Below are positions 1 to 64,000 of a DNA stretch of 64,000 nt, piece after piece. Numbering within the stretch: the first letter of the stretch is position 1; each line of letters opens with the position of its first letter. The stretch lies in IMG/VR virus record IMGVR_UViG_3300042391_001376, positions 140,905-204,904 of that record, one strand, 5' to 3'. The translations under genes were made by a program, and so were the position numbers. The notes beneath the pieces are model-generated. The model saw nothing but the letters and a program-made list of their open reading frames with translations. It searched no databases and was not told the origin of the DNA.

Positions 1-135
1 ACCACGGCCAGCCTGGAACCCAATACCCGCAGTTATCCCAGGAAGATTCTCTAACGTTCTTGCATACAGAGGAGTTTCAAGCATCTCGTCTTGGGTATAA
101 GGCTTTGGCATTCCTGTCATTGGATCAATTGGCAT
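1..135 (-). CDS. partial hypothetical protein (runs off window start), probable virion/late protein
   Basis: ATG at 135 overlaps the stop of the upstream ORF; open frame MPIDPMTGMPKPY... to the window edge. Confidence 0.6.
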   Translation of the reverse strand, partial: MPIDPMTGMPKPYTQDEMLETPLYARTLENLPGITAGIGFQAGRG

Positions 136-878
136 TAGTAACTCTTCCTTGAATTATGCATTCCGAGAACTATGTCTCCTGAAGCGTTTAATGCTTGAGC
201 TGTTGCAAGTGAAGTGCTGTATGGGCTACTTGATAGTAGTTGTCTATTATCTCTTACTCTTGACATCGCCATGCCAGGCACTACAGCAGCGCCCCCGAGG
301 CCGCCTATTGTTGCCCCGATTGCAGTTCCTATGGCTGCTTTTTTAAAACTTTTTCCATGACCATAACCCAAACCACCTATTGCTCCACCCACAGCTGCAC
401 CAATGCCTGCTGTGGCGAGATTTGCTCCTACAGTAGGATCTGGTCCATAAACACTAAAAGTATCGCTCATACCCCCACCTGAGGCCCCAACCGCTGCTCC
501 GATTGCCCCTGCTCCAGCAATCATAGTTCCTCTGCCCATGCCATACCCAGCTAATTTGCCAAGTTCTGCGCCTTTAGGTATTAACTTTGCTGCTGCCCCG
601 CCACCAATTAATCCGCCAATTGCCATAGCTCCAAGGCCAAGGCTAACAGCACCAGCTGTACCGTGAGTCGCTGCTGCTCCCAAAAATCCACTAGACATAG
701 GTCTCCCCATGAATGTTTCATCTGCATACGGATCGTTGAAGGCTGCATCTAAAACTGCTTCTTTAGCTGATGGACCTATGCCCTTTGCGACGCCGGCCAA
801 ACCAATTGCGCCCATAGCTAAGCCAGTCGTTCCGCCAAACTTACTTCCAACTTTTGCTCCAACATTTAATAAACCCAT
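135..878 (-). CDS. Gly/Ala-rich hydrophobic protein (glycine-zipper-like), probable internal virion protein
   Basis: 247-aa ORF with many GxxxG segments, tightly packed in the minus-strand operon; function is inference. Confidence 0.6.
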   Translation of the reverse strand: MGLLNVGAKVGSKFGGTTGLAMGAIGLAGVAKGIGPSAKEAVLDAAFNDPYADETFMGRPMSSGFLGAAATHGTAGAVSLGLGAMAIGGLIGGGAAAKLIPKGAELGKLAGYGMGRGTMIAGAGAIGAAVGASGGGMSDTFSVYGPDPTVGANLATAGIGAAVGGAIGGLGYGHGKSFKKAAIGTAIGATIGGLGGAAVVPGMAMSRVRDNRQLLSSSPYSTSLATAQALNASGDIVLGMHNSRKSY

Positions 879-883
879 TTAAT

Positions 884-3800
884 TTATCCTCCAAATAAAT
901 GAGCGTGTTTTTTTGAACTCATATTATGATGGCCAATTTTATTTCTATCCAAATTCCCAACAACTCCAGCAGTAACAAGCGGATCTCTTCTATATGAAGA
1001 AAGACTAGCTTGAGGTTGCATTGTTTGTCTCATCATTTCACCATTAGACACCTTTTGTGTTATTGGCTGTTGCTGTATTGTTTCGTCGTAAATTTGGTTT
1101 TCTTTATGCCTACCATACATATAGTAACCAACTCCTGCTGCAAGTATGCCGGCACCAGTCCCATAAATTGATTTTTTATTTTCTATAAAAAAGTTTAAAG
1201 CTTTATTTTCACCAAAACCAAGCCTAGATCTAGTCATAACTTTTCTAGCTTCTGCAGCCGTACCATCCTGGCTTAAAATATCTGCTGCTTTATTAAGCGA
1301 GTTAATGACACCCTTATTGGTTTCTTCCATTCTTCCGGAAACTCCAGCTGCTGCCAATGTTGCTTCATCGGCAAAAGCTGAAACCCTAACGGTATCGCCA
1401 ACTACATCTAGGTGTGATGCTCTTTCTGTTATTAGTTTATCGTTGATTAAATCCCAGCCAGCTCTTAATAAACTCTTAATTGTTCCTTCTGCCCTTGCTC
1501 CACTCTGAGTAGCATATCCTATCCCTCCTTCTTGGAAACTTGATGCCAGGACTCCCACTAAATGACCTTTATCTTTCCCAGATAAATCCATAGATGCTTG
1601 AAATTCTGCCCCTAAATTCTGAAGAGCTCTTACCTTACTAACACCTTCTTCTACTCCAACATCTGTTGCTCTTGCCGTATGTGCTGCCAAAGCGTCATCT
1701 ACAAGTTGCGCTGCTATTGCTTCATAATCTGTAGATTTTGCTTCTGAACCTAATTGCCAAAAAAGATTTATTGTATTTTGATTTTCATTATTTTTAAGTA
1801 CGCTTAAAGAAACTTTTCCTTTTTGCATTGCGTTTTCGCCAATAGTAGATTTTATTGATTCACTATTTAATACATCTTGCAAAACTTCTGTTGGCAAAAA
1901 TACTCTTGATCCAACTTCTATAGAAGACCCTGTTGAAGCCTTTAGCCCGAGGTAAGCTTCTTTTTGTGTTTGGAAATGTGATATACCTGTTTCAGATAAT
2001 ATATCCATATAAGAAGAATAATTTAGACTTTCTAACTGAGCCTTCAAAGAAGCTCTTACTTCCTCGCTTATTCCTTCTTGACTAAGTCTGTTTGCAATAG
2101 TTGTTCTAGCTAATTCTGCGTTAGCTTGTGTGCCTTCGGACATGATTGTGCTAAATACTCTACTCTTTGCGTCAAGAAAATCGTAGCCAATTCCACTTTT
2201 GCCAGCTGCTTTCGATGCATCTAGTGTTCTTACTAAGTAATCATCTAAGCTGTTAACTCCAAAACCGAGTTGAAAAGGAGCTTCTGCTGATCTTCCACCT
2301 ATGCTTATTTTTACTGCTTCAGATAGAGTTGGAGCAGAAGAGAAATTCTTATACACTTTTCCTATAGATCCAAGTATACTTTCTTTGGTTATTTCTCCAG
2401 AAGCTGACTCCCCAACAGCTTGTGTTATTCTTCTTATTTCTTGTATTCTACTTTCTTGACCATACGTAATGCCAAAGTTGGCAATCGAATTTATTGCATC
2501 TGCGTTGCCAGACCTTGCTGCGACTATAGTTCTTCTAACCTCATACGCTCCTCTGTCTGCGCTACCACCCATGTAGTCAATAACACCCTCTGGAGAATGT
2601 TGGACAAATTTAGCTTGAGTCGTATCATACCTAATGTAACCTTTTGTCACATCTTTGTCTGCAAACATTGTTACATTTTTAGTTCCTTCATCTGTTAAAA
2701 GGTAATTAAAAGTTGCTTCAGACAAATGTTGTACATCAGCTATATTTTTGGTTGGAACATTAGCGCTAGATCTATAAATTTTTCTTCTCATATTGTCGGC
2801 TATTTGCTTTGCATCTTCTGACAAAGCTTCGTATACGGAACTACTTCTTCCTCCTCCTGGCCTAGCCAATTGAAGTCTTTCCTTATCTGACGTTGTATAT
2901 CTAAAAATAAAACTTTGCAAAAGTGTGTCATTATCTGCTAAGTGAGAACCTCTTTGCATTTTGTCAAGTAACATTATTGCTGCTTCATCTCCGGCTTCTG
3001 CGTCTCTTACTATTCTAGCTGTGAGATCGGTATTTAAAGACATTGCTTCTACAGATGAATATGCTGCTCCGCCACCAACTTTTACATCAGCCATTGTTTC
3101 TGGAGAATACATAAACTGTCTATGAAGTTCAGCTACTTTAGAATCAGTTCTTGTTATGCCAGTTCTTGCAAATTCATCATCGACAGCTTTATTGACTAAA
3201 TCATTCATGTATGATCTATTATATTCTAGTGTGTCAACAAGTAAAGTTTCCCCACTTTTAATTCTAGAATGCAATCTTTCAATTGCAGCTTTTGCTTCAG
3301 AATGAGAAGAGTAACCCCCCATTTGTTTCATTGTTCCAGTTAACTTTTGAATATCAAAATTAATATTATGACCTGCAATAACTGAATTGGATTCAACTAG
3401 ATTATTGATTAATTTTACTCCTTCATCAAGAAAGTCTTTTCCACCATTTTCTGAACCAACAACTTTTCCAGAAGAAAATAAGTTTACAAAAGGATTACCT
3501 TCTCCATACATTAACCCATTGAGTTGCGGTGATTTAAAGCTTGTATTTAATCCTGCTGATATCTTTCCACTGCTTGCTATATCCGCTGTAGCCATTTGAA
3601 CTATTTGTGAATTTCTAAATATTCCAGAAGTTTCAACGTCAAACATTTTTACTGATCTACCAGCAATAACTTCTGACATATTCCTCAATACAGTTTCACC
3701 GGTTATTTCATCTATCTTAAACATCTGACTTAAAGCTCTATGTCCCATAAGATTAGAAGTTCCAACATTAAATGCTTCAAAACCAGATTTATTTGGATTT

Positions 3801-4275
3801 ACGTTAAACATTGTTCTATTCAAAACAACTTGAGCTGGATTCAATAATCCGTTCTTCTGTGTCTACGCCATATCTAAATGCATGCCTGTATCTGTTGCTT
3901 GAAGGCATTTGTATACCAGGATTGCCTATATCCCTAAACATTTTTGGTAGCCTGAGAACATCTTCTCTATATTCTCTTTCAAGCATGGTCTTTGCTTCCG
4001 CGTTTAATATGTCTAGATTTATTGCGCCACCATTCATTATAAAATCTAAATCAACACCTTGCGCTTTGCCAACATCTAAATTTTTTAAAAGTTCCGACTG
4101 ATATCTTTTCTCAAACTGAGAATATCTTTCCAAAAAATCTTTACCAGTTCCGGTAAACACTATTAGCAGATGAACTACTTATCCTGCCAAAAAAAGAACC
4201 TTTAGTTCCAGTATTGCGCAGTGCGTTAGCTAATAAGTTAGACGGGTGCGTGCTGAAGTCATTGATTATCGCCAT
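884..4275 (-). CDS. large protein with DEDDh (DnaQ-like) 3'-5' exonuclease domain and C-terminal hydrophobic segment; split by two apparent +1 frameshifts
   Basis: ExoI FDVETSG, ExoII GHNINFD and ExoIII HLADND in ORF 884..3844; upstream pieces 3816..4160 and 4141..4275 (ATG GCG ATA ATC, AGAGG upstream) join in successive +1 frames. Confidence 0.7.
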
Positions 4276-5008
4276 TTGGCGGAGCCTCTAATTCTTTACT
4301 AGATGCTTCAATATAATCATCAACTTCATATGTTCCAAGTTTTTGTCTTAACAATTTTTCTTTTTCAATTTGCACAGATTGTACCTTATATAGAATATCA
4401 GATATAGCCTGTGCGCTGTCTGCTTGCATTTGACCAGCTTTAGCTTTAGCTTCTCTGGTTGCAAGAAGTTGATTACGTAAATCTTTTCTTCTCTTATGCA
4501 ATCTATCTTCCAGCTCAACTGCCATGTGTAGTTCTTTCTTTAATATTGGACTACCCTCTTGATCAACTCCAATAATGTTTTCTTGAATAAAATGTTCTTT
4601 AGCCAATAACTTTGTCTTACGAAGATATTGCACTTCTTGATCCACAAGATCTCTAATCATTGAAACTTCAATTAAATTATCAGAATGAACATCTAGCTGT
4701 TCCATATATTCAGCAGTGAACTGTGCAACCATCGCCATTTCTATCGGACATGGTTTTCCTTTCGGAGCAAGATTTTCTTTTAATAAAGGACATGTCGCTG
4801 CAAAAATGCATTTGATAGATTCACAATTCATAGGTATTGAAGAAAACATCGTTGACCTAGTTTTTTGAGGCCTTATTAATTCAACAGCTTTTGTTCTTTC
4901 TTCATCAGTCCAATTTTCTGGAAAAAATAAATCTGGACGAAGTGATTCAAAGCTTTTTAAAAATTGTTCTTTATCATTAAACTTTTGTATATCAGCCATT
5001 AAAATCAA
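4259..5008 (-). CDS. hypothetical protein with Cys cluster and coiled-coil C-terminus
   Basis: 249-aa ORF; CxxxxCxxxxxC...PCP followed by helical charged region. Confidence 0.7.
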   Translation of the reverse strand: MILMADIQKFNDKEQFLKSFESLRPDLFFPENWTDEERTKAVELIRPQKTRSTMFSSIPMNCESIKCIFAATCPLLKENLAPKGKPCPIEMAMVAQFTAEYMEQLDVHSDNLIEVSMIRDLVDQEVQYLRKTKLLAKEHFIQENIIGVDQEGSPILKKELHMAVELEDRLHKRRKDLRNQLLATREAKAKAGQMQADSAQAISDILYKVQSVQIEKEKLLRQKLGTYEVDDYIEASSKELEAPPNGDNQ

Positions 5009-5174
5009 TCCAATCAGAGCTATAAAATTCGGAACCTTTAAAACATTCTATTAAAGCACAAACGCAATTATTACAAAAGTACTCTTTCTTAGACTCGACC
5101 GAAAGTTTTCCATATTCGACAAATCTTTCTTCAGTCATTAACTCCATGCGATAATCGCAACGAGGGCAAAACAT
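4992..5174 (-). CDS. small zinc-ribbon protein
   Basis: CPRC...CNNC, 60 aa, operon packing. Confidence 0.65.
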   Translation of the reverse strand: MFCPRCDYRMELMTEERFVEYGKLSVESKKEYFCNNCVCALIECFKGSEFYSSDWIDFNG

Positions 5175-5176
5175 AA

Positions 5177-5593
5177 TTAACTAATATCTTCTAAAAGCTT
5201 CATTAAACCTTTTTGAAGTTTTTCTTGAACTTCGCTATCTTGCATAGCGTTAACAAAAGTGCTTACTTCTCTCATTTCATCTGGAGATAAATAGGAAGAT
5301 ATTTTATATCTTGAACCTTTACAGACATCACAGTAAGGCTCTGATCTATCAACGTAGCAAACACATTTTTCTAGAATGTCAAAATACTCTAACGCATCTG
5401 CTATGTTTAACCATTTGTTCTTAAATAATTTTTTTGTTTGCTCTTTATAAGCCCTCAGCTTATATTGATCATTAGACAACAATGTTCCCATGTCTAAAGA
5501 ATTTTTCATCAATTCATTAATGCTTTTATACAAAAAATTTGCTAGTTGAAAATCACCATTAACATCTGTATAACTCTTCCAATCATTCATCAC
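5177..5593 (-). CDS. hypothetical protein with CxC...CxxC
   Basis: 138-aa ORF, operon packing. Confidence 0.7.
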   Translation of the reverse strand: MMNDWKSYTDVNGDFQLANFLYKSINELMKNSLDMGTLLSNDQYKLRAYKEQTKKLFKNKWLNIADALEYFDILEKCVCYVDRSEPYCDVCKGSRYKISSYLSPDEMREVSTFVNAMQDSEVQEKLQKGLMKLLEDIS

Positions 5594-5611
5594 ATTTCCT
5601 AACTTTTTTAC

Positions 5612-6016
5612 TTATGGGTTTCTACCTGATCCTGGCCTTGCCCTTGTCATTGGACTTGGGCCACCTCTTGATCCACTACTTCTACCATTATACATGCCCA
5701 TTGTTCCAAGGCCAATGGCTCCAGCTGCATATCTTCCCCCAACTTGTCTTTGTCTTGCAGAAACAAGCGAATCTCTAGTGGCGACTTTTCTACCCATAGC
5801 CACTCTCTCTGCCGGGGAAAGGCCACCCATGCCAACTCTAGCCCCAGTATCGGCGCCCCTTCTTGCTGCTGTACCTGGCCTCATTCTTCTGCCAACTTTA
5901 GCACCTAAACGTTCTACCCTGGCACCGCCGCGATCAACGTGTCTTGCAGCCGCTCCTGCACCTAAACCAAGTTTATCTAAAACATATGGAAGTTTTTTAC
6001 CTGGTAAAGCTGGCAT
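5612..6016 (-). CDS. basic Arg/Gly-rich small protein
   Basis: 134-aa ORF directly downstream of 6018..6224. Confidence 0.6.
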   Translation of the reverse strand: MPALPGKKLPYVLDKLGLGAGAAARHVDRGGARVERLGAKVGRRMRPGTAARRGADTGARVGMGGLSPAERVAMGRKVATRDSLVSARQRQVGGRYAAGAIGLGTMGMYNGRSSGSRGGPSPMTRARPGSGRNP

Positions 6017-6017
6017 G

Positions 6018-6224
6018 TTAGTAGTTCCTTATTCCTTTTTGTGAACCTGGCATTCTTTGCCCAGTTCCAGAACCTCTACGGCCCCTCATGGCCCCATAGC
6101 CAAAAACTGCTCCAGCTCCAATGGCCATGCTCTTCTTAGGGTTTTTTTTGATGGCTGCGCCAATTGATCGACCACTAGTTTTTGTGCGAGCAACTGCTCC
6201 AGAAAGTCTTGTTGCTTCTCCCAT
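6018..6224 (-). CDS. basic Gly-rich small protein with a hydrophobic segment
   Basis: 68 aa, AGGAG RBS upstream. Confidence 0.65.
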   Translation of the reverse strand: MGEATRLSGAVARTKTSGRSIGAAIKKNPKKSMAIGAGAVFGYGAMRGRRGSGTGQRMPGSQKGIRNY

Positions 6225-6268
6225 AGAAACTCCTAATCTAATACTTAATATTAATAGTAATGACTCAG

Positions 6269-7684
6269 TTATGTGGTTTTTACTTTTTTAGCTGGTTTAA
6301 TAACTGTAAAGTGAAAGTTGTCATCCAAATAGTCTAAAGTAAATGTTGTACCTTTAGGAACTGATGTATTGACTATAGTCTTGGCTAATGAGGTTTCTAT
6401 CTTATCTCTACGAACTTGAGCCAATCCTCTTGCCCCCTTGACAGTATCAATTCCTCTGTCAATCAAACCATTGATAACATTTTGATTATATTCAATATTA
6501 AAACCTTTTTTGTTTAATTTGTCAGAAATTATTCGCATTTCTAATTCAGCTATTCTTTCGCAGTCAGCTCTAGTTAAATGATTAAACACAACAACTTTAT
6601 CAATTCTATTTAATAATTCAGGTCTAAAGTATTTTCTTGCTGCGTCCATCGTATTTCTTTCAACCATAGACTTTAGCGGAATAGCGGATGTGGACCCCTG
6701 ATAATTTACATTCTTATTAAAACCTGTTCCAGTGCCAATCATATGATCTACTGTTTTTTCGTTACCAAGATTAGTTGTTAATATTATTATCGTATTTCTA
6801 AAGTCTACTTTTTCACCTTTGCCATCAGTAATAACTCCTTCGTCAAATACTCTTAAAAATGTATTCCAAATATCTGGATGAGCTTTTTCTACTTCATCTA
6901 TCAACACTACTGAGTTAGGATTTTTCTGGATCTGGTTAACCAACTGTCCACCCTCATCATGGCCGACATACCCTGGCGGTGAACCTATTAGCTTTTGGTT
7001 CTCATGTTTTTGTTGGAATTCACCACAATCTATTCTTACCATCGGATAATCTAATGTAAATAAATATTCATGCAACGTTCTTGCTAGATGCGTCTTACCT
7101 ACGCCTGAAGCGCCGGCAAACATAAAAACACCTAATGGTCTATTAGAATCATTTAAGCCAGCTTGAGATCTAATCAATGCTTCGCAAATGGATTCTACTG
7201 CTTCGTCTTGGCCGATAATACTATTCTTAAGATGATGTTCTAATCCAAGAAACTTTTGTTTACTTATCTTCTTGGCAGTTTGTACTGCTTTATCTTGCCC
7301 CTTAGAACTTTTCTTGTCTTTTACTTTACTGAGTATATTTTTTAGTTCTTCAAAGTTTCTATCTGTAGATAGATCATATTCTTCAGCACCAAATGAATAA
7401 GCAATAGCAACCCAGTAATCTATGTCCAAACCAGGGTTTAGCATTACACATCCCGTATACAAGGCTTCTACGCATCTTTCTGCATCTGGTCTAGACATCA
7501 ACCCCAATGCTTGGGATATTTCTGTTTTTAAATTAAAAATTACATATTGAAGAACTTTTCTTCTTCGTTCTTTTTCTGTCTTGGCATTCACTTGTGAAAC
7601 AAACGATTCTATTTCTTCTGGTTCTAATACTTTGTATTTAACGTATGCGTTAAGATCCGGAACATATATTTGGTATATCTTCAT
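6269..7684 (-). CDS. Clp-family AAA+ ATPase (ClpA/B/C second-module-only) with phage-specific N-terminal domain
   Basis: IIGQDEAV, RPLGVFMFAGASGVGKT (Walker A), KLIGSPPGYVG, LIDEVEKAHP, FRPELLNRID, GARGL. Confidence 0.92.
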   Translation of the reverse strand: MKIYQIYVPDLNAYVKYKVLEPEEIESFVSQVNAKTEKERRRKVLQYVIFNLKTEISQALGLMSRPDAERCVEALYTGCVMLNPGLDIDYWVAIAYSFGAEEYDLSTDRNFEELKNILSKVKDKKSSKGQDKAVQTAKKISKQKFLGLEHHLKNSIIGQDEAVESICEALIRSQAGLNDSNRPLGVFMFAGASGVGKTHLARTLHEYLFTLDYPMVRIDCGEFQQKHENQKLIGSPPGYVGHDEGGQLVNQIQKNPNSVVLIDEVEKAHPDIWNTFLRVFDEGVITDGKGEKVDFRNTIIILTTNLGNEKTVDHMIGTGTGFNKNVNYQGSTSAIPLKSMVERNTMDAARKYFRPELLNRIDKVVVFNHLTRADCERIAELEMRIISDKLNKKGFNIEYNQNVINGLIDRGIDTVKGARGLAQVRRDKIETSLAKTIVNTSVPKGTTFTLDYLDDNFHFTVIKPAKKVKTT

Positions 7685-7783
7685 TTTGTGCTCCGTTCAT
7701 GTTTTAAAAATTAAGATTCTATATATTAATATAATATATTATTATATATATACATATTATTTATAACATATATGTATATAGTA

Positions 7784-7804
7784 AGGGGGTAGGGGGTAGG
7801 GGGT
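7784..7804 (+). repeat. three tandem AGGGGGT repeats next to a ~70-bp almost pure A/T tract
   Basis: AGGGGGT x3 at 7784-7804, preceded by a TA-rich run at ~7715-7780. Confidence 0.85.
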
Positions 7805-7842
7805 AAAATCCCAGTCTACTATTTTTTCATCTCTACTTCAAG

Positions 7843-8004
7843 TCACTTGCCAATTTTCTTTATGTTTTCTATTTCAGGCTGTCCTTCATCACAAGGTCCC
7901 GCGTATGCCCAGTACTTAACAAGGTCAGTTACGTTATTAAATCTATTCTTAAGCAAATATACTGCTCTGTAAAAATTGTCATCTAATTCTATTTTGCGTT
8001 GCAT
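7843..8004 (-). CDS. small hypothetical protein (53 aa)
   Basis: manually translated MQRKIELDDNFYRAVYLLKNRF...; below the ORF-track cutoff. Confidence 0.5.
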   Translation of the reverse strand: MQRKIELDDNFYRAVYLLKNRFNNVTDLVKYWAYAGPCDEGQPEIENIKKIGK

Positions 8005-8069
8005 TTTGTATCCCATCTGTATATAATTTCTTGTAGTAATTATACCATCTAGATTAGGAGACCCTCACA

Positions 8070-8249
8070 ATGAGCAAAACAATAAAGCCATCATTTACTT
8101 ATCTTAAGCAGTTAACTAAGTTGCGCGAACAAGTAAGACAATCAATGCTTGGTCAAGATCCACAAACTCAAGCTGAACTTAGATTTGTTGAAGCTAAAGT
8201 TGTGGACAAGATGAAGGAAGTCCAAGCAGCTTTAGCATTGAAAGTATGA
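8070..8249 (+). CDS. small hypothetical protein (59 aa)
   Basis: AGGAG RBS, MSKTIKPSFTYLKQL..., ends just before recA. Confidence 0.6.
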   Translation: MSKTIKPSFTYLKQLTKLREQVRQSMLGQDPQTQAELRFVEAKVVDKMKEVQAALALKV

Positions 8250-8261
8250 TAGAATATCTCT

Positions 8262-9248
8262 ATGGATGAATCAAAAACTTTAGAAGTAATCATCGCTCAA
8301 TTAGAGCGTCAATTTGGTGCCGGATCCGTAATTACTCTCGGGTCTACCAATGTGCAAAAATGGCCTTGTATCCCCACCGGTGCTGCTACGCTAGATAATA
8401 TTCTCGGTATAGGCGGCTTACCTAGAGGGAGAATAGTGGAAATATATGGACCAGAGTCTTCTGGCAAATCCACCATTGCTCTTACTGTTATTACAGAAGC
8501 CCAAAAAATGGGCTTGAAGTGCGCTTATATAGATGCCGAGCATGCTTTAGACCCAATTTACATGACCGCTTTAGGCGTGGATTTAGATAAGTTAATCTTT
8601 TCTCAACCAGATTACGGCGAGCAAGCTTTAGAAATAGTTGACCGTCTTGTACGCTCAGGTGAAGTGGGAGTTGTCGTAATTGACTCTGTTGCTTCACTCA
8701 TTCCAAAAGCAGAGCTAGAAGGTGAGATGGAGTCCGCTCAGATGGGCCTACAAGCTCGTCTAATGGCCAAAGCGATGCGAAAGCTAGTTTCGGCCGCATC
8801 CGAGACAAAAACGCTCCTATTGTTTATAAATCAGTTGCGCAACAAAATTGGTGTTATGTTTGGTAATCCCGAAACCACTCCTGGTGGTATGGCTCTTAAG
8901 TATGCTGCCTCGGTACGCATTGACTTGCGTAAGAAGGAAGATCTTAAGGATAAATCTGGTGAGGCAATAGGAATCAAGGTTAAGGCTAAGATTATTAAAA
9001 ACAAAATGGCTCCTCCACTAAAAATTACAGAATTTGACATTCTTTACGGTAAGGGCGTGGATCAATTTGGCTGCTTGTTTGATCTTGCTTTGGGCCAAGG
9101 TATGTTCACTCAAAAAGGTGCTTGGGTTTATCTTGATGGTGAAAACTTTGCTCAAGGTAGAGACAACGCTGTAGAAAAATTAAAATCTAGAGAAGATCTT
9201 ATTATTAAGATTAAGTCTAACCTAGAGGTTAAATCACCCAATTTATAA
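8262..9248 (+). CDS. recA: RecA recombinase
   Basis: GGLPRGRIVEIYGPESSGKST, DAEHALDP, FINQLR, GNPETTPGG, KNKMAPP. Confidence 0.98.
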   Translation: MDESKTLEVIIAQLERQFGAGSVITLGSTNVQKWPCIPTGAATLDNILGIGGLPRGRIVEIYGPESSGKSTIALTVITEAQKMGLKCAYIDAEHALDPIYMTALGVDLDKLIFSQPDYGEQALEIVDRLVRSGEVGVVVIDSVASLIPKAELEGEMESAQMGLQARLMAKAMRKLVSAASETKTLLLFINQLRNKIGVMFGNPETTPGGMALKYAASVRIDLRKKEDLKDKSGEAIGIKVKAKIIKNKMAPPLKITEFDILYGKGVDQFGCLFDLALGQGMFTQKGAWVYLDGENFAQGRDNAVEKLKSREDLIIKIKSNLEVKSPNL

Positions 9249-9262
9249 GGTACAATTATATT

Positions 9263-10120
9263 ATGTCTATGTATAAAGAATCTTTTAGAAAAAATCCAAA
9301 TATAAAACAATTAGCTCCTAAATTGTTTATATATAAAAATTTTATAAAAGATGATTTATTAAAAAAAATAAACTCTATTTTAAAAGAACATTTAAAAGAC
9401 TCAAACATTCAACATAATCAAGATTGGTACAACTCAAGAGTTACCCCGTTAATTCCTGAGATGCATGAGGTTTGGGAAAAAGCCAGTGAGTTGCTCTACC
9501 CGGAGCTTTCTATGCATCCACAACTTTCCTTATTAAGGTCCAAGGTTGGTCAACCAGGCATGTATCATCATGCAGATGCTCCTGGGGCAGTTCATGAAGA
9601 TTGTGGTCCAGTTTGTGAAACATGTGATATATCTTCAAGGGTTTTAATTTCTCCGGATATGTGGGGCACGTGTTGCCGTCTTCATTATGGGTTAATTGTT
9701 TATTTTGGAGATTTTGAAGGTGGAGAAGTATATTATCCAAATTTTAATAATAAACTAGAATTTGTAGGAGGACTTTTACCTCTTGATAATGGTGAAGAAC
9801 TTTTGGTTAAACCAGAAAATGGAGATTTAATAATTCATGGATCACATGGAGATTATTGCCATGGAGTTAAAGAAGTCACTAGCGGGGTGCGTTTTGCGTA
9901 CTCAAACTTTGTATTACCGTCGTCTAGTAACCCTGGTACATTTTTCTGTTACAAAACTGCAGAGTACGAACAGCAAATAAAAAATATAAAAGAAGATCCA
10001 CACAATAGATGGTCGACTTGGTGCACTCCTGTAAATGGATTTATTTGGGAGGAACCCCTGGAACTTATAGAGGAAAAGAAAAAGGGGATAACCGCTGTAA
10101 GATACAGGGATATTCATTAG
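9263..10120 (+). CDS. 2OG-Fe(II) oxygenase
   Basis: HAD motif, FEGGEVYYP, HGVKEVTSGVR. Confidence 0.85.
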   Translation: MSMYKESFRKNPNIKQLAPKLFIYKNFIKDDLLKKINSILKEHLKDSNIQHNQDWYNSRVTPLIPEMHEVWEKASELLYPELSMHPQLSLLRSKVGQPGMYHHADAPGAVHEDCGPVCETCDISSRVLISPDMWGTCCRLHYGLIVYFGDFEGGEVYYPNFNNKLEFVGGLLPLDNGEELLVKPENGDLIIHGSHGDYCHGVKEVTSGVRFAYSNFVLPSSSNPGTFFCYKTAEYEQQIKNIKEDPHNRWSTWCTPVNGFIWEEPLELIEEKKKGITAVRYRDIH

Positions 10121-10124
10121 TAAA

Positions 10125-10913
10125 ATGAAGTTACATTTAATGTACGTTAATGGCTCATCTAATATAGATGGTTTGAAAAAAATTTCAGAATTAGCAAATA
10201 AATGCAACTATTATTCTGTTCTTTTAGTTTATCATTCTTTAGAAAATGATTTTTGGATAAAATGCGCAAATGTTTTAGATACAACGCATACATTTAAATA
10301 TATGATAGCAATACGAACATATGCAATAAGCCCAGAATATTTCGTTATGATGTACAGAGGCTTTAGCGAAATTCAAGAAAATAGAATAATGTTCAATATA
10401 GTATCTGGTGACATTCATGATTCTGAAACATCTGTAGATGATATTATTTTTAATAAAGAAAATTTTTATACTAGTCAAAAAAGAGTAAAGTATACACATG
10501 AATGGATTAAGAAAGTATTATCTATAATAGATAAAAAAAAGGTACCAGAAATTGTTATGTCTGGCACGTCAGATAATACTCTTGATTCAGCTTCGGTTTT
10601 TGCCGATTACAACTTGTGTATGATGGATAGTTTTGTAGATAATCCAAAAAAATTTAAAAGAAATAACAATAGAATGGTTTGCGCTGCTCTAATAATTAGA
10701 AACACTTATGAAGAAGCAGAAAAAGTTGTAGATCAAATAAAACAAAAACATCAAAAAAGATGGACGATTTTTGGGACAGAAGAACAAGTTTTAGAAAAGA
10801 TAGAATATTTGAAGAGTATTGGTGTAACTGATTTGATGATAAGAAATCATAAAGAAGATAATAAATACAATTTAGTACATGAATTTGTAGCTAAAAATAA
10901 AGGAATAATTTAA
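10125..10913 (+). CDS. luciferase-like (LLM) flavin-dependent oxidoreductase
   Basis: YMIAIR, RIMFNIVSG, IFGTEEQVLEKIEYLKSIGVTDLM pattern. Confidence 0.75.
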   Translation: MKLHLMYVNGSSNIDGLKKISELANKCNYYSVLLVYHSLENDFWIKCANVLDTTHTFKYMIAIRTYAISPEYFVMMYRGFSEIQENRIMFNIVSGDIHDSETSVDDIIFNKENFYTSQKRVKYTHEWIKKVLSIIDKKKVPEIVMSGTSDNTLDSASVFADYNLCMMDSFVDNPKKFKRNNNRMVCAALIIRNTYEEAEKVVDQIKQKHQKRWTIFGTEEQVLEKIEYLKSIGVTDLMIRNHKEDNKYNLVHEFVAKNKGII

Positions 10914-10917
10914 TAAT

Positions 10918-11607
10918 ATGAAAAAAATATATTTGATTGGCGATTGCCATGTTTCTAGAGTCTCTGAACATTATAATAAGAATAAAGCAATGCATAACTT
11001 AGTCGATGTTGTCTTTTGGGGCAAAGCGGCAAAAAAGGTTTGGGATCTTGATTTTAAGAAAATGTATGAGGAAGAAGAATTGTCTTCAGGTAAAGAGGAA
11101 CAGCTTTTCTATGGTGATGGGGTTATACCGTTTTCGGACATAAAAGATGACGGCATACTTCTTTCATGGTTTGGCTATGTTGATATAAGGACTTTTCTTT
11201 CAGGCTACGACAACGCTGATGAAGTAGCTAAAAAATATATAAAAGAAATTGTAAATAATTTTAAAAATTCTACTATAGTAATTATAGAGCCACTTCCACA
11301 GTTTACTGAAATGATGCTTAAGTATGAGGGAATTAGTCCTCATTATACGTATCAGCAAAGATTAAATCAAAATAAAAAATTCTTAGATAGTTTACACAAG
11401 TATGCGCATGATGCTGGAATAACTAATTTTATTTTTCAATCTCAGATTCTTGATGCAGTTGGGGTAAAAGAACTAACTCCAGATATGACCCATAATAAAG
11501 CCCATCATCCAGTAGATGGTCTTAAGGATGAGTATAATAGTAAAATATTAGATTTGTTTATTAAGAAAAGTTTGGAGCTATTAAATGATTGGTCTTGGAT
11601 TAGATGA
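10918..11607 (+). CDS. hypothetical protein, SGNH-hydrolase-like fold
   Basis: N-terminal IGDCH, FGYVDIR; family is inference. Confidence 0.55.
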   Translation: MKKIYLIGDCHVSRVSEHYNKNKAMHNLVDVVFWGKAAKKVWDLDFKKMYEEEELSSGKEEQLFYGDGVIPFSDIKDDGILLSWFGYVDIRTFLSGYDNADEVAKKYIKEIVNNFKNSTIVIIEPLPQFTEMMLKYEGISPHYTYQQRLNQNKKFLDSLHKYAHDAGITNFIFQSQILDAVGVKELTPDMTHNKAHHPVDGLKDEYNSKILDLFIKKSLELLNDWSWIR

Positions 11608-12146
11608 TTAGGTTAACTGATGATATTTTATTATTTACAGATCTTTTTCAGGATTTAGATCAAATATTTTTAGATCTAGATAAGTCTGAGTGGCAATTGT
11701 GGGGCAGAAACAATAATGACCCTAATCATAGAATTGGCGAATTAAACTTTATAAAAAAAAATAGTTACATATTTGAACAGATAAATTCTGCCACCCGAAT
11801 ATGTTTAGACCAGTATATGGCTGAACTCAATATAAATAATGATTTATACTATTATGATGAGGATGGGATCTATATAAGGAAATGGGACTTTCCTATGAGA
11901 GGTATGAGCGCCCACAGGGATTATGCCTATGACGGTAGCGGTAATGCAAGGCCGGTTGAGTATACGCTATGTGGATACTTAAATGAAGATTACGAGGGGG
12001 GGCTGATAGAATTCCCGGAATATGGCCTTTCGTTAAAGCCGCCGGCTGGTTCGGCTATTGTCTTTGCTGCTCATGAGTTACATCTTGTAACAGATCTGAT
12101 AGATAGACATAGATATATGTGGTCTTCTTTTGTTTACAAGAAATAA
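11604..12146 (+). CDS. 2OG-Fe(II) oxygenase
   Basis: HRD, YLNEDYEGGLIEF, H..R motifs. Confidence 0.88.
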   Translation: MIRLTDDILLFTDLFQDLDQIFLDLDKSEWQLWGRNNNDPNHRIGELNFIKKNSYIFEQINSATRICLDQYMAELNINNDLYYYDEDGIYIRKWDFPMRGMSAHRDYAYDGSGNARPVEYTLCGYLNEDYEGGLIEFPEYGLSLKPPAGSAIVFAAHELHLVTDLIDRHRYMWSSFVYKK

Positions 12147-12233
12147 CAAATCTTTGGGCTTCCCCGCAAGTTCCGCGCAAAAATTATTTTTTTTATTTTT
12201 TAACAGATTACTATAAGAGTATCATCTAGTAGA

Positions 12234-12554
12234 ATGATGTGTATGGACTTTTTCAAAAAATTGTTTGAACTTATAATCTATAATAGGGAAAACGGGGAAG
12301 AGTTAGAAGAACAGGTCTTCTTGCTTGATGATGATGACTTAGAGACTGAGAGTGTGGTCACCTTCCATCCTGATGGCAATGGTAACTTAGTATTCAACGT
12401 TTTTAGTATTGAAGTGTGGGAAATGATCGATGATATTTCCGAGCTTACCGGTAGGGATAAATTTTCTATCATAGAGGGCTTGTGCGAAGAGGATGGTATT
12501 GAATCCTGGGTTATCGATCCTAGGGAGTTTCCTAACGATTTAAATGATCTATAA
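12234..12554 (+). CDS. acidic hypothetical protein
   Basis: 106-aa ORF. Confidence 0.6.
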   Translation: MMCMDFFKKLFELIIYNRENGEELEEQVFLLDDDDLETESVVTFHPDGNGNLVFNVFSIEVWEMIDDISELTGRDKFSIIEGLCEEDGIESWVIDPREFPNDLNDL

Positions 12555-12573
12555 TAATACTTATATAAGGATA

Positions 12574-12612
12574 TAAAAAAACCCCCCGGTATATCCAGGG
12601 GGTTTTTCTTTT
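12574..12612. terminator. bidirectional intrinsic terminator
   Basis: A-run, ACCCCC stem...GGGGGT, T-run between convergent genes. Confidence 0.8.
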
Positions 12613-12626
12613 ATATACGTTAAATA

Positions 12627-12821
12627 TTAGTCATTATAGCCGTAGTTGTCGAAATCATAATCTTCAACCTCAACGTAAGCTGACTTAGCTCCATAGTATG
12701 TCTTAGAGTTAAACTGATAGAAGACATCATCTTCCACGTCTAACCCTTCATAATCCTCGAACATATCCAGTTGAATATCATCCTGTGATTTTTGTGTCAA
12801 CGTACTCTTGTTGTTATTCAT
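12627..12821 (-). CDS. small acidic hypothetical protein
   Basis: MNNNKSTLTQK..., AGGA upstream; 3' part of ORF 12627..13013. Confidence 0.55.
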   Translation of the reverse strand: MNNNKSTLTQKSQDDIQLDMFEDYEGLDVEDDVFYQFNSKTYYGAKSAYVEVEDYDFDNYGYND

Positions 12822-13153
12822 TTTCTTATCCTTTTGTACTAGGCATTGATGGTTATATGATTCTTGTACATGATATCTATATGACAACAAAGATAATAGC
12901 AAAGCATGTTTACCTTTGACAACCTCTATCACAATATATTCCAAACTTTTTTTTGCCGGCCGATTTCCTATATAGGTATAAAAATAAGGGAAAAATTTTT
13001 GGTGTAAAAACATATATAAAAAAAACTAATAGGCTAAAAATATGGAAAAAATATGGGCCAGTAGTAGTGGGTATATACACACCCTTAAGATCTTTAACGT
13101 GCCCACCCGGGTATGGGGTCTTAAGGTTAAACAATTAACAAGAGGAGAGTAAT

Positions 13154-13330
13154 ATGATTACTGTTAATAACAGCAACACACCTAGCCGTGGGCCAAGGGT
13201 ATGCACATGGGGTACAGGTAAGGAATTGTCAGTAAAGCACACACCTTTCTTTCAGGTAAATGATGAAGGAAAGACTGTATGTTGGCACATGCATGCTGAT
13301 GGCACTGAGTGCAGGGTAACTAAGGACTAA
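13154..13330 (+). CDS. small hypothetical protein, first gene of early-type region
   Basis: GAGGAG RBS, 58 aa, manually translated. Confidence 0.6.
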   Translation: MITVNNSNTPSRGPRVCTWGTGKELSVKHTPFFQVNDEGKTVCWHMHADGTECRVTKD

Positions 13331-13334
13331 GTAC

Positions 13335-13408
13335 CCCAGTAATACTGTCCATTGGTGGACACTAAACAACATGAACCATACGATAGCCATGGTATGTAAA
13401 ACATTGGG
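13335..13408 (+). ncRNA. candidate structured RNA, copy A of a two-hairpin motif
   Basis: TGTCCA-TTGG-TGGACA CTAAAC ... CATAC...GTATG TAAAAC; covaries with copy B. Confidence 0.55.
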
Positions 13409-13438
13409 CTTTATTCACTTCAAACATAGGAGATAGTC

Positions 13439-13588
13439 ATGGACCATAACAGGACATCATATGCACGTACGTACCGTAAGTACCTACTGCATTGTGTAAA
13501 GCACAACATACCAGTAAATGCAAAGACATGTGCCTATGTAAGGGCATACCTAGTAGAAACATCAATCACCAATAAGGGAGGAAAGTAA
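13439..13588 (+). CDS. small hypothetical protein (49 aa)
   Basis: AGGAG RBS, manually translated. Confidence 0.55.
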   Translation: MDHNRTSYARTYRKYLLHCVKHNIPVNAKTCAYVRAYLVETSITNKGGK

Positions 13589-13590
13589 CC

Positions 13591-13944
13591 ATGTTACCAG
13601 TAACACTAACCACGTGTGAGCAGATGGCTCAGGCGTACAACACACATGCACAGTATGCCGAGGTTATTGGCAAGTACGTGTGCCATGATGGCCAGGCAGT
13701 GTGGATACAGCTTGTTGGGTGCGGTGCATCTGATAGCCATACATTCACACATACCCATAACATCCCAGAGTACATGAATAAGATGTACAATGGAAAGATT
13801 GTCCGCCTTCTAGGTGAGCGTTCATGGGATTCACGTGCACGCATGTGGGGCTACCGCTGGACCCTTCATTCAGTAAACCTATGGGAAGAGTCAGTAAAGG
13901 CTTCTCCTGCAGGTATTAAAGCCTTGTGCGGCACTAACTGCTAA
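13591..13944 (+). CDS. hypothetical protein
   Basis: 117 aa, GGAGG RBS. Confidence 0.7.
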   Translation: MLPVTLTTCEQMAQAYNTHAQYAEVIGKYVCHDGQAVWIQLVGCGASDSHTFTHTHNIPEYMNKMYNGKIVRLLGERSWDSRARMWGYRWTLHSVNLWEESVKASPAGIKALCGTNC

Positions 13945-14020
13945 TTAAGTACATTGTCTATTGGTAGACGTTAACTTCATGACCCAACCGTTAATCAAGA
14001 GGTTGTAAATCACATGGTTA
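13942..14020 (+). ncRNA. candidate structured RNA, copy B of a two-hairpin motif
   Basis: TGTCTA-TTGG-TAGACG TTAAC ... CAACC...GGTTG TAAATC. Confidence 0.55.
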
Positions 14021-14049
14021 TTTATCCAATATCAATTAAGGAGAAAGCA

Positions 14050-14325
14050 ATGAGTAAAGCAACAAAAATGTTCGTTGTTCTTATTGTCGCAATTGCGGCT
14101 TTAATAGCATCGGGCTTGCTAATCAATAAGCCAACATACTGTTACGTAAGTTCAGTTGTTGCATACGAAGGAGATACTCTTTGGAGTATAGCCAAGGCCA
14201 ATTGCTACGGCAATAGCACCACAAATATGGTTGGTGATATCGTGGACCTCAATCCAGAATTGAAGACTCGTTATTTACGAATCGGTGAATCAATTAAGCT
14301 ACCAACAGAAAACGCAGGAAAGTAA
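14050..14325 (+). CDS. LysM-domain membrane-anchored protein
   Basis: N-terminal hydrophobic helix, GDTLWSIA...LNP...LRIGESIKLP; start moved to the ATG after AAGGAG. Confidence 0.85.
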   Translation: MSKATKMFVVLIVAIAALIASGLLINKPTYCYVSSVVAYEGDTLWSIAKANCYGNSTTNMVGDIVDLNPELKTRYLRIGESIKLPTENAGK

Positions 14326-14361
14326 ACATGTCAACAAACAACAATCCAAAAGGAGAAACGA

Positions 14362-14565
14362 ATGTCTGAAGAAAATGTACCAAAACCAAGAGTGTTCACT
14401 GCCGAAGAAATTGTAGCAAAAATACTACAAGAAAAACTAAGCAAGAAAGCACTCATCAATGAATTGGTTTTTGCATTGAACGACGCAGAGGCCAACAAGC
14501 AAGAAAAAGATGCAGACATCTACTGGAATGCAATTATGGTCTTGACGAAAGGCCGAATGCTCTAA
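14362..14565 (+). CDS. hypothetical protein
   Basis: AAGGAG RBS. Confidence 0.65.
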   Translation: MSEENVPKPRVFTAEEIVAKILQEKLSKKALINELVFALNDAEANKQEKDADIYWNAIMVLTKGRML

Positions 14566-14625
14566 GATAGATTTTTGCAATCAACAGAAAAACAGTAAGC
14601 CAAAAAACAACAAAGGAGACAAGTA

Positions 14626-15153
14626 ATGTTAGAAAACAATAATAAATTCCAGTCAAGGCTGGATTTAATCTCAAAAGCTGAAATTGTGTTACATCACATG
14701 GGAGAATGGCATGAGGTTAAAATCCAATCAAATGACAATCGGCTAACAAGTGGAGCATTGACGTATACCCAATACGAAAATGTGTGTGATGAAACAAAAT
14801 CATCATATTCATTTGTTGGCATTTCAGATGATGGTGCAATTGTTAATGGCTTTATCCATGATGGATCCAATAAAATTGGTCGTGGTTATGGAGGCCAGTC
14901 ATTTGAATTGACAATGCAAGATGGATCACACAGGGTTCTTACCGGACCATGGAGTGGAAGGCCATCAGTCCACACTGCCAATAGCGGTATTCAATACACC
15001 GAGGTTAACGTTAATAATACTTTGTATGGATTCTCGAAAGAATTCATTGAAGCCATAATTGATCGGTTTAACCTCAACGCAAGCCTTGAATTGACATGCC
15101 GAGACATGGAAATTGAATTACGAGTAACAAACAACAACCAAGGAGAAAAGTAA
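14626..15153 (+). CDS. hypothetical protein
   Basis: AAGGAG RBS; GYGG..F...G....GPWS pattern. Confidence 0.7.
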   Translation: MLENNNKFQSRLDLISKAEIVLHHMGEWHEVKIQSNDNRLTSGALTYTQYENVCDETKSSYSFVGISDDGAIVNGFIHDGSNKIGRGYGGQSFELTMQDGSHRVLTGPWSGRPSVHTANSGIQYTEVNVNNTLYGFSKEFIEAIIDRFNLNASLELTCRDMEIELRVTNNNQGEK

Positions 15154-15380
15154 TGAGTGATATATTCAAATTAGGTGTGCTTGATTTAGACAGGCAAGCA
15201 TACTTTGATTTCTGCGAAAAGAACAATGGCGGATATCTTTTAAGTTCTCGCCAGCAGAAACAGTTAGAAAAGCATCTCATAATCTGGAAATTAAACACGC
15301 ACATTCAGAAATGTGGTTCGTGTGGTTGGTGTGAGAAAAATGCAAAACAATTCCTAGAAGAAAACATAAAGGGGGAGTAA
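15153..15380 (+). CDS. hypothetical protein with CxxCxxC
   Basis: stop-start overlap, RBS. Confidence 0.65.
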   Translation: MSDIFKLGVLDLDRQAYFDFCEKNNGGYLLSSRQQKQLEKHLIIWKLNTHIQKCGSCGWCEKNAKQFLEENIKGE

Positions 15381-15631
15381 TGGCAAGGTTACATTGGAAG
15401 AACTATTCCCGTTTTGCTCGGGATTCAGAGAAAGAGGTGTGGTGTGCCTTAGGCAAACACTATGTTCACATAGCTAATGCTTGGATTACGTTTTACCCAG
15501 TAAAGCGTGTGTGGTGCACCGAATGCAAAGCAGGCAGTGAAACTAGGGTCGAGAAGAAGAAACTAGTATCTCAAGCAAAGCAAACAATGAAAGACAACCA
15601 ACTATCACTATTCAACGAGGAAGGAAAGTAA
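15380..15631 (+). CDS. hypothetical protein
   Basis: stop-start overlap, RBS. Confidence 0.65.
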   Translation: MARLHWKNYSRFARDSEKEVWCALGKHYVHIANAWITFYPVKRVWCTECKAGSETRVEKKKLVSQAKQTMKDNQLSLFNEEGK

Positions 15632-15633
15632 TC

Positions 15634-16437
15634 ATGAAGCCATTCAATCCAGGGGACAAGGTACGTTCCAAGGCAAAGCCTCATATAACAGGCACTGTAA
15701 AGTGGGTTAGGTTTGAACCCAATGGAGTATCTGTTAATAGGCAAAATTCACGTGGAAAATGGAACTATGTCCAGAAGATACCAAAGGGAGGTTATACCGT
15801 ATCTATTAACTGGGATCCAGTCCCACAACTTGGTTACTACCCAGAGCGTCCTTTGCACGGTCTACAGGGGTCTACCGCAATTGAGTTAGTGCCGCAAGAA
15901 AATGTCAATCAAGAAACAACAAACAACGAAAGGAAAGAAGCCATGTCAAATCAACCAACAACAATTCGGGAGGTAAATCCGATGAAGCAGTGCAAACACC
16001 AAGTCTGGGATTGGAAATTAATTCCAGGACAAGTAAACACAGACTACAAGGCAGTTTATTGTGAACTGTGTGGAGAGCAACTGGCTCAACTTGCACCAAA
16101 GAACAAACCAATGACAGATAAGCAGATAAAGTTTATCCGGTCTTTGTTCTTGGAAGTTAAATCAAACATGACAATTGATGAGCAGGAGTCTTTGACAACA
16201 AAGATGAAAGCACATATCGATGGGACAAATGTACTCACCACCAAGTGGGCATCAGCAGCTATTGACAAGCTTAAGGCATACAAGCCTAAGCCTGTTAAGC
16301 CTGTTCAAGTCATGGAAGAGGATGAGCCATTTGGCAAAGTTGAATGTCATGTATGTGGCACGAAATACCAGCCAGAAGAAATGGGCGGATCAGGCACTGA
16401 AGTATTCACCAACGGATGCATCGCATGTCTGTATTAA
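15634..16437 (+). CDS. multi-module hypothetical protein (SH3-like N-terminus, Zn ribbons, TxKQ helical domain); internal in-frame start at 15982
   Basis: PGDKV, CELC, MTDKQIKFI...ASAAIDKL, CHVC; GGAGGT before 15982. Confidence 0.65.
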   Translation: MKPFNPGDKVRSKAKPHITGTVKWVRFEPNGVSVNRQNSRGKWNYVQKIPKGGYTVSINWDPVPQLGYYPERPLHGLQGSTAIELVPQENVNQETTNNERKEAMSNQPTTIREVNPMKQCKHQVWDWKLIPGQVNTDYKAVYCELCGEQLAQLAPKNKPMTDKQIKFIRSLFLEVKSNMTIDEQESLTTKMKAHIDGTNVLTTKWASAAIDKLKAYKPKPVKPVQVMEEDEPFGKVECHVCGTKYQPEEMGGSGTEVFTNGCIACLY

Positions 16438-16481
16438 ATCAATCAAACAATCAACCAACAACAAATGGGGAGGTAAAACCC

Positions 16482-19157
16482 ATGGAAACACCACAACAAA
16501 AGCTCAATCGTTTAACGACAGAGCCTCAACAGAAAGGAGCAGAAGTGATTGCATTCATGCATGACTTCTTCCATACCATCACCAACGACCCAACAGAGCG
16601 TGAGTCATTGGCCTATTCAACCGTAAAGAAGACGGGCAAACCATTCAAGATGGGGACAACAGTTCGCACTGGTGAGAATGGTGCATACAACCACCATATC
16701 TGGCTTATGCCAATCAACAACAACCCTACTTGGAAGTATGGACTCTTGGAGCACAAGCTTAACAGCCGCGGTAAGAAGTTCAAGCTTAAGATGATCACAA
16801 TCAATGAGCTGAAGCAGTGGATCAGCAAGGACAACGGAGACTTAGATGCACTCATCAAAGAATCCAACTTTGCTTGGGCTAATGCAACACATGCTTTCTT
16901 CTTGAAGATGCGTGAAGACAACAACTGGTCATTGGATGATCTTGGTGTCAGCGTAATCGACATGAAGAAGACATCAAAGCGACTTCAAGAAATCACACGG
17001 TTTACTCAGGTATATCGTTCAAGGTCAATGAAGTCAGTCACCACTAAGGCTTATACGAACGAATGGCTTGAGCAATACTACTCTAGCTATGGATTGAAGT
17101 ATGATCCAGCAGATGAGGTGATGTTCGATGGACCAGCCTTCATGCGCAAATCAGCATTCATCAAAGCTTGTTTCCCTATCAAAGATGCGGAAGTAAGAGG
17201 CAAGATGATTGGTGGTGTACACGGTGACAATCGCACTTGGTTGTTCCGTATGAAAATGGAAGGCTGCATGCTTAAGGGCTTGTTGCACATTGTTGAGGAT
17301 GATGAAATCCCAGCAGACATTGTGTACCATGAATCAATGGAAAAGAAGGAATTGTCCACAACAGATGGTAATTATACATTTGTAGCGTGGCCGATGCCAA
17401 CTCTGTACGAAGTAACGATTGACGATCAATCAATGATCAATAATCCATGGTTGTACACCACTGAACACCTCAAAACTACATGCGACAGTCTTTTGTCTGA
17501 CTTCAAGAAAGAAATCGAAGTGGGCAATATGCCAGAATGGATGACTGTTAGCATGGATGACCAAGAGGATCATGGAGTAGTCAACGAAGACAATGAACTC
17601 CAAGAGTGGCAAGCAAACTACATCAAGTGGCAAAAGGCTGGGTTCTCATTGTATGACAGCTCAAACTTTATTCACATGGCGTACGGTCAGCTTGCTAATC
17701 GCATGAGTGCATCAGTTAAGCGTGGTAACATCTGGTTGCCAATGTTTAACGCATTCATGGCTCCTGTCATTACTCATGAGGCATTGCAAATCATGGGTGG
17801 ACAAGAACTGCCAGAGTCAAAGTCAAATGTTGTATGGTATGACAAGCGCTTCGGTGCAATCATCCCAGGCAACCGCTTTGTTGAGACAGCAGATCTTCAC
17901 GACACATGGGACCAAGATGGTGACATGGCCAGGTTCATCCGCATTAAGTTGTGGAGCTCTTCGCCAGTTGTAACTCTCTATGGGTTGTCACACCAGGAAT
18001 TCAGGGATGGATTTGTTATCCCAGCTGACCTGGAAGTACCAACCACACCAGAAGAAGCAATCGACATGGTTGTCATCATTCGTTCACCAAACGGACCTGG
18101 TGGTTATTCAATCGAGCGTTACGATGCAGAGACAATGCCATTTATGCGTGTAAACGAGGACATGGTACAGGTAATTGACCTTAGCAAAGCAACATTGCCG
18201 ATGAGCACACTGCTTAAAGACACTATTGTTGACACTAAGCTCAATGAAATCCTGAACTCAACACAGTACACCAAGAGGGGATTCACACGGGATAACGCCA
18301 AGGACATGATTGATGCACAACTGCACAACCCTGGGTTTGGTTCATTCTCAAACTTCATGATGGTGCATGCAAGTGTGTTCGGTCCAAGCTACCCAACCTA
18401 CATGCCAGCTAGTGGTAATGACATTATCGATGCAAGCTCTCAGACAGCAAACATTGAGGCATTCCGCTTTATCAGTGGCAGCGTATCAACCATGTGGCAA
18501 TCATTGATCGATGATATGGTCAAACAAGATATCAAGATTGACAGCTACATGATGAGTCGTATCCCTGATCGGTTCAAGCATGAGTTGGAAGGTAATGTCT
18601 ATGATGGACCATTGGCAGAGCTCAGTGAGCACTACATCAAGGTACTCAAGGATGTACGCGAAGAGAAGAAGAACACCATCTATCTCCGCATGCGTTCTGA
18701 GTTAATTCCTCAACTGCAACAGTTAATCCCTACACTGTCAGATCAAACACAGGCTGTCTGTGAAGCATTCAACACCAAGTATATCCACATGTTGCGTGCA
18801 TTTGACGAGCGTAAGGCAGAAGCTAAGGCAGAAGAGACAAAGTGGTCAAGCCGCTACTTCAAGGCATGGAACGCTGTGTATTCTTCAACCGAGTTGGAAG
18901 CCATTGTCAAGATGATGGTCGATGAGATTGAAACGTCCAAGTCACCAACCAAGATGGCTGTTGCTATCTATCGCTGGATGACTGATCCAAAGATGAGCTA
19001 CGAGAGGGTGTATCACGAAGGTCGTGGCGAATACATCAAGGCCAATGCTCATCTGCGTTATGGTCTAGTTGACCGTGTAATGTTCCAAGCCGGCAAGCGT
19101 GGGCAGAAATCAATGATGGATCTGCTTATCCAGGGGCTCAAGGATCTGGGCCTCTAG
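16482..19157 (+). CDS. putative single-subunit two-barrel RNA polymerase, YonO/eukaryotic RdRP-like (paralog 1)
   Basis: KTSKRL, FDG, R...LKG, SMEK, DQDGD (17910-17924), IIRSP, FGSFSN; start set by GGAGGT RBS. Confidence 0.75.
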   Translation: METPQQKLNRLTTEPQQKGAEVIAFMHDFFHTITNDPTERESLAYSTVKKTGKPFKMGTTVRTGENGAYNHHIWLMPINNNPTWKYGLLEHKLNSRGKKFKLKMITINELKQWISKDNGDLDALIKESNFAWANATHAFFLKMREDNNWSLDDLGVSVIDMKKTSKRLQEITRFTQVYRSRSMKSVTTKAYTNEWLEQYYSSYGLKYDPADEVMFDGPAFMRKSAFIKACFPIKDAEVRGKMIGGVHGDNRTWLFRMKMEGCMLKGLLHIVEDDEIPADIVYHESMEKKELSTTDGNYTFVAWPMPTLYEVTIDDQSMINNPWLYTTEHLKTTCDSLLSDFKKEIEVGNMPEWMTVSMDDQEDHGVVNEDNELQEWQANYIKWQKAGFSLYDSSNFIHMAYGQLANRMSASVKRGNIWLPMFNAFMAPVITHEALQIMGGQELPESKSNVVWYDKRFGAIIPGNRFVETADLHDTWDQDGDMARFIRIKLWSSSPVVTLYGLSHQEFRDGFVIPADLEVPTTPEEAIDMVVIIRSPNGPGGYSIERYDAETMPFMRVNEDMVQVIDLSKATLPMSTLLKDTIVDTKLNEILNSTQYTKRGFTRDNAKDMIDAQLHNPGFGSFSNFMMVHASVFGPSYPTYMPASGNDIIDASSQTANIEAFRFISGSVSTMWQSLIDDMVKQDIKIDSYMMSRIPDRFKHELEGNVYDGPLAELSEHYIKVLKDVREEKKNTIYLRMRSELIPQLQQLIPTLSDQTQAVCEAFNTKYIHMLRAFDERKAEAKAEETKWSSRYFKAWNAVYSSTELEAIVKMMVDEIETSKSPTKMAVAIYRWMTDPKMSYERVYHEGRGEYIKANAHLRYGLVDRVMFQAGKRGQKSMMDLLIQGLKDLGL

Positions 19158-19293
19158 GATAAGTATTATCTTAATGTTATATTCTAAACAAGCACCGTGC
19201 TCTGCCTAGTCCCCAAGACTTGGTTCCACTTTGATTCTAAACACGGTTCAAGAGATTTTCCGCGGTCTGGCCCCCATCACGGGTCTGGCCGTT

Positions 19294-19304
19294 GAATAAG
19301 TCGG
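19294..19304 (+). promoter_or_regulatory. GAATAAGTCGG motif copy 1 (candidate phage RNAP promoter)
   Basis: repeated six times in 19.3-28.9 kb, all on the + strand. Confidence 0.55.
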
Positions 19305-19386
19305 GGTCTTTCGGGACTTCGCCTACTGGTAACATCGGGTTGCTGGTAGTTTATGTGACTACGGTCACAGAAAGGGGTTGGGTCTA

Positions 19387-19914
19387 ATGACTCTTCTCAT
19401 CACTAAGGTTGGTGCACCTACAACGCACACACATAACTTGAAGGACGGCTCAGGCTCGTTCAGCAAGACCGAAATTCCTGTAACCCTACAGGCTAAGTTC
19501 GGTGAGGAAGCAGGCTTTCAGATTGGTGTGAACTACACTGTCTGGATGGACGCTGCTCGTGCAAGCAAAGTCGTCGCGATTGCTCAGGCATTCATTGATG
19601 GCACAGCCACTGACAGTAACGGTGAACTGTATCACCCAAGTTGCCGTCTTGCTGTACTCAACGACAGCGAGTGCTTTACTGCGGGCGAACTGCGGACGAA
19701 AGACTTGACCAACAAGTTTGGTGGCACATACACTGTGACCAACCAGACCATTTGGTTGAAGGACGACACGGCTTTGACTTATGACATTGCCGAGTTGGCT
19801 GTTTCCCCTCAGCGTGGCAATATCGATGACCTCGATATCCTCGTTGACTTCCGTGGTGCTGGTTTGGTTGCGCCAGTTGTTACATCCACTGCTACTGCTG
19901 AAGTGCCTTTCTGA
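19387..19914 (+). CDS. hypothetical protein ending in ATAEVPF (SSB-tail-like)
   Basis: ATG after GAAAGGGG; codon usage typical of high expression; followed by a terminator. Confidence 0.75.
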   Translation: MTLLITKVGAPTTHTHNLKDGSGSFSKTEIPVTLQAKFGEEAGFQIGVNYTVWMDAARASKVVAIAQAFIDGTATDSNGELYHPSCRLAVLNDSECFTAGELRTKDLTNKFGGTYTVTNQTIWLKDDTALTYDIAELAVSPQRGNIDDLDILVDFRGAGLVAPVVTSTATAEVPF

Positions 19915-19935
19915 CACTTTAGTTTTAGCCCGTTT

Positions 19936-19990
19936 TGTCAGTCAGGTCGGTATGCCCCCCCGCATATCGGCTTGACTGACATTTTTTTTT
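19936..19990 (+). terminator. intrinsic terminator
   Basis: 20-bp stem TGTCAGTCAGGTCGGTATGC/GCATATCGGCTTGACTGACA plus T9. Confidence 0.9.
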
Positions 19991-20036
19991 GCAACTAGTT
20001 CCCTAATCTTTTTTTTGTTCCTAGTGTCCTAATCCT

Positions 20037-20050
20037 TAGGAATAAGTCGG
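20037..20050 (+). promoter_or_regulatory. TAGGAATAAGTCGG motif copy 2
   Basis: intergenic, just after a terminator and before an RBS. Confidence 0.6.
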
Positions 20051-20250
20051 AGAAAAGGAGAATAGCATGAGTGAACCTTACATTTGCGGAACAGCAGCAC
20101 CTGATCCTTGCGAATTTGAAAGCGTAGAGCATCATGACGCTACTTGTCAAGAATGTCTATCTTGGTTTCCAACATGGACAGCGGCTCAACAAGCAGCTAA
20201 AGCAGCAAGAGATCTGTGTAAATAATCATAGGACACATATAAAAGCCTAT

Positions 20251-20402
20251 GTACTGGTAGCCTGTAAACCAATGGATGTCGAATCAGGCTGAGTAGTCAA
20301 CACTTATATATACATACGGTCGTTCTACCGATGTAAAGTTGATAATGAACAGTCGAGTTACAGCGACTTTTAAACATTTAGGGTAACCTAGGCCACTGGT
20401 AC
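20251..20402 (+). ncRNA. candidate multibranch structured RNA, possibly related to copies A/B
   Basis: closing stem GTACTGGT/ACTGGTAC; AGCCTG/CAGGCT; stem-TAAA-ATGAAC-stem-TAAAC. Confidence 0.4.
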
Positions 20403-20490
20403 AAGGGCGACATTATTGTACTGTCTGACATATGCAGGAATAGCGTTGTATCAATATGTTATATTATTCATCTCAATTGAAAGGATTGTT

Positions 20491-20769
20491 ATGGGAATTC
20501 AAGATGACTCATTTGATGTTAATCTTATTGCGACCAAAGAAGGTCTAATAAAGATTAGCCAGATGACTTTGCTAGAAACGGTCAAGGAAATGAACCGCCG
20601 TACAGACTCATTGCTTGAGATCTGTGAATCACACCAAATACTTATTGAGCAGTTGTCCGATAAAGTTATTTCTTTACAGGACGCACTTGATAATCTCAAG
20701 CCTTGCCAATGCTGTGGAAACAACCCATGCCTCGAATCACTCGATGCAACTAAACATGGAGACTACTAA
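20491..20769 (+). CDS. hypothetical coiled-coil protein
   Basis: AAGGA RBS before the ATG at 20491. Confidence 0.6.
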   Translation: MGIQDDSFDVNLIATKEGLIKISQMTLLETVKEMNRRTDSLLEICESHQILIEQLSDKVISLQDALDNLKPCQCCGNNPCLESLDATKHGDY

Positions 20770-21011
20770 TGGATCTCATCTTACCTTTAGGCATTCTAAT
20801 CCTCATATCAGCAGTCTTCGTTCGCGGGATTGTGCGATATGTTGCCGGCAACCCATGGAAGTTACATCGTTGCATGAACCACCAGTTCTACTTTGAAGAA
20901 ATAGATTGTCGTGGAATATATTGTGGCGTATGTCACAAGGACATAGACATTGAGTATTATTCTAAAGGAATAAGTCGGGAGGGAATAACCCATGAAAATA
21001 CAAATGATTGA
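20769..21011 (+). CDS. membrane-anchored hypothetical protein
   Basis: hydrophobic N-terminus, CxxH/CxxC. Confidence 0.6.
   Translation: MDLILPLGILILISAVFVRGIVRYVAGNPWKLHRCMNHQFYFEEIDCRGIYCGVCHKDIDIEYYSKGISREGITHENTND
20966..20978 (+). promoter_or_regulatory. AGGAATAAGTCGG motif copy 3
   Basis: exact core repeat. Confidence 0.55.
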
Positions 21012-21179
21012 TGACATACCACGCAAAGGTTTGTGTGCCATATGTCACAAGACCAAACTCACAGTAACAGTATCAATCAAATCCAAAGGAAGTCCTATAA
21101 TCACCACTGAAGATTGGTGCTTAGAAGATTTCCACACACTACAAGATAAAACACTCACACTACACTGAAAGGTAGAACC

Positions 21180-21473
21180 ATGATATCAAAATATGAAACA
21201 AAAGATGAAAACTGGGAATCCTATGGTTTTCTTAATGTACTAACCGAATATCACACACGCCCTCAAGGTATGATCAGTTCAATGCGAGCTGAAAAATACA
21301 ACGATGGTAATGTTCATATTGAATTCAACATTCAAAGCCCAAGTGGTACACCAGATTCATCTGACTTCCTAACCTACACTATGCTAGAAATCAATTCATT
21401 TGAACGCGCTAAAGCTATTGTAGATATGTATGCAACCATGTTAGACTCTTACATTCTAAAGATGTCAGCATGA
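21180..21473 (+). CDS. hypothetical protein
   Basis: 97 aa, AAGG RBS. Confidence 0.65.
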   Translation: MISKYETKDENWESYGFLNVLTEYHTRPQGMISSMRAEKYNDGNVHIEFNIQSPSGTPDSSDFLTYTMLEINSFERAKAIVDMYATMLDSYILKMSA

Positions 21474-21668
21474 AAACATTCGGACTAATCTCAATATCAT
21501 TTGCTGCGGGTAGCATCTCAATGATGATGTGGATTCGCAAAATATTCAATAAAACAATGAAAGGAACCTTGTGAAAAAACTTGCAATCATCACTACAACA
21601 ATAGCATTCGTTATTGCCGGCTTAGCATTATACATCAAAAAGATGACATTGTTCAAAGGAGAATAAAC

Positions 21669-21902
21669 ATGAAGCATAAAATACTACTAACATTTGCAAT
21701 TCTTACTTTAGCTATTCCAGTTTCTACTGCAAACGCTAAAGGTGGAGGAAGTCATTGTGTAAAAATATTTAATCAATCAACTAAAATTTGGGGCTGGAAT
21801 TGTGAAGGTAAACCTAAATTCTTTATATGTGGTAAAGCCTACAGATGCATGTCATTACCACCAGGAACTAAAATTTACGCTACAGGCCAAATTTACCCTT
21901 AA
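21669..21902 (+). CDS. small secreted Cys-containing protein
   Basis: signal peptide ending ANA, AAGGAG RBS. Confidence 0.65.
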   Translation: MKHKILLTFAILTLAIPVSTANAKGGGSHCVKIFNQSTKIWGWNCEGKPKFFICGKAYRCMSLPPGTKIYATGQIYP

Positions 21903-21915
21903 AAGGAGAATAAGC

Positions 21916-22182
21916 ATGAACTATAAGAAACTATTCTGGGGCTACATGGCATTTAGTGCTATCACTGGCTTCTTTATTGGCATTGTGCGCGGCATTGAGC
22001 AAGAAAAGATCAAGCGTCGCTTACGCAATAACCCATTGTCTGCCAGTAAAGCATTTCAAGAAGTGTACGGACACTACAACAATGATGACCTAGACTTTCC
22101 TGAATGGGTCAACACTGATGAAGACGCTAGATTCAATAGCATTGTAGGCCGTCTAAACCATCCAACGAACCGACAGAAGTAG
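21916..22182 (+). CDS. membrane-anchored hypothetical protein
   Basis: AAGGAG RBS, N-terminal TM helix. Confidence 0.65.
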   Translation: MNYKKLFWGYMAFSAITGFFIGIVRGIEQEKIKRRLRNNPLSASKAFQEVYGHYNNDDLDFPEWVNTDEDARFNSIVGRLNHPTNRQK

Positions 22183-22193
22183 GAATAAGTCGG
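22180..22193 (+). promoter_or_regulatory. TAGGAATAAGTCGG motif copy 4
   Basis: exact repeat at a gene end. Confidence 0.6.
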
Positions 22194-22287
22194 GATATTT
22201 TCGGAGGGGGGTGACCGTTGTTTGATTGGCTATTCGATATTATCCAAGATATATTAGATTCAATATTCAACTAAGGAGAAAAACATT

Positions 22288-22467
22288 ATGTTAGGTAAAT
22301 TTCTAGGCAAAGTTACTGGCAAATCAGTGGAAGTAGTTACTGCTACGCCAGATTTTCTAAAGACGAACACTAAAGCGACTATGGAAGCACTCAAGAGTGC
22401 AAAAGATGGATTCGTAACTGATTTCAAGGCTGAATACAACAAGCCTGAAGTAACTAACGAGGACTAA
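22288..22467 (+). CDS. small hypothetical protein (59 aa)
   Basis: AAGGAG RBS, manually translated MLGKFLGKVTG... Confidence 0.6.
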   Translation: MLGKFLGKVTGKSVEVVTATPDFLKTNTKATMEALKSAKDGFVTDFKAEYNKPEVTNED

Positions 22468-22546
22468 TACAAAGATTTGGGCTAGTCCCAAAATAAGCAA
22501 TAAACACATATCATATCCACATAATAAACACATAAGGAATAAACAC

Positions 22547-23590
22547 ATGTCATTACTCGAAAAATTCGGTTACAAGAAAGACGAGTTCGCAATCGCTTTG
22601 GAAAACCCAGAGTTGTTTGCATCAAACTCAACTACCACTAAAATTACTGTTGGTACACCAGCCAAGATTGCTGGTTCTATCAATGGCGTTGCTGTTCCAA
22701 CCACCATTCTAGTAAAGAATGCTAACTGGAGCCGTCTCACCGTGCGTGACCATGTTATCCGTCGTCAGGACGCAGAGCCACGCATCAGCCAAGTATTCGG
22801 TGGTGTATTCAATAACTTCCAAGCAGACATCACGCTTGAAGTTGATGGTACTGAAATGTCATTGTATGAACTCATGAAGCAGTTCTGCATCGAATCGTTC
22901 GGTACATCCCTTACAGATGACCAAGTAAACAAGATGTTGGAGAGCAACCTTTCGCTCAACGGCATTCGTAACGGTGGCCCTCTGATGTTCCAGCAAATGG
23001 GTGCAAATCCTGCTGGTATCGCACACGCAGTAGAAGCGTTCCGTACAGCTGGAGCAATTGACGATATGAAGTCTGTTGCATCAAGCAAATCATTCAATAC
23101 AGCTTATAAGATTCCTGGCGATGGTGCTGGTCTTGAAGTTGTATCGTTTGAACTTGGTACATCTGACCGTTCACTCTCAAAGACAGGACAAGGCTTCATT
23201 GACATCGTCAGTGCAGTGACTGAGAACTTTGAGCGTGTAAAGAATCACAAGTCTGTTGCTAAAGTATTGCAGGACAAGTTGAACGCAAGCATCGGTTCAA
23301 TGAGCCAAGAAGCAATCAAGAAAGCACAGGCAGAAATCAAGATTGAACTTGACATGGCTAAAGACTATGCTAACTGCTGGTCTGGTGCTGCTCGTCAAAC
23401 CAAGATTGACAATGGTCGCAAGATCGTTGAGAACAAGTACAATGCAGTAAACGCCCCATGTGGTCGTTGGTCTGCAGTAGTTGCTGGTCAAACCATCGAC
23501 TTTGATGTATGGTCAAACTCGACAAAAGCACCAGTACAAACCGCAGAACAGCAGATCAGCGATATCGCAACCGCTGAGGTACCGTTCTAA
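22547..23590 (+). CDS. hypothetical protein ending in ATAEVPF (SSB-tail-like)
   Basis: 347 aa, AAGGA RBS, followed by a hairpin. Confidence 0.8.
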   Translation: MSLLEKFGYKKDEFAIALENPELFASNSTTTKITVGTPAKIAGSINGVAVPTTILVKNANWSRLTVRDHVIRRQDAEPRISQVFGGVFNNFQADITLEVDGTEMSLYELMKQFCIESFGTSLTDDQVNKMLESNLSLNGIRNGGPLMFQQMGANPAGIAHAVEAFRTAGAIDDMKSVASSKSFNTAYKIPGDGAGLEVVSFELGTSDRSLSKTGQGFIDIVSAVTENFERVKNHKSVAKVLQDKLNASIGSMSQEAIKKAQAEIKIELDMAKDYANCWSGAARQTKIDNGRKIVENKYNAVNAPCGRWSAVVAGQTIDFDVWSNSTKAPVQTAEQQISDIATAEVPF

Positions 23591-23602
23591 GGTTATCTAA
23601 AT

Positions 23603-23652
23603 TTGGTGGGGTTGGCCTGACTGATCGCGGGTCAACCCTACTAATAAACTTT
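23603..23652 (+). terminator. probable terminator or stabilising hairpin
   Basis: TTGGTGGGGTTGGCCTG/CGGGTCAACCCTACTAA stem. Confidence 0.6.
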
Positions 23653-23760
23653 TAGTGGGTAGTAAGTGTGCACATTCCCGATGAATGCTGCGAACCAACC
23701 ATTTGCTACCCACTATTTAAGTATAATAAAAAAAATTTTATTAACTCAAAAAGGATTAAC

Positions 23761-24024
23761 ATGAGCACCCCACTTGAAATGCTAAATATCCAGCGTTGGA
23801 TGAAGGACGCCGCATGCAAAGGAAACACTGAAGGTGACTGGTTCCCAGAACAACCAGGCAGGACCCCAGCTATCAAAATAGCAATAGACATCTGTAAGCA
23901 ATGCGCGGTAAAACAAGAATGCTATGATTATGCTATAAACCGCCCAGAACTACAAGGCATCTGGGGTGGAGTAACAGCACGCAAACGTGGGAACCTACGA
24001 TCCAAAGGAAAGAAAAGTGAATGA
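23761..24024 (+). CDS. whiB: WhiB-family Fe-S transcription factor
   Basis: W...AACKG...WFP...CxxCxVxxxC...GIWGG. Confidence 0.92.
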   Translation: MSTPLEMLNIQRWMKDAACKGNTEGDWFPEQPGRTPAIKIAIDICKQCAVKQECYDYAINRPELQGIWGGVTARKRGNLRSKGKKSE

Positions 24025-24394
24025 ATACCCAACAAATTATCCTAAGCATGGCTTTCACATGTGTCATGGGTGCGGGTCTATGGCTCCGCATCATACTCAA
24101 GAAAACTTTCCAGATAATGGATGGGCATTTAATCTCAATCACTTCGGATACTATGCCGGCTTCACAGATCCAATCGGAGAACCAGAACAACTAGTCAGAC
24201 TATGTCACGACTGCGTAATAAAGTTCCTAGACGCCTTCCCACTACTCAGTGTACTAGTAGGCAAAGGATGCCACAGCCAATCAGGCCCCAATGAAAAACC
24301 ATGCTGTCAATATGCATGGAAAGCAGAATGGATAGGCAACAGTGCCATAACCTATTTAGCTTCAGAAGATGGCCAACAATGGATCATCCAATAA
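24017..24394 (+). CDS. Cys/His-rich hypothetical protein
   Basis: GTG start after AAGGA; CHGC, GYYAGFTD, LCHDC. Confidence 0.65.
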   Translation: MNEYPTNYPKHGFHMCHGCGSMAPHHTQENFPDNGWAFNLNHFGYYAGFTDPIGEPEQLVRLCHDCVIKFLDAFPLLSVLVGKGCHSQSGPNEKPCCQYAWKAEWIGNSAITYLASEDGQQWIIQ

Positions 24395-24556
24395 CACTCT
24401 CTATTACTCCCTATATAACAATACTACTCCCCAAACCTTTTTTCTTGGGGGGCCGAGCGAAGCGAGGCCTCCCTTACCCTAGTAGACTTCCGCAAGGAAG
24501 CTCATAAAAAAATTCGAGGTAGTCCTCAGACCGCCGAGAAAAAAAGAGTACAGATG

Positions 24557-24586
24557 TTGCAAGTGAGTACACGAGACTGCTATACT
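24557..24586 (+). promoter_or_regulatory. sigma-70-type promoter with extended -10
   Basis: TTGCAA-N18-TATACT with TG. Confidence 0.65.
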
Positions 24587-24623
24587 GATATCCTAGGAAA
24601 TAAACACTAAAAGGAGATTATGT

Positions 24624-24839
24624 ATGCCTCGGCAGCATCAATCTAAAGCTGTTCGGAAAGTTCTTGCAGAACTAACCAGACTAGGCTTTAACGTTGAACA
24701 AAAGAAATCAGGTGTCTATCGGATCACTCCACCCCCAGGGGTAGATGGTCCACTGTATACGACACATGGCACGGAATCAGCATTGCATCCGATGCGCCGT
24801 GACTTTAAAAAATATTATAACATAGATATCAACGTTTAA
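24624..24839 (+). CDS. HicA-like small RNA-binding/toxin-fold protein
   Basis: helix-GF-strand-KKSG-strand...T.HGT pattern; family is inference. Confidence 0.5.
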   Translation: MPRQHQSKAVRKVLAELTRLGFNVEQKKSGVYRITPPPGVDGPLYTTHGTESALHPMRRDFKKYYNIDINV

Positions 24840-25186
24840 AGTGTTTGCTTCCATGGGAGAGCTCATCTCGTATCTCTACTAGGTGGTGGTAGCTATACTT
24901 GGGTGGGTGGGCTCTCCCGCCCCCCTACACTATAAGTATTAAATTAAGTTTAATAATAAGATTAAGCTTACACTACCTCTACCACACACACACAAAACCT
25001 AGACCCAACCCAACAAAAATGTTAGACAAACCAATAAATGGAACCCTCTCGCCCCAGCACCCATTATAACTTATATAACTCAGTATAAATCGATATAAAC
25101 ATATAGATACACATGTGTACACACATCTATTCCGTATACAGTACACTTGTGTACACAATAAAGAATTCTCCCTCTGAATTCTGATA

Positions 25187-25200
25187 TAGGAATAAGACAG
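25187..25200 (+). promoter_or_regulatory. TAGGAATAAGACAG motif copy 5
   Basis: variant of the repeated motif, intergenic. Confidence 0.45.
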
Positions 25201-25277
25201 ATCAACAATGCCTAGTCCGTATAGGATAGTATTAGAATAGTATTAGAATAAACAATGTATCGTGAAAGGATACTTAT

Positions 25278-25709
25278 ATGCTCTTTATGATGATGATATG
25301 GTTAGCTGTAGCTTCTACCGTAGTAGAAATGATGTTCGCGGCAAGGATCCCAGCCTGGCGTAAGAACGCACACAAATACAAATGGGTTAACATGGCACTA
25401 TCCTTACTCTTATCATTCGTCCTAGGTGTAATGTTCGGTGCAGCCGGACTAATCGCCTTAGGTGCAGCCATGATATCCACCGTCCTATCCATCCCAGGCT
25501 ATGCTATCCTACACTGGAATTATGATTCCAAGGAAGCACAAAAGCATGGTGGCAATATGACGCATTACCTTCGCGGCAAATGGATACAAGCATTCAAAGA
25601 CCTAGCAAAGGTTATTTACGGAATTATTAGAATAATCACATTCCCCATCTGGGCAACCAGAGCAGTAATAAATAAACTTAACTCAGTCAAACAACGTAGG
25701 ACGGCATAG
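25278..25709 (+). CDS. integral membrane protein
   Basis: several hydrophobic helices. Confidence 0.75.
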   Translation: MLFMMMIWLAVASTVVEMMFAARIPAWRKNAHKYKWVNMALSLLLSFVLGVMFGAAGLIALGAAMISTVLSIPGYAILHWNYDSKEAQKHGGNMTHYLRGKWIQAFKDLAKVIYGIIRIITFPIWATRAVINKLNSVKQRRTA

Positions 25710-25768
25710 ACATCCTGTCAGCGAAAGCAATATAACAAAAAATTACAAAAAAATTTCGCGCCGAACGG

Positions 25769-25841
25769 GCCTTGGTAGCTCAGGGGATAGAGCAACGGAC
25801 TTCTAATCCGCAGGTCGTAGGTTCAATTCCTACCCAAGGCG
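25769..25841 (+). tRNA. tRNA-Arg(TCT)
   Basis: GCCTTGG/CCAAGGC acceptor, CT-TCT-AA loop, GGTTCAATTCC. Confidence 0.95.
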
Positions 25842-25886
25842 CCCACTCAAAATCAAAGAAGTGACAACCAAAGCAAAGGACATGTA

Positions 25887-26252
25887 ATGGCCAAATACTC
25901 TATGACATGGGAAGACCACTACTTTATCTTCTACAAGATGAACCGCAACAGAACCATAACTTCTGTCGGTACACCAAAGGAAATAACCCTTTGTAATAAC
26001 AAATACAACGAAGCATTCTACGGCGTTCGAGCCGGCAAATACGGTATTTTTATACCGTCAGACGCAGAACGCTGGGGAGTCTTCAGTTTTATCAATAACA
26101 TATGGACACCACAATTTGGTGACCTTATACCTAAAGAATATGAACGCCAACTGTACACTCTGGACCAAGGACGCTTTGCGCTCCTCAGAAGAAGTACAGT
26201 GAATATTAATTTCTCAATAACCACCAAAACAAACACAAAGGCTAAATCATGA
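25887..26252 (+). CDS. hypothetical protein
   Basis: 121 aa, AAGGA RBS. Confidence 0.65.
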   Translation: MAKYSMTWEDHYFIFYKMNRNRTITSVGTPKEITLCNNKYNEAFYGVRAGKYGIFIPSDAERWGVFSFINNIWTPQFGDLIPKEYERQLYTLDQGRFALLRRSTVNINFSITTKTNTKAKS

Positions 26253-26893
26253 GTACCGTCCGAATCAACCTCCCAAATGACATCACTATTGAAGCAACAC
26301 CCGACCAAGCAGTTGCTATCCTAGCCAAGCTGTCTACCCCTAACGCAGAGACTGAAGATCAGCGTATTAACAGAATTAAAGCTCAGAATGCGGCAATTAA
26401 GCCTAAGCTTGAAGCCGAACTAAAAGAGCTTGAAGCCAAGATTGTCAAAGACAAGAAGGCTCCAGCTAATAAAACAATCATTGCTGACCTTCCAGTATCA
26501 TCACAAATCAGTCGTCCACAGCGTGAAGTATTGGACTCAATATTCTTCTACGCCCCAAGCAGAACAAAGTCTAAAGGCAAAGCAGCTTATGTGGCGGCCA
26601 TCTTAATGGATCGCGAAATACACAGCATGCAAGAGCTTAAGCGTCTTTCTAATGCGCCAACAAGCACCGTCACATTTGCTATACGCCGTCTACGCGAAGC
26701 TGGTAGCACCGTTGAAGTTAGCTCGCAAGTAATGAGTAAGAATACTTTAGTACAGCTTACTCGTCTTGCTAAACCTAAGTTTAAAGTTAACAGAACACTT
26801 ACGCGTACTAAAACAAAGACACAGAATTCCTCTGCGTCAGCAAAGAATTCACCAATCATAATCCCTAAAGGATTCACAGAACTAACCGTGTAA
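26249..26893 (+). CDS. basic protein with probable winged-helix domain
   Basis: HSMQELKRLS...TVTFAIRRLREAG. Confidence 0.6.
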   Translation: MSTVRINLPNDITIEATPDQAVAILAKLSTPNAETEDQRINRIKAQNAAIKPKLEAELKELEAKIVKDKKAPANKTIIADLPVSSQISRPQREVLDSIFFYAPSRTKSKGKAAYVAAILMDREIHSMQELKRLSNAPTSTVTFAIRRLREAGSTVEVSSQVMSKNTLVQLTRLAKPKFKVNRTLTRTKTKTQNSSASAKNSPIIIPKGFTELTV

Positions 26894-26906
26894 ACGGTTA
26901 ACAAGT

Positions 26907-27029
26907 TGTCAGTACTGGGCTATGTAATCAAGGTTGTTCATGGTCTGATTGCACAGGGTCCCTTTCAACTTAAACTTCCTGAGAGTTTAAGTCCGCTCCG
27001 CTTCCCCAGGCGTGAGCCCCAGTCTGGCA
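26907..27029 (+). ncRNA. candidate four-way-junction structured RNA
   Basis: closing TGTCAG.ACTGGG/CCCAGTCTGGCA with three internal hairpins. Confidence 0.45.
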
Positions 27030-27047
27030 TTTATTTAAAGGAATATT

Positions 27048-27509
27048 ATGACCATAACACAAACAGAAATACCAGCACATATAGAGCAATTACTTGATGT
27101 ACACAATACATTATGGGATGCTCTCTCAGACTCCTATGCCGGTTTAAAATTAGACTATAAAGGCAGTAAGTATGATATATATAAGCCAGAACATAATGGC
27201 TTTACATCTACTGTTCTATCTAATGACAACGGCAAAAACTTTTTGTGGATTACACAAAATTTAAACAAGTCATCTTACGGTTCATTCGAAATTAAAAGAG
27301 CTCGCTCTCAAGGAGACGATAAACGTATCACTTGGATAGTTGATAACAGCAATGATAAATTTTATTATTGCGCTCTTATTAAAACTTGTGTTTATTTTGA
27401 TGGCAAAAAAGATATTCTTGTCGAAAGATATATCAACGATAACACAGAAGTTGTTTATTGTACCAATCCAACTTATGCAAGTTACGTTACACACAAATCA
27501 AAATATTAA
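27048..27509 (+). CDS. hypothetical protein
   Basis: 153 aa, AAGGA RBS. Confidence 0.7.
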   Translation: MTITQTEIPAHIEQLLDVHNTLWDALSDSYAGLKLDYKGSKYDIYKPEHNGFTSTVLSNDNGKNFLWITQNLNKSSYGSFEIKRARSQGDDKRITWIVDNSNDKFYYCALIKTCVYFDGKKDILVERYINDNTEVVYCTNPTYASYVTHKSKY

Positions 27510-27584
27510 CTCAAAAATGTTGGACACCTTAATTTATACACCTTAGGTGTTCACGCATACATTATATATATATTTCTTGTAATG

Positions 27585-27613
27585 TTGCATTCTAATAAAT
27601 TAAGTGTTATACT
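27585..27613 (+). promoter_or_regulatory. sigma-70-type promoter with extended -10
   Basis: TTGCAT-N17-TATACT with TG. Confidence 0.65.
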
Positions 27614-27699
27614 ATATTTCTAGTAAAAATAAGATATTATTTATATACCTATATATACCTTTCATAACTCAAATTAACTCACATTAAGGACATATTATC

Positions 27700-27903
27700 A
27701 TGGCTAAGCCTTCAAAAACACCCCTCATTCAAGAATTCATTTCAATGAATAATGGAAAGACATTTTCCACAAAAGAGATGTGCAAAGAAATCGGAGTAAG
27801 TCTTCCTACTCTTCTTGCATTCATCAAAAACAATCCAGACACCTTTAGCTCAATGAGCTATGGCGTCTACAAGATCGAAGTAAACATACAGGCTACATAC
27901 TAA
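27700..27903 (+). CDS. small HTH DNA-binding protein
   Basis: FSTKEMCKEIGVSLPTL. Confidence 0.7.
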   Translation: MAKPSKTPLIQEFISMNNGKTFSTKEMCKEIGVSLPTLLAFIKNNPDTFSSMSYGVYKIEVNIQATY

Positions 27904-28040
27904 AACATATATACAAATAAAGAATGAAACTTAACTTTTATTCTTTATACAGGTACTATTCATCTATCGTTAATAAACGATAGCGCAGGTAAGTTAACAC
28001 TTACCCATCCCCTAAACAAGGATATGTATTGAATAGATAC

Positions 28041-28069
28041 TTGTTACACCACCATATATGTGATAGAAT
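28041..28069 (+). promoter_or_regulatory. sigma-70-type promoter
   Basis: TTGTTA-N17-TAGAAT with TG. Confidence 0.55.
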
Positions 28070-28075
28070 AATACC

Positions 28076-28171
28076 AATGCCCGTAACCAGCGGGCAGGGG
28101 AATAATCCCTAACGTAACAGAGAAATACTGTGAAGTCGGAGATGGCTAACCTTGCCACTGTGACGGGCATT
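28076..28171 (+). ncRNA. candidate structured leader/sRNA upstream of the lytic transglycosylase
   Basis: long closing stem AATGCCCGT...ACGGGCATT with internal hairpins, starting at the predicted TSS. Confidence 0.5.
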
Positions 28172-28269
28172 TCGTATATGTCCGCACATCTTCGGTTTCG
28201 CAACCTGCGCCGTACTAATGGTTTCCATTTCGGAAATCAGACAAAGACGAAAAGGAGCGAACACGGAAT

Positions 28270-28866
28270 ATGCAGAATAAATATAACAAATCAATTATAG
28301 GTGTTATAGCTATATTTTTAGCTTTAACAACTGGAGCCAATGCGCTACTTGCGCAAAAAGTTCCTGACATGGAACCTCCCAGTACCCCTTGGGTACTTAG
28401 ACACATTCCCGACATAATTGAAAGTAAAACAGCACAAGAACCAATTGCCTTTAAACATGGTGATGTATCATGGTTGGCAGACCTAGCTATTAAAGTAGGC
28501 TGGCCCAAGAAAACAATACCTCGCTTAGAGCACATTGTTCTTCGCGAATCAGGCGGTTGTCCTAACCGCATTGGTGGATCCATAGTTGATAAGAACTGTA
28601 ATATTATTGGACACACAGGTGCTACCAATAAATCCGACTCAGGATTATTACAGATCAACGGTGTTAACTGGGATCCTAAAAGACCAGGAACACAAATTGC
28701 TTGTGCTCGACTTAGGATATGTACACAGGAAGCTATATTAGATCCTGTCAACAATCTTAAAGTGGGACTTCTTCTTTATGAAGAAGCTGGTTGGGGACCT
28801 TGGGACCCATGTCAGTGGGGCCCAGAGTACGCAAGCAGATGCAAAACAATGCCTAAAATGCCTTGA
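28270..28866 (+). CDS. secreted lytic transglycosylase (SLT/lysozyme-like)
   Basis: signal peptide; RESGG catalytic Glu, DSGLLQIN, DPVNNL, GWGPW. Confidence 0.88.
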   Translation: MQNKYNKSIIGVIAIFLALTTGANALLAQKVPDMEPPSTPWVLRHIPDIIESKTAQEPIAFKHGDVSWLADLAIKVGWPKKTIPRLEHIVLRESGGCPNRIGGSIVDKNCNIIGHTGATNKSDSGLLQINGVNWDPKRPGTQIACARLRICTQEAILDPVNNLKVGLLLYEEAGWGPWDPCQWGPEYASRCKTMPKMP

Positions 28867-28888
28867 TGATAATAATCATTTAGGTTTA

Positions 28889-28902
28889 TAGGAATAAGAC
28901 GG
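28889..28902 (+). promoter_or_regulatory. TAGGAATAAGACGG motif copy 6
   Basis: intergenic, upstream of polymerase paralog 2. Confidence 0.55.
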
Positions 28903-28925
28903 GGGGCCGAAAGGCCCCCCTTTTT
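28901..28925 (+). terminator. GC hairpin with GAAA loop and T-run
   Basis: GGGGGGCC-GAAA-GGCCCCCC-TTTTT. Confidence 0.75.
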
Positions 28926-28992
28926 AGTTAACCCAAAAAACATCTTTTTTTGCTAATTCAAAAGTATAGCAAAAACTTAAACTGAAAGGTAC

Positions 28993-31626
28993 ATGAACAT
29001 GCCAATATATCAGCCTGCCGTCCGTTTACAAACAATGCACAACGGACCATTGCGAAGCATTAACGATTATCAATTTGGATTCTATGATGTCGGCTTCGGT
29101 CGGCAAGCTCTTCAATATCTTCACGAAGTAGAAGGTCTTGAAAATCCAATATTTAGAATGGCTACTATGCCAATTCCTTCCAATAAGATTGAAGCAAAGA
29201 TTGCAGAAGCATACATCCGTAATCCTAACATCTGCTATTCAATAGTAGATAAAAATAAGATCGTATTAGTACATATCAACGGCAACGATGGTTGGCTTGA
29301 TGTATACAAGAAACTTGGTTATGAAATCCTTAGTGGCGACAAGACAGCTAAGCGACTCAAAACCTTCCACCGTGCAGCATTGTTAAATGCTCACTTCACT
29401 AAAGATGAAATCAATGTCCAGATCGTAGATCCAGATGAATATTCATCTTGGTCATTTGAAGATCCATCCTTTCAAGAATGGGCTACAAAAGAATACCCTA
29501 ATATCGACGTTACAGATCCTAAGGTCATCGAGCGTTTGCTTGATGGCGGTTTCGTAATCTCTCGTAAGTTTATTCAGCGTGCAGCTGAAAACTTACCAGT
29601 ATACGAACCACACAAAACTTTAGATACTAAAGAATATTATTACGACTGGCGTGTTCGTAAGAACTTTATTAAAGATATGATGGAATGCTCTATATTCAAT
29701 ACTCGTATTGTATTCGAAGAGGGTTTCCTCAAGGGCAATGCCATCGTATCTGACAACATGCCAGAAGGTGTAGATATTATCACTACACGCACAAATATAA
29801 AGAACGAAATCAAGTATCACAATGGCTTTCAGTTTCTAGCTGAGCCAGTGGGATCGTATGATTCTGTTCTTACTGACACCCAAACTGTTATTAATCTTCC
29901 TAAACTATTCCCTAACGCTGATCTAGAGTATTGGCTTGACGAAGAATACAAAAAGATCTTTGATCTTGCTGTATCCGACAAGCTACTCACTAACTGGCGT
30001 GCAGTTTACAAGCGTCAGTTCCGCAAAATCCACGAAGCAGAAGACGAAGAAGCATATGCCCGCATGAACTATGTGGGCTATCGTTGGCGTAAGCTTGGCA
30101 TGAAAATCACTGATTCACCATGGTTGTTTGAAACCTTGGCGATCAGTCATGCCCGACCATTTGCCGATTCATCTAAGCCTCGTATACCAGTTCCATGCGC
30201 AATAAGTGAACAGGTTATTCCTGAGTCACTTTCTCGTATGGCTGGCTATGACATCGAAGTAGACCAAGGCAAGATACGACGTATCGAAGAACTTGGTGTA
30301 CACGTAGTTAGTGACCTTGACTGGCTAGAAATGTATGAGAGCCATGGCGGTCACGACGAGGACGACTACTTCAAGCTGTTCTATCGCACCATGCGTGGTG
30401 GCGAATACGACGGCAAGAAGGTAGTTATCATCTGCCGTTCACCCAATGACCTTGGTGAGTATTCAATCTTTGAATACACCGAAGGTGATTGGTCTCCAGT
30501 ATGGCACAACGCTGCTGGTATCCCAACAGAATTTCCAGAAATAAGCGGACGTGACTGGCCAAAGCGTTTAAGTAAAGCTATCTTTGATGGCGACATTACT
30601 TATTCAGGTTTGCCATCTAAATCACTACCTAAAACTAAGCCTGAACAGGCACCCTATACACCTGACGACGTCATTCGAGATATGAATATCGCAATGGCTG
30701 GCGGTCAAATCGGTGGATATGTAAATGCTTGCATGCTTTATTCTTCGGTGATTCACCGTCACCGTCCAATTCAATTGTGCACTTTAGAGACTGCTCTCGA
30801 CAAATGCATTAACCCAGATTCTATAGAAGATGTTATAGCAATTGACAACGAAGCTAAAGCTATTGTTCGTCAAGTTATCGAAAGCAAAACCCCAATCGAT
30901 CAATTCGTTTGGAGTACTCGTGGTTCAGCCCGTTTACTTGAAGAAGATGATGATCTTCTGATAGATGAAAACGGCAAGCTAACCATGATGTCTAAATTAT
31001 GCTATGATAAATTTGCAGAACACACTGCTCGCGTTCGTGAATGGGCACAAAATAATGCCCGTCCATCCGATCCACGCATAGCAGAATTGGGCAATAGCCA
31101 ATTGCAAATGTTCTATCATGCACTACCAATTGTCAACCAGTTCCGCTCAGGCATATGGTCAATTAATACATCTGAAGCAACAGCTGAAAATGGATCTATT
31201 GTACGCAACTCTTGGGAATATTTATATTCCAAACAAGTTGACATCATCAATTCATTTGAACTTGAATCTGATCGTCACGACTTCGTACTTGCACTATATT
31301 CTGTCTGTCTTAATGTGCCAACCAAAGGTGGCAAAATTACAGACCATTATATGATGAACAGATTTGTTTATCCATATCTAGAATCCGCTTTGCAGTATTA
31401 TGGTTTGGGCAAATCTGTCAACTTCCTGATGCAAGAAGATGGTGATGTTAAGATTCTCGAAACATTAGTTACCGAATGGAAGTTTACCGATCCTGAAGGC
31501 AACTCAACTTTATTCAATGATCCAATTGAATTTCAACAAGCTCAGTCTGTTTATTCTAAAGTTCAATTTGTTACAAATTCTGCTTCGTTACTTTCTTCGG
31601 AAGTACGAACTACTTCAAAGTATTAA
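28993..31626 (+). CDS. putative YonO/RdRP-like two-barrel RNA polymerase (paralog 2, variant DEDD loop)
   Basis: KTAKRL, LDGGFVIS, R...FLKG, NIK, RIPVP, GGHDEDDYF (acidic loop 30355-30366), ICRSP, IGGYVN; colinear with 16482..19157. Confidence 0.7.
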   Translation: MNMPIYQPAVRLQTMHNGPLRSINDYQFGFYDVGFGRQALQYLHEVEGLENPIFRMATMPIPSNKIEAKIAEAYIRNPNICYSIVDKNKIVLVHINGNDGWLDVYKKLGYEILSGDKTAKRLKTFHRAALLNAHFTKDEINVQIVDPDEYSSWSFEDPSFQEWATKEYPNIDVTDPKVIERLLDGGFVISRKFIQRAAENLPVYEPHKTLDTKEYYYDWRVRKNFIKDMMECSIFNTRIVFEEGFLKGNAIVSDNMPEGVDIITTRTNIKNEIKYHNGFQFLAEPVGSYDSVLTDTQTVINLPKLFPNADLEYWLDEEYKKIFDLAVSDKLLTNWRAVYKRQFRKIHEAEDEEAYARMNYVGYRWRKLGMKITDSPWLFETLAISHARPFADSSKPRIPVPCAISEQVIPESLSRMAGYDIEVDQGKIRRIEELGVHVVSDLDWLEMYESHGGHDEDDYFKLFYRTMRGGEYDGKKVVIICRSPNDLGEYSIFEYTEGDWSPVWHNAAGIPTEFPEISGRDWPKRLSKAIFDGDITYSGLPSKSLPKTKPEQAPYTPDDVIRDMNIAMAGGQIGGYVNACMLYSSVIHRHRPIQLCTLETALDKCINPDSIEDVIAIDNEAKAIVRQVIESKTPIDQFVWSTRGSARLLEEDDDLLIDENGKLTMMSKLCYDKFAEHTARVREWAQNNARPSDPRIAELGNSQLQMFYHALPIVNQFRSGIWSINTSEATAENGSIVRNSWEYLYSKQVDIINSFELESDRHDFVLALYSVCLNVPTKGGKITDHYMMNRFVYPYLESALQYYGLGKSVNFLMQEDGDVKILETLVTEWKFTDPEGNSTLFNDPIEFQQAQSVYSKVQFVTNSASLLSSEVRTTSKY

Positions 31627-31635
31627 GGAGACAAC

Positions 31636-31866
31636 ATGAAAATATCATCTAAACTTGGCAAGTACACAGGTAAATTCTGTCGTTTTATGAAACGAAGAGA
31701 AACACGCGCAGCGTGGCTAACAGCAGAATGGGCCGCAAGTACTTTAGCATTTGCTACAACAGTTTATGCATTGCTTGTAATTGGTTCCCCTTTACTAGCA
31801 TTGCTCTTTTTAGCTATTTACGCTTACGGTAGTTACGCATTGTTTTCAATAATGCTATCTAAATAG
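31636..31866 (+). CDS. small membrane protein
   Basis: two hydrophobic helices, AAGGAG RBS. Confidence 0.65.
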   Translation: MKISSKLGKYTGKFCRFMKRRETRAAWLTAEWAASTLAFATTVYALLVIGSPLLALLFLAIYAYGSYALFSIMLSK

Positions 31867-31877
31867 ATTGGATTTAT

Positions 31878-32480
31878 ATGTCTGATATTAAATATTCTAA
31901 CTTAGAAATGTTCTGCAAAGAACCACAACAAGAAATAATTAACATAAAGAAATCATTCGAAGAACACGTATCACTTGTCCCCGATACAAAGTTTAGACCT
32001 AAACTTATGTTGTTTGATTTCTTTGGAACTAAGAAATTTGGTATATCTTCTAAACAATATGATACCGAAAAAGATTTCTATATTTCAATTTCAGAAATGC
32101 TTTATGCCTACTCTGGCTTTAATGCTGGTTCATGTCTTTTGGTATTAGATTCTAATTCTAAAATAAATGATCATTCTTCTGGCGCTTTAGTTGTTTACTT
32201 TGCGTCAGACGATGCAGCTGCAAGCATCAAACTCTATTACCATCAAACTGAGTCTAACTCAATTGAATGGATTGAATCTGAAGATGAACATGAAGTGATA
32301 GATTTAAAATCTAAAGATTCACCAAATAGAATAGTTGAACTATTATTTGTTCACACTCATCTCGATAGAGAACCATTCACTCAATCTGAATTACTTTCCT
32401 ACTATTCATTGAAAGGTTATAACTTTAGATCTTTTAAAGATTTAAAAACTTTTTATATAGACTATAGTTTTAAAAACTAA
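31878..32480 (+). CDS. hypothetical protein
   Basis: 200-aa ORF. Confidence 0.7.
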   Translation: MSDIKYSNLEMFCKEPQQEIINIKKSFEEHVSLVPDTKFRPKLMLFDFFGTKKFGISSKQYDTEKDFYISISEMLYAYSGFNAGSCLLVLDSNSKINDHSSGALVVYFASDDAAASIKLYYHQTESNSIEWIESEDEHEVIDLKSKDSPNRIVELLFVHTHLDREPFTQSELLSYYSLKGYNFRSFKDLKTFYIDYSFKN

Positions 32481-32651
32481 TTATGAAACATAAAGAATAT
32501 AAAAATAACGCAAAACAAAACAACAAAAAAATCTGTTCTATTTCAAACAAGTCTGTATTAATTTCTACTATAATTAATGAAGACGAAAGTGATGAAGTAG
32601 ACCAGTTAATGGCAACTCACAAAACATTTCATTGGACGGAGTCTTACTAAA

Positions 32652-34331
32652 ATGACTTTAACTTTAAGACCTTATCAGATAGAAGCACTTGAATCTATTC
32701 AAAATCATCTAGACAAAGGTATAGTTAAACAACTTGTCGTTCTCCCAACTGGAGCCGGCAAGACTGTAATTTTTAGTAATATTCCTCAGACCATAAAAGA
32801 CAGTTTACCTATGCTAGTTTTAGCTCACCGTGGTGAGTTATTAACCCAAGCTAAAGATAAAATTCTTTGGTCTAATCCTCAACTGGATGTTCAGATTGAA
32901 AAAGCTGAAGATACAGCTGATCTATGCGATGTTGTAGTAGCATCTGTACCCACTTTGGGTAGAGCTGATTCTCAAAGAATATTAAAATATCCTAAAGACT
33001 ATTTTAAAACTATTATCATTGATGAAGCACACCACGCTGCTGCTGAAACATACCGTAGAATACTTGATTACTTTACTCCTAAATTTCTATTGGGTGTTAC
33101 AGCAACTCCTCAGAGATCTGACTCTGTTAGATTAACTGATGTATTTGATGAAATCACCTACTATAAAACTATTCAAGACTTGATCCAAGAAGGATACTTA
33201 TGTAGACTTGTTGGCTATAGAATAAAGACCGACACTGACATTTCAGAAGTGGAGACTTCGCATGGCGACTACATGGCATCCCAGTTGGAAGATACTATCA
33301 ATACTCCTACTCGTAACGCTATTGTTGTTAAATCTTATTTTGAGTTTGCGCAGAACAAAAAAGCAGTCGTATTCGCATCCGGTGTTAAGCACGCCAGAGA
33401 CTTGGCCGCATCCTTTGCGCAAAAGCAGATACCTGTACGAGTAATACTTGGAGACACTCCAGATGATGAACGAAAACAAGCACTTGCTGACTTTGCATCT
33501 GGTACTATCAAGGTAATAGTTAACGTTGGCGTACTAACAGAAGGGTTCGATGAGCCTTCTATCGGTGCGATTATACTTGCCCGACCAACACGTTCTTCCC
33601 TACTGTATACACAAATAGTAGGTCGTGGTACTAGACTTTACGAAGGTAAAGACAACTGCATTATCATAGATATTGCTGACACCACTAAAGGCAAGAAGCC
33701 TTTGGGATTACCAACTTTGTTGGGAATGCCACCTGAATTCGACCTGAAGGGTCAAGACCTAGTTGATGTAGCAGAAAAATATAAAGAGCTTGAAGACTAC
33801 TGTCCTGGTGAAGCTGTTCGTGTTTTATCTTTAGATGATATAGAACTAGCTTACAAACGTATCGATCTCTTTATGCCACCACCACCTAACGAAATAGTTC
33901 AAACCTATTCTCGTTTTGTTTGGGCCGAAGTAGCCGAAAATGATTTTCATTTAGGTATCAATCAGGATGAATCTATTAGAATTCATGTTGATGCTTTAGG
34001 CAGATGGACTACCACTCTAAAACAAAAAATAAAAGACGGTTCTAAAGATACTGTGCTTGGTCATCCAGAAGATATGCGTGAAGCATTTGTTCGTACCGAT
34101 AGGTGGATTACAAGTAACAGATCTTATAACCTAAATCTTTTAGATAATACTGCTGCTTGGAGATCTGATTCTCCAACAGATAAACAACACAAGATGCTTA
34201 AGCGCATGGGTATCCCAATCACTGCTGATATGACTAAAGGAACTGCTAGTCAGATTATATCTAAATACTATGAAGCTAATCCCAAGCCTAAATGGCTTGA
34301 AAACAAAATAGCTTCTAAAAAATGGAATTAA
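32652..34331 (+). CDS. superfamily II DEAH helicase (RadD/Irc3-like)
   Basis: LRPYQ, PTGAGKT, DEAHH, TATP, LTEGFDEP, QIVGRGTR. Confidence 0.95.
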   Translation: MTLTLRPYQIEALESIQNHLDKGIVKQLVVLPTGAGKTVIFSNIPQTIKDSLPMLVLAHRGELLTQAKDKILWSNPQLDVQIEKAEDTADLCDVVVASVPTLGRADSQRILKYPKDYFKTIIIDEAHHAAAETYRRILDYFTPKFLLGVTATPQRSDSVRLTDVFDEITYYKTIQDLIQEGYLCRLVGYRIKTDTDISEVETSHGDYMASQLEDTINTPTRNAIVVKSYFEFAQNKKAVVFASGVKHARDLAASFAQKQIPVRVILGDTPDDERKQALADFASGTIKVIVNVGVLTEGFDEPSIGAIILARPTRSSLLYTQIVGRGTRLYEGKDNCIIIDIADTTKGKKPLGLPTLLGMPPEFDLKGQDLVDVAEKYKELEDYCPGEAVRVLSLDDIELAYKRIDLFMPPPPNEIVQTYSRFVWAEVAENDFHLGINQDESIRIHVDALGRWTTTLKQKIKDGSKDTVLGHPEDMREAFVRTDRWITSNRSYNLNLLDNTAAWRSDSPTDKQHKMLKRMGIPITADMTKGTASQIISKYYEANPKPKWLENKIASKKWN

Positions 34332-34345
34332 CCTGATATACTTTC

Positions 34346-34807
34346 ATGGTGAATAGATTTGATATTAAACATCCTCAAATAACTCCTGAAAAATATATCT
34401 TAAATAAATCAGATAAAAGATATAATTATTTAAAAGGATTATACATCCCATCTGATCCTGTAGAAACTCCTAAAATAATATACGCTGATCCTAACGATGC
34501 TTTAGAAGAATACATATCTTATGATAGCAAGCTTGATATAATTCCATTACATAGCCGCTATCATATGTACGTTGATTTACTATATTATGTTGATCCCGAT
34601 AGTATTAATATTATTGCAACAAAAATATATAGATTAGCTTTTGCTAATAACATTGGAAGAAACAGTACAGAAATAATACATGGACCTGTAATGATTTACG
34701 GAACTTCAATTGATTCACTTAATTCTAAATATAAAAATTGTTCTGTTCCTTACGAAGTAATAGAACAAGCATTTAGATTATATGACAACTATTGTTACGA
34801 AATTTAA
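34346..34807 (+). CDS. hypothetical protein
   Basis: 153-aa ORF; N..AT...IHGPVMIYG. Confidence 0.65.
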   Translation: MVNRFDIKHPQITPEKYILNKSDKRYNYLKGLYIPSDPVETPKIIYADPNDALEEYISYDSKLDIIPLHSRYHMYVDLLYYVDPDSINIIATKIYRLAFANNIGRNSTEIIHGPVMIYGTSIDSLNSKYKNCSVPYEVIEQAFRLYDNYCYEI

Positions 34808-34863
34808 GTTACAGCAAAACCTCGGGGATAGACACAAACCCATACAATAAATAAGGAAACAAT

Positions 34864-35064
34864 ATGTTAAGTGTAGTTATAGGTAACGACATCAAAGATG
34901 TAGAAAAATTAAATACTGCTATTGATAAACTACAACAACTTAATAACGACAATCAAACAGATGAAGTTATTGATTGGTTAAAGGGTATACATAGCATCTT
35001 GACTGATAAAAATTTTGGTCAAGAAATGTATGACACGTCTGAATTACTAGACGAAACATTATAA
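34864..35064 (+). CDS. hypothetical protein
   Basis: AAGGA RBS. Confidence 0.6.
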   Translation: MLSVVIGNDIKDVEKLNTAIDKLQQLNNDNQTDEVIDWLKGIHSILTDKNFGQEMYDTSELLDETL

Positions 35065-35072
35065 CCGGTTAT

Positions 35073-35158
35073 GCCCAGGTGGCGGAACCGGTAGACGCAA
35101 GGGGCTTAAACCCCCTCGATTAGAAATGATCGTACGGGTTCGATCCCCGTCTTGGGCA
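35073..35158 (+). tRNA. tRNA-Leu(TAA)
   Basis: GCCCAGG/CTTGGGC, AGGGG-CTTAAAC-CCCCT, long variable arm. Confidence 0.95.
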
Positions 35159-35178
35159 CAAAAGAACAAAGGAACTCT

Positions 35179-36618
35179 ATGCGGAATAAGAGCCACTATC
35201 TAAAACTGTTGTTAACAACAGCATTAATGTTAACAGTTCTTGTTAACTCAAAAACTAATACAGCTAATGCTGGCGATGTTGCACCAGCTGTTTCAACTGT
35301 TAAGTTTTATCGTAAACTGACCAACTATTATTTGCCCAATTTATCATCTGCAGTCCCAAGAATGGGTGCAGATATAGCTTACAATAATAACTTCAGAGGA
35401 CAAGATTCCTTTATAGTTATTCTTGATACTGGCATTGAAGCTGTCCACTCATTCTTTGGTGGCAGAGTAGCACTTGAAGCTTGCTTCGCCGTCAAATGCC
35501 CCAATGGTCAAATATCTATGGTTGGTTCTGGTGCAGCAGCCCCAATTCATTGGCACGGTACCCATGTTGCAGGCATTGCCGCTGGACTTAACTCATCTAT
35601 TAGAGGTATAGCACCAAGCGCAAAGATCATTGCAGTAAATGTTTTTGCTGCAGATGGTTCTGCTTCAGACTCTGATCTTATTCGCGCATTACAATGGGTT
35701 GATTCTATATCTGATCAATATAATATTGCGGCTGTCAACATGTCTCTTGGTACACCAGGAACATTTAAATCTTCATGCAACTCTTATATACCAGATTTAA
35801 CTTCAATTATTTCTACATTGAAGTCTAAAAATATTGCTACTGTAGTTTCAGCCGGCAACGAAGGCCAGCGTGGAATGAGTTCCCCAGCATGCATTACAGA
35901 CACTGTCAGTGTTGCCGCAACTTACACTGCTGGAGACGGCAGTGACAGAGTTACTAGCTTTAGCAACGTTAATGAATTAACTGATTTATCAGCTCCTGGA
36001 TACAACATAGTGTCTTCCAAACTTATGGGTGCATATGGTGCATCTTCAGGAACATCTATGTCAGCACCTATGGTTGCTGGCGCATTTGCAGTATACCGTT
36101 CTAAGTTTGGCGTACAATCAGTAGATAAAGTAGTATCTGACTTTCAATCTACTGGAATCAACGCAGTAGATGATTACACCAAAATTGTTACAAAAAGAAT
36201 AGATTTTAGATCCCTGTTTTCAACACCTGGATCTACACCCCCACCACCCACCACAACTATTCCCTCACCAACTACAACAACTCCATCACCTACTACCACC
36301 GTACTTGATGAAGATGATGAATCAGAAGACTATTTAAATATTCCTTACATTATAACTTTGAAAAAGTTTGCAACTAGACTATCTTATATTCGATTAGACT
36401 TTACATACAGATATACAAATATACCTGTGTCTAATTTTATTTTAAGGTGCAGATATGCAGACAATAAAATTGTTGATAAAGTTATTAGCAATAGAAACAG
36501 AACAACTAATTCTTACTTTATATCAATATCTTCATTAAATATTCGCTCATGTAGAATGGCCGCAGTATCAACAGATGGTACTGTCGGTCAATTCTCCAAA
36601 TACATATTGGTGAAATAA
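35179..36618 (+). CDS. secreted S8 (subtilisin-like) serine protease
   Basis: LDTG, HGTHVAG, SAGN, GTSMSAP; signal peptide; P/T linker; start moved downstream of the tRNA. Confidence 0.95.
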   Translation: MRNKSHYLKLLLTTALMLTVLVNSKTNTANAGDVAPAVSTVKFYRKLTNYYLPNLSSAVPRMGADIAYNNNFRGQDSFIVILDTGIEAVHSFFGGRVALEACFAVKCPNGQISMVGSGAAAPIHWHGTHVAGIAAGLNSSIRGIAPSAKIIAVNVFAADGSASDSDLIRALQWVDSISDQYNIAAVNMSLGTPGTFKSSCNSYIPDLTSIISTLKSKNIATVVSAGNEGQRGMSSPACITDTVSVAATYTAGDGSDRVTSFSNVNELTDLSAPGYNIVSSKLMGAYGASSGTSMSAPMVAGAFAVYRSKFGVQSVDKVVSDFQSTGINAVDDYTKIVTKRIDFRSLFSTPGSTPPPPTTTIPSPTTTTPSPTTTVLDEDDESEDYLNIPYIITLKKFATRLSYIRLDFTYRYTNIPVSNFILRCRYADNKIVDKVISNRNRTTNSYFISISSLNIRSCRMAAVSTDGTVGQFSKYILVK

Positions 36619-36689
36619 TTATGTATATACTTCCATTAATTGGCATATTAATTATACTTGTTGTACTTTTAACTTAAAAACGGAGTTCT

Positions 36690-37004
36690 ATGAACTGGCA
36701 AGACAGAGCTTATTGCAAAGGGTTTACCCATATATTTTATGGTAAACTTGCTGAAAGACCACAAGCTACAGCTCGTAGAGAAGCAATTGCATATTCTATT
36801 TGCGCAAAATGTCCAGTCTTTAACGAATGCAGACAACATGCTAGAGCTCATGGCGAGCTAGGATATTGGGCTGGAGAAAATGAATATGATAGATATTTGT
36901 TAGGTTTTAAACCAATAGTTTCATTTGGTGCTTTTTTAAGATCTGCTCAGATTTATTTAGAAAGAAAACAAAAATTAATTAAAAAGGAAAATAAAACATC
37001 ATGA
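36690..37004 (+). CDS. whiB: WhiB-family transcription factor
   Basis: WQDRAYCKG...CAKCPVFNEC...GYWAG. Confidence 0.9.
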   Translation: MNWQDRAYCKGFTHIFYGKLAERPQATARREAIAYSICAKCPVFNECRQHARAHGELGYWAGENEYDRYLLGFKPIVSFGAFLRSAQIYLERKQKLIKKENKTS

Positions 37005-37243
37005 CTAAGAACAAAAAAATTGATTCTAAAATTAATGATATCAAAGATCATTTAGCAACGGCTATTTACACTAGAAGAACTAGTCTCGGATATACACAAC
37101 AACAGCTTGCTGATGTTTGTGCTATAGACCGCAAAACAATTAATCGTATTGAAAATGGACATTTTTCCCCAAACCTTGATACATTAGTGCGGATCTTTGA
37201 TATACTAGACATCAAATCAAAATCAGTGTTTGAAGCTAAGTAG
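37001..37243 (+). CDS. XRE-family HTH regulator
   Basis: TQQQLAD...RKTINRIENGHFSP. Confidence 0.9.
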   Translation: MTKNKKIDSKINDIKDHLATAIYTRRTSLGYTQQQLADVCAIDRKTINRIENGHFSPNLDTLVRIFDILDIKSKSVFEAK

Positions 37244-37361
37244 TAAAACATTATGAATTGGTTTGACTGGCTTAGAATTGCACTTGTTATTCCAGCTACT
37301 TTAGCTGTTATTGGATTAATTTTAGTGTTAGTTGATGACATTAAACAAAACAAATAAATAT

Positions 37362-37420
37362 TAATAGGGGATCCGTTAGCGTATAGCTCGGCTTAAACGA
37401 CACTGTGGTGTGCCCTATTA
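37362..37420 (+). ncRNA. candidate three-way-junction RNA immediately 5' of tRNA-Asn
   Basis: TAATAGGG/CCCTATTA closing stem, two inner hairpins, CTTAAAC linker. Confidence 0.45.
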
Positions 37421-37423
37421 TAT

Positions 37424-37499
37424 TGGCGAGTAGCTCAGTTGGCAGAGCAAGGGACTGTTAATCCCTGGGTCGTAGGTTCGAGCCCTACCTCGCCAGCCA
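37424..37499 (+). tRNA. tRNA-Asn(GTT)
   Basis: TGGCGAG/CTCGCCA, CT-GTT-AA, encoded CCA. Confidence 0.95.
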
Positions 37500-37670
37500 T
37501 GATACAACTTATAAAACAAATAATTTTACCTGGACCATTTGATCCAGACTTAAGACTACCAATTATTATTATTATATCAATGATTTTTTATATGAGAAAT
37601 TATATAAAAAGAAATTGGGATTACATTCAAGATGAACTTGATAGTGATTGGGAATAACATTTAATAGATT

Positions 37671-37743
37671 GCGCTTTTAGCTCAGTCGGTAGAGCACCGG
37701 ACTTTTAATCCGTTGGTCCTGGGTTCGAACCCCAGAGAGCGCA
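37671..37743 (+). tRNA. tRNA-Lys(TTT)
   Basis: GCGCTTT/AGAGCGC, CT-TTT-AA, GGTTCGAAC. Confidence 0.95.
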
Positions 37744-37808
37744 CAAGTGCTCGAAATAAAAACATACTGTGATATGTCTTTTGGCACAAGAACTACAAAA
37801 GGAACAAT

Positions 37809-38522
37809 ATGAAAAACAAAATTAAATTATCTTTAGTTACATCTTTATTAATACTAGGATCTTTATCTTTTCCAACAGCTTTACTTGCTAATAATCAGGA
37901 GCCTATATTGATTCAAATATATGATACTGATATTGGCACTGAAGCTTTTGAGCAGTTGGTTAATTACGGCAATGGCGGTCATGCTGCATTAGGTGCTATA
38001 CTTGGGGATGCCCAAAATATGCAACAGAACCCAGGTATCGGCCTTGGCATTGGTTCAGGTGGCCTCGGTTATAGGCCTTCTGTTACTATCGCCGTATGGA
38101 CTGATGCAGTCTTTGACAAATCTCTTGGATTGGCTACTATTAAAAGTTACTTTAATGTACCTAGCAGTCCAGTAACTACCAACGGTGATTGTGCTATAGC
38201 TTGCGATGGAACAGTTCAACAACCTGAACCTGTCCAACAAATAGTGGAGACTGTTGTTCAACAACCTGTTTTAATTCAACAGCCAGAACCGCAAGAACAA
38301 GCATCAGCACCACAAATATTATTAGATAATACACCACAGCATATAGAGCCCACAGTATCTCTTGAACCACTTTCTTCATATACTACTCCAGCTGTTTTGA
38401 CTCTTCAATCATCTATTAGTAACAAAGTTGTTTCTGATAAAAAAGTTATTAACAAAAAGAAAATTATCACCAAGAAAGTAGCACGACATGCCACCAGTAA
38501 AGCAGTTAAAAGACACCCGTAG
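37809..38522 (+). CDS. secreted protein with Q/P-rich linker and basic tail
   Basis: signal peptide, QQPE repeats. Confidence 0.7.
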   Translation: MKNKIKLSLVTSLLILGSLSFPTALLANNQEPILIQIYDTDIGTEAFEQLVNYGNGGHAALGAILGDAQNMQQNPGIGLGIGSGGLGYRPSVTIAVWTDAVFDKSLGLATIKSYFNVPSSPVTTNGDCAIACDGTVQQPEPVQQIVETVVQQPVLIQQPEPQEQASAPQILLDNTPQHIEPTVSLEPLSSYTTPAVLTLQSSISNKVVSDKKVINKKKIITKKVARHATSKAVKRHP

Positions 38523-38820
38523 TCCAGAAGAAATTGCCATCCAATCCGCAATGACTTCACACTATACTATTTTGGTTCCAGGCTATAAAGCTAAAAATGT
38601 ACGCATTAAAAATCCACTTACTGGTAAAGACCCACTCTTTAGCGTAGAAGATCCACAATTCTTTGAGTTGTTTTATGATCTTGCTCAAAAAGGTCTTAAA
38701 GAAAAAATGATGCGCGAGATTGAAACATTTGCTGCCAATCTAGATCCTGATTGGCAAGCTGTTTATTCTGCTCTTGAAGGTTACTTCAAAGCAAAAGAAT
38801 CTTCTAATGAGATTGCTTAA
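38488..38820 (+). CDS. hypothetical protein
   Basis: 110-aa ORF. Confidence 0.65.
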   Translation: MPPVKQLKDTRSPEEIAIQSAMTSHYTILVPGYKAKNVRIKNPLTGKDPLFSVEDPQFFELFYDLAQKGLKEKMMREIETFAANLDPDWQAVYSALEGYFKAKESSNEIA

Positions 38821-38966
38821 ATCTTTAGTTACACGTAATATCCAACATGCTAGAACAAGACGATCTGAAATTTTAGAAAATGATATTTCAACTATTCGTT
38901 ATTGGGATGGATACATAAGTGCTTTAGAATCCATAGTGCACGTTTTACCTGAAGACACCGAAACAC

Positions 38967-39320
38967 ATGAACAACAAGAAAAAATACATGGACACCAAAC
39001 AGATTAAATCAGGAAGTTCTACGCTTCTAATCCTAAATTACTTAGGTATGCGAAAGCGTATGGATAAACCTTGGGCAACAGATTTAAATATAGCTCAGTT
39101 TTTTTCACATAAGTTACAAAAAAGAACTAAGCAGGGCGCGGATGCTAGACAGGCTTTAGATAATTTGCTTAAAGCAGATTATGTTGTCAAAAAAAAAATT
39201 AAAGGTATTGATTATTATTCTATTACAGAATTAGGTTGTCGCATACCTTATATAGTTGCAAACCGTCTAGCTAGCAGCCCTACTTATCAACACAGAACTA
39301 AACATCACAACGATGATTAA
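38967..39320 (+). CDS. probable winged-helix protein
   Basis: ALDNLLKADYV...YYSITELG. Confidence 0.6.
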   Translation: MNNKKKYMDTKQIKSGSSTLLILNYLGMRKRMDKPWATDLNIAQFFSHKLQKRTKQGADARQALDNLLKADYVVKKKIKGIDYYSITELGCRIPYIVANRLASSPTYQHRTKHHNDD

Positions 39321-39481
39321 TTAAATCTGCGTGGTTCTTTGATCGCATCCCAATACATTTGTCCTACGCGATCTTCGTAACTTCTAGGTGTATTGTGATA
39401 TTCGTAGTTGTTTACTGCTTTCATTGTAAATTTATGAAATGTAAATGCTATTGCTGTTAAAATTATTAGTGTGATTATCAT
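39317..39481 (-). CDS. small membrane protein (54 aa), lone minus-strand gene
   Basis: manually translated MIITLIILTAIAFTFHKF... Confidence 0.5.
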   Translation of the reverse strand: MIITLIILTAIAFTFHKFTMKAVNNYEYHNTPRSYEDRVGQMYWDAIKEPRRFN

Positions 39482-39557
39482 GTTCTACATAGTATCATGC
39501 TATCACGTTAAGTGAACCCACTAACTTGTAGTATCTCTAAAATAGATAGGTCCCATC

Positions 39558-40097
39558 ATGCATGAAGAAGTATTAGCTTGTTCGTATTCTAAATGTGATG
39601 TTTATCTTTTGAAGCCCGGCAAAGCTCAATGTTCTTATGAGGGCACTGATGAATGCAAGGCTGAAACAGAATATTTACAGAACACTATTGATAAAACTAA
39701 AGTTCTTAAAACAGATAAAGAATCTTTTAACGAAATCAAAAAATTGGAAGATGACATTAAACTTTGGAAGAAAATTGCAGATGATTGGAGACAAGCAGCT
39801 ATTGCACTAGCAACAGACGCAGGTGATCCTTACATGGCTATAGACTGTTATGAAGATATTAGCAGTGGACTATACGATACAGTCCGCGAAAGAATGTATG
39901 TTAGTCCATCAACTAAACAAAGAGCTTTTGATGGCATTCATGATTATGCAACTTTGATTTGTACAAAAGCAGGCGAAGCTCAAGAACTTAGAGTTGCAGC
40001 AGAAGATGTTAGTGATGCTGAGAATACCTATTATTGGGAAGGCTATGAAGCAGCATTAGACTTTGCTATTGACTCATTGCCAAATTATAACAATTAA
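39558..40097 (+). CDS. hypothetical protein
   Basis: 179-aa ORF. Confidence 0.7.
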   Translation: MHEEVLACSYSKCDVYLLKPGKAQCSYEGTDECKAETEYLQNTIDKTKVLKTDKESFNEIKKLEDDIKLWKKIADDWRQAAIALATDAGDPYMAIDCYEDISSGLYDTVRERMYVSPSTKQRAFDGIHDYATLICTKAGEAQELRVAAEDVSDAENTYYWEGYEAALDFAIDSLPNYNN

Positions 40098-40102
40098 TTA
40101 TG

Positions 40103-40175
<73 letters not shown>

Positions 40176-40177
40176 CT

Positions 40178-40399
40178 ATGAAAAAAATACTTATATTATT
40201 TATATTAATAACAACACTTTCTAGTTGTGCTACTTCTAGCTACGATAACTATTATCAAGAAGAACCTTATCCAGGTTATAGTGATGGTTATGATCAAGAC
40301 TGTTCAGACATTGGTCAAGAAGTTCCAGTCCCATATGATGATCCAGATGGTCTTGATGCTGATGGCGATGGCTGGGGTTGTGAAAGTTACGGAGGCTAA
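40178..40399 (+). CDS. lipoprotein with Excalibur-type Ca-binding motif
   Basis: lipobox LSSC; DCSD...LDADGDGWGCE. Confidence 0.8.
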   Translation: MKKILILFILITTLSSCATSSYDNYYQEEPYPGYSDGYDQDCSDIGQEVPVPYDDPDGLDADGDGWGCESYGG

Positions 40400-40578
40400 T
40401 TATGAAAACAGAATCTGAACAACAACCATATATTAAACAAATGCCTAAGGGTGAATGTACTTATTGCGACCTAGAGTATGATAAGCCTACTGGCTTCTTT
40501 CCGCCTCACACAGCGTCTCCTAGGTGCCAATCAGGGCATCACAGTCACTGTACCTGCGATACTTGTTTTTAGGACTTT

Positions 40579-40848
40579 ATGAAAAAATATATTATAATAC
40601 CAATATTAACTTTAGTGTTAGCCTCTTGTTCTATTGGTGAGCCCTGGTCACAGCAGCGCACTGAGAAATTAAGAGAAGAGTTTTGCGTTGATCTTATGGA
40701 AGAACAACCATACTCTGGAAGTTGTGATTGTTTTGTCGCAGCAACACTAAAGAACTTTAAAACATTTACATCTTATGCTAGAGCAAGTGGTCCATCAGAA
40801 CAATACCGCAAAGACCTTGAGTGGTGCGGTTATTTACTAAAACCATAA
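40579..40848 (+). CDS. lipoprotein
   Basis: lipobox LASC. Confidence 0.7.
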   Translation: MKKYIIIPILTLVLASCSIGEPWSQQRTEKLREEFCVDLMEEQPYSGSCDCFVAATLKNFKTFTSYARASGPSEQYRKDLEWCGYLLKP

Positions 40849-40869
40849 TTACAAATAGGAGTAAACTTT

Positions 40870-41190
40870 ATGATTAATCAATCTATGAAACATTGGTCAA
40901 AAGAAGAAAGAAAAAGTTTTAATCAAACACTTGATCAAATTGCCAATCAACTTGGTTACGCTTTAAAGTATTCTGCAGATGGCCCAGTTTTTGAAATAGG
41001 TACAATGGAACAGCTTCAAGAGACTGTTACCTTTTTTGAAGAACAGGACGCTATGTGCGGTTGCAAAAAAGCTAGTAGTCTTGTTATCGTTCCAATATCA
41101 GAATTACATTGGAGCACAAGACGTAGTTTGGTAAAAGAAAAACTTGAACGTAGAGCTCTTATGGATGCAGTAGACAGTCAAAATAATTAA
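40870..41190 (+). CDS. hypothetical protein
   Basis: AGGAG RBS. Confidence 0.65.
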   Translation: MINQSMKHWSKEERKSFNQTLDQIANQLGYALKYSADGPVFEIGTMEQLQETVTFFEEQDAMCGCKKASSLVIVPISELHWSTRRSLVKEKLERRALMDAVDSQNN

Positions 41191-41216
41191 ACCTTTAAAT
41201 ATAAAAAAGGAACAAC

Positions 41217-41441
41217 ATGCAAACAATAACATTGCCTTTAAACCCAGCCAATTACTTTGGCACATTGCCAGCAGTAACTAATCTATCTGTTGGTGATATA
41301 CTTTATATTGGCCCAAGAGACTTAGTCGAAGAAATGACAATTCAATCTTTTGAAAGAGATGATGTTAATTTTATTATTAATACCGACAAAGCCGTACTTG
41401 TAGCCACAAGAACTACACGCGTTAACAGAAAAGATATTTAG
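41217..41441 (+). CDS. hypothetical protein
   Basis: AAGGA RBS. Confidence 0.6.
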   Translation: MQTITLPLNPANYFGTLPAVTNLSVGDILYIGPRDLVEEMTIQSFERDDVNFIINTDKAVLVATRTTRVNRKDI

Positions 41442-41442
41442 C

Positions 41443-41898
41443 ATGGGTATGGATGTTTACGGAACAGAACCTATTGACCCAAAGGGTGAATACTTCCGCA
41501 ATAATGTTTGGTGGTGGCGTCCACTTTGGGACTACTGTTTAACTCATCATCCAGATCCTGCAGCAAAAGTGGAAAATGGACACTCCAATGATGGAGATGG
41601 ACTCAACGCTACAGATGCCACAAAACTTGGTACACTTTTAAAACAGGATATACTTTCCGGTAAAGTGGATTCATATGAAGAAAAATACAAACAGGAACTT
41701 GAATCATTACCTATGGGCAAATGTGAACATTGTTCCGGTACTGGAATACGCAATGACGAATATGTTCAGGGCACTTGTAACGCTTGCAAAGGCGAAGGCA
41801 AAGTAAAGCATTGGGCAACCAGTTATCCTTTTAGTAAAGAAAATATTCAAGAGTTTTCTGAATTCTTAATTAATTCTGGTGGCTTTAGCATTTGTTAA
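41443..41898 (+). CDS. hypothetical protein with DnaJ-type zinc finger
   Basis: CEHCSGTG and CNACKGEG. Confidence 0.75.
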   Translation: MGMDVYGTEPIDPKGEYFRNNVWWWRPLWDYCLTHHPDPAAKVENGHSNDGDGLNATDATKLGTLLKQDILSGKVDSYEEKYKQELESLPMGKCEHCSGTGIRNDEYVQGTCNACKGEGKVKHWATSYPFSKENIQEFSEFLINSGGFSIC

Positions 41899-41904
41899 AC
41901 CATC

Positions 41905-41976
41905 GCCCGTTTAGCTCAGTGGTAGAGCTCTGCACTTGTAATGCAGTGGTCCTCGGTTCAATCCCGAGAGCGGGCT
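41905..41976 (+). tRNA. tRNA-Thr(TGT)
   Basis: GCCCGTT/AGCGGGC, CTGCA-CTTGTAA-TGCAG. Confidence 0.95.
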
Positions 41977-41978
41977 CT

Positions 41979-42069
41979 AAGACAGTAGCGTGTCCTACTT
42001 AATCGTGGGCGAACCCAATGATGCAATAAGCACGTGAGACCCATATTCTCTTGGCATCACTGCTGTCTT
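41979..42069 (+). ncRNA. candidate pseudoknotted RNA, copy 1
   Basis: AAGACAGTAG/CTGCTGTCTT; CGTGT/GCACG crossing TGATGC/GCATCA. Confidence 0.6.
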
Positions 42070-42078
42070 TTATCTTCA

Positions 42079-42163
42079 TGATAGTAGCGCATTTCAATGT
42101 TGGTAATGATAGAATATAATGCGTACTACAACTTCCCGTTGTGGAACTCTATCACTACTATCA
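42079..42163 (+). ncRNA. candidate pseudoknotted RNA, copy 2
   Basis: TGATAGTAG/CTACTATCA; CGCATT/AATGCG crossing TGATAGA/TCTATCA. Confidence 0.6.
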
Positions 42164-42220
42164 CCTTTTACAGAAAGATAATTAAATGTCAACTAACCGA
42201 ATAGGTAGCCGCTAATATAC

Positions 42221-42296
42221 AGGGCGGTATACCCTCACTCTTATAAAGTGTTGAAAGGTTAGTTGGTCCACGTGGGTTCAATCCCCACCCGCCCTA
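42221..42296 (+). tRNA. non-canonical tRNA-like RNA with TAT (Ile) anticodon, no D-arm, 20-nt variable region
   Basis: AGGGCGG/CCGCCCT acceptor, CACT-CTTATAA-AGTG, GTGGG-TTCAATC-CCCAC. Confidence 0.8.
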
Positions 42297-42312
42297 CTAG
42301 TCAGGCATCAAA

Positions 42313-42645
42313 ATGTTAATAGAACGAAAGCCCTGGATGCAGGAATCTTCTTGTAATGAAGAAGATACAATTGTATTTTTCCCTAACAGATATACTGAAG
42401 CTACAGTGGCTAAGCCATTTTCTCTATGCGACACATGTTTAGTTAAAGCCGACTGTCTTTACGAGGCAATGATTACTGATTCTGTTGGCATATGGGGCGG
42501 AACAACCGAATACCAACGACTCATGCTTTTATCTAAATTATTTAATGATAACTCAAAAAATGTTAACATGAAAGCAATTATTAAGATAATAGAAAACAAC
42601 TACTACTCAATACCAATTTCATCTAGATATGAACAAAAATATTAA
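42313..42645 (+). CDS. whiB: WhiB-family transcription factor
   Basis: W...SSC...FFP...CDTCLVKADC...GIWGG. Confidence 0.9.
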   Translation: MLIERKPWMQESSCNEEDTIVFFPNRYTEATVAKPFSLCDTCLVKADCLYEAMITDSVGIWGGTTEYQRLMLLSKLFNDNSKNVNMKAIIKIIENNYYSIPISSRYEQKY

Positions 42646-42686
42646 TTCTAAAAAAAGCCTTATAGATCAAAAGAGTAGGTAGCATA

Positions 42687-43430
42687 ATGACAAACGAAGC
42701 TTTCTCCAACGATGATGACCTGTTTTCTTACGACCCTTCGCAAGAACCAGTAATTGATAAATCAGATTTTTCTGCTAGTGCCTCAGGCAAAGTTAATTCT
42801 GACATATTAGAAGACATATCTAAACGGATAGATGGCGCAAAGGATGATGATATCCTTGGATCTTTTAGTATGAAAATAAGATTTGCTCAATCCTTCATTG
42901 AATCATATACTTATTTCATTCAAACTAGTAACACCTTTTTCCATAGAGCTGTACACCAAACTTTAGATCAATTAACTTCTGGTAGATTCTCTATGATATA
43001 CATGTTTAATCATTTAGAGCATAACTTGTTGCGCCGGCTAAATGTTAAGTATATCTTAGAGAATACTTTTTTAGATACCGGTGAACCATCTTCTGAAGAT
43101 TTTCAAACATTTCTTAAAAGAGTTGGTTTAGATTTAGATGAAACTTTTATTGGTTGCTATATTCAAAGTAATATAGATATCAACAATCATGTCATTAATA
43201 ACGAACGGTCTTTGTACATGGAACTAGCAGAACGCTTAGACTTAAACCCACACCACGTCATTGCTAATTCAAATCCAACACTAGACGATTTGGTAGGGTC
43301 TCTTCCAACTTCTGTAGACAGATATCATCAAGAAATGTATGAAGCCATGTTCGCTTCATTAGCTGATTCTGGGTATACAGATAAACTTTCTGATCTTTAT
43401 TCTGACAAAGTTAGGCTATCTCAAATATGA
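42687..43430 (+). CDS. hypothetical protein
   Basis: 247-aa ORF. Confidence 0.7.
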   Translation: MTNEAFSNDDDLFSYDPSQEPVIDKSDFSASASGKVNSDILEDISKRIDGAKDDDILGSFSMKIRFAQSFIESYTYFIQTSNTFFHRAVHQTLDQLTSGRFSMIYMFNHLEHNLLRRLNVKYILENTFLDTGEPSSEDFQTFLKRVGLDLDETFIGCYIQSNIDINNHVINNERSLYMELAERLDLNPHHVIANSNPTLDDLVGSLPTSVDRYHQEMYEAMFASLADSGYTDKLSDLYSDKVRLSQI

Positions 43431-43885
43431 GCAAAAAGCATTTAAAACAATTTTTACTGTCCGTGGCTACAGCTTCTGCTGTTGCTGCAATAAACTATAC
43501 TATATTTCATAGTCATTTTGTTTTTGTAGTATTAATGGTTTTAATTGCTCACGAACTTGGTCACTATATAACAGCAAGAATGAATGGCGCTAAAGCAGAT
43601 CTTCCATACTTTATCCCATTTCCAATAATTTCTATTGGCATAACACATATTAAGAATATGAAGTTTCTTTCTAAATCTACTAGAAAGAAAATATTGGCTT
43701 ATGGTCCCATAACTGGATTCATTACAGCTTTTTATTTTTTATTATTATCACTTCTCTTTTCATCACTCCCATCAGCTCCACTTTTATTTATTTGTTTTTC
43801 TGAATTGGTATTTAATTATTTTGGTTCTGATGGTAAAAAATATCGTCAAATAAAAGAACAGGAATTATCTTTATGTATTTCATAA
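43427..43885 (+). CDS. M50/site-2-type intramembrane metalloprotease-like protein
   Basis: HELGH in a TM helix, YGP, GSDG. Confidence 0.78.
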   Translation: MSKKHLKQFLLSVATASAVAAINYTIFHSHFVFVVLMVLIAHELGHYITARMNGAKADLPYFIPFPIISIGITHIKNMKFLSKSTRKKILAYGPITGFITAFYFLLLSLLFSSLPSAPLLFICFSELVFNYFGSDGKKYRQIKEQELSLCIS

Positions 43886-44278
43886 TTGCACCATTGGTGT
43901 TAATAGGTTTAGCTGCAAAGCTAATAAACAATAAAATAGATAAACAAAAACAAAATAATGACTCATTGTTATTTAACAGTGAGCTTTCCAAATTCATGCA
44001 ACAGATAACCAAAGAGGCAGATACCAGTGACACCGACAGAAACAATATACGACAATTCACCAAAAAACCAAAGCGCAATCAATTCTAAAAAAATACAATC
44101 TTATTTAGATGATTGTTGTTTTGATATGCAAGTAAACCCAAACAGCACACTATCTGGAACAGAAGCATATATCATAAAAATGATATCTAAAATTGCTGTT
44201 GGTTCTGCGACTGTGTGGTGGTCGGTTATTGAACTTAGACAATTTATTAAAAATCGCAAATCCTTGTAAGGAGAAATA

Positions 44279-44662
44279 ATGAGCTCAGAAGATTATAAAA
44301 AGTTAGATAAAATTAAAAAATTTAACTTTTCTTTTGATATGGTAACAAAAAGTAAAGCTGAGCTCCAAGAACAACGCGATGCAGTAAAGGAAAGAATAGA
44401 CAAGATCGTTAACCATTTTACGATAGACGATGTACCTATTCTTTCCTACATACTGCATGTAACTACTTCTCGTGTAGAATTAAAGAAGCTAGCTAAAGCT
44501 ATAGACAGACTCGCTGATTTAGCTGATGTCAATACTGCCTTAAGTAATAAGCTTAAAGTTATCGAAGCTGCAGAGTCAGACCCAAATTGGTTTGCTCTAG
44601 CTTTTGGTGACTTTGACCAAGAAATTGATCTTGATCTAGAAAAATTTTTTACCCAAGAATAG
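44279..44662 (+). CDS. hypothetical protein
   Basis: AAGGAG RBS. Confidence 0.65.
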   Translation: MSSEDYKKLDKIKKFNFSFDMVTKSKAELQEQRDAVKERIDKIVNHFTIDDVPILSYILHVTTSRVELKKLAKAIDRLADLADVNTALSNKLKVIEAAESDPNWFALAFGDFDQEIDLDLEKFFTQE

Positions 44663-44680
44663 CCTAAGGAATATAATATC

Positions 44681-46324
44681 ATGGATAAAGTTTCTTACAG
44701 TTTTGTAAAAGAAGACAGCAATCTTATCTTTCGGTCTAAAGTAAATTCATTTAATCTTGACCACGTTACAGATAAAGATATAACTTCATTTTTTACATCT
44801 TTTTCTAATTATGCTTACTTTGATACTGGCTTGCTTCCTGTTGATGGAACTGGCTTATTAGGTATCAGACGCGCAGGAGACCACACTCAAGTTATATACC
44901 AGTATAAGCCTGGTATGTATTATGTTAATTGGGGTGCATATGAAAGAGACTCTGATTACACTAAGTATTATTTAGCTCAACCTTACAGGATTGTTGTTAT
45001 AGACTTTCTTAGCGACAACCTTTTAGGTGCTAGAACATTTTATACTGTAGAGCCGGCTATCCATTCTGCTGTTCAGCTTTACCATGTAAACTTACCAAAC
45101 ATTAATTGCAGAGGTTACCGAGGCAACGGTGTTGGTTGGATTTGCCTATACCATAATGAAGATTGGTCTACTCTTCCATTTAATGAAAGATTGAACAGAG
45201 CTCTTGAGCGTTGTTCTGGCGTTGAAGTATATAACGATGCCAACATGAGTGAAACAGACGGCCCACGCTTTTACCAAGAAAGAGAAATGCCTTTGTATAC
45301 TTGGTCCCCAAGTAAGTGGGAAAAAAAATCTACTGAAGAAGGTTGGGAATGGACTTTAGATTCATCTAATTGGATACCAATTCATGTTGAAAGCAGAGAC
45401 AGCCAAGGGCAACACAAAGAAGGCGGCATTCCCCTTACTTTAGTAGACGCAATTATTGGCAACTATAGTTCATACTATGGAGATACTTATTTGCCAAAAC
45501 CAGTAAACGCTTTGACTCGTTCAGATCTTGAAATTAATCCAATACAAGTTACTGATTGGTTTGTTAAATCTTATAATTCATCTAAAACTACATTTTCTGG
45601 GTTAGACCCATATTCTGCTAGTTCACAAATCAGAGAACAAAATTCTGTAGCTGTACCTAATTTGTTTGATGAAGACGAAGAAGAAATTGATGAAGACAGC
45701 GAAGACTACATAGCCTGTACAATGACAGGTGAAGCTACACCAATCGAAGATTGTTCAAAAGATCATTCTTATTACAATGTTAATACAGGCAAATGCATGA
45801 AGATTTGTTCTGAATGCATAAGCAGTCACGAGATGGTTTACGCAGAAAACACCATGCAGTTTTATGTCCCTGATCATATGGGCGACAGCCTTTATTATGA
45901 TACACACCACGATCAGTATTACGACACTAATGCCATAAAGACTCCTTGGGGCAACTGCTCTAATTGCGGAGGTATTCACATTTCTCCATTCCCAGATAAA
46001 CAATTATTCTTAATTTGGGAAAATCAACAAGAAGAACATTCTTCACTTTGTGCTTTCTGTATAGGTGGAGAAAATGTTGCTGATTGTATTAATTGTGGCG
46101 TCAATGTACCAAGTCACACTTCTCAACATTTTGATCCAACAACAGTAAAGTATGATCCTTCCACACAATACTACCATTGTGCGGTGTGTGTTGAAATCCT
46201 TCAATCAGCCAATTCTGAAGACGTAGCAGAATCAAACCAAGCTGAAGCTAAAAATTTATTACAACTATTGTCAGAACTTACAGATGGTACTTTAATTATA
46301 TCTTCTGATGAAGAACCGTTCTAA
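44681..46324 (+). CDS. prokaryotic E2 family D-like conjugating enzyme fused to CxxC-rich C-terminal region; ends SDEEPF
   Basis: DTGLLP, YLAQPYRIV, LYHVNLPNI...GWICL; adjacent to JAB/E1/Ubl. Confidence 0.72.
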   Translation: MDKVSYSFVKEDSNLIFRSKVNSFNLDHVTDKDITSFFTSFSNYAYFDTGLLPVDGTGLLGIRRAGDHTQVIYQYKPGMYYVNWGAYERDSDYTKYYLAQPYRIVVIDFLSDNLLGARTFYTVEPAIHSAVQLYHVNLPNINCRGYRGNGVGWICLYHNEDWSTLPFNERLNRALERCSGVEVYNDANMSETDGPRFYQEREMPLYTWSPSKWEKKSTEEGWEWTLDSSNWIPIHVESRDSQGQHKEGGIPLTLVDAIIGNYSSYYGDTYLPKPVNALTRSDLEINPIQVTDWFVKSYNSSKTTFSGLDPYSASSQIREQNSVAVPNLFDEDEEEIDEDSEDYIACTMTGEATPIEDCSKDHSYYNVNTGKCMKICSECISSHEMVYAENTMQFYVPDHMGDSLYYDTHHDQYYDTNAIKTPWGNCSNCGGIHISPFPDKQLFLIWENQQEEHSSLCAFCIGGENVADCINCGVNVPSHTSQHFDPTTVKYDPSTQYYHCAVCVEILQSANSEDVAESNQAEAKNLLQLLSELTDGTLIISSDEEPF

Positions 46325-46363
46325 TCAAAAACAACGAATACAATATAACATTAGGGAGAACAT

Positions 46364-48103
46364 ATGTCTCAGCAAGTTGAACAAACTAGCAAGATAACTC
46401 TTGATCAACTCCAATACTTTTGGATGCCATCAGGTTTGCCTTGCTTCGTCGCAGACAGGGATAGTATTTGCGACATAGTAGAAGATTTTGGTTTTAATAT
46501 TTATTATCTTCTAGCTAATAAAAAAACTGTTAAAACCATTCCGAACAACAGTGTTAAAACCACGACCACAACTGGTTATTCAAGTGGCGCTACAACATAC
46601 AACTATCCGAGTGCTCAGCCAACACAAGTTATAACATATAACTCTTCTTTGTTTAAAGTTATAAATAATTTTGTTGGTAGAGTTATAGAGCTTTCCGACG
46701 ATGAACTTCCAGAAACATTCTTTGTAGCTGAAGAAACATGCGAGTACAATATGCCCGCTATGCCGCATGTTCTTGTTGACAAAATGGATCAATTCTTTAG
46801 ACTTGTTTATTCTCAACATGGCACTGAATCAATTGTCTTGTTGACATATGATATGACTAAGACTGGTCCAGAAGGTTGGGGAGTTTTAGTTCCTGAACAG
46901 TCAAACACCGCAGCACATTGTAAGTATGATGCAGACAGCATTGCTCTTATTAAGCCAGAAGATGTTTTGATTGTCGGATCTGTTCATAGTCACCCAGAAA
47001 TGTCGGCTTATGCTTCTGGCACAGACCACGCTGACCAGGCTGATTTTGATGGTCTTCACATTACTTACGGTTGGCAGAAGTCTCAAAACAATGGTGCTAC
47101 TCAGTACCACTTAGAGCTTCAAATGGCAGGAACTGCTTACACCTTAAAGCCTGAAGATGTTTTTGAGGATTATACTTTTCAAAAAGAACCAGACCCAGAC
47201 GTAGTTGAATGGTCAGGTAAAGTAAAAAAAGCGCTCCCCCCTATAGCGGGGGGTACAACACCGCTGGCTTCGGCGCAGGCACAGTATCAACAACAAGCAC
47301 AAAAAATGACCTCATTACAAAATGGGACAACACCTATGGTGGGTGGAACACTTACTAGCAGGAATCTTAGCTGGCAACAAATGGTAGAAGGCTTAGAGCC
47401 TCAAGCTATTGTAATTGTAGAAGTAGATCTTCAACTTTCTAGAACTTCAATTTGTCCAAGTTGTGATTTTGATTTAGATACACCAGATGTAAATGCTGGA
47501 TATTGTTGCTCATGCGACGTTCCAGTTATATCATCTACACATGGTATCATGCAGATTGCTGCTCAGTTTGCTAAATATTGTGAACAAAGAAATTTAGATT
47601 ATCTTAAAACTATTCCTTATCTTTATGGTCAATCTGAAAAAGATGAAGTCTTTTTAATGAAGCTAAATCTTCAAGAAGAACTTACCGATATTCATACATA
47701 TGATTATGTTTATGAAAAAGATTCCGATTATGTTTATCTTCCTGAAGAAGACCCATATGATTCTATCTACGATATAAACGGAACAAGAACTGTCTGTTGC
47801 AATATTCCTATGGAGGATTTTGTATCTGATTGTTCGTGCAATCCAGCTATATTATTTGAAGATTTAACAAATTTTGAAGAACATATTAGGGATACAGAAA
47901 TGTACGCTGAAGGAACTTCATGTTTGGAATGCGTGCATTATTATAATGCTACCTGTCCAGCATTTCGTTCTGCTTTAACTACTTATGTTAAGCAGGGGTT
48001 TACACTAAATCTTGATCAACACAGAAACACGATAATTCCTTGCGAAAACTATCATTCTGTATATAGTTCATTTGAATCAACAGGAGCAAAAAATGGCAAC
48101 TAA
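46364..48103 (+). CDS. JAB/MPN+ metallo-isopeptidase with Cys-rich C-terminal extension
   Basis: TES...VPEQ...GSVHSHP...ASGTD..D (JAMM motif). Confidence 0.88.
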   Translation: MSQQVEQTSKITLDQLQYFWMPSGLPCFVADRDSICDIVEDFGFNIYYLLANKKTVKTIPNNSVKTTTTTGYSSGATTYNYPSAQPTQVITYNSSLFKVINNFVGRVIELSDDELPETFFVAEETCEYNMPAMPHVLVDKMDQFFRLVYSQHGTESIVLLTYDMTKTGPEGWGVLVPEQSNTAAHCKYDADSIALIKPEDVLIVGSVHSHPEMSAYASGTDHADQADFDGLHITYGWQKSQNNGATQYHLELQMAGTAYTLKPEDVFEDYTFQKEPDPDVVEWSGKVKKALPPIAGGTTPLASAQAQYQQQAQKMTSLQNGTTPMVGGTLTSRNLSWQQMVEGLEPQAIVIVEVDLQLSRTSICPSCDFDLDTPDVNAGYCCSCDVPVISSTHGIMQIAAQFAKYCEQRNLDYLKTIPYLYGQSEKDEVFLMKLNLQEELTDIHTYDYVYEKDSDYVYLPEEDPYDSIYDINGTRTVCCNIPMEDFVSDCSCNPAILFEDLTNFEEHIRDTEMYAEGTSCLECVHYYNATCPAFRSALTTYVKQGFTLNLDQHRNTIIPCENYHSVYSSFESTGAKNGN

Positions 48104-48851
48104 AAGATTTGTAGTTATTGGAGCAGGAGGCGTAGGCACTTGGCTTACCGCTGGCCTAGTAAGACTTCTTGAATGGAAGTTTCCTGGTTCTGGTTTAATT
48201 ATAGTAGATGGAGATAACTATGAAGAAAAAAATAAAGAACGTCAAGAGTTCGCTAAAATTGGCAACAAAGCTGTTGTCAAAGCGCACGAACTTACGCCTC
48301 AATTCCAGAAAACAACAATTATACCGGTTCCGAAGTGGGTTGTCAGTGACACCTTCAAAGGAGTCAGTGCAGACGAAGACTCTCCGAAGATTAAAGCGTC
48401 GGATCTCATATCTGAAGGAGATGTTGTTTTTGCAGTTGTCGATAACTTCGCTGCGCGTAAGATTATTTTTGATGCAGCTGCGAGGTTAAACAACGTAGAT
48501 GTATTTACTGGTGGCAATGACGACGCTTTGTTTGGTTCTATATATCATTACCAAAAAAGAAACGGCGTTGCAATAACCGAACATCCTTCAACATTCCATC
48601 CTGAATATGAAAATGCTCCAGATAAAAATCCTGGTGAACTATCATGCCAGGAGAGATCAGAAATAGAAGGTGGTACTCAACTACTAGCCACTAATATGGC
48701 AGTAGCTGCACTAATCCTTGGTCGCGTACAAAAAACAATTGTACTAGACCAAAGCCCCGAAGAAACTGAAATATATTTTGATTTAGGCGTAGGCAAAGCT
48801 GAGCCTTACAATCGGATGGTATCTCATGTTTCTGAATATATTACAGCATAA
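48093..48851 (+). CDS. ThiF/E1-like Ubl-activating adenylyltransferase
   Basis: VVIGAGGVG, DGD...NKERQ, VVDNFAAR, ELSC, Q...TN. Confidence 0.92.
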   Translation: MATKRFVVIGAGGVGTWLTAGLVRLLEWKFPGSGLIIVDGDNYEEKNKERQEFAKIGNKAVVKAHELTPQFQKTTIIPVPKWVVSDTFKGVSADEDSPKIKASDLISEGDVVFAVVDNFAARKIIFDAAARLNNVDVFTGGNDDALFGSIYHYQKRNGVAITEHPSTFHPEYENAPDKNPGELSCQERSEIEGGTQLLATNMAVAALILGRVQKTIVLDQSPEETEIYFDLGVGKAEPYNRMVSHVSEYITA

Positions 48852-48870
48852 ACAATAACAAGGAGCAATC

Positions 48871-49122
48871 ATGGAAAACAATATGTCAGGTGCATCAGCA
48901 TCACAAGCAACGGGAATGGCAAATCTTAGATTTGGCGTTTACAATCAACCTACTAACGTAGCTGGTAAATCAGTACAACAGACTCGTGAACAGTTCTCAA
49001 AAATTTGGGGTATCCCAACAGACGCAGTTGCCTACAAGGGCAAAGAGAAACTCGACGAGAACTATGTTATCCAACCAGGTGACAACGTAGAATTCCACCG
49101 TCGTGCTGGAGAAAAGGGCTGA
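48871..49122 (+). CDS. ubiquitin-like (beta-grasp) protein with C-terminal Gly
   Basis: 83 aa ending PGDNVEFHRRAGEKG; directly after E1. Confidence 0.85.
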   Translation: MENNMSGASASQATGMANLRFGVYNQPTNVAGKSVQQTREQFSKIWGIPTDAVAYKGKEKLDENYVIQPGDNVEFHRRAGEKG

Positions 49123-49140
49123 TACATTCAGTCTCAGGTT

Positions 49141-49190
49141 TGTGGGAAGGCTCTATACATTCCGCGTAAGAGTCTTCCCACATTTTTTTT
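49141..49190 (+). terminator. intrinsic terminator after the Ubl gene
   Basis: TGTGGGAAGGCTCT/AGAGTCTTCCCACA plus T8. Confidence 0.85.
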
Positions 49191-49222
49191 AAAAGGCTAG
49201 AGTCTATCTATTAGGGGACATA

Positions 49223-50827
49223 ATGTTATTTGATGAAATAAAACTAGGCTATCCAGCTTTATGGCTTAAGACCACTGAATTTTCCAGGGCCGCCGAAAGC
49301 TTAATCTCTTATAATTTTAGAGATTTTTATACTATTGATTTTGAATCTGCTTTTTCTCAGTATGTTGATGGCTCATGGAAGACTGTTCTTATTGAAACAC
49401 TTAATCCAGAAACAAATGAAAGAGTTGCACAGTCAACTTTTGATCCTTCTGTTTCTTTGGATTATCTTATTAATTTAAAGTCTGAAAAACCTGTTACTTT
49501 TATTCTTTCTATTATTGGTAAGCCAGATATGACATTGCCTCCATACATGTCATTTATTGCTTCTTTGAACAGTAAGTACAGAAAGAATTTCTGGGCCGAT
49601 GATGCCAACGCTGGAGCAATACAGATTATATTCTTATCTTCTACTGACGCACCAGAAGAATACGCTCACATGTTTAAGAATGTTGAATTTTCTTATCCAA
49701 ATGCTGAAGAACTATTCACTGTTGTAAACCATATTGACAATGCTTCTGCAGGGCGATTTATAAAACAAGATTCAGTTAAAGATATTGTTCGTTCTGGTTT
49801 AGGTCTTGCTGAAGATCAGTTTGTAGATCTTTGTTTGCGTTCCATTTTGCATCACAACGAAGTTAACCCAAAGTACATATATGATCAAAAGATGGCTAAG
49901 ATTAAACAAGCCGGCATTCTTGAAATCATTAAGCCAACTATATCTTTTGCTAACATTGGTGGCTTAGATAATATTAAAGATATTATTCAAAGAACTAAAC
50001 TTCTTTGGGATAACAGAGAGCAAGCAAAATCTTTTGGCGTTGTACCAATCAGAAGAGTTCTTATGGTGGGCGTTCCAGGCACTGGCAAGTCAGCTATCTG
50101 CCAAGCAACTGCTCATGAACTAGGTCTTGACTTAGCTCGTACTGGAATTAGCCAAGTTATGAATTCTTTTGTTGGCCAGTCAGAGCAGAACATGCGAGCA
50201 GTTTTTCAACAGATTAAGATGATGACTCCACTTTGTGTTTGGATCGACGAGTTTGGTCGAGATCTTTCAGGTGGTGCTTCTTCTGCTTCTGTAGATGCGG
50301 GCACTACTGATCGCGTACACGGCGAATTCTTAACTGGTCTTCAAGAACTTCCAGAAGATACATTTCTTATGTGTGCAGCTAATCAAATAGAGAACCTTCG
50401 TCCCGAGATGCTTCGCGCAGATCGTTTCGATAAAATTGTTTTTGTTGGTCTTCCATCTCTTGAGGAAAGAAAAGATATCTTTAAGATATGCTTGAAGACA
50501 ATTGAAACAGATCACCAATTTGATCTAGATGCCCTAGCTGAAAAAGCAGAATACTTTACTGGCGCAGAAATAACTGCATTGATCAAAGAAGTTAAGTTCT
50601 TTGTAGTTTCATCTGAACTTAGATCTATAAATACTAATGATATTATATCTTATATTCCAAACGTTCGTAATATACTTTGGAACAAGAACAGAGACATGAT
50701 CAAGGGTATGTACCAATACGCCCTTGAACAGTGGGACTGGGCTTCGACACAACAACAAAAAGATGCTAAACTAATATTAGCAGGAAGAAAGTCTAATTCT
50801 GAATCAGAGTTAGCTTGGAAGATTTAA
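49223..50827 (+). CDS. classical-clade AAA ATPase (Ycf46-like)
   Basis: IGGLDNIK, GVPGTGKS, FVGQSE pore loop, WIDE, RADRFD. Confidence 0.92.
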   Translation: MLFDEIKLGYPALWLKTTEFSRAAESLISYNFRDFYTIDFESAFSQYVDGSWKTVLIETLNPETNERVAQSTFDPSVSLDYLINLKSEKPVTFILSIIGKPDMTLPPYMSFIASLNSKYRKNFWADDANAGAIQIIFLSSTDAPEEYAHMFKNVEFSYPNAEELFTVVNHIDNASAGRFIKQDSVKDIVRSGLGLAEDQFVDLCLRSILHHNEVNPKYIYDQKMAKIKQAGILEIIKPTISFANIGGLDNIKDIIQRTKLLWDNREQAKSFGVVPIRRVLMVGVPGTGKSAICQATAHELGLDLARTGISQVMNSFVGQSEQNMRAVFQQIKMMTPLCVWIDEFGRDLSGGASSASVDAGTTDRVHGEFLTGLQELPEDTFLMCAANQIENLRPEMLRADRFDKIVFVGLPSLEERKDIFKICLKTIETDHQFDLDALAEKAEYFTGAEITALIKEVKFFVVSSELRSINTNDIISYIPNVRNILWNKNRDMIKGMYQYALEQWDWASTQQQKDAKLILAGRKSNSESELAWKI

Positions 50828-50829
50828 GG

Positions 50830-51483
50830 ATGCACATGTCAGATCAAATAGATTTTTCTAATATTGAAGAAGTATTAAACAGTATAGAAATGGATAAAGA
50901 TATCCCGTCGAACCATTCTATATCTGACGCTAAGCAGTATGATCAGGACCTTTATAAAAAATGGTTTCGTTCTAAAACTCAGAGCGGTTTTCTTTCAATT
51001 AAACCTTGGTACCAAGGACTTAAATTTAAAATAGATATTGGCAAGACTTCGCCTGATGGCAAGTTACTCGGTAGCACTATGGTTTTTGTTGACGCAATTG
51101 ATTTTGCCGCATATCTTGATTCTATCATTAATGGAACAGCTAAAATTAATTTTCCTACTAATGAAAAGAATGGCAGCCCCACCGATGAATCTTTTGTTTC
51201 TTATGGCGGAGGATTAATAGATTCTAAGCCAATATCTAGAATATTTAAATCTCATTATTGGCAGAATTCAGACAAGTCTTATGACAGCAATGCTTTCACC
51301 TGGAAGTGCGGCCACTTTGCTGCACGCAAAACAGAGAGCGGAGCCTTCATCCCCAACATGTCTTCACCAGTTTCTGTTGATTCTATCAAAGTAACTAGAC
51401 AAGATATTGTTAGTATAGCTTTTATATTGAAGCTATCACTTACATCCCACGTTACAAACAACCCAGATTGGTATAATATCTAA
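50830..51483 (+). CDS. hypothetical protein
   Basis: ORF 50815..51483; start moved to the first ATG. Confidence 0.7.
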   Translation: MHMSDQIDFSNIEEVLNSIEMDKDIPSNHSISDAKQYDQDLYKKWFRSKTQSGFLSIKPWYQGLKFKIDIGKTSPDGKLLGSTMVFVDAIDFAAYLDSIINGTAKINFPTNEKNGSPTDESFVSYGGGLIDSKPISRIFKSHYWQNSDKSYDSNAFTWKCGHFAARKTESGAFIPNMSSPVSVDSIKVTRQDIVSIAFILKLSLTSHVTNNPDWYNI

Positions 51484-51485
51484 TT

Positions 51486-51875
51486 ATGGAAACGCCTATT
51501 GAACAACCAGATGCTAGTTTAATTACTGGTTTACTTTCTACCTTGATGGAAGAAGTTTATAAAAAAATTTATGACGATATTGAAAATCAATTTAAGGATA
51601 TCATCAAGAAGATAGAAGCCTACGAAGATCAGGTCGCTACAATAGTTTATGCTTACGGCGAACAAGCAGTAGTGATGGAAGCTTTAGCAACTCAGTTGAA
51701 CTATGCTTCACCTGAAGCACAAAAAGCTTTTACCGATTCGCTTTCGGAACAAAGAAAAAAGATGGTGGAGACATTAAATGAAGGATCTAAAGGATTTGTG
51801 GCCGATAAAGATCCAGGACTTGCCAGAGCCATTAACAACGTGGTTAAGGAAAAGTTATCTAACACAGATAAATAA
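51486..51875 (+). CDS. helical hypothetical protein
   Basis: 129-aa ORF. Confidence 0.7.
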   Translation: METPIEQPDASLITGLLSTLMEEVYKKIYDDIENQFKDIIKKIEAYEDQVATIVYAYGEQAVVMEALATQLNYASPEAQKAFTDSLSEQRKKMVETLNEGSKGFVADKDPGLARAINNVVKEKLSNTDK

Positions 51876-52064
51876 TAATGAATGCGTTTTGTTTGTAGAT
51901 AAACAGAACTATTTATTATTACAGAATATAGCTTATCTGTCTCAAATTTATCCAATTGTTAAATCTATTTGTCCTGAATTTAAATCTCTTCATATGGTTG
52001 AAAGTTCACTCTTAACCTATCTTCGACAATCAAAAATAGAACTATACTCTATAGAGGTCAACTA

Positions 52065-52724
52065 ATGTTAATAACTGATTTTAAGTCTCATTCTTCTTTT
52101 AATGCTTTCTGGAATGAAGCAATGCCGAACCTTCATGGTAGTAAGCGGCTAACTTTTGATTTATATATCCTGTGGAAATTTAACCGGATAGATATTATTA
52201 AAGCTCACATCGAAAATGATGTTAGCATTACAAATTATGTAGAACAATATTCTGCTTCACACAAAGAAGAATATGATCAGTTTGTAAGTAACTACAATTA
52301 CTTTTATTCTGAAAGAGAATTCTATGTTTATCCATATAGTTCTACTAAATTTATTAATCACATGTTTAAAAATGTTCTTCCATCAGCAAAAGACAACTTG
52401 TTCAATGTGTTATTTGATAATTCATTATTCATAAAAGATAAATTTGAGCCTTCCACTACTGGCTTCAAAGGTTGCATTATTGCCAAATATACACCCGACG
52501 ACGCAGCACTAGTCTCTATACATAACAACGTATTCGAAGCGACCCCTTTCGACTCTATAGGGCATGCTAAGAAGATAGTAGAGTGTTTAGATAGTTTGGC
52601 AAAAGACAATGAAGCTTACCGTACTTATATAGCAGAGTTGGAAACAGCTGTTCTTCACTTGAACAAGCAAATAGACTTGCAACAAAAACAGGGACTTAAC
52701 GGTTATCTTTTAAGTTGGCATTAA
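52065..52724 (+). CDS. hypothetical protein
   Basis: GAGG RBS, 219 aa. Confidence 0.7.
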   Translation: MLITDFKSHSSFNAFWNEAMPNLHGSKRLTFDLYILWKFNRIDIIKAHIENDVSITNYVEQYSASHKEEYDQFVSNYNYFYSEREFYVYPYSSTKFINHMFKNVLPSAKDNLFNVLFDNSLFIKDKFEPSTTGFKGCIIAKYTPDDAALVSIHNNVFEATPFDSIGHAKKIVECLDSLAKDNEAYRTYIAELETAVLHLNKQIDLQQKQGLNGYLLSWH

Positions 52725-52757
52725 TATTATAAACATCTAATATATTTAAAGGATTTT

Positions 52758-53633
52758 ATGTATAAAATAAAATTAAGTGAAATAGGTTCAAAGTTTTCAA
52801 CAGTAAAAATGGACAGTGAGCACACTGTAAATTTTTACATTAATAATTATAATAAAATTCCTGTTAATAAAGTAGTTTATGATTTTTTTAATAGCGGTGA
52901 ATTGTACATTAATTATCCTGCACACTTAGGTGAAATCACTGCTTTGAGCGAAACTATCCAAACTATATATTCTAACTATATTATGAAAGATAGTTTCATG
53001 AAACAGTTAGATCCGGACAAAAGTCAAATTCCTCATTGGACCGAAAGATATGTAGACGATAAATTAAATGGTTGGATGCTAGATTTAACTCTTATATTTA
53101 AAGTTTCTCCTTCATCAGTTCCTGTTCCAGTATGCAAGAATTTTACCGGGATGACCAAAGATGGTTCTATACATATTTCTTCTGGTTATCTTTTTGCCAA
53201 CAAACCATCTACCGTAGACACTAATTGTTCTAGTCCCAAGGTTTATGTAAACAAGCTTACCCCTCATCATTGCGTTTACTCTAATCCTTCTAATTCAACT
53301 TACGGTTTTTCTTCTTGTCCTTTTTATGAATATGATTATGAACTCATTAAATCCGTAGAGGTTAATTCAAACACTTCTAAGGCTCAAAGTTTTGAAATTA
53401 GATATATTAAATTATCTAATGGTTTTGCAACTTACCAATTGTTTGACAAAACAAACAGTCAAATAAATTATGTTGTTCATGAAAAAGATACTCAAGAATT
53501 AAGAGATAGTATAATTTCAGTTATGGATGAAGTTATGTCTTCTTATGATCATTATATTCTTAAGCCAAATCAAAAACACGAAGAATCTTTAAATTCTTTT
53601 GAAAAAAAAAGCTATATTCTATCTTTAGTTTGA
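52758..53633 (+). CDS. hypothetical protein with four spaced Cys
   Basis: 291-aa ORF. Confidence 0.7.
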   Translation: MYKIKLSEIGSKFSTVKMDSEHTVNFYINNYNKIPVNKVVYDFFNSGELYINYPAHLGEITALSETIQTIYSNYIMKDSFMKQLDPDKSQIPHWTERYVDDKLNGWMLDLTLIFKVSPSSVPVPVCKNFTGMTKDGSIHISSGYLFANKPSTVDTNCSSPKVYVNKLTPHHCVYSNPSNSTYGFSSCPFYEYDYELIKSVEVNSNTSKAQSFEIRYIKLSNGFATYQLFDKTNSQINYVVHEKDTQELRDSIISVMDEVMSSYDHYILKPNQKHEESLNSFEKKSYILSLV

Positions 53634-53642
53634 GGCCCAATT

Positions 53643-55097
53643 ATGCAACATATCTTTGATTCTAACAGTGACCACACGAGGATCTATACAATTGAATCCT
53701 CCCAACCCTATGCCTATTCAGAGTTTACTGATTGGATTAGACACTACGACTCTGCTAGGTATGTTCCTCCATATTTAGAAAAAGTTGCTTTCCAAGAAAT
53801 GATACAGATTCCAACTCCTAGACTTTACAGCATAAAAAAAGTTCGTTCTTTTGAACGATATAAAGATTTTGTTTACCCAATGGCAGTAAGGTATATTTCC
53901 CAAAATAATACCTATGTTATAGAACGTCCTCCTTTTGAATTAGAAGTTGATTTTCGCATGGGTGGCGCTCATTCAGGGCATCCTAAAATGCCAGCTGTTA
54001 AAATCTGGATTCCTTGGACAGTTATGATATTCAAGGCTAACTCATTTGTTACTGGATCTTTTTCTGATGTTCAGCTTTTTCTAAACAGTGGGCCAATTGA
54101 ATCTCTTGATGACCAACTTATTCCTTGTCTTTACCCTAATTCTTATAGCAATTCTAAGATATGTTTTTCTGCTTCCTTAAGTGACTTTAATGATGTTTTA
54201 GATCTTGAAGAATTTGAAAAAGGAAACATTGGTTATATCTATAATTACATATTTAATAATTATATGATGGGTGGATGGAATGCTGATCTTGAACAGAACT
54301 TAGTGCGCATTCGTTACATGAAGAATAATAAAGATTATCCTATAACAAACTTGTTTCTTAACCCTAGTTCTGATAAAGATTTTTATTCTAAGCTATCTTC
54401 TGTTTTTTCTAAAGAATTTTTTTCTAAAATTAAAAGATTTTATAAAGAAGACTTTGAATTAAATAGGTCTAGAATTAGTAGAGAAAAACTCTACACTAGA
54501 AACTTTGGTATATTTTCTGCTTTTACTTTAGAACAAAAAATTAATTTTATCAAAGAAATTCAAACTTACAATTCTTTAAATAAAATAGATGGTTATAAAC
54601 TTTCAAATTTAATTGAAGAACATGAGCATAGAAGTCATTGTGAAACTTCCGCTTCTGGCGTAAGTTCAATACTTAAACTAACTGATTCTTCTATACAGTA
54701 CACCTATAAAAGTAATGTATTTGATTTTTATTTTGTAAGAAATAGAACTATGATATCTAGACATGAATCAATTTTTCAACAAATTCCTCCTCAACAGCTT
54801 ACTTTAATTCAGCGTCAGCTTATAGACTTTATGGCTAATAGAAGTGAGAATGAACAAATTGCTTTTGTTTACGATTTGACCGATAACACTTATGAAGTAA
54901 TTATTAATTATAATGATAGAGAATTTATTTCTGAAATATATAACACTATACTTGCGCATTGCAAAGAACGCCTTGAAGAAACACAAGAAAGATCTAGATT
55001 TAGAACCTGGTTTAATACAGTAGATGAATCATTTTTGGCAAGATCTATAGACCACCTTTGCAAGCCAAAACAAAATATTGAACAGGATGTTGTATGA
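53643..55097 (+). CDS. prokaryotic E2 family D-like protein (paralog 2)
   Basis: VIERPP, IWIPWTVMIF, LYPNSYSNSKICF, WNADL. Confidence 0.7.
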   Translation: MQHIFDSNSDHTRIYTIESSQPYAYSEFTDWIRHYDSARYVPPYLEKVAFQEMIQIPTPRLYSIKKVRSFERYKDFVYPMAVRYISQNNTYVIERPPFELEVDFRMGGAHSGHPKMPAVKIWIPWTVMIFKANSFVTGSFSDVQLFLNSGPIESLDDQLIPCLYPNSYSNSKICFSASLSDFNDVLDLEEFEKGNIGYIYNYIFNNYMMGGWNADLEQNLVRIRYMKNNKDYPITNLFLNPSSDKDFYSKLSSVFSKEFFSKIKRFYKEDFELNRSRISREKLYTRNFGIFSAFTLEQKINFIKEIQTYNSLNKIDGYKLSNLIEEHEHRSHCETSASGVSSILKLTDSSIQYTYKSNVFDFYFVRNRTMISRHESIFQQIPPQQLTLIQRQLIDFMANRSENEQIAFVYDLTDNTYEVIINYNDREFISEIYNTILAHCKERLEETQERSRFRTWFNTVDESFLARSIDHLCKPKQNIEQDVV

Positions 55098-56272
55098 ACG
55101 ATAAAGGTTACAGACTCACAATAGCAGACTTTAATTTAGAAGATTCTAATTATCGGACACACAATGCCGCCAGTCTTCAGACTCATATAAACATTACTAA
55201 TCCTTTTTTGTTTGATGCCGAGAGAAACAATACCATGCTTCTTGTTGGCGACACCGCAAAAAGAACTATAGGTGAATATTTTTCTGTTTTTAATCCTGTA
55301 AAAACTAACTCTACAGATACAGGTATATTGCCTCCTGGAGTCAAAATAATCGGAACTAATTATTTAGTTTTTGAAAAACCTCCTACATTTAAAAATATAT
55401 TTTATGTTCCTGCATCTAGATCTGATGTCCCAGATGATTGTGAAGATCTTGAACAGGTTTATCGTATTCCAATACCTTGGCAATTATATTTTGTTAAGTT
55501 TAATCCTAACATGTATACCTATGAAGTAAGAATGTTCTTCATGAAGAGCAGCTTATCTTCTACTGACCAAGAGTTATTTCTTCCACCTATTCCAAACTTT
55601 TATACTGACGGTTTACTTTGTTCCCCAACAATGTCAAACATGGAGGATGTTGATAGATATCCTAAGAATCATGCAGGCATAATACAGTCTGCTTATGACT
55701 GGGTTTGGAATTCTGGCACGAACCATGATTTGACAGAAGCTTGTTTACATCTTTCTATGCAGTTGCCGCGGAACCAAACAGTGCTAAAGAACATCCCTGA
55801 GCAAGTATATCAATTAAATTTTCCCACTAGCAATATGTCCATAAACAGATACAGTGCTTCTCCAGGGCAGGTTAAACTTATCCTAAGTGTTTGGGAAAAA
55901 TTTTCTTTATCCGATGTTTGCGAAATGTCATGGCCGAATGTGTCTGGTCCTACTCGCACTTTTGATTATCGAACTGACAGTGTCCGTGACCAGAGCGCTT
56001 ATTACGATAATTTAGCAGATTACCTTTCTGGCCATTATGACCCTGAAGATATAGAAGCAGTTATGGAAAATGACGATTATGACCATAGCGACTATGTCTC
56101 ATATTTATTAGACAATGGTTTAATCAGCATCCCTTCTGGAAGACCGTGGGATATAACTTATACTTATTCTTCTTTACTCCCTCATCTTATTGCAACACTC
56201 GGTGCTGAATTAAATACCGCTGATTGCAGCTTTGAGCGCGAAATTCAAGTAATGACCACAAATAATGTGTGA
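55094..56272 (+). CDS. prokaryotic E2 family D-like protein (paralog 3)
   Basis: DTGILPPG, VFEKPP, YRIPIPWQLYF, PPIPNFYTDGLLC, WNSGTNHDL. Confidence 0.8.
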   Translation: MNDKGYRLTIADFNLEDSNYRTHNAASLQTHINITNPFLFDAERNNTMLLVGDTAKRTIGEYFSVFNPVKTNSTDTGILPPGVKIIGTNYLVFEKPPTFKNIFYVPASRSDVPDDCEDLEQVYRIPIPWQLYFVKFNPNMYTYEVRMFFMKSSLSSTDQELFLPPIPNFYTDGLLCSPTMSNMEDVDRYPKNHAGIIQSAYDWVWNSGTNHDLTEACLHLSMQLPRNQTVLKNIPEQVYQLNFPTSNMSINRYSASPGQVKLILSVWEKFSLSDVCEMSWPNVSGPTRTFDYRTDSVRDQSAYYDNLADYLSGHYDPEDIEAVMENDDYDHSDYVSYLLDNGLISIPSGRPWDITYTYSSLLPHLIATLGAELNTADCSFEREIQVMTTNNV

Positions 56273-56281
56273 CCATTAAGG

Positions 56282-56310
56282 TTGATTTTTTATCAAATAA
56301 ATGATATTAT
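56282..56310 (+). promoter_or_regulatory. sigma-70-type promoter
   Basis: TTGATT-N17-TATTAT with TG. Confidence 0.55.
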
Positions 56311-56345
56311 ATTATCATATATAAACTTAAATAAAGGTAGATAAA

Positions 56346-56642
56346 ATGTCCCGTAATTCTATCACTGAACCAATCTTTAACAGGTCCGAAGTAGCCCAAA
56401 TACTTAATGTTTCTACTCTTACAATTTCTAATAGAGAAAAAAACAATAAGTACCCTAGTCCTAAAAGAGACTTAAACAACTATAGAGTTTACAGCTTGAA
56501 TGATGTTTTTAATCTTCAACTTATAACTTACAACCACATTGATCCAAAGCCAATCATATCAATCATGTATGACAAAGGGTTTGAAGATGTAAAACAGCTT
56601 GGTAAGATGATAGATTCAGCTTTATCTAGAAGGACGCAATAA
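56346..56642 (+). CDS. MerR-like HTH DNA-binding protein
   Basis: SEVAQILNVSTLTISNRE...PKRDLNNYRVYS. Confidence 0.85.
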   Translation: MSRNSITEPIFNRSEVAQILNVSTLTISNREKNNKYPSPKRDLNNYRVYSLNDVFNLQLITYNHIDPKPIISIMYDKGFEDVKQLGKMIDSALSRRTQ

Positions 56643-56643
56643 C

Positions 56644-56886
56644 ATGCAGGACGAAGACGATAACACAAAGGTAGACGGATTAATTGATCAGGTAGATGAG
56701 TACGTATCTACTGATAAAGTTCTTGACTTAAAGAGTGGAATATACAATTTGTTTGTTTCGCTTTTTAACGACTACACGATTGACTTTGGTCCTGTTAAGG
56801 CTGTAGAATTATCAACGCAGTTTCTTGACGAAATATCAACTAACTTTAAACAAATCCTAAATAACAATACAGAAAGCAAGGAATAG
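56644..56886 (+). CDS. hypothetical protein
   Basis: operon packing. Confidence 0.6.
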   Translation: MQDEDDNTKVDGLIDQVDEYVSTDKVLDLKSGIYNLFVSLFNDYTIDFGPVKAVELSTQFLDEISTNFKQILNNNTESKE

Positions 56887-56888
56887 CT

Positions 56889-57320
56889 ATGATAGACCCA
56901 CGCAACTTAATTAACCTTACCGGAGGAGTTGTTACCGATGTTGAATTGGTTAACGACAAAATTGCAAAGTTTCGTTTAGCGGTAGATTACGCTGGATCAG
57001 AAAAAGGTTCAGATAATACATCAGGATATTTTGATGTGGTGTATTACCTCAAAGATGCCAATGGTTTTATTGGCAAGAACGCAACCTTTATCCATGGTCA
57101 AGTAAAGGCTGATAAAATTAAGAAGGGCGCAAAGCTTCAAATTGTTGGACGCTTAGTGCAAGAAAGATGGAAGCAAGACGATCAAAATAAGAATCGTGTT
57201 GTTGTAGTTGCAGAGCATATTTCTTATGCAACAACTGCTGGAGCCCAAGGAGCTAAAACAGCTTCCGCTGGAACATCGTCTGACACAGAAACGCAAAGCT
57301 CTGTACCAGACAGCTTCTAA
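56889..57320 (+). CDS. ssb: single-stranded DNA-binding protein
   Basis: NLINLTG, FRLAVD, KKG...VGRL...W, tail VPDSF. Confidence 0.9.
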   Translation: MIDPRNLINLTGGVVTDVELVNDKIAKFRLAVDYAGSEKGSDNTSGYFDVVYYLKDANGFIGKNATFIHGQVKADKIKKGAKLQIVGRLVQERWKQDDQNKNRVVVVAEHISYATTAGAQGAKTASAGTSSDTETQSSVPDSF

Positions 57321-58069
57321 TGGAAGAATTTAGTGAAGAGTTATTAAACTCTTTAATAGAGGAAGCCCTGAACGAAAAGGGGGAGAGTCTATTAAGACCA
57401 GCTTCTGGGATGTACCTATCCTTTGGAGAAACAGATCTGCTTGCTTTAACACATCAATATATGTCAAAGCATTTGCCGCAGTCTGAACTTAATAGTATTT
57501 TTCAAGAGTTTCGTTCAGAGCTTCTTTCTAGAAAAGTTGCGATAACTCCCAAAGAAGTACATACCGTTACTCGTAACTGCAGGAAATGCGCCATACCATC
57601 CACTGCCGAATTGCCCAAATGGAACGTAGTCAATCCAGATGTAGTAATCGTTGCAGAATCTCCTTCTATAGAACCTGACGCCATAAATTTAATGGTAGAA
57701 TCTATTAAGGAAGCCGGCTTTAAATCAAATGACTTATGCTTAACGTATGTTAATAGATGTCCTAAGTTTGGTAAGTATGATAGCAAAGAAATAATTAATT
57801 GTTCTCCATATTTACATACTGAAATACAATCTTTGAATCCTAAGCTCATAGTTACTATGGGCGGGCTTGCTTGTTCGGTTATATTTGGAACTGAGATTAA
57901 AATAAAAGATTACCGTGGTAGTGTGACATGGCTAGGCTATTGGCCCGTGCTGCCAACATATTCTCCTGGATATGTTTTAAAATCAGGTGCTAATGCAGTG
58001 GAGCAGTTCCGCTCTGATATGATTCAAGCTTATCAATTTATACATCAATCTAAGAAAGAAGTTGTATGA
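57320..58069 (+). CDS. uracil-DNA glycosylase family 4-like protein
   Basis: CRKC, VAESP, NRCP, CSPYL..EI, TYSP. Confidence 0.85.
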   Translation: MEEFSEELLNSLIEEALNEKGESLLRPASGMYLSFGETDLLALTHQYMSKHLPQSELNSIFQEFRSELLSRKVAITPKEVHTVTRNCRKCAIPSTAELPKWNVVNPDVVIVAESPSIEPDAINLMVESIKEAGFKSNDLCLTYVNRCPKFGKYDSKEIINCSPYLHTEIQSLNPKLIVTMGGLACSVIFGTEIKIKDYRGSVTWLGYWPVLPTYSPGYVLKSGANAVEQFRSDMIQAYQFIHQSKKEVV

Positions 58070-58467
58070 TGAAAGAAACAATATTTACTCACTCTCTTAT
58101 ATCTGACCTTGACGCTAAACAGTTTACTAAATTTGAAGAACTAGTTACAAAAGATGTTAAGTCTACTTCTACCTCAGAAGAGTTAGAAATATTAAAATCA
58201 AATTTAGATCTTTGGCTTTATTCATTGTCTTCAATTAGAAGAAATGTTGAATACCATTTGTCTTCAAGATCTGCTGCCCGCAAAGCTAAGATTAACGAAA
58301 TGCTTCAAAGCCAGGAACCTAAAGAAGCTATAAATGCTTTTAAGAATACTGAAGCTGAGTGGAGAGTTAACGCAATAAAGTTTCTTTCGACTATAGAGAA
58401 GAAAACTCTTTATGTAAAGATGATTGTAAAAGAGCAGAAACAATTAGAGAGAATAGAATACATTTAA
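58066..58467 (+). CDS. hypothetical protein
   Basis: 133-aa ORF. Confidence 0.7.
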   Translation: MMKETIFTHSLISDLDAKQFTKFEELVTKDVKSTSTSEELEILKSNLDLWLYSLSSIRRNVEYHLSSRSAARKAKINEMLQSQEPKEAINAFKNTEAEWRVNAIKFLSTIEKKTLYVKMIVKEQKQLERIEYI

Positions 58468-58468
58468 G

Positions 58469-58918
58469 ATGCAGGCCATTATCCATTGCCCAGAAATTCT
58501 TCATTCTGTTGAATCTACTTTGGATGAACAAAGTTCTTTTGGTCTTGTAGAAAACTTCTACCATGTTTTTCCGTTGTTTTACCACTATTCAGCTAGTGAA
58601 TATGGCCTTAAAGAAACTCTTGACTTAGCAACAACTTTTTCTGCGCTGCATGCTAGAGTCAAGGTTCAGGTTAATGGCTTTGACCAAACGATAAATTCTT
58701 CTATACCATTAGATATTTTAAGATATAAGATGTTGGAAGATGGCTCATATCATACGATAAGCCGTGCAAAAGGTTTTTATAAACCAGGCTACATAGTAGA
58801 AGGTGCTTTGTGGTCTAACGGTTTTTACCATTTGACCAGAGAAGAAGAATCTACCCAAATACTAGATCTACATTTCTATATCGACCAGTACACCAAAACG
58901 ATGCATAGGTACATATGA
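58469..58918 (+). CDS. hypothetical protein
   Basis: 149-aa ORF. Confidence 0.65.
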   Translation: MQAIIHCPEILHSVESTLDEQSSFGLVENFYHVFPLFYHYSASEYGLKETLDLATTFSALHARVKVQVNGFDQTINSSIPLDILRYKMLEDGSYHTISRAKGFYKPGYIVEGALWSNGFYHLTREEESTQILDLHFYIDQYTKTMHRYI

Positions 58919-59190
58919 CAATTAAATCTTATTTCTTTCGCGACAGTTCTTTTATTATAAATGTTTCTTGGGATGAAGACTCTGATTTTTTATATATAAA
59001 ATTTAATTCTGGAACCACTTGGGTATATTATGATGTTTCTGAAGAAACATATAATCGTTTGATTAGATCTGTTTCTGTTGGTGAGTACTTTAATAAAAAT
59101 ATAAGAAATAAATATTCGTCTGCAAGAATTAATTATCCAATTGAAAATGGTAATATCGATGTCCAGAAAAAAGAACAAGAAGCATCGTAA
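58915..59190 (+). CDS. KTSC-domain protein
   Basis: SSFI..V.WD...LYIKFNSG..WVY..V...SVGEYFNKNIR. Confidence 0.9.
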   Translation: MTIKSYFFRDSSFIINVSWDEDSDFLYIKFNSGTTWVYYDVSEETYNRLIRSVSVGEYFNKNIRNKYSSARINYPIENGNIDVQKKEQEAS

Positions 59191-59322
59191 TAACAAAAAT
59201 TACGCTTATTACGAAAAAATGTGGAAACCAGCTAATTCAAATGATATAAACAGAATAGCTGTTCAGGTTTTTGGGTCACTTTATTTTTCGCAACAATATG
59301 AAAATGATGATATAATAAATAC

Positions 59323-59937
59323 ATGACAACTATTGTTGGTTTACAAGGCGATAATTTTGCTGTTGTCTATGTTGATTCACGCATATCGTCTAGTGATTCC
59401 GGTGGATATATCTCCCAAATTTCAACTCTAAAAGAGGGATGCGGTAAAGTTGCGGTTAATGGCAAATACCTTTTGGGTGCCGCAGGAGATGTTAGAGCTA
59501 TCAACATTCTTCACCATGTATTCCAACCACCAACACCACCGCCAAATATGCGAGGCAAGCGTTTAGATCAATTCTTTACAGCTAAGTTTATTCCCGCATT
59601 AAGAGAATGTTTTGAACAACAGGGTTACGCAATACCTGATATTAAAGAAGACAAAGAGCACATGGCCGAACAGGCTTCTACAATACTTGTAGTTATACAT
59701 GGAATAATTTATGTCGTTGATGGAGATTACTCCTGGACCTCTGATTCTTCTGGCATGTATGCTCTTGGTTCTGGTTCATCTTATGCCTTAGGAGCATTGC
59801 AGGCTTTAGCTACTAATAGAAAGCTTACTATACCTCAAGCTAAAAAATTAGCCTTAAAAGCTTTATCTACAGCGGCAAAGTTCGATCCATATACAGGTCC
59901 GCCTTTTCATTGCCATATACAGGAACAAGGTAAATAG
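59323..59937 (+). CDS. Ntn-hydrolase threonine protease (proteasome beta/HslV-like)
   Basis: N-terminal M-TTIVG, DSR, K, GAAG, LGSGSSYALGAL, DPYTG. Confidence 0.9.
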   Translation: MTTIVGLQGDNFAVVYVDSRISSSDSGGYISQISTLKEGCGKVAVNGKYLLGAAGDVRAINILHHVFQPPTPPPNMRGKRLDQFFTAKFIPALRECFEQQGYAIPDIKEDKEHMAEQASTILVVIHGIIYVVDGDYSWTSDSSGMYALGSGSSYALGALQALATNRKLTIPQAKKLALKALSTAAKFDPYTGPPFHCHIQEQGK

Positions 59938-59944
59938 TTAGTTT

Positions 59945-59974
59945 TTGACTTTTTGTTGCTTACCTATATATAAT
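59945..59974 (+). promoter_or_regulatory. sigma-70-type promoter
   Basis: TTGACT-N18-TATAAT. Confidence 0.6.
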
Positions 59975-60018
59975 ATCCAAAGTACAGAGTTTGGCAATTA
60001 GAAATAAGGGAGCATATA

Positions 60019-60372
60019 ATGCCTAAAGAAAGTTTAGTTTGCGAAGAGTGCCAGTCATCATGGCGAAGAGAACAAACAAGAGGACGTAAACCCCGCTTAT
60101 GCCCTAACTGTCTATCTGCCCCTCAGACAGCTTCTAAGCCCTCTAGAATCGTCATAGAAGACCAGTCCCTACGAAAGCCTACCATCAAGGTTTTAGACAC
60201 AAGTATTAAGACACCTGTCAAATACAAAGGTAAGAACTCCTGGTTCTGCCCAGATTGCAAATCAACCTTCCAAACATTTGTTGGCCTAATGGAAGAACCC
60301 ATGCACTGGTGCAAGAACAATGCCAGAAACTACATCCCTTTCGTCCTTAGTCGGCAGGACGCGCAAGCATAA
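60019..60372 (+). CDS. zinc-finger protein
   Basis: CEEC...RGRKPRLCPNC, CPDC. Confidence 0.75.
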   Translation: MPKESLVCEECQSSWRREQTRGRKPRLCPNCLSAPQTASKPSRIVIEDQSLRKPTIKVLDTSIKTPVKYKGKNSWFCPDCKSTFQTFVGLMEEPMHWCKNNARNYIPFVLSRQDAQA

Positions 60373-60571
60373 TTAATATATTATATTTTCACTACTCTTT
60401 TCATCTCACAAAGGACACTCCGTGCAGACTATGATTAATAAAGATAACTTTAAAAAAATTATTTCTAAAGTTACAGACTTAAAATTTCTTATATCTTTAT
60501 TTCAAGAAATATTATTTTTATTATTCAAATTAGTCTACGGGAACAAGCCTTTGTTCACTATATAAAATAAT

Positions 60572-60805
60572 ATGGAACAGAACAACGAGGAAATCGTGAA
60601 ACTTAAAGAAACACTCTCAGAACTTCAAGCGAAGTACGAGGGAATGAAAATGCAAAAGTCAGCAGAAACCTTTTTAAGAAACAAAGATTCTGACTTAATG
60701 GACGACATGATGGAACTTATAGATCAGTTTGCTACAGGCAACGTAGATCTCAAATTCTACCAAAGAATCCAAAGAGCATATTCAAGATCAGTCAAGGAAA
60801 GATAA
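60572..60805 (+). CDS. hypothetical coiled-coil protein
   Basis: 77-aa ORF. Confidence 0.6.
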   Translation: MEQNNEEIVKLKETLSELQAKYEGMKMQKSAETFLRNKDSDLMDDMMELIDQFATGNVDLKFYQRIQRAYSRSVKER

Positions 60806-61184
60806 AGACTCATGACAGTCCCGGGACAACGCAACAACCCCTGTGCCTGCTCTGGACCCATCCCCCAAAAACCATTCTGCGGTGACCGCGGAGTAGAAGA
60901 CGACGATTAAATTAAATCTTTTAACAATGTCTTTTGTTAACTCAAAAAAATGTTTTTTAAATAGTGCCTTAGATCGCGGACCACATGCTATACTGTATAT
61001 ACGAAGTCAGATGCTCTCCGAGGGTGAGGCCAACTTTTGTTGGTCTCATCCTTTGGGTTACTGGATAAAAATATGGCCTACAGCGAAACAAGTACCTAAA
61101 AAAGATTCGTACTAAGTTTTCTTATTATCCATGATGATAGTATAATACACAACAAAACAATCGATAAATTTTATTGGGGCAATA

Positions 61185-61556
61185 ATGGGAATGTTTGATT
61201 ATCTAGATGTAAATTATGATTTACCTTTACCCGAGAACGCTACAAGCGAACATATAGTTTTTATTAAAAACGCAATTGCTGCGGACAACTTTCAAACTAA
61301 AGATTTTGAATGCATGTTAGATGTTTACTACCTTGATAAAGACGGATTCATGTATTTAAAAAATATTAATAACCATGAAGAATACTACGTTCATCAGCAC
61401 GTTAGGTGCTATACTTATATTAAGATTCCTTCCGAGGATGCTAGGTACTGGCTAGAATACGACCTTAAATTTACTGATGGAAAACTTCAACAAACTACTG
61501 TTGTTGAGTGGAGAAAGATGATACTATTTGAGCCAATAGAAATAGATAAAGAATAG
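61185..61556 (+). CDS. phage hypothetical protein
   Basis: MGMFD...FQTKD...F.DGKL pattern. Confidence 0.75.
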   Translation: MGMFDYLDVNYDLPLPENATSEHIVFIKNAIAADNFQTKDFECMLDVYYLDKDGFMYLKNINNHEEYYVHQHVRCYTYIKIPSEDARYWLEYDLKFTDGKLQQTTVVEWRKMILFEPIEIDKE

Positions 61557-61563
61557 GAATAAA

Positions 61564-61815
61564 ATGACTGAATATACTAAAATTTATATAGAAATTTATG
61601 AGGCCCTGAAAGCTGACTTAATACCTAATGAAAATTTAGATGTTGCTGCCCGAAAAATTACACGAGCAATTTGGGATATAAAACTATCAACTGCTTACAA
61701 TCTCGATTTTTCAAATACGATGGTAGCAATTCAAGATATTGTTAACAACGGTTTTCAGAAGAAAAGCAGAAAAAAACAGAATCTCAATACTAATACGTAT
61801 TGGTTTTTAAATTAA
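61564..61815 (+). CDS. hypothetical protein
   Basis: AGGA RBS. Confidence 0.6.
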   Translation: MTEYTKIYIEIYEALKADLIPNENLDVAARKITRAIWDIKLSTAYNLDFSNTMVAIQDIVNNGFQKKSRKKQNLNTNTYWFLN

Positions 61816-61819
61816 ATTT

Positions 61820-61892
61820 GCGGTTGTAACTTAACAGTAGAGTACATGAGTTTCCGATCCATGGTGTGAGGGTGCAATTCCCTTCAACCGCT
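61820..61892 (+). tRNA. atypical tRNA-Gly(TCC)
   Basis: GCGGTTG/CAACCGC plus T73, TT-TCC-GA loop, T-loop TGCAATT, D-loop without GG. Confidence 0.8.
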
Positions 61893-61904
61893 CCTTTAGA
61901 AAGA

Positions 61905-62303
61905 ATGTATATGAAAGAAATTTTAATTTCATTAAAAGAAAAAAACTTAAATAAAGTTGATTACAAAAAACAGTATCAAAGAACATGGTTGCAAATTCGC
62001 AGAACTCAATGGATTAAAGAAAATGGTCCGTGTAAAGTTTGTGGTTCTTGGGAAGGTCTAGAAGTAGACCATATTGATCCTGATAAAAAAGAATTTAGAA
62101 TAGCTACAATTTGGAGCCGCAGAAAAGAAGTAAGAGAAAAAGAATTGGCTAAGTGCCAAGTCCTATGTAAGACACATCATATTGAGAAAACCTCAAAAGA
62201 AAATAGTTTACTTGGACACGGTAGCCCAGAAAGATATAAAGATAAAAATTGCAAATGCGCCTCATGTGCAGCGGCAAAGAAAAAAGCTTCTTTTAAATCT
62301 TAG
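61905..62303 (+). CDS. HNH endonuclease
   Basis: CKVCG...LEVDHIDP...CQVLCKTHH..KT. Confidence 0.9.
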   Translation: MYMKEILISLKEKNLNKVDYKKQYQRTWLQIRRTQWIKENGPCKVCGSWEGLEVDHIDPDKKEFRIATIWSRRKEVREKELAKCQVLCKTHHIEKTSKENSLLGHGSPERYKDKNCKCASCAAAKKKASFKS

Positions 62304-62357
62304 TTTTTCCCTCAGATTATTACTATAGCCAAATGTTAATAATCTAGGAGGTGTACC

Positions 62358-62561
62358 ATGGCCGGCAAAAAACCAGCTAAAGTTAATTCGTTAGGAAACG
62401 TAAAACAAGCTGAACAGATTGGTAAGATAATTAAATATATTGGTGCCGCTAAGGGCGTCTTTCATATCTGCCCCACCTGCAATAGTAAAGTTAACAGAGG
62501 CCTTGTATATGAGCACGGCAACATAACTTATTGCACTAGAAATTGCATACCAAAAGCTTAA
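62358..62561 (+). CDS. small zinc-binding protein
   Basis: GGAGG RBS, CPTC...YCTRNC. Confidence 0.7.
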   Translation: MAGKKPAKVNSLGNVKQAEQIGKIIKYIGAAKGVFHICPTCNSKVNRGLVYEHGNITYCTRNCIPKA

Positions 62562-62577
62562 GTGCTACTATAGCAGT

Positions 62578-62967
62578 ATGCAAAATTACTGGCTTTCTGA
62601 CGTTAACTATCAAAAATCATTAGTTAAAAATATTAACGAGATGAAAAATGAGCCCATGCAGGGCACAGTAGCCCCAGCTGAGAGAGAATTCGCTGATTCT
62701 TTATTGGCAATCGTAAAAAAATATGGTAAGCTTTCAAATAACGACGGTAACGGCATTTGGGTTGGGTACGTTCCTGAAGCAGAAAATGAGAATTACGAGA
62801 TTGGGGTACGTTGCGAGAATTGTATTCTTCATGAATCAGCATCTGTTTGTAAAATTGTTAAACAAAGAATTCAACCTGGAGGGTACTGCAGATTAGCCGC
62901 TATACCCGATGGAGTTGTGGGATCATCTAAGGACGATGATGATGACGATGATTCAGATGAAGAATAG
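62578..62967 (+). CDS. HiPIP-like four-Cys protein with acidic tail
   Basis: CENC...C.IV...I.PGGYC. Confidence 0.55.
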   Translation: MQNYWLSDVNYQKSLVKNINEMKNEPMQGTVAPAEREFADSLLAIVKKYGKLSNNDGNGIWVGYVPEAENENYEIGVRCENCILHESASVCKIVKQRIQPGGYCRLAAIPDGVVGSSKDDDDDDDSDEE

Positions 62968-62982
62968 GTTTACAAATAAACA

Positions 62983-63228
62983 ATGAAAGTTTGGATTGAC
63001 CAAGACCTATGTACTGGAGATGGACTATGCGCAGAGATAGCACCAGATGTATTCCACATGATGCCAGATGGTCTTGCGTATGTAAAAGAAGGGGACAAGA
63101 TTTATGCGGCCGCTGTGGGGAACCCAGAAGGCGCAGCTGGAATGGCATATTTCGCAGACGATAGGCTTGCAGATGTAATTGAAGCAGCCGAAGAATGCCC
63201 TGGTGAGTGCATTTTTATAGAACCATAA
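62983..63228 (+). CDS. ferredoxin (single cluster, 3Fe-4S/4Fe-4S type)
   Basis: IDQDLCTGDGLCAEIAPDVF...AAEECPGECI. Confidence 0.93.
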   Translation: MKVWIDQDLCTGDGLCAEIAPDVFHMMPDGLAYVKEGDKIYAAAVGNPEGAAGMAYFADDRLADVIEAAEECPGECIFIEP

Positions 63229-63443
63229 AGGAATATAGTATGAATCAAGAAAATTTTTATGACTCTGAAAAACCAGAAGAATATGTCTATGATCCTGAAC
63301 TTATTGACTATGATTTATTCTTTAAAGATTTGTGGAAAAAAGAAGACGACTTTTTAAAGTCTGTGGGCGTCGAGCCAACTAGCTAGTAACTGGTGTATCT
63401 CGTATAGGCAATTACTATAATCCCAGCAAACAGGAGGGATTAT

Positions 63444-63701
63444 ATGGAACAAATTAAAAATATTATAATGCGCATTGTTGCGACTTTCGCAGCTTCGGGC
63501 TTAGGCGTAATTGGTGCTGGCACAATAGCCGGTGTGCCACTCTGGAAAGCCATTTTCATGGCAGGTATTGCTGGCGTAGCAACTGTAGTAGAAGGTTTAT
63601 CTAGGGCGTTTCTTGATGACGGTAAATTATCTGTTGCAGAAATAAATGAAGTCTTTAATGGAGTAGACAAAAAAGTTAGAAAAGCAGCAGATGCCAAATG
63701 A
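63444..63701 (+). CDS. small membrane protein, possible holin
   Basis: two hydrophobic helices, charged C-terminus, AGGAGG RBS. Confidence 0.6.
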   Translation: MEQIKNIIMRIVATFAASGLGVIGAGTIAGVPLWKAIFMAGIAGVATVVEGLSRAFLDDGKLSVAEINEVFNGVDKKVRKAADAK

Positions 63702-63907
63702 AGAAAGTGCTTTTAGCATTTGGAATACTTATTTTATCTGCATGTGGCTACGATGGAAATTACAGATACTCTTGTCAGGACCCAGAAAACTGGGAAGCAG
63801 AAGAGTGCAATCCGCCATTATGCAGAGTAGATGGAAACTGCACAGAAACTTTACTTGGATTCAATCCAAACGAAACAACAACAACACAGGAGATAGTCGC
63901 CCCATGA
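63698..63907 (+). CDS. small lipoprotein
   Basis: lipobox LSAC, Cys/Pro-rich. Confidence 0.7.
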   Translation: MKKVLLAFGILILSACGYDGNYRYSCQDPENWEAEECNPPLCRVDGNCTETLLGFNPNETTTTQEIVAP

Positions 63908-64000
63908 AAAAACGTTTAACACCAGCAGAACTTGATGCTCGACTTAAGTTTGTGGTTGGTTGCGTTATGGCAACCGTTTTAACCCTTACAACTATTGGAG
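63904..64000 (+). CDS. partial membrane protein (runs off window end)
   Basis: ATGA overlap, AGGAG RBS, MKKRLTPAELDARLKFVVG... Confidence 0.6.
   Translation, partial: MKKRLTPAELDARLKFVVGCVMATVLTLTTIG

Follow-up and report, generated by a model that had tools for sequence, protein, structure and literature searches.

A pseudoknotted RNA leader associated with small early gene cassettes of uncultured freshwater phages

Clustered hammerhead ribozymes flank variable genes in prophages and are thought to cut long transcripts into gene-length mRNAs, and one of them sits 13 nt upstream of an early-gene start codon (PMC3088659). The pistol ribozyme is defined by three stems (P1 to P3), a pseudoknot between the P1 loop and the P2/P3 junction, and a strictly two-nucleotide (GU) junction as the cleavage site (PMC4604425). 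In T4-like phages, PeSL (promoter-early stem-loop) elements (i.e., a sigma-70 early promoter plus a terminator stem-loop) are short conserved intergenic motifs of hyperplastic early regions that flank novel small ORFs and mark the points where related phages differ by indels and swaps (PMC2839356, PMC4122927). The T4/T2 gene 32 mRNA operator is a 5'-leader H-type pseudoknot upstream of an A/U-rich stretch and the RBS (PMC3014915); it nucleates repressor binding that spreads over this stretch to the RBS. The HK022 put and lambda nut antitermination RNAs consist of about 70 nt of hairpin RNA near the start of early operons, with copies differing by compensatory changes, and put has no pseudoknot. 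The H-type pseudoknot riboswitch aptamers (i.e., preQ1-I, SAM-II, and SAM-V) have a 5-bp stem, a short L1, an A-rich L3 of about 9 nt, and a second stem of 4 to 6 bp.

Here, we describe an RNA element of about 75 nt, comprising a conserved hairpin and a pseudoknot, that precedes swappable small early genes in uncultured freshwater phages. The analysis started from a window of 64,000 nt (IMG/VR record IMGVR_UViG_3300042391_001376, positions 140,905 to 204,904), in which a sequence-only reading had noticed a repeated two-hairpin motif. That observation is confirmed: both copies are present, and their stems change in a compensatory manner. The proposed interpretation is partly supported; the element is a structured RNA lying in intergenic leaders just before an RBS, but the proposed architecture was incorrect, and none of the suggested roles (i.e., ribozyme, processing site, or riboswitch), which still form the right shortlist, has been shown.

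Two copies in the window and their relatives

The 15-mer TGTCYATTGGTRGAC occurs exactly twice in the window with no mismatch. Copy A begins at position 13346 and copy B at position 13955, each in a gap of ~105 nt between a stop codon (TAA at 13328-13330 and at 13942-13944) and a strong RBS. The stem changes described previously are real (i.e., C-G to T-A in hairpin 1, and CATAC/GTATG versus CAACC/GGTTG in hairpin 2). A covariance model detected only these two copies in the 64 kb, even with all search filters off (E values of 9e-17 and 4.5e-9; the next hit had an E value of 1.5). Two copies alone prove little, since folding of either sequence by itself is not unusually stable (z = +0.39 to -1.0). 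The features of the two copies and of the adjacent cassette, all on the + strand, are as follows.

13125-13338 (+): variable first cassette (58-aa gene at 13154-13330) that ends at copy A and is replaced by other DNA in phages that are otherwise 98 to 99% identical.
13346-13361 (+): copy A, hairpin P1; stem 13346-13351 pairs with 13356-13361, with loop UUGG at 13352-13355.
13362-13376 (+): copy A, conserved single-stranded linker CUAAACAACAUGAAC; C13370-A13371 can pair with loop bases G13354-U13353 (tentative PK-A).
13377-13396 (+): copy A, hairpin P2; CAUAC at 13377-13381 pairs with GUAUG at 13392-13396, with a 10-nt loop at 13382-13391.
13385-13410 (+): copy A, pseudoknot PK-B; loop bases 13385-13388 (AGCC) pair with 13407-13410 (GGCU), and the A-rich L3 (UAAAACAUU) spans 13397-13405.
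13428-13441 (+): RBS AGGAGA (13428-13433) and ATG (13439) of the 49-aa gene (13439-13588) served by copy A.
13955-13970 (+): copy B, hairpin P1 (GUCUA/UAGAC variant), with loop UUGG at 13961-13964.
13971-13984 (+): copy B, linker UUAACUUCAUGACC, one nucleotide shorter than in copy A.
13985-14005 (+): copy B, hairpin P2; CAACC at 13985-13989 pairs with GGUUG at 14001-14005, with an 11-nt loop.
13992-14020 (+): copy B, pseudoknot PK-B; UAAUCA at 13992-13997 pairs with UGGUUA at 14015-14020 (6 bp, one G.U), and L3 is UAAAUCACA at 14006-14014.
14038-14052 (+): RBS AAGGAGA (14038-14044) and ATG (14050) of the 91-aa transmembrane plus LysM-like gene (14050-14325) served by copy B.

The window comes from an uncultured jumbo phage. 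A 204,904-bp IMG/VR contig is identical over the neighboring 913-aa gene, and further relatives exhibit 98%, 70%, 67%, and 53% protein identity. We performed pattern scans of viral contigs, of metagenome contigs (sources include a freshwater Lake Erken sample), and of one genome per species, followed by a covariance-model search of all of the fetched loci (designated by L numbers below). Together, these searches yielded at least 70 distinct versions of the motif, all from uncultured freshwater phage contigs, including jumbo phages of about 160 to 216 kb and phages of about 37 to 40 kb. Among 185,579 bacterial and archaeal genomes, the only hit to the strict pattern was a 1.9-kb contig (L090; CAINBK010000298.1) binned into a Lake Erken "Bacteroidetes" MAG. 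Since these phages use strong Shine-Dalgarno (SD) sites, this contig is more likely a misbinned phage fragment than a clue about the host. Neither the 1.5-kb region nor the motif had a match among cultured phages (INPHARED).

A match to a known family, or the absence of a conserved structure among homologs, had been named in advance as grounds for rejecting the observation; both conditions were examined and the finding survived. Among the 4,227 models of Rfam 15 (including pistol, hatchet, twister, twister-sister, hammerhead, HDV-like, preQ1, SAM-II/V, and Downstream-peptide), only tRNAs were detected in the whole window at the gathering threshold. Positions 12900 to 14700 searched at E <= 10 gave only chance-level hits, none of which covered either full copy, and 10 other motif-bearing loci searched at E <= 1 gave nothing on the motif. 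A literature search found no description of the element. Motifs named "Freshwater-1" and "Freshwater-2" were described by Weinberg et al. (2017); their sequences were not compared with the element.

Covarying helices and conserved unpaired positions

Comparison of the variants revealed three helices. P1 has the form N-GUCCA-UUGG-UGGAC-N'. Its C-G pair changes to U-A in copy B and others, and its outermost pair takes the forms UA, AU, CG, GC, and UG. In several relatives, the whole stem is replaced (ACACGA/UCGUGU, e.g., L006:2972 and L008:454) or lengthened (GUCYGA-UUGGA-UCGAC), while the A-UUGG loop is kept. P2 (C-NNN-C paired with G-NNN-G) occurs in nine stem types. The third helix, PK-B, was missed by the sequence-only reading. 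Five to eight bases of the P2 loop pair with a stretch that begins 9 nt downstream of P2, across the conserved A-rich L3, and this helix has 23 different sequences (e.g., AGCCC/GGGCU, GACUC/GAGUC, UGACCC/GGGUCA, UAACCA/UGGUUA, GUAGUA/UACUAC, GGCGGU/ACCGCU, and GAUUAC/GUAAUC against GGUUAC/GUAACC). Relative L068 has AGCCC/GGGCU, so copy A carries one broken pair (A13389 opposite G13406), and relatives of copy B (L052, L067, L071, and L081) have UAACCA/UGGUUA.

On a clean 13-sequence alignment, 89.6% of the cells were paired and 10 pairs showed double changes; none of 500 shuffles reached these values, and slid controls gave 31 to 43%. On the model-based alignment of 58 distinct sequences, 89.7% of the cells were paired, compared with 30 to 35% when the partners were slid, and 0 of 500 shuffles reached the paired percentage or the covariation score. 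By helix, 97% of the cells were paired in P1 (five covarying pairs), 99.7% in P2 (four of five pairs covarying), and 75% in PK-B over the seven columns given (five covarying pairs). A cross-pairing control (i.e., the loop of one variant against the tail of another) was uninformative, because many variants are related. Of the 75 nt, 11 positions are at least 97% conserved (including the UAA, C, U, A, and C positions of the linker) and 29 are at least 90% conserved. A PK-only model and an unbiased pseudoknot-based scan of viral contigs found the pseudoknot only together with P1.

The previously proposed pairing of loop 1 with loop 2 is not supported, since loop 1 is UUGG in over 90% of the sequences, while the loop 2 segment varies freely and pairs with downstream sequence instead. 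The architecture is, accordingly, not two independent hairpins with a loop-loop kiss but hairpin P1, a conserved A-rich linker, and an H-type pseudoknot formed by P2 and the downstream pairing of its loop. Loop 1 may instead pair with the linker (3 bp). In the long-P1 subfamily, loop UGG faces CCA of the conserved CCAUGA; one sequence has CGG/CCG (L079:9676), six have CAG/CUG, and no mixed combinations occur. All 22 distinct sequences are paired, with two of the three pairs covarying. This pairing is tentative, because it rests on only two haplotypes at closely linked sites and because only 2 to 3 such pairs can form in copies A and B. If it is real, the element is two H-type pseudoknots in tandem.

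Several lines of evidence indicate that the + strand RNA is the relevant molecule. Every copy points the same way as the flanking genes, G.U pairs outnumber A.C pairs 11 to 1 in P1, and G.U pairs also occur in PK-B (e.g., in copy B). In addition, a pseudoknot with an A-rich crossing strand makes sense only for RNA.

Early-operon context and cassette junctions

The element fills the gap between an upstream stop codon (usually 4 to 15 nt before P1) and the next RBS, with the start codon usually 11 to 30 nt after the end of the model. A few subfamilies insert an extra hairpin of 20 to 40 nt. In one subfamily, an extra hairpin (GAGACAC...GUGU, or CCUGUU...AACAGG overlapping the SD) lies between the pseudoknot and the RBS (L013:835-870, L063, L077:1794-, L079:13397-, L029:601-, L097, L098:5946, L099, and L110) and could be an expression platform. 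The genes that follow encode unrelated small proteins (i.e., membrane, coiled-coil, Cys-rich, and LysM-like). Contigs carry one to four copies, each before a different gene, always near the start of a putative early operon that leaves a divergent promoter region and always within about 0.1 to 1.5 kb of that region. An AACCAC that follows many copies does not covary with P1 or P2, with which its pairing was considered; it looks like part of the general CA-rich translational leader of these phages (e.g., AAUCAACCAACAACAA...GGAGG...AUG), which recurs before many RBSs of the operon (14329-16484).

In the window, the operon begins after a strong bidirectional intrinsic terminator (12577-12612; an A-run, then CCCCCCGG...CCAGGGGG, then a T-run), a small acidic minus-strand gene (12627-12822), and a conserved noncoding region (12823-13153; core at about 13055-13135). 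The terminator lies between the minus-strand gene and a + strand gene at 12234-12554. The noncoding region (also at L013:600-746, L015:4900-5118, and L017:4800-5012) is conserved at the DNA level even in relatives with only 53% protein identity, with core sequences GGGCCAGTAnTAGTGGGTAT and TTTAACGnGCCCACCCGGGTATGGGG. It folds in the window into a long hairpin (13083-13127) followed by UUAAACAAUUAAC and the first RBS, and is likely the early promoter plus a conserved 5' leader structure. In the 70% relative L013, the motif follows this leader directly (by about 10 nt). In L039 (positions 13300-13385), from a ~40-kb phage, the first gene of the operon has a P1-like but much longer hairpin (TGTCCA...TGGACA; z = -4.6) in the promoter region, followed by AAACAACAACAUGAAC and the SD, with no pseudoknot. 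This hairpin may be a relative or precursor of the 5' half of the motif.

Comparison with related phages by blastn placed the homology breakpoints at the motif edges (i.e., at about 13124, 13337-13343, about 13974, and 14038, against L009, L010, L011, and L085). The first cassette (breakpoints at about 13124 and 13337-13343) is replaced in L009, L011, and L085. L011 has about 950 extra nt between P1 of copy B and the RBS at 14038, and L085 has a third motif plus a 226-aa gene. The same LysM-like gene is preceded by different P1 variants in the window and in L085, so the motif itself is mosaic. The 67% and 53% relatives lack the motif altogether, and relatives L015 and L017 keep the same leader and downstream conserved genes without it; the element is thus tied to cassettes and not needed by the operon. 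As a by-product, seen as a pattern, the almost invariant 30-nt 5' half serves as a shared homology patch at which related phages exchange, gain, or lose cassettes.

Motif-bearing loci from the ~37- to 40-kb contigs carry portal and terminase genes, or amidoligase and amidotransferase-like genes, and show no detected protein similarity to the 64-kb window. The element is therefore shared by at least two kinds of phage from the same habitat, which favors a self-contained RNA activity or a host partner over a phage-specific protein; no phage-encoded partner common to both groups was found in the DNA sampled. Pfam, PHROGs, and PDB sequence searches of the neighboring proteins gave almost nothing, so no RNAP or RNA-binding partner was identified. 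Elsewhere in the window, most large ORFs (913, 877, and 986 aa) have no Pfam, PHROG, or PDB sequence match. The recognizable genes encode a UvsX-like recombinase (8262-9248), a ClpB-like AAA ATPase (6269-7684, minus strand), a helicase (32652-34331), and a protease-like protein (35152-36618). Seven tRNA genes lie on the + strand between 25769 and 61892 (25769, 35073, 37424, 37671, 40103, 41905, and 61820).

Possible functions and comparison with known systems

That the element is a cis-encoded structured RNA transcribed with the flanking genes is nearly certain. Its conserved pseudoknotted fold, its place in the leaders of individual cassette genes, and its position at cassette junctions rest directly on our data, whereas what it does is inferred. 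We tentatively favor an intercistronic mRNA-processing or insulating module. In this view, the polycistronic early transcript would be cut within or beside the element, either by the RNA itself (i.e., a new self-cleaving fold) or by a host RNase that recognizes it. P1 would be left as a protective 3' hairpin on the upstream message and the pseudoknot as a structured 5' end on the downstream one, so that each cassette gene would be expressed independently of where it lands. The arrangement matches that of the clustered hammerheads in prophages (PMC3088659), the downstream genes are unrelated to one another, the element is dispensable for the operon, and no shared phage-encoded partner was found. 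However, no cleavage site, catalytic core, or RNase motif was identified by computation, no transcript-end data were available, and self-scission was not assayed. The P1 stem sequence is also unusually conserved for a ribozyme helix, which would suit a protein-binding site, and the possible expression platform in a few copies points elsewhere. Since the Rfam models for all known self-cleaving classes found nothing, this would have to be a new class, and the restriction of the strict pattern to one genome contig is unusual for ribozyme classes.

A regulatory leader (i.e., a riboswitch-like or protein-responsive translational operator binding a small molecule or a conserved host or phage protein, and so tuning translation or stability of the gene immediately downstream) is a somewhat less likely alternative. 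It would fit the single copy per regulated gene at a roughly constant short distance to the RBS, the A/U-rich unstructured stretch between the pseudoknot and the SD, and the extra hairpin next to the SD in some subfamilies. The many unpaired nucleotides that are at least 90% conserved, alongside a pseudoknot, meet the "sophisticated RNA" criteria of PMC5737381, and in one subgroup (L034 and L050) we read the PK 3' strand plus CUC as able to pair alternatively with the SD. On the other hand, the unrelated downstream genes offer no common pathway or autoregulated protein, no SD-sequestering alternative is conserved across the family, the spacing tolerates insertions of 20 to 40 nt, the strict pattern is essentially absent from the bacterial and archaeal genomes, and the two phage groups share no detected phage protein in the DNA sampled. 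With respect to riboswitches, aptamer-like conservation was observed without a conserved platform or a common gene function, and ligand binding was not measured, which leaves the assignment undecided. Processive antitermination, in which the nascent element would bind RNA polymerase directly or through a factor and make it resistant to terminators, appears unlikely. A two-domain structured RNA of about 70 nt with conserved loops and covarying stems near operon starts, in two copies per genome in this phage, and its occurrence in unrelated phages (which fits a host RNAP target) would be compatible with it. Conversely, the element is absent from L015 and L017, up to four copies each precede one small gene, which antitermination does not require, and no intrinsic terminators were found downstream in the window beyond chance level. 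Readthrough was not measured, and these observations neither place the element among put-type sites (required in cis, one per early operon) nor remove it from them.

A DNA-level signal, in which P1 plus the linker would be an N4-type hairpin promoter or a PeSL-type composite terminator/promoter and only the pseudoknot would be RNA, at the 5' end of the new transcript, is similarly unlikely. The arms of P1 vary while its center is conserved, which fits a hairpin and not a dimer-binding site; each cassette would carry its own expression signal; the L039 hairpin lies in a promoter region; and the behavior at cassette junctions is the same as for PeSLs. However, the only sigma-70-like match (TGGACA-17-TACGAT) is not kept in other variants, because its "-10" lies in the covarying P2 stem. 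The element of L013 is probably transcribed, given its position after the conserved promoter/leader, and the G.U excess in P1, the apparent pairing of the P1 loop with the linker, and the absence of the pseudoknot without P1 argue in the same direction. N4-type promoters are DNA hairpins with a 5- to 7-bp stem and a 3-nt loop, recognized by a virion RNAP of that phage lineage; here the loop is 4 to 5 nt, the stem is 5 to 17 bp (L039), and the element is shared by phages of very different genome sizes, so that a phage-specific RNAP is unlikely (virion RNAP genes were not searched for). An intrinsic terminator was rejected because the tail after the pseudoknot is not consistently U-rich and the scan found no more terminators than chance. 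A uORF starting at the ATG in CATGA was also rejected, since this ATG is lost (CATAA) in several copies and the reading frames and stops differ between copies A and B. A selfish or neutral repeat (i.e., merely a recombination hotspot or mobile intergenic repeat) is very unlikely; assembled contigs often break at the element and it lies at cassette junctions, but the extensive compensatory change in three helices shows selection on RNA folding, and its orientation always matches that of the flanking genes.

A bolder possibility, which we consider doubtful, is a new class of catalytic or ligand-sensing RNA found only in lytic freshwater phages. It would be a tandem double-pseudoknot fold (P1 with loop-linker pairing, then P2 with loop-tail pairing) that self-cleaves, or switches, to uncouple each horizontally acquired early gene from its neighbors, in effect a natural, portable "insulator" that travels with gene cassettes between unrelated phages. 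Irrespective of its role, the element represents a new, well-supported structured RNA family with no match in Rfam and no representative found in cultured phages, making it a ready candidate for a new ribozyme or regulatory RNA class. It is physically linked to the gain, loss, and exchange of small early accessory genes, the part of phage genomes where host-takeover and antidefense functions usually sit, in both jumbo and small phages of the same habitat. If it is a portable expression or processing module, it would explain how such genes stay functional after moving between genomes, and it could be useful as a compact genetic insulator; if it is only a protein-binding leader, it is still a new phage regulatory signal.

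Like the clustered self-cleaving ribozymes of phage and prophage operons (hammerhead, twister, and pistol), the element is a compact, pseudoknotted RNA with many conserved unpaired bases, occurring in several copies between unrelated genes in one orientation, close to start codons of early genes. Pistol also has a hairpin whose loop pairs downstream across an A-rich linker (PMC4604425), but the element has only two local hairpins, with no enclosing P2, no P3 conserved after the pseudoknot, and no GU junction. It has no three-way junction and lacks the hammerhead CUGANGA...GAAA core, the sequences flanking P2 being CAUGAAC and UAAAACA. The element shares with PeSLs its location at indel and replacement junctions between closely related phages (PMC2839356, PMC4122927), but it has no conserved promoter hexamers, P1 is not followed by a U-tract, and its conserved feature is an RNA pseudoknot. 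It resembles the gene 32 operator (PMC3014915) as a phage 5'-leader H-type pseudoknot upstream of an A/U-rich stretch and the RBS, whereas that operator serves one autoregulated gene and the present element precedes many unrelated genes and carries an extra conserved hairpin. Compared with the put and nut RNAs, it is of similar size and position but has a pseudoknot, occurs once per cassette, and is dispensable in close relatives. Finally, its pseudoknot has the dimensions of the preQ1-I, SAM-II, and SAM-V aptamers, but the SD is not part of the pseudoknot, there is no coherent gene association, and there is an extra P1 domain.

What the first reader, a model, noticed from the sequence alone, without database searches (positions are those of the whole stretch)
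16482..31626. Two paralogous YonO/RdRP-like two-barrel RNA polymerases with rearranged catalytic motifs
The 891-aa and 877-aa ORFs align by eye block after block: KTSKRL/KTAKRL, FDG/LDG, MLKG/FLKG, SMEK/NIK, DQSMIN/TQTVIN, IWLP/RIPVP, HDTWDQDGD/HGGHDEDD, IIRSPN/ICRSPN, FGSFSN/IGGYVN. These follow the motif series of eukaryotic RdRP (QDE-1) and SPbeta YonO. In those enzymes and in beta-prime, the R/K-x-P motif comes before the DxDGD loop. Here it comes after it in both copies, which suggests a permuted double-psi barrel. Inference: a divergent phage RNAP family, present as two copies that may act in sequence or as a heterodimer.
Basis: partly seen in the sequence, partly recalled or inferred. 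Interest (0 to 1): 0.88.

Follow-up and report, generated by a model that had tools for sequence, protein, structure and literature searches.

The report
Paired RdRP-like phage RNA polymerases
A 205-kb freshwater phage carries two distantly related copies of an unannotated enzyme whose predicted fold is that of the QDE-1/RDR2 type of RNA polymerase, and whose catalytic motifs come in an order not seen in any described family of these enzymes.

Summary
The two ORFs (891 aa, window 16482-19157; 877 aa, 28993-31626) are real paralogues (hhalign 99.7%, E 3e-25, 532 columns).

Neither matches any model in Pfam, PHROGs or NCBIfam, any PDB sequence or any isolated phage. Their AlphaFold models (pLDDT 85 and 91) match only two-barrel RNA polymerases: maize RDR2 (Z 13.3), QDE-1 (Z 10.5) and Thermus phage P23-45 gp64 (Z 10.0). 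Every other chain in that comparison scores below Z 3.

They belong to a large unnamed superfamily: 503 clusters at 50% identity match the profile. In all 310 full-length members examined, the Asp motif comes before an invariant R-x-P. That motif is DxDD in 252 members; the DxDGD of copy 1 is derived. Every described family has [RK]xP before DxDxD.

Secondary structure and residue couplings suggest that the R-S-P strand forms a hairpin with the Asp strand. That would be a local rewiring of the catalytic barrel, not a circular permutation. I had no model coordinates, so this is inferred.

A heterodimer is unsupported, because each copy keeps the full conserved residue set. Most likely these are two stage-specific phage transcriptases. 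It is a new variant of a known kind.

The parts
16482..19157 (+). Copy 1 (P1), 891 aa. A two-barrel RNA-polymerase-like protein of the 'long-spacer' clade.
   Evidence: ORF. AF2 pLDDT 85, pTM 0.81. Foldseek: QDE-1 E 1.5e-6, RDR2, P74 gp62, P23-45 gp64. VIA: RDR2 Z 11.6, QDE-1 9.7, gp62 9.5, gp96 8.2.
28993..31626 (+). Copy 2 (P2), 877 aa. A two-barrel RNA-polymerase-like protein of the 'short-spacer' DxDD clade.
   Evidence: ORF. AF2 pLDDT 91, pTM 0.89. VIA: RDR2 Z 13.3, QDE-1 10.5, gp64 10.0, next unrelated chain Z 2.8. AFDB eukaryotic RdRP clusters. In a related strain, 18 of 19 listed differences lie at third codon positions (my codon arithmetic).
16968..16982 (+). P1 KTSKR (K163-R167). Basic helix before the first barrel; probable duplex-binding helix.
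   Evidence: K163, K166 and R167 are invariant in both families. They lie in helix 164-172. The position relative to the barrels matches the layout described in PMC10770324.
29341..29355 (+). P2 KTAKR (K117-R121). Same element as P1 KTSKR.
   Evidence: K120 is invariant and K117/R121 nearly invariant over 150 representatives. Helix 118-126.
29380..29847 (+). P2 first barrel (DPBB-B equivalent), residues 130-285. It carries D184-G185, R238, K247-G248 and K270.
   Evidence: Generic double-psi barrels (Cdc48/p97 N domain, FwdD) align to model residues 130-285. Conserved residues.
30184..30483 (+). P2 catalytic barrel region (DPBB-A equivalent), residues 399-498.
   Evidence: DSSP order: E399-400, E403-410, H411-416, loop, E427-431, E436-439, H441-450, Asp motif, E459-468, E476-482, E491-495; pLDDT about 97. 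A beta-prime chain aligned weakly to model residues 398-533 against chain residues 345-497, Z 2.8.
30343..30366 (+). P2 HGGHDEDD. Predicted metal-binding Asp triad D455/D457/D458 (DxDD).
   Evidence: All three Asp are invariant in 150 representatives. DxDD is present in 252 of 310 members.
30436..30447 (+). P2 RSPN (R482-N485), at the C-terminal end of the strand that follows the Asp strand.
   Evidence: R482 and P484 are invariant. Coupling ladder 461/483, 462/480, 464/476 with the Asp strand; 452/489 links the HGG loop to the turn.
17730..18125 (+). P1 catalytic barrel region, residues 417-548. It has a roughly 30-aa insert between the Asp strand and the RSPN strand.
   Evidence: Same element order as P2. 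Alignment.
17898..17924 (+). P1 HDTWDQDGD (DxDGD). A derived form of the family's DxDD.
   Evidence: The DxDGD subclade is monophyletic (support 100) and nested among DxDD members.
18081..18092 (+). P1 RSPN (R534-N537).
18339..18353 (+). P1 GSFSN (G620, N624), in a long helix after the catalytic barrel. Candidate bridge helix.
   Evidence: Invariant in both families. Helix 620-633. The assignment is inferred from position only.
30712..30726 (+). P2 GGYVN (G574, N578). Candidate bridge helix.
   Evidence: Nearly invariant. Helix 573-587.
28901..28920 (+). Strong terminator-like hairpin (8 G-C pairs followed by TTTTT), 73 nt before the P2 start. P2 probably opens its own transcription unit.
19936..19981 (+). 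Terminator-like hairpin with a 20-bp stem and a T run. It closes the unit that holds P1 and the next small ORF.

Best explanation
P1 and P2 are two single-chain, two-barrel (QDE-1/RDR2-like) nucleotide polymerases. Most likely both are DNA-dependent RNA polymerases that this freshwater jumbo phage uses to transcribe its own genes without the host enzyme.

Each chain would build its active site between two barrels. The first barrel supplies conserved basic residues (R238, K247, K270 in P2 numbering). The second supplies three invariant Asp (DxDD in P2, DxDGD in P1) for Mg2+. An invariant Arg (R482 in R-S-P) sits on the neighbouring strand, where the canonical enzymes place the Arg that reads the NTP ribose.

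The two copies come from an old duplication. They are kept side by side in related phages and probably serve different gene classes or promoters.

Shown: paralogy, fold class, residue conservation, motif order, co-occurrence.
Inferred: catalysis, template type, division of labour, and the three-dimensional position of R482.
For: - Paralogy.
- Fold: the only significant solved matches are two-barrel RNAPs, for both models. AFDB gives about 20 eukaryotic RdRP clusters. BFVD gives a phage protein named 'RNA dependent RNA polymerase'. In the protein-language-model search, 76 of 100 named hits are RdRP (PF05183) clusters.
- The first barrel is recognised by generic double-psi barrels.
- Invariant residues over 150 representatives: K120, D184, G185, D455, D457, D458, R482, P484, D603.
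- No other RNA polymerase is detectable in the 97%-complete genome: Rpb1, Rpb2, RdRP and T7-type models all find nothing. The T7-type model also rang in none of the control genomes, so that one search is uninformative.
- Sigma-70-like sites around the genes are no more frequent than in shuffled sequence.
- Eight of 15 related records show two matching loci on the same strand. In seven of them the loci lie about 10-15 kb apart. The eighth (G015) has them about 190 kb apart. A ninth record (G008) holds two P2-like matches about 207 kb apart, probably an assembly concatemer.
- The two copies fall in separate deep clades.
- Purifying selection acts on P2 in natural strains.
- A distant relative sits at the end of a run of small early-type ORFs, as T7 gene 1 does.
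- Precedent: two diverged two-barrel RNAPs from one duplication in phage P23-45 (PMC10770324).
Against: - There are no biochemical data and no cultured host.
- Sequence profiles do not connect the family to Pfam RdRP, to YonO or to any PDB chain, so the link rests on predicted structure.
- DxDD is not the canonical DxDxD.
- The canonical [RK]xP ahead of the Asp motif is missing.
- No promoter could be tied to either enzyme. The only recurrent intergenic motif (TTACTAT) is unassigned.
- Some relatives are fused to a PIF1 helicase, which hints at work on single-stranded DNA.
- RNA evidence is three small contigs in one metatranscriptome that may contain DNA.
Confidence: 0.6

Rival explanations
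1. There is no rearrangement of the barrel. On this reading the RSPNGxGE hairpin corresponds to the conserved hairpin that follows the catalytic barrel in multisubunit enzymes (E. coli beta-prime SPANGEP). The family has simply lost the recognisable R-x-P on strand 3.
For: In E. coli beta-prime, SPANGEP starts 28 aa after DFDGD. In P2, S483 lies 25 aa after D458, and the family median gap is 23 aa. The composition is similar (S-P-x-x-G-E). The long-spacer clade has room for the intervening helix.
Against: - Beta-prime has Leu where this family has an invariant Arg.
- QDE-1 (ARSPAHFP) and YonO (LRSPHLF) carry R-S-P on the canonical strand before the Asp motif, which is a closer motif match.
- The models show only two strands between the two barrel helices, where the canonical barrel has three, and no strand in the loop 417-426.
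- The RSP strand follows the Asp strand after 7 residues in P2 and couples to it in an antiparallel ladder. That is where strand 3 sits in a double-psi barrel; this topology is from my own knowledge.
Confidence: 0.3
2. One or both enzymes work on single-stranded DNA or RNA rather than as promoter-specific transcriptases. Possible roles are priming replication, or making RNA on ssDNA or RNA templates as QDE-1 does.
For: The closest solved folds are RNA/ssDNA-templated enzymes (QDE-1, RDR2). Relatives are fused to an N-terminal PIF1-type helicase (P0233, P0239). No DnaG, Toprim or Prim-Pol Pfam model matches this genome, although a DnaB-like helicase and a DnaE-like polymerase are present.
Against: A 400-aa protein next to the replication genes has weak hits to PriS and PrimPol models (E about 4e-5, far below the curated cut-offs), so a divergent primase is probably present. 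YonO, gp64, gp96 and crAss gp66 share this fold class and are DNA-dependent transcriptases (PMC5467207, PMC10770324). The phage has no other RNA polymerase.
Confidence: 0.12
3. The two copies form an obligate heterodimer. This was one of the first reader's options.
For: They co-occur in eight of 15 related records. Multisubunit enzymes split the two barrels between two chains.
Against: Each copy keeps both barrels and every invariant residue, so neither looks like a half-enzyme. Six of the 15 related records show only one detectable copy, one of them rated 100% complete. Most superfamily members were seen on contigs too short to judge. The solved single-chain relatives are monomers in solution (PMC10770324 supplement).
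Confidence: 0.05
4. P2, and the DxDD majority of the family, is catalytically dead. On this reading it is a structural or regulatory paralogue.
For: DxDD departs from the DxDxD signature that every characterised two-barrel polymerase carries.
Against: The three Asp, R482, P484 and the basic residues of the first barrel are invariant across 150 representatives that share under 20-30% identity. Dead enzymes usually lose such residues. P2 is under purifying selection. P2 is the better conserved of the two copies in related phages.
Confidence: 0.05

Closest known systems
Eukaryotic cellular RNA-dependent RNA polymerases: Neurospora QDE-1 and plant RDR2 (Pfam PF05183)
   Same: They are the best structural matches for both copies. 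About 570-610 residues align, covering the N-terminal domain, both barrels and the helical C-terminal part. They are single chains. The motif series is similar: K..KR helix, DG, R....KG, D.Q..N, Asp motif, R-S-P, G...N helix.
   Different: No sequence-profile match (PF05183 finds nothing in the genome). R-S-P follows the Asp motif instead of preceding it (for QDE-1). The catalytic motif is DxDD rather than DYDGD in most members. The proteins are viral and there is no RRM or head domain match.
Thermus phage P23-45 gp64 / P74-26 gp62 (non-virion) and gp96 (virion, tape-measure-fused) RNA polymerases
   Same: Phage single-chain two-barrel RNAPs with almost no sequence signal. Z 8-10 to both models. 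Two diverged paralogues in one phage, from an old duplication (PMC10770324).
   Different: The Thermus enzymes have the canonical [RK]xP...DxDxD order, which that paper used as its search filter. gp64 is smaller (about 590 aa). gp96 is fused to the tape measure protein and packaged. Here both genes lie in the non-structural + strand block and neither is fused to a virion protein.
Bacillus prophage SPbeta YonO
   Same: A single-chain, roughly 840-aa phage enzyme of the RdRP-like branch. It carries an R-S-P motif (LRSPHLF).
   Different: R-S-P at residue 492 precedes DNDGD at 535. hhalign against YonO alone or against its family gives probability below 1%.
crAss-like phage phi14:2 gp66 virion RNA polymerase
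   Same: Two-barrel fold. 479 residues align (Z 5.4).
   Different: gp66 is a much larger (about 2,180 aa) virion protein. The match is weak and the motif order canonical.
Multisubunit RNA polymerase beta/beta-prime
   Same: Same active-site logic: Asp loop on one barrel, basic residues on the other. Beta-prime has an S-P-x-x-G-E hairpin 28 aa after DFDGD that resembles RSPNGxGE.
   Different: The barrels lie on separate subunits. RAPTLH precedes DFDGD. Only a weak local structural match (Z 2.8). No Pfam Rpb1/Rpb2 signal.

Membership tests
Two-barrel RNA polymerase superfamily | Overall fold with two barrels, shared with solved members | tested here: met
   For both AF2 models, only two-barrel RNAPs score above Z 8 (RDR2, QDE-1, gp62/gp64, gp96). 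In the P2 comparison every other chain scores below Z 3.
Two-barrel RNA polymerase superfamily | First barrel is a double-psi beta-barrel carrying conserved basic residues | tested here: met
   P2 residues 130-285 align to Cdc48/p97 N-domain and FwdD barrels. R238, K247 and K270 are nearly invariant. That they face the Asp loop was not checked in 3D.
Two-barrel RNA polymerase superfamily | Metal-binding DxDxD signature on the second barrel | tested here: inconclusive
   P1 has DQDGD, which meets the signature. P2 and 252 of 310 members have DxDD, with three invariant Asp but different spacing.
Two-barrel RNA polymerase superfamily | [RK]xP 20-100 residues before the Asp motif (the signature used in PMC10770324, Supplementary Data 4) | tested here: not met
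   Neither protein matches the pattern. The invariant R-x-P lies 0-63 aa (median 23) after the Asp motif in 310 of 310 members.
Two-barrel RNA polymerase superfamily | Second barrel has canonical double-psi connectivity (strands 1-2, helix, 3-4-5, helix, 6) | tested here: inconclusive
   DSSP shows two strands, not three, between the helices, and two extra strands after the Asp strand. Couplings place the RSP strand beside the Asp strand. Generic barrels aligned only to the first barrel.
Two-barrel RNA polymerase superfamily | Templated NTP polymerisation | not testable with these tools
   Needs purified protein.
Pfam RdRP (PF05183; eukaryotic RDR/QDE-1 and YonO-like) | Match to the family HMM above the gathering score | tested here: not met
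   No hit at E <= 0.1 for either protein. No hit in the genome at E <= 1.
YonO family | Profile-level similarity to YonO | tested here: not met
   hhalign probability 0.3% against YonO alone and 0.2% against an 18-sequence YonO alignment.
Phage virion RNA polymerases (N4, crAss gp66, P23-45 gp96 type) | Gene in the structural/late module, or fusion to a virion protein | tested here: not met
   Both genes lie in the + strand non-structural block alongside RecA, helicase and AAA genes. The structural genes lie on the - strand. No virion-domain fusion was seen. Packaging itself was not tested.

The most novel reading that the evidence does not exclude
This is a previously undescribed, large family of single-chain two-barrel RNA polymerases in which the catalytic barrel is rewired. 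The strand that carries the NTP-contacting Arg (R-S-P) is supplied after the Asp strand as a simple hairpin, which removes one of the two psi crossovers. The metal site is DxDD rather than DxDxD. If so, the connectivity and the signature of the most conserved enzyme core in biology are not invariant. Motif-based screens such as '[RK]xP...DxDxD' would have missed a whole branch of phage transcription enzymes.
Probability: 0.45. Interest if true: 0.8.

Novelty: new variant of a known kind. Interest (0 to 1): 0.68.

Why it matters
Two-barrel RNA polymerases are the universal transcription enzymes. Their few divergent viral branches (YonO, crAss gp66, P23-45 gp64/gp96) have each taught something about the minimal catalytic core and its evolution.

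This family is large: 503 clusters at 50% identity. It is common in lake phages and unannotated in every library searched. It is the only candidate RNA polymerase in a 205-kb phage, and it departs from the core signature in two ways, motif order and DxDD.

If active, it widens the definition used to find such enzymes. It also offers a compact (about 880 aa) and confidently modelled target for structural work. And it gives a second natural case, after P23-45, of one phage keeping two deeply diverged copies.

Tried and rejected
- **Family libraries.** Pfam, PHROGs and NCBIfam scans of both proteins found nothing.
- **Isolated phages.** tblastn against 50,697 isolated phage genomes gave no match.
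- **PDB by sequence.** Profile searches with the whole families and with the catalytic region alone gave only chance hits.
- **YonO.** hhalign against YonO and against a YonO family alignment was not significant. The one aligned stretch put YonO's RSPH on a helix-initial 'DSPW' of P2, which I reject as noise.
- **Coupling analysis.** The full-length mean-field run exceeded memory. The regional run was dominated by gap artefacts. The pseudo-likelihood run gave usable strand ladders but could not fix the barrel order unambiguously, because the Asp strand couples to four partners.
- **Upstream fusion.** I tested whether P1 is the 3' part of a gene fused with the upstream 267-aa ORF, since close relatives are about 1,117 aa. 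The N-terminal extension of those relatives is unrelated to that ORF, so I rejected this.
- **Primase idea.** Three Pfam primase models found nothing. A neighbour of the replication genes then showed weak PriS/PrimPol hits, so I downgraded the idea.
- **Promoter search.** Exact k-mers found only a coding tandem repeat. Intergenic enrichment found TTACTAT in the - strand block and nothing clear in the + strand block. No motif could be assigned to either enzyme.
- **RNA evidence.** One metatranscriptome holds three contigs of 151-186 nt near the P2 start. That is not enough to call a transcript.
- **Published alignments.** Supplementary Data 3 of PMC10770324, with alignments of 23 RNAP families, is not held.
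Full report
**Setting.** The window is the last 64 kb of a 204,904-base IMG/VR virus record rated 97% complete. The same DNA is held at 75-100% of sampled words by 19 lake and freshwater metagenome runs, so this is a recurrent freshwater jumbo phage.
- Genes up to window position about 7.7 kb lie on the - strand. Together with the upstream 140 kb they include tail-fibre-like and virion proteins, and giant proteins of 1,435-3,471 aa. The same strand also carries a DnaE-type DNA polymerase, a ribonucleotide reductase, ThyX and a DnaB-like helicase.
- From 8.2 kb onward the genes lie on the + strand. They include RecA, an SF2 helicase, AAA+ proteins, a subtilase and many ORFs with no match. Both ORFs of the finding lie in this + strand block.

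**The observation.** ORFs 16482-19157 (891 aa; a longer 913-aa reading from 16416 is possible) and 28993-31626 (877 aa) exist as described.
- The 891-aa start follows a GGGGAGG site. It matches a 99%-identical 891-aa protein called in other samples.
- The two proteins share 22% identity over 298 residues (E 7e-6).
- Alignments of their respective homologues match at hhalign probability 99.7%, E 2.7e-25, over 532 columns.
I re-translated them at their coordinates.
- The paralogy is therefore real and far beyond chance.

**What they are.** No library names them.
- Pfam, PHROGs and NCBIfam find nothing, and no isolated phage encodes a relative.
- PDB sequence searches find nothing.
- AlphaFold2 models are confident: P1 pLDDT 85, pTM 0.81; P2 pLDDT 91, pTM 0.89.
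- For P1, Foldseek's seven significant PDB matches are QDE-1, maize and Arabidopsis RDR2, and P74-26 gp62 / P23-45 gp64.
- The Foldseek-independent search puts RDR2 (Z 11.6), QDE-1 (9.7), gp62 (9.5) and P23-45 gp96 (8.2) on top. crAss gp66 comes lower (Z 5.4, 479 residues).
- For P2 the separation is cleaner: RDR2 13.3, QDE-1 10.5 (608 residues at 4.9 A), gp64 10.0, then nothing above Z 2.8.
- AlphaFold DB clusters return about 20 eukaryotic RNA-dependent RNA polymerases.
- BFVD returns two uncharacterised phage proteins and one phage protein named 'RNA dependent RNA polymerase'.
- A language-model feature search gives RdRP (PF05183) clusters for 76 of 100 named hits. At a score of 0.84 this is a lead only.
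- P2 residues 130-285 also align to generic double-psi barrels (Cdc48/p97 N domain, FwdD), which identifies the first barrel.

**The family.** A profile of both paralogue families finds 503 clusters (50% identity) at E <= 0.001, and 199 at E <= 1e-30.
- Over 150 representatives the invariant residues (P2 numbering) are K120, D184, G185, D455, D457, D458, R482, P484 and D603.
- Nearly invariant are K117, R121, R127, R238, K247, G248, K270, Q297, G488, G574, N578, D636 and D784.
- This is the pattern expected of an active two-barrel enzyme: a basic helix, basic residues on barrel 1, an Asp triad on barrel 2 and a conserved helix after it.
- Some members carry N-terminal fusions: PIF1-type helicase, DUF4326 and, in one P1 relative, PF08719.

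**Motif order.** The canonical order was checked on tool-fetched material.
- YonO has LRSPHLF at residue 492 and DNDGD at 535.
- E. coli beta-prime has RAPTLH at 425 and DFDGD at 460.
- The structure-based alignment in PMC10770324 places QDE-1 'ARSPAH-FP' at the end of the first half of the catalytic barrel and the Asp motif in the second half.
- That paper used '[RK]xPx{20,100}DxDxD' as the signature of all two-barrel RNAPs.
- Neither P1 nor P2 matches that signature.
- In all 310 full-length members I hold, an R-x-P follows the Asp motif within 63 residues (median 23). The motif is DxDD in 252 and DxDGD in 58.
- A FastTree places P2 in a 'short-spacer' DxDD clade. The P1 family is a monophyletic DxDGD subclade (support 100) nested inside a 'long-spacer' clade that is otherwise DxDD.
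- The canonical-looking DQDGD of P1 is therefore secondary, and DxDD is the family's ground state.

**Is the barrel permuted?** I could not obtain model coordinates, so this is inference. Both models show the same element order:
- a short strand, a strand and a helix;
- a 10-residue loop without a strand;
- two strands forming a tight hairpin, then a helix;
- the Asp motif and a long strand;
- the strand ending in R-S-P, after 7 residues in P2 and about 35 in P1;
- an 8-residue turn and another strand.

The canonical barrel has three strands between the two helices, with R-x-P at the end of the first of them. Here there are two, and the R-S-P strand comes after the Asp strand.

A pseudo-likelihood coupling analysis on 309 sequences (effective number about 207) gives several antiparallel ladders:
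- between the Asp strand and the strand before the first helix (402/466, 405/461, 407/459);
- between the Asp strand and the R-S-P strand (464/476, 462/480, 461/483);
- a coupling between the HGG loop and the turn after RSPN (452/489).

In a double-psi barrel, the strand after the Asp loop is flanked by strand 2 and strand 3; this topology is from my own knowledge. So the R-S-P strand appears to fill the strand-3 slot while being connected differently. That is a one-strand relocation that would abolish one psi crossover, not a circular permutation.

Two caveats apply.
- The Asp strand also couples to two other segments, so the neighbour order is not settled.
- A rival reading needs no relocation. 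Beta-prime has SPANGEP 28 residues after DFDGD, much like RSPNGxGE 25 residues after DxDD. Against it stand the invariant Arg, the R-S-P identity with QDE-1 and YonO, and the missing strand.

I put the rewiring at about 0.45-0.5 and the beta-prime-like reading at about 0.3.

**Two copies.** In 15 related IMG/VR records of 169-268 kb:
- eight show two matching loci on the same strand. In seven of them the loci lie about 10-15 kb apart; in the eighth (G015) they are about 190 kb apart;
- the P2-type match is always strong, and the second copy is often much weaker;
- six show only the P2-type copy at this sensitivity, one of them rated 100% complete;
- one (G008) holds two P2-like matches about 207 kb apart, probably an assembly concatemer.

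Each copy keeps all invariant residues, so nothing suggests half-enzymes or an obligate heterodimer. The solved single-chain relatives are monomers. The nearest precedent is P23-45, where two diverged paralogues transcribe different gene classes. Here, however, neither copy is fused to a virion protein and both lie in the non-structural block.

**Function in this phage.**
- No other RNA polymerase is detectable (the T7-type model also rang in none of the control genomes).
- Sigma-70-like sites are at the shuffled expectation around the genes: 53 observed against 53.1 expected.
- P2 is preceded by a strong terminator and a 73-nt gap, so it probably has its own promoter.
- P1 overlaps the ORF before it, and its unit ends at a 20-bp-stem terminator.
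- A short motif, TTACTAT, occurs in 16 of 50 intergenic gaps of the - strand (structural) block. It often lies 36-44 nt before a start codon. Only 54 copies exist genome-wide on both strands. It is a candidate phage promoter element but is not assigned to either enzyme.
- In a related strain, 18 of the 19 listed differences inside P2 fall on third codon positions (my arithmetic from the start at 28993). The gene is under purifying selection.

**Alternative roles.** The PIF1 fusions and the ssDNA/RNA-templated nature of QDE-1 and RDR2 raised a priming or ssDNA-templated role. Three primase Pfam models find nothing in the genome. However, a 400-aa protein beside the DNA polymerase and near the DnaB-like helicase has weak PriS/PrimPol hits (E about 4e-5, far below the curated cut-offs). 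A divergent primase is therefore probably present, and I keep this rival at about 0.12.

**Verdict.**
- 'Permuted barrel' is plausible, but only as a local strand relocation, and it is unverified in 3D. The heterodimer and the YonO kinship are unsupported.
- I found no paper describing this family.
- It is best filed as a new variant within the two-barrel RNA polymerase superfamily.

Noticed in passing
window 7784, 6260 (- strand); 12208, 62320, 63412 (+ strand); many more upstream in the genome: The motif TTACTAT(A/T) is enriched in intergenic gaps. It occurs in 16 of 50 gaps of the - strand structural block, typically 36-44 nt before a start codon, against 54 copies genome-wide on both strands. 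It is a candidate phage-specific late promoter element.
   Followed up: partly
window ~7760-7790 (- strand reading): In the divergent intergenic region between the - and + strand blocks, CCCCCTA CCCCCTA CCCCC lies directly upstream of a TTACTATATAC site.
   Followed up: no
window 19936-19981 and 28901-28920: Two unusually strong terminator-like hairpins. One has a 20-bp stem with a T run. The other has 8 G-C pairs with a GAAA loop, and reads as a terminator on both strands.
   Followed up: partly
proteins P0002-P0012 (relatives of P1), against window 15634-16437: Close relatives of P1 (up to 94% identical) are about 1,110-1,130 aa, with a roughly 225-aa N-terminal extension that is absent here. 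The extension is unrelated to the upstream 267-aa ORF. One relative (P0011) carries PF08719 (NADAR/DUF1768).
   Followed up: partly
proteins P0233, P0239, P0252, P0308 (distant family members); loci L060-L062: Some family members are fused at the N-terminus to a PIF1-type helicase or to DUF4326. The PIF1 fusion sits among small phage-like ORFs.
   Followed up: partly
genome 24462-25664 (- strand; L003:4462-5664), outside the window: A 400-aa protein next to the DnaE-like polymerase and near the DnaB-like helicase has weak PriS and PrimPol NCBIfam hits (E about 4e-5, far below the curated cut-offs). It is probably a divergent archaeo-eukaryotic-type primase.
   Followed up: no
window 6269-7684 (-), 8262-9248 (+), 32652-34331 (+), 35152-36618 (+), 46364-48103 (+), 49223-50827 (+): The recognisable neighbours are a ClpB/Cdc48-type AAA protein, RecA, an SF2 (ResIII) helicase, a subtilase, a protein with a weak JAB-domain hit and an AAA+ ATPase. 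Most other ORFs of the + strand block match nothing in Pfam or PHROGs.
   Followed up: partly
genome 108,700-109,620 (outside the window): A 72-bp tandem repeat (at least 7 copies) lies inside a 715-aa - strand protein that matches only PHROGs of unknown function.
   Followed up: no
window 28098-28152: Population variants differ here by 2-base deletions (at 28121 or 28123), and contigs carry loose ends, in two DNA runs. This is a variable spot upstream of P2.
   Followed up: no
IMG/VR record behind L030/L040 (267,766 bases): This record carries two P2-like matches about 207 kb apart (starting at 1.5 kb and 210 kb) and no detected P1-type match. It is probably an assembly concatemer rather than a second gene copy.
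   Followed up: no
locus L063 (context of family member P0263): A distant family member lies at the end of about 20 small early-type ORFs that include a WhiB-like gene. This hints at actinobacterial hosts for that lineage.
   Followed up: no

What the first reader, a model, noticed from the sequence alone, without database searches (positions are those of the whole stretch)
19294..28902. Six co-oriented TAGGAATAAG(T/A)C(G/A)G motifs: candidate promoter of the phage polymerase
Copies occur at 19294 (GAATAAGTCGG core only), 20037, 20966, 22180, 25187 and 28889. All are on the + strand, at or near gene boundaries, downstream of polymerase 1, and the last is just ahead of polymerase 2. Five of six run into GG, and two run directly into a GC hairpin (GGGGTCT-TTCG-GGACTTC; GGGGGGCC-GAAA-GGCCCCCC). 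This fits initiation at a G with a 5' stem. The motif does not resemble sigma-70 boxes. Inference: a T7-like cascade in which RNAP1 transcribes the region up to RNAP2.
Basis: partly seen in the sequence, partly recalled or inferred. Interest (0 to 1): 0.78.

Follow-up and report, generated by a model that had tools for sequence, protein, structure and literature searches.

The report
Promoter-like motif of a phage RNA polymerase
Six copies of a 12-base signal lie just ahead of genes between two unusual phage RNA polymerase genes, and related lake phages carry their own version of the signal at the same places, so it is most likely that polymerase's promoter, though no transcript start has been mapped.

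Summary
The window is the last 64 kb of a 205-kb uncultured lake-water phage. The host is probably an actinobacterium, because the phage carries a WhiB gene.

A weight-matrix scan of the whole genome finds exactly six sites of G-GAATAAG-(T/A)-C-(G/A)-G. All are on the + strand, within window 19291-28902, and 13-90 nt ahead of start codons.

"Polymerase 1" (P1) and "polymerase 2" (P2) are not T7-like. Both are paralogous single-chain two-barrel enzymes of the RdRP/QDE-1/YonO/P23-45-gp64 fold. P1 has an invariant DxDGD loop. P2 has a DxDD loop.

The strongest evidence is comparative. In every relative examined, the stretch downstream of the P1 gene holds a co-oriented, lineage-specific motif that is A-rich and ends in a G run. 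Where the record extends as far as the P2 gene, the motif reaches it. Two of these relatives were blind tests. In the complete genomes the motif occurs nowhere else.

Best reading (about 0.6): a promoter read by a phage-encoded polymerase, most likely P1, that drives a middle-gene module including P2.

Not shown: transcript 5' ends, and which enzyme reads the motif. The metatranscriptome data were contigs only.

This is a new variant of a known strategy.

The parts
16482..19157 (+). P1, a single-chain two-barrel RNA polymerase. An alternative upstream ATG lies at 16416. The catalytic loop is DQDGD at residues 499-503 of the 913-aa reading.
   Evidence: AF2 model has pLDDT 82.8. Structural alignment (VIA-align): maize RDR2 Z 12.2, QDE-1 Z 10.8, P23-45 gp64 Z 10.1, P74-26 gp62 Z 9.9, and unrelated chains 5.2 or less. 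D499, D501 and D503 are invariant in 17 homologs. A GGGAGG ribosome-binding site lies before 16482.
19181..19241 (+). Two ATTCTAAA boxes (19181-19188 and 19234-19241) between the P1 stop and the first motif copy.
   Evidence: ATTCTAAA boxes, mostly in pairs, stand in this intergenic region in seven of the eight lineages printed, not in G008. The 8-mer itself is common genome-wide, with 40 copies. Function unknown.
19279..19293 (+). Upstream element ACGGGTCTGGCC(GTT), abutting motif copy 1.
   Evidence: ACGGG(T)CT stands directly 5' of the first copy, or of the first tandem copies, in own, G001, L014, G002, G010, G006 and G008, even though the downstream motif differs between them. L044 has GGGTCTGGC in the same place.
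19291..19304 (+). Motif copy 1 (GTTGAATAAGTCGG), 27.3 bits.
19302..19349 (+). Structured leader: two hairpins (19302-19321 and 19323-19349) before gene 19387-19914.
   Evidence: Folds at -21 kcal/mol, z -3.7. By eye, similar stems in G001 (not folded).
19936..19990 (+). Strong intrinsic terminator (20-pair stem plus T9). It ends the first unit, about 47 nt before copy 2.
20037..20050 (+). Motif copy 2, 16 nt before the ATG at 20067.
20965..20978 (+). Motif copy 3 (AAGGAATAAGTCGG), 13 nt before the ATG at 20992. It lies inside the last 46 nt of ORF 20769-21011.
22180..22193 (+). Motif copy 4. Its TAG is the stop codon of ORF 21916-22182. It lies 24 nt before a conserved 18-codon ORF (22218-22274).
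25187..25200 (+). Motif copy 5 (the GACAG variant), the weakest at 20.9 bits. It has no counterpart in G001.
28889..28902 (+). Motif copy 6, 90 nt before P2.
   Evidence: The same arrangement occurs in G001 and G010.
28901..28925 (+). GC hairpin plus T5, an intrinsic-terminator form. Its 5' arm begins in the motif's G run.
   Evidence: G001 and G010 carry a like GC hairpin with another loop (TTGT for GAAA).
28993..31626 (+). P2, a paralogous two-barrel polymerase with a DxDD loop (D455, D457, D458).
   Evidence: Profile comparison of P1 and P2 families: hhalign probability 99.9%, E 4.5e-31. Invariant residues in 20 sequences. AF2 model pLDDT 82.2. Structural alignment: RDR2 Z 12.5, QDE-1 Z 10.0, gp62 Z 9.3, unrelated chains 4.1 or less.

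Best explanation
The 12-bp element G-GAATAAG-(T/A)-C-G-G is the promoter of a phage-encoded single-chain two-barrel RNA polymerase, most likely P1 (16482-19157).

Proposed sequence of events:
- P1 is made from the upstream + strand unit.
- P1 binds the asymmetric element.
- It opens the A/T-rich AATAAG part.
- It starts RNA in the G run at the 3' edge of the element.

Six such starts would define a middle-gene module (19.3-31.6 kb and probably beyond). The module includes a WhiB-like regulator, a tRNA and the paralogous polymerase P2.

Shown here: the motif, its exclusivity, its orientation, its position, its conservation and lineage-specific replacement in relatives, and the fold of both enzymes.

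For: 1. There are exactly six sites in 205 kb, all on the + strand. They score 20.9-31.8 bits against 15.4 for the next hit.

2. Every site lies 13-90 nt upstream of a start codon. Copy 2 follows a 20-pair terminator.

3. Syntenic conservation. G001 (216 kb, P1 70% identical) has 5 copies, all forward, only at 61.8-71.8 kb, with diverged flanks. L014 also carries the motif. G002 (P1 53%) carries GGAATAAGTGGGG.

4. Lineage-specific replacement at the same places:
- G010: YAAAAGGGGGG, 7 copies.
- G006 (complete 209.7-kb genome): AAAATAGGGG, 8 copies, only at 151.6-159.6 kb.
- G008: 10 copies.
- Orthologous sites, for example ahead of the FDWLFD micro-ORF and ahead of P2, carry each lineage's own motif.

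5. Two blind predictions were met. L042 (P1 25%) has GAAAAACAGGGG 6 times, all downstream of P1, all intergenic, none on the reverse strand. L044 (P1 24%) has AACAAAAAGGGG 4 times, all downstream of P1 and all intergenic.

6. P1 and P2 are two-barrel polymerases. P1 has an invariant DxDGD loop.

7. No sigma-70 region 2 is encoded in the genome, and sigma-70-like boxes are at chance.

8. Lake metatranscriptome contigs begin 20-30 nt after copies 1, 2 and 4 (at 19331, 20070 and 22216). Depth is 0 in all four runs in the bins just upstream of copies 2 and 4.

9. There is a precedent. P23-45 has two two-barrel polymerases, each with its own motif (PMC10770324).
Against: - No 5' end was mapped. The metatranscriptome evidence is low-depth, direction-less contigs, and one contig (X4, 20857-21133) crosses copy 3.
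- Copy 6 is followed at once by a full terminator hairpin plus T5. That would be odd for a productive start unless the enzyme ignores it or starts inside the stem.
- Nothing links the motif to P1 rather than to P2 or an unknown factor except position and gene order. The identity matrices are compatible with P1 tracking, but unrooted trees cannot show incongruence.
- G006 and G008 share a motif although their P1 proteins are only 37% identical.
- For two related enzymes no promoter motif is known: none was detected for crAss gp66 (bioRxiv 10.1101/2020.03.07.982082), and YonO's is undetermined (PMC5467207).
- Pfam RdRP (PF05183) does not match P1 or P2.
Confidence: 0.6

Rival explanations
1. The motif is a promoter, but it is read by P2, or by P1 and P2 acting together. 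One version: P2 is delivered with the virion and P1 has another role.
For: P2 is also a two-barrel polymerase. It is more widespread (247 hits against 49 for P1) and more conserved than P1. The motif precedes the P2 gene itself, which would allow positive feedback. P23-45 and phiKZ-type phages use a virion polymerase first (PMC10770324, PMC7598289).
Against: P2 is 57-60% identical between lineages whose motifs differ. It is only 48% identical to G002, whose motif is nearly the same as here. The P2 catalytic loop is the non-canonical DxDD. The motif cluster begins directly after the P1 stop in every lineage.
Confidence: 0.12
2. The motif acts in RNA, as a processing or cleavage site, a stability element or a translation element in polycistronic transcripts.
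For: It is strand-specific and lies close to ribosome-binding sites, with gaps of 13-24 nt at three sites. It resembles local ribosome-binding-site contexts such as AGGAGAATAA. One metatranscriptome contig runs through copy 3. Copies 1 and 6 abut RNA hairpins.
Against: Gaps to the start codon range from 13 to 90 nt, and no start codon stands at ribosome-binding-site distance. Copy 2 lies behind a 20-pair terminator plus T9, so little read-through RNA would exist there to be processed. The rapid lineage-specific change of the motif points to a fast-evolving phage-encoded reader. No nuclease candidate was identified in the module: the 10 larger ORFs between P1 and P2 that were scanned gave only one Pfam match, WhiB.
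Confidence: 0.12
3. The motif is a promoter read by host RNA polymerase redirected by a phage factor, such as a non-sigma-70 specificity protein or the WhiB-like protein.
For: A WhiB gene lies in the module (23761-24024). T4-type late promoters are short single blocks. GGAAT resembles the -35 element of actinobacterial ECF sigma factors (my own knowledge).
Against: No conserved second block stands 16-18 nt downstream; information is confined to 12 contiguous positions. Other lineages lack GGAAT altogether. No sigma-70 region 2 is encoded in the genome. The motif is confined to the P1-P2 module, not spread over the genome.
Confidence: 0.1
4. The motif is an operator for a DNA-binding regulator, or an antitermination or pause site, rather than a start site.
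For: It is short and conserved, and it sits next to terminators at copies 2 and 6.
Against: It is not palindromic. Orientation is strict: 6 of 6 here, and 5 of 5, 8 of 8, 7 of 7 and 6 of 6 in relatives. No alternative promoter-like element is conserved in the same spacers.
Confidence: 0.05

Closest known systems
Thermus phage P23-45: gp96 virion polymerase and gp64 non-virion polymerase, with their AT-rich and GC-rich promoter motifs (PMC10770324)
   Same: A phage with two single-chain two-barrel polymerases of the RdRP-like clade. Short motifs upstream of early genes are assigned one to each enzyme. One polymerase gene lies in the other's regulon. P1 and P2 models align to gp64/gp62 at Z 9-10 and to gp96 at Z 7-8.
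   Different: Here the two enzymes are clear paralogs of similar size (hhalign E 4.5e-31), and neither is fused to a tape-measure protein. The motif sequences are unrelated. The host and phage type differ: a roughly 205-kb lake phage, probably of actinobacteria. There is no ChIP or start-site data here. P2 has DxDD instead of DxDxD.
T7/T3/SP6/K11 single-subunit polymerases and their promoters
   Same: An asymmetric duplex element directly upstream of the start. Initiation would be in a G run. Each lineage has its own specificity, giving orthogonal enzyme-promoter pairs. The polymerase gene is followed by its own regulon.
   Different: The enzyme fold is unrelated: two-barrel, not Pol I-like. 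PF00940 has no match, though that control was uninformative. The element is about 12 bp rather than about 23 bp. Only six sites exist and they cover a small module.
YonO of Bacillus prophage SPbeta (PMC5467207)
   Same: A roughly 100-kDa single-chain two-barrel DNA-dependent RNA polymerase that transcribes a defined block of phage genes.
   Different: YonO drives one late operon from one mapped start, and its promoter sequence is still undefined. YonO matches Pfam RdRP, whereas P1 and P2 do not.
crAss-like phage phi14:2 gp66 (bioRxiv 10.1101/2020.03.07.982082)
   Same: An RdRP-like two-barrel phage polymerase for early genes. Structural alignment gives Z 4.8 for P1 and 6.2 for P2.
   Different: gp66 is a domain of a giant virion protein, and no common motif was found upstream of its transcripts.
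phiKZ/AR9 jumbo-phage virion and non-virion polymerase relay (PMC7598289)
   Same: A jumbo phage with two phage polymerases and class-specific short promoters.
   Different: Those enzymes are multisubunit beta/beta'-like. Here both are single chains of the RdRP-like clade.

Membership tests
Promoter of a phage-encoded RNA polymerase | A conserved asymmetric motif, over-represented and restricted to the phage that encodes the enzyme | tested here: met
   Six sites at 20.9-31.8 bits against 15.4 for the next hit in 205 kb. Relatives have 5 to 10 copies confined to the same module.
Promoter of a phage-encoded RNA polymerase | Co-oriented with, and upstream of, the genes it serves | tested here: met
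   All copies are on the coding strand, 13-90 nt before start codons. In L042 6 of 6 and in L044 4 of 4 copies are intergenic by independent gene calls.
Promoter of a phage-encoded RNA polymerase | The motif changes with the polymerase lineage | tested here: met
   Seven variants occur across P1 lineages from 70% to 24% identity, at orthologous positions. Whether the motif tracks P1 rather than P2 is inconclusive.
Promoter of a phage-encoded RNA polymerase | Primary transcript 5' ends at a fixed distance from the motif | tested here: inconclusive
   Only metatranscriptome contigs were available. They begin 20-30 nt after copies 1, 2 and 4, and none crosses copy 1, 2 or 4; one crosses copy 3, and copy 5 has no cover on either side. 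No read ends were available.
Promoter of a phage-encoded RNA polymerase | Motif-dependent initiation by the purified enzyme | not testable with these tools
   The complex prediction was not folded by the tool.
T7-like single-subunit RNA polymerase (Pol I-like fold, PF00940) | Pol I-like palm/fingers/thumb fold or a PF00940 match | tested here: not met
   No Pfam match. Both models match two-barrel polymerases only.
Two-barrel RdRP/QDE-1/YonO-type single-chain polymerase | Overall fold with two double-psi beta-barrels | tested here: met
   P1: RDR2 Z 12.2, QDE-1 Z 10.8, gp64 Z 10.1, Foldseek probability 1.00. P2: RDR2 Z 12.5, QDE-1 Z 10.0. Unrelated chains score 5.2 or less.
Two-barrel RdRP/QDE-1/YonO-type single-chain polymerase | Catalytic DxDxD loop | tested here: met
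   P1 has DQDGD, invariant in 17 sequences. P2 has DxDD, one residue shorter, with all three Asp invariant in 20 sequences. So the feature is met for P1 and only partly for P2.
Two-barrel RdRP/QDE-1/YonO-type single-chain polymerase | Sequence match to Pfam RdRP (PF05183) or to solved relatives | tested here: not met
   No match for P1, P2 or nine distant family members. A profile search against PDB sequences found none. ESM features place P1 next to PF05183 clusters at 0.94.
Sigma-70-type promoter | -35 and -10 hexamers at 16-18 nt spacing | tested here: not met
   Matches are at chance, 52 against 50.2. The motif is a single 12-bp block.
Intrinsic terminator (hairpin after copy 6, and 19936-19990) | GC-rich stem followed by a T run | tested here: met
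   8 GC pairs plus T5 at 28901-28925, and 20 pairs plus T9 at 19936-19990.

The most novel reading that the evidence does not exclude
These uncultured jumbo lake phages run a relay built entirely from two paralogous RdRP-like single-chain polymerases. P1 evolves fast, and each lineage has its own roughly 12-bp A-rich/G-run promoter. That gives a natural series of at least seven orthogonal enzyme-promoter pairs. P2 is conserved, has a DxDD loop, and would read a different, conserved signal. Candidates for that signal are the terminator-TTATGACTAG cassettes seen upstream of P1 in relatives, or P2 may act from the virion.
Probability: 0.35. Interest if true: 0.75.

Novelty: new variant of a known kind. 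Interest (0 to 1): 0.62.

Why it matters
Promoter sequences for single-chain two-barrel (RdRP-like) phage polymerases have so far been proposed only for P23-45. YonO's promoter is undefined, and crAss gp66 showed no common motif.

This finding offers a family of about 100-kDa polymerases with short, sharply defined candidate promoters that differ between lineages. That would make promoter recognition by this ancient polymerase class directly testable through swap experiments between lineages. It could also supply compact orthogonal transcription parts.

It also gives a first outline of the gene-expression programme of an abundant, uncultured group of lake phages of about 200 kb.

Tried and rejected
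- Pfam and PHROGs on P1 and P2 gave no match.
- A profile search against PDB sequences found none.
- tblastn of P1 and P2 against 50,697 GenBank phage records found none.
- PF05183 was absent from nine distant family members, so no sequence bridge to YonO exists.
- The P1-plus-promoter-DNA complex was counted by the tool but not folded, so it gives no evidence either way.
- Only assembled contigs at depth 2-5 could be laid on the region, so there was no 5'-end resolution.
- A ribosome-binding-site reading of AGGAATAAG was rejected. No start codon stands at the right distance, and the gaps range from 13 to 90 nt.
- An ECF-type GGAAT -35 reading was rejected. There is no -10 partner, and other lineages lack GGAAT.
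- TTACTATA(T) was considered as a P2 or late promoter. It is enriched upstream of 17 genes here, but in relatives it is no more frequent than the control, so it remains only a lead.
With three groups, an unrooted tree cannot show it, so only pairwise identities are reported.
- Rfam shows only the tRNA in 12.5-32 kb.

Full report
**Setting**

The window is bases 140,905-204,904 of a 204,904-bp IMG/VR virus record. The record is 97% complete and has 37% G+C. Genes up to about 148.9 kb lie almost all on the minus strand. The window from about 8.2 kb onward is a plus-strand block. A WhiB gene (window 23761-24024) points to an actinobacterial host. All sequencing runs that hold the region are lake or river water.

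**The observation**

- The 14-mer occurs 4 times against 0.01 expected.
- The 11-base core occurs 6 times at 0 mismatches, all on the + strand.
- A weight matrix built from this clade and scanned over the whole genome gives six sites at 20.9-31.8 bits. The next hit scores 15.4 bits, on the strand opposite the genes. Information sits in 12 contiguous positions, G-GAATAAG-W-C-G-G.
- Copy 3 reads AAGG rather than TAGG, and its frame starts at 20965.
- Gaps to the next start codon are 82, 16, 13, 24, 77 and 90 nt.
- Copy 4 precedes an 18-codon ORF that is conserved across lineages.
- Two copies run into stable hairpins: z -3.7 at copy 1 and z -2.9 at copy 6. The other four have no structure.
- The hairpin at copy 6 has 8 GC pairs followed by T5, so it has the form of an intrinsic terminator.
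- A much stronger terminator (20 pairs plus T9) lies at 19936-19990. That is after the first gene downstream of copy 1 and about 47 nt before copy 2.
- Sigma-70-like matches are at chance, and the genome encodes no sigma-70 region 2.

**The two "polymerases"**

Neither protein matches Pfam or PHROGs, PDB sequences or any GenBank phage record.

P1:
- The AF2 model has pLDDT 82.8.
- By Foldseek it matches maize and Arabidopsis RDR2 and P74-26 gp62.
- By structural alignment (VIA-align) it matches a run of 17 two-barrel polymerases: RDR2 Z 12.2, QDE-1 Z 10.8, P23-45 gp64 Z 10.1, gp62 Z 9.9 and gp96 Z 8.2. Unrelated chains begin at Z 5.2, and crAss gp66 scores 4.8, among them.
- The ESM atlas places it next to PF05183 clusters.
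- DQDGD at residues 499-503 is invariant in 17 homologs.

P2:
- It is a paralog of P1 (BLASTP E 7e-6; hhalign 99.9%, E 4.5e-31 over 565 columns).
- It has the same fold (pLDDT 82.2; RDR2 Z 12.5, unrelated chains 4.1 or less).
- Its catalytic loop is DxDD, one residue shorter than the canonical loop. All three aspartates are invariant in 20 sequences.

So the enzymes are of the RdRP/QDE-1/YonO/P23-45 kind, not T7-like. The P1 family has 266 representatives at 50% clustering. P2 has more close relatives than P1 (247 against 49).

**Comparative evidence**

The P1-then-P2 order, with 8-10 kb between them, is kept in relatives whose P1 is 70% to 33% identical.

| Relative | P1 identity | Motif | Copies and place |
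|---|---|---|---|
| G001 (216 kb, complete) | 70% | same as here | 5, all forward, only at 61.8-71.8 kb, at the orthologous spacers with diverged flanks; the last copy is followed by a GC hairpin plus T run ahead of P2 |
| L014 | 67% | same as here | present |
| G002 | 53% | GGAATAAGTGGGG | 3 |
| G010 | 39% | YAAAAGGGGGG | 7 |
| G006 (complete, terminal repeats) | 33% | AAAATAGGGG | 8, only at 151.6-159.6 kb |
| G008 | 37% | AAAATAGGGG | 10 |

Orthologous sites carry each lineage's own motif. Examples are the site ahead of the FDWLFD micro-ORF, the site ahead of P2, and the tandem pair right after P1.

I then made two blind tests on more distant P1 homologs.
- L042 (25% identity) has GAAAAACAGGGG 6 times. 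All are downstream of P1, all are intergenic by independent gene calls, and none is on the reverse strand.
- L044 (24% identity) has AACAAAAAGGGG 4 times, again all downstream of P1 and all intergenic.

The common theme is an A-rich block ending in a G run. This behaviour fits a signal read by a fast-evolving phage-encoded factor. It is hard to reconcile with a host sigma factor or a host RNase.

**Which enzyme reads it**

This step is inferred. Three points favour P1:
- The cluster starts directly after the P1 stop in every lineage.
- P2's own gene lies behind the last copy.
- P1 has the canonical catalytic loop.

Pairwise identities lean the same way. G002 shares the motif, with P1 53% and P2 48% identical. 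G006, G010 and G008 have other motifs, with P1 34-41% but P2 57-60% identical. With only three groups, however, an unrooted tree cannot show incongruence. G006 and G008 also share a motif at 37% P1 identity.

**Transcript data**

Lake metatranscriptomes hold parts of the region. Only contigs at depth 2-5 could be laid on it.
- Cover begins at 19331, 20070 and 22216, which is 20-30 nt after copies 1, 2 and 4.
- The bins just upstream of copies 2 and 4 are empty in all four runs.
- One contig crosses copy 3, which lies inside an operon with no terminator before it.

This is consistent with starts at the motif, but it does not test the idea.

**Mechanism proposed**

P1 is made from the upstream unit. 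It binds the duplex element and starts in the G run. Six units follow.
- Unit 1 has a structured leader and ends at the 19936 terminator.
- Units 2-5 cover small genes, the WhiB gene and tRNA-Arg.
- Unit 6 leads into P2 and probably onward, since no strong + strand terminator is seen up to about 49 kb.

The terminator form of the hairpin after copy 6 is unexplained. It may stop upstream transcripts while P1 ignores it, or P1 may start inside its 5' arm.

**Comparison with known systems**

The nearest system is P23-45, with two two-barrel polymerases and a motif for each (PMC10770324). YonO's promoter is undefined (PMC5467207). crAss gp66 transcripts showed no common motif (bioRxiv 10.1101/2020.03.07.982082). 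RdRP-like polymerases have been noted in actinophages before (bioRxiv 10.1101/842583).

The strategy of a phage polymerase with its own promoters in a cascade is known. What is new is this enzyme family, the paralog pair with a DxDD member, and the lineage-specific motif series.

**Verdict**

The promoter reading is the best explanation, at about 0.6. "T7-like" is wrong as to enzyme class. The assignment to P1 and the start site remain to be shown.

Noticed in passing
window 13352 and 13961 (about 13340-13985): Two hairpins with the same TTGG loop and compensating stem changes (GTCCA/TGGAC and GTCTA/TAGAC). They sit in successive spacers of the unit that contains P1. The second, with its flank TAAACTTCATGACCC, recurs upstream of P1 in G010 (L019:6222). 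It could be a signal for whatever transcribes P1.
   Followed up: partly
L012:1514-6689 (G001) and L024:1944-9898 (G006): Upstream of P1, relatives carry 7-8 co-oriented cassettes. Each has TTATGACTAG preceded by a T run and followed by a short palindrome; most also have a terminator hairpin before the T run. The cassette is conserved between lineages whose P1-side motifs differ. L044 has a similar ATTTTTTGAGGCTAGT, 3 copies. The present genome has none. This may be a second promoter class for a conserved reader.
   Followed up: partly
window 19181-19188, 19234-19241 and 19279-19293: Two ATTCTAAA boxes and an ACGGGTCTGGCC element lie between the P1 stop and the first motif copy. They recur in most lineages examined (ATTCTAAA not in G008, ACGGGTCT not in L042). 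Their function is unknown.
   Followed up: partly
whole genome, e.g. window 6260, 7784, 12208, 62320 and 63412: TTACTATA(T/A) lies 25-45 nt upstream of start codons of 17 genes, mostly in the minus-strand block. It is a candidate late-promoter element. It is not enriched over the control in relatives.
   Followed up: partly
window 22218-22274: An 18-codon ORF (LFDWLFDIIQDILDSIFN) directly behind motif copy 4. It is conserved at the peptide level in G001, G010, G006 and G008.
   Followed up: no
P1 homologs P0002-P0012: Many P1 homologs are 1068-1133 aa long, with an N-terminal extension of about 200 aa that is absent here. The extension is not homologous to the upstream ORF 15634-16437. One homolog carries PF08719.
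   Followed up: partly
window 7780-7800: A triple GGGGGTA repeat in the divergent spacer between the minus-strand and plus-strand blocks. It lies next to a long AT-rich tract.
   Followed up: no
genome 108.6-109.6 kb (outside the window): A 72-bp in-frame tandem repeat inside a large minus-strand gene.
   Followed up: no
window 8262-9248; 25769-61894: A RecA gene (Pfam E 7e-116) and seven tRNA genes on the + strand. tRNA-Arg lies inside the motif-bearing module. The only hit to a GenBank phage covers window 25770-25857, 89.8% identical over 88 bases to Actinomycetia phage DSL-LC01; this stretch largely coincides with that tRNA.
   Followed up: no
window 59938-61184: Spacers late in the + strand block carry good sigma-70-like boxes, for example TTGACT with a spacer and then TATATAAT, and TAGTATAAT. 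This suggests host-polymerase transcription of those genes.
   Followed up: no
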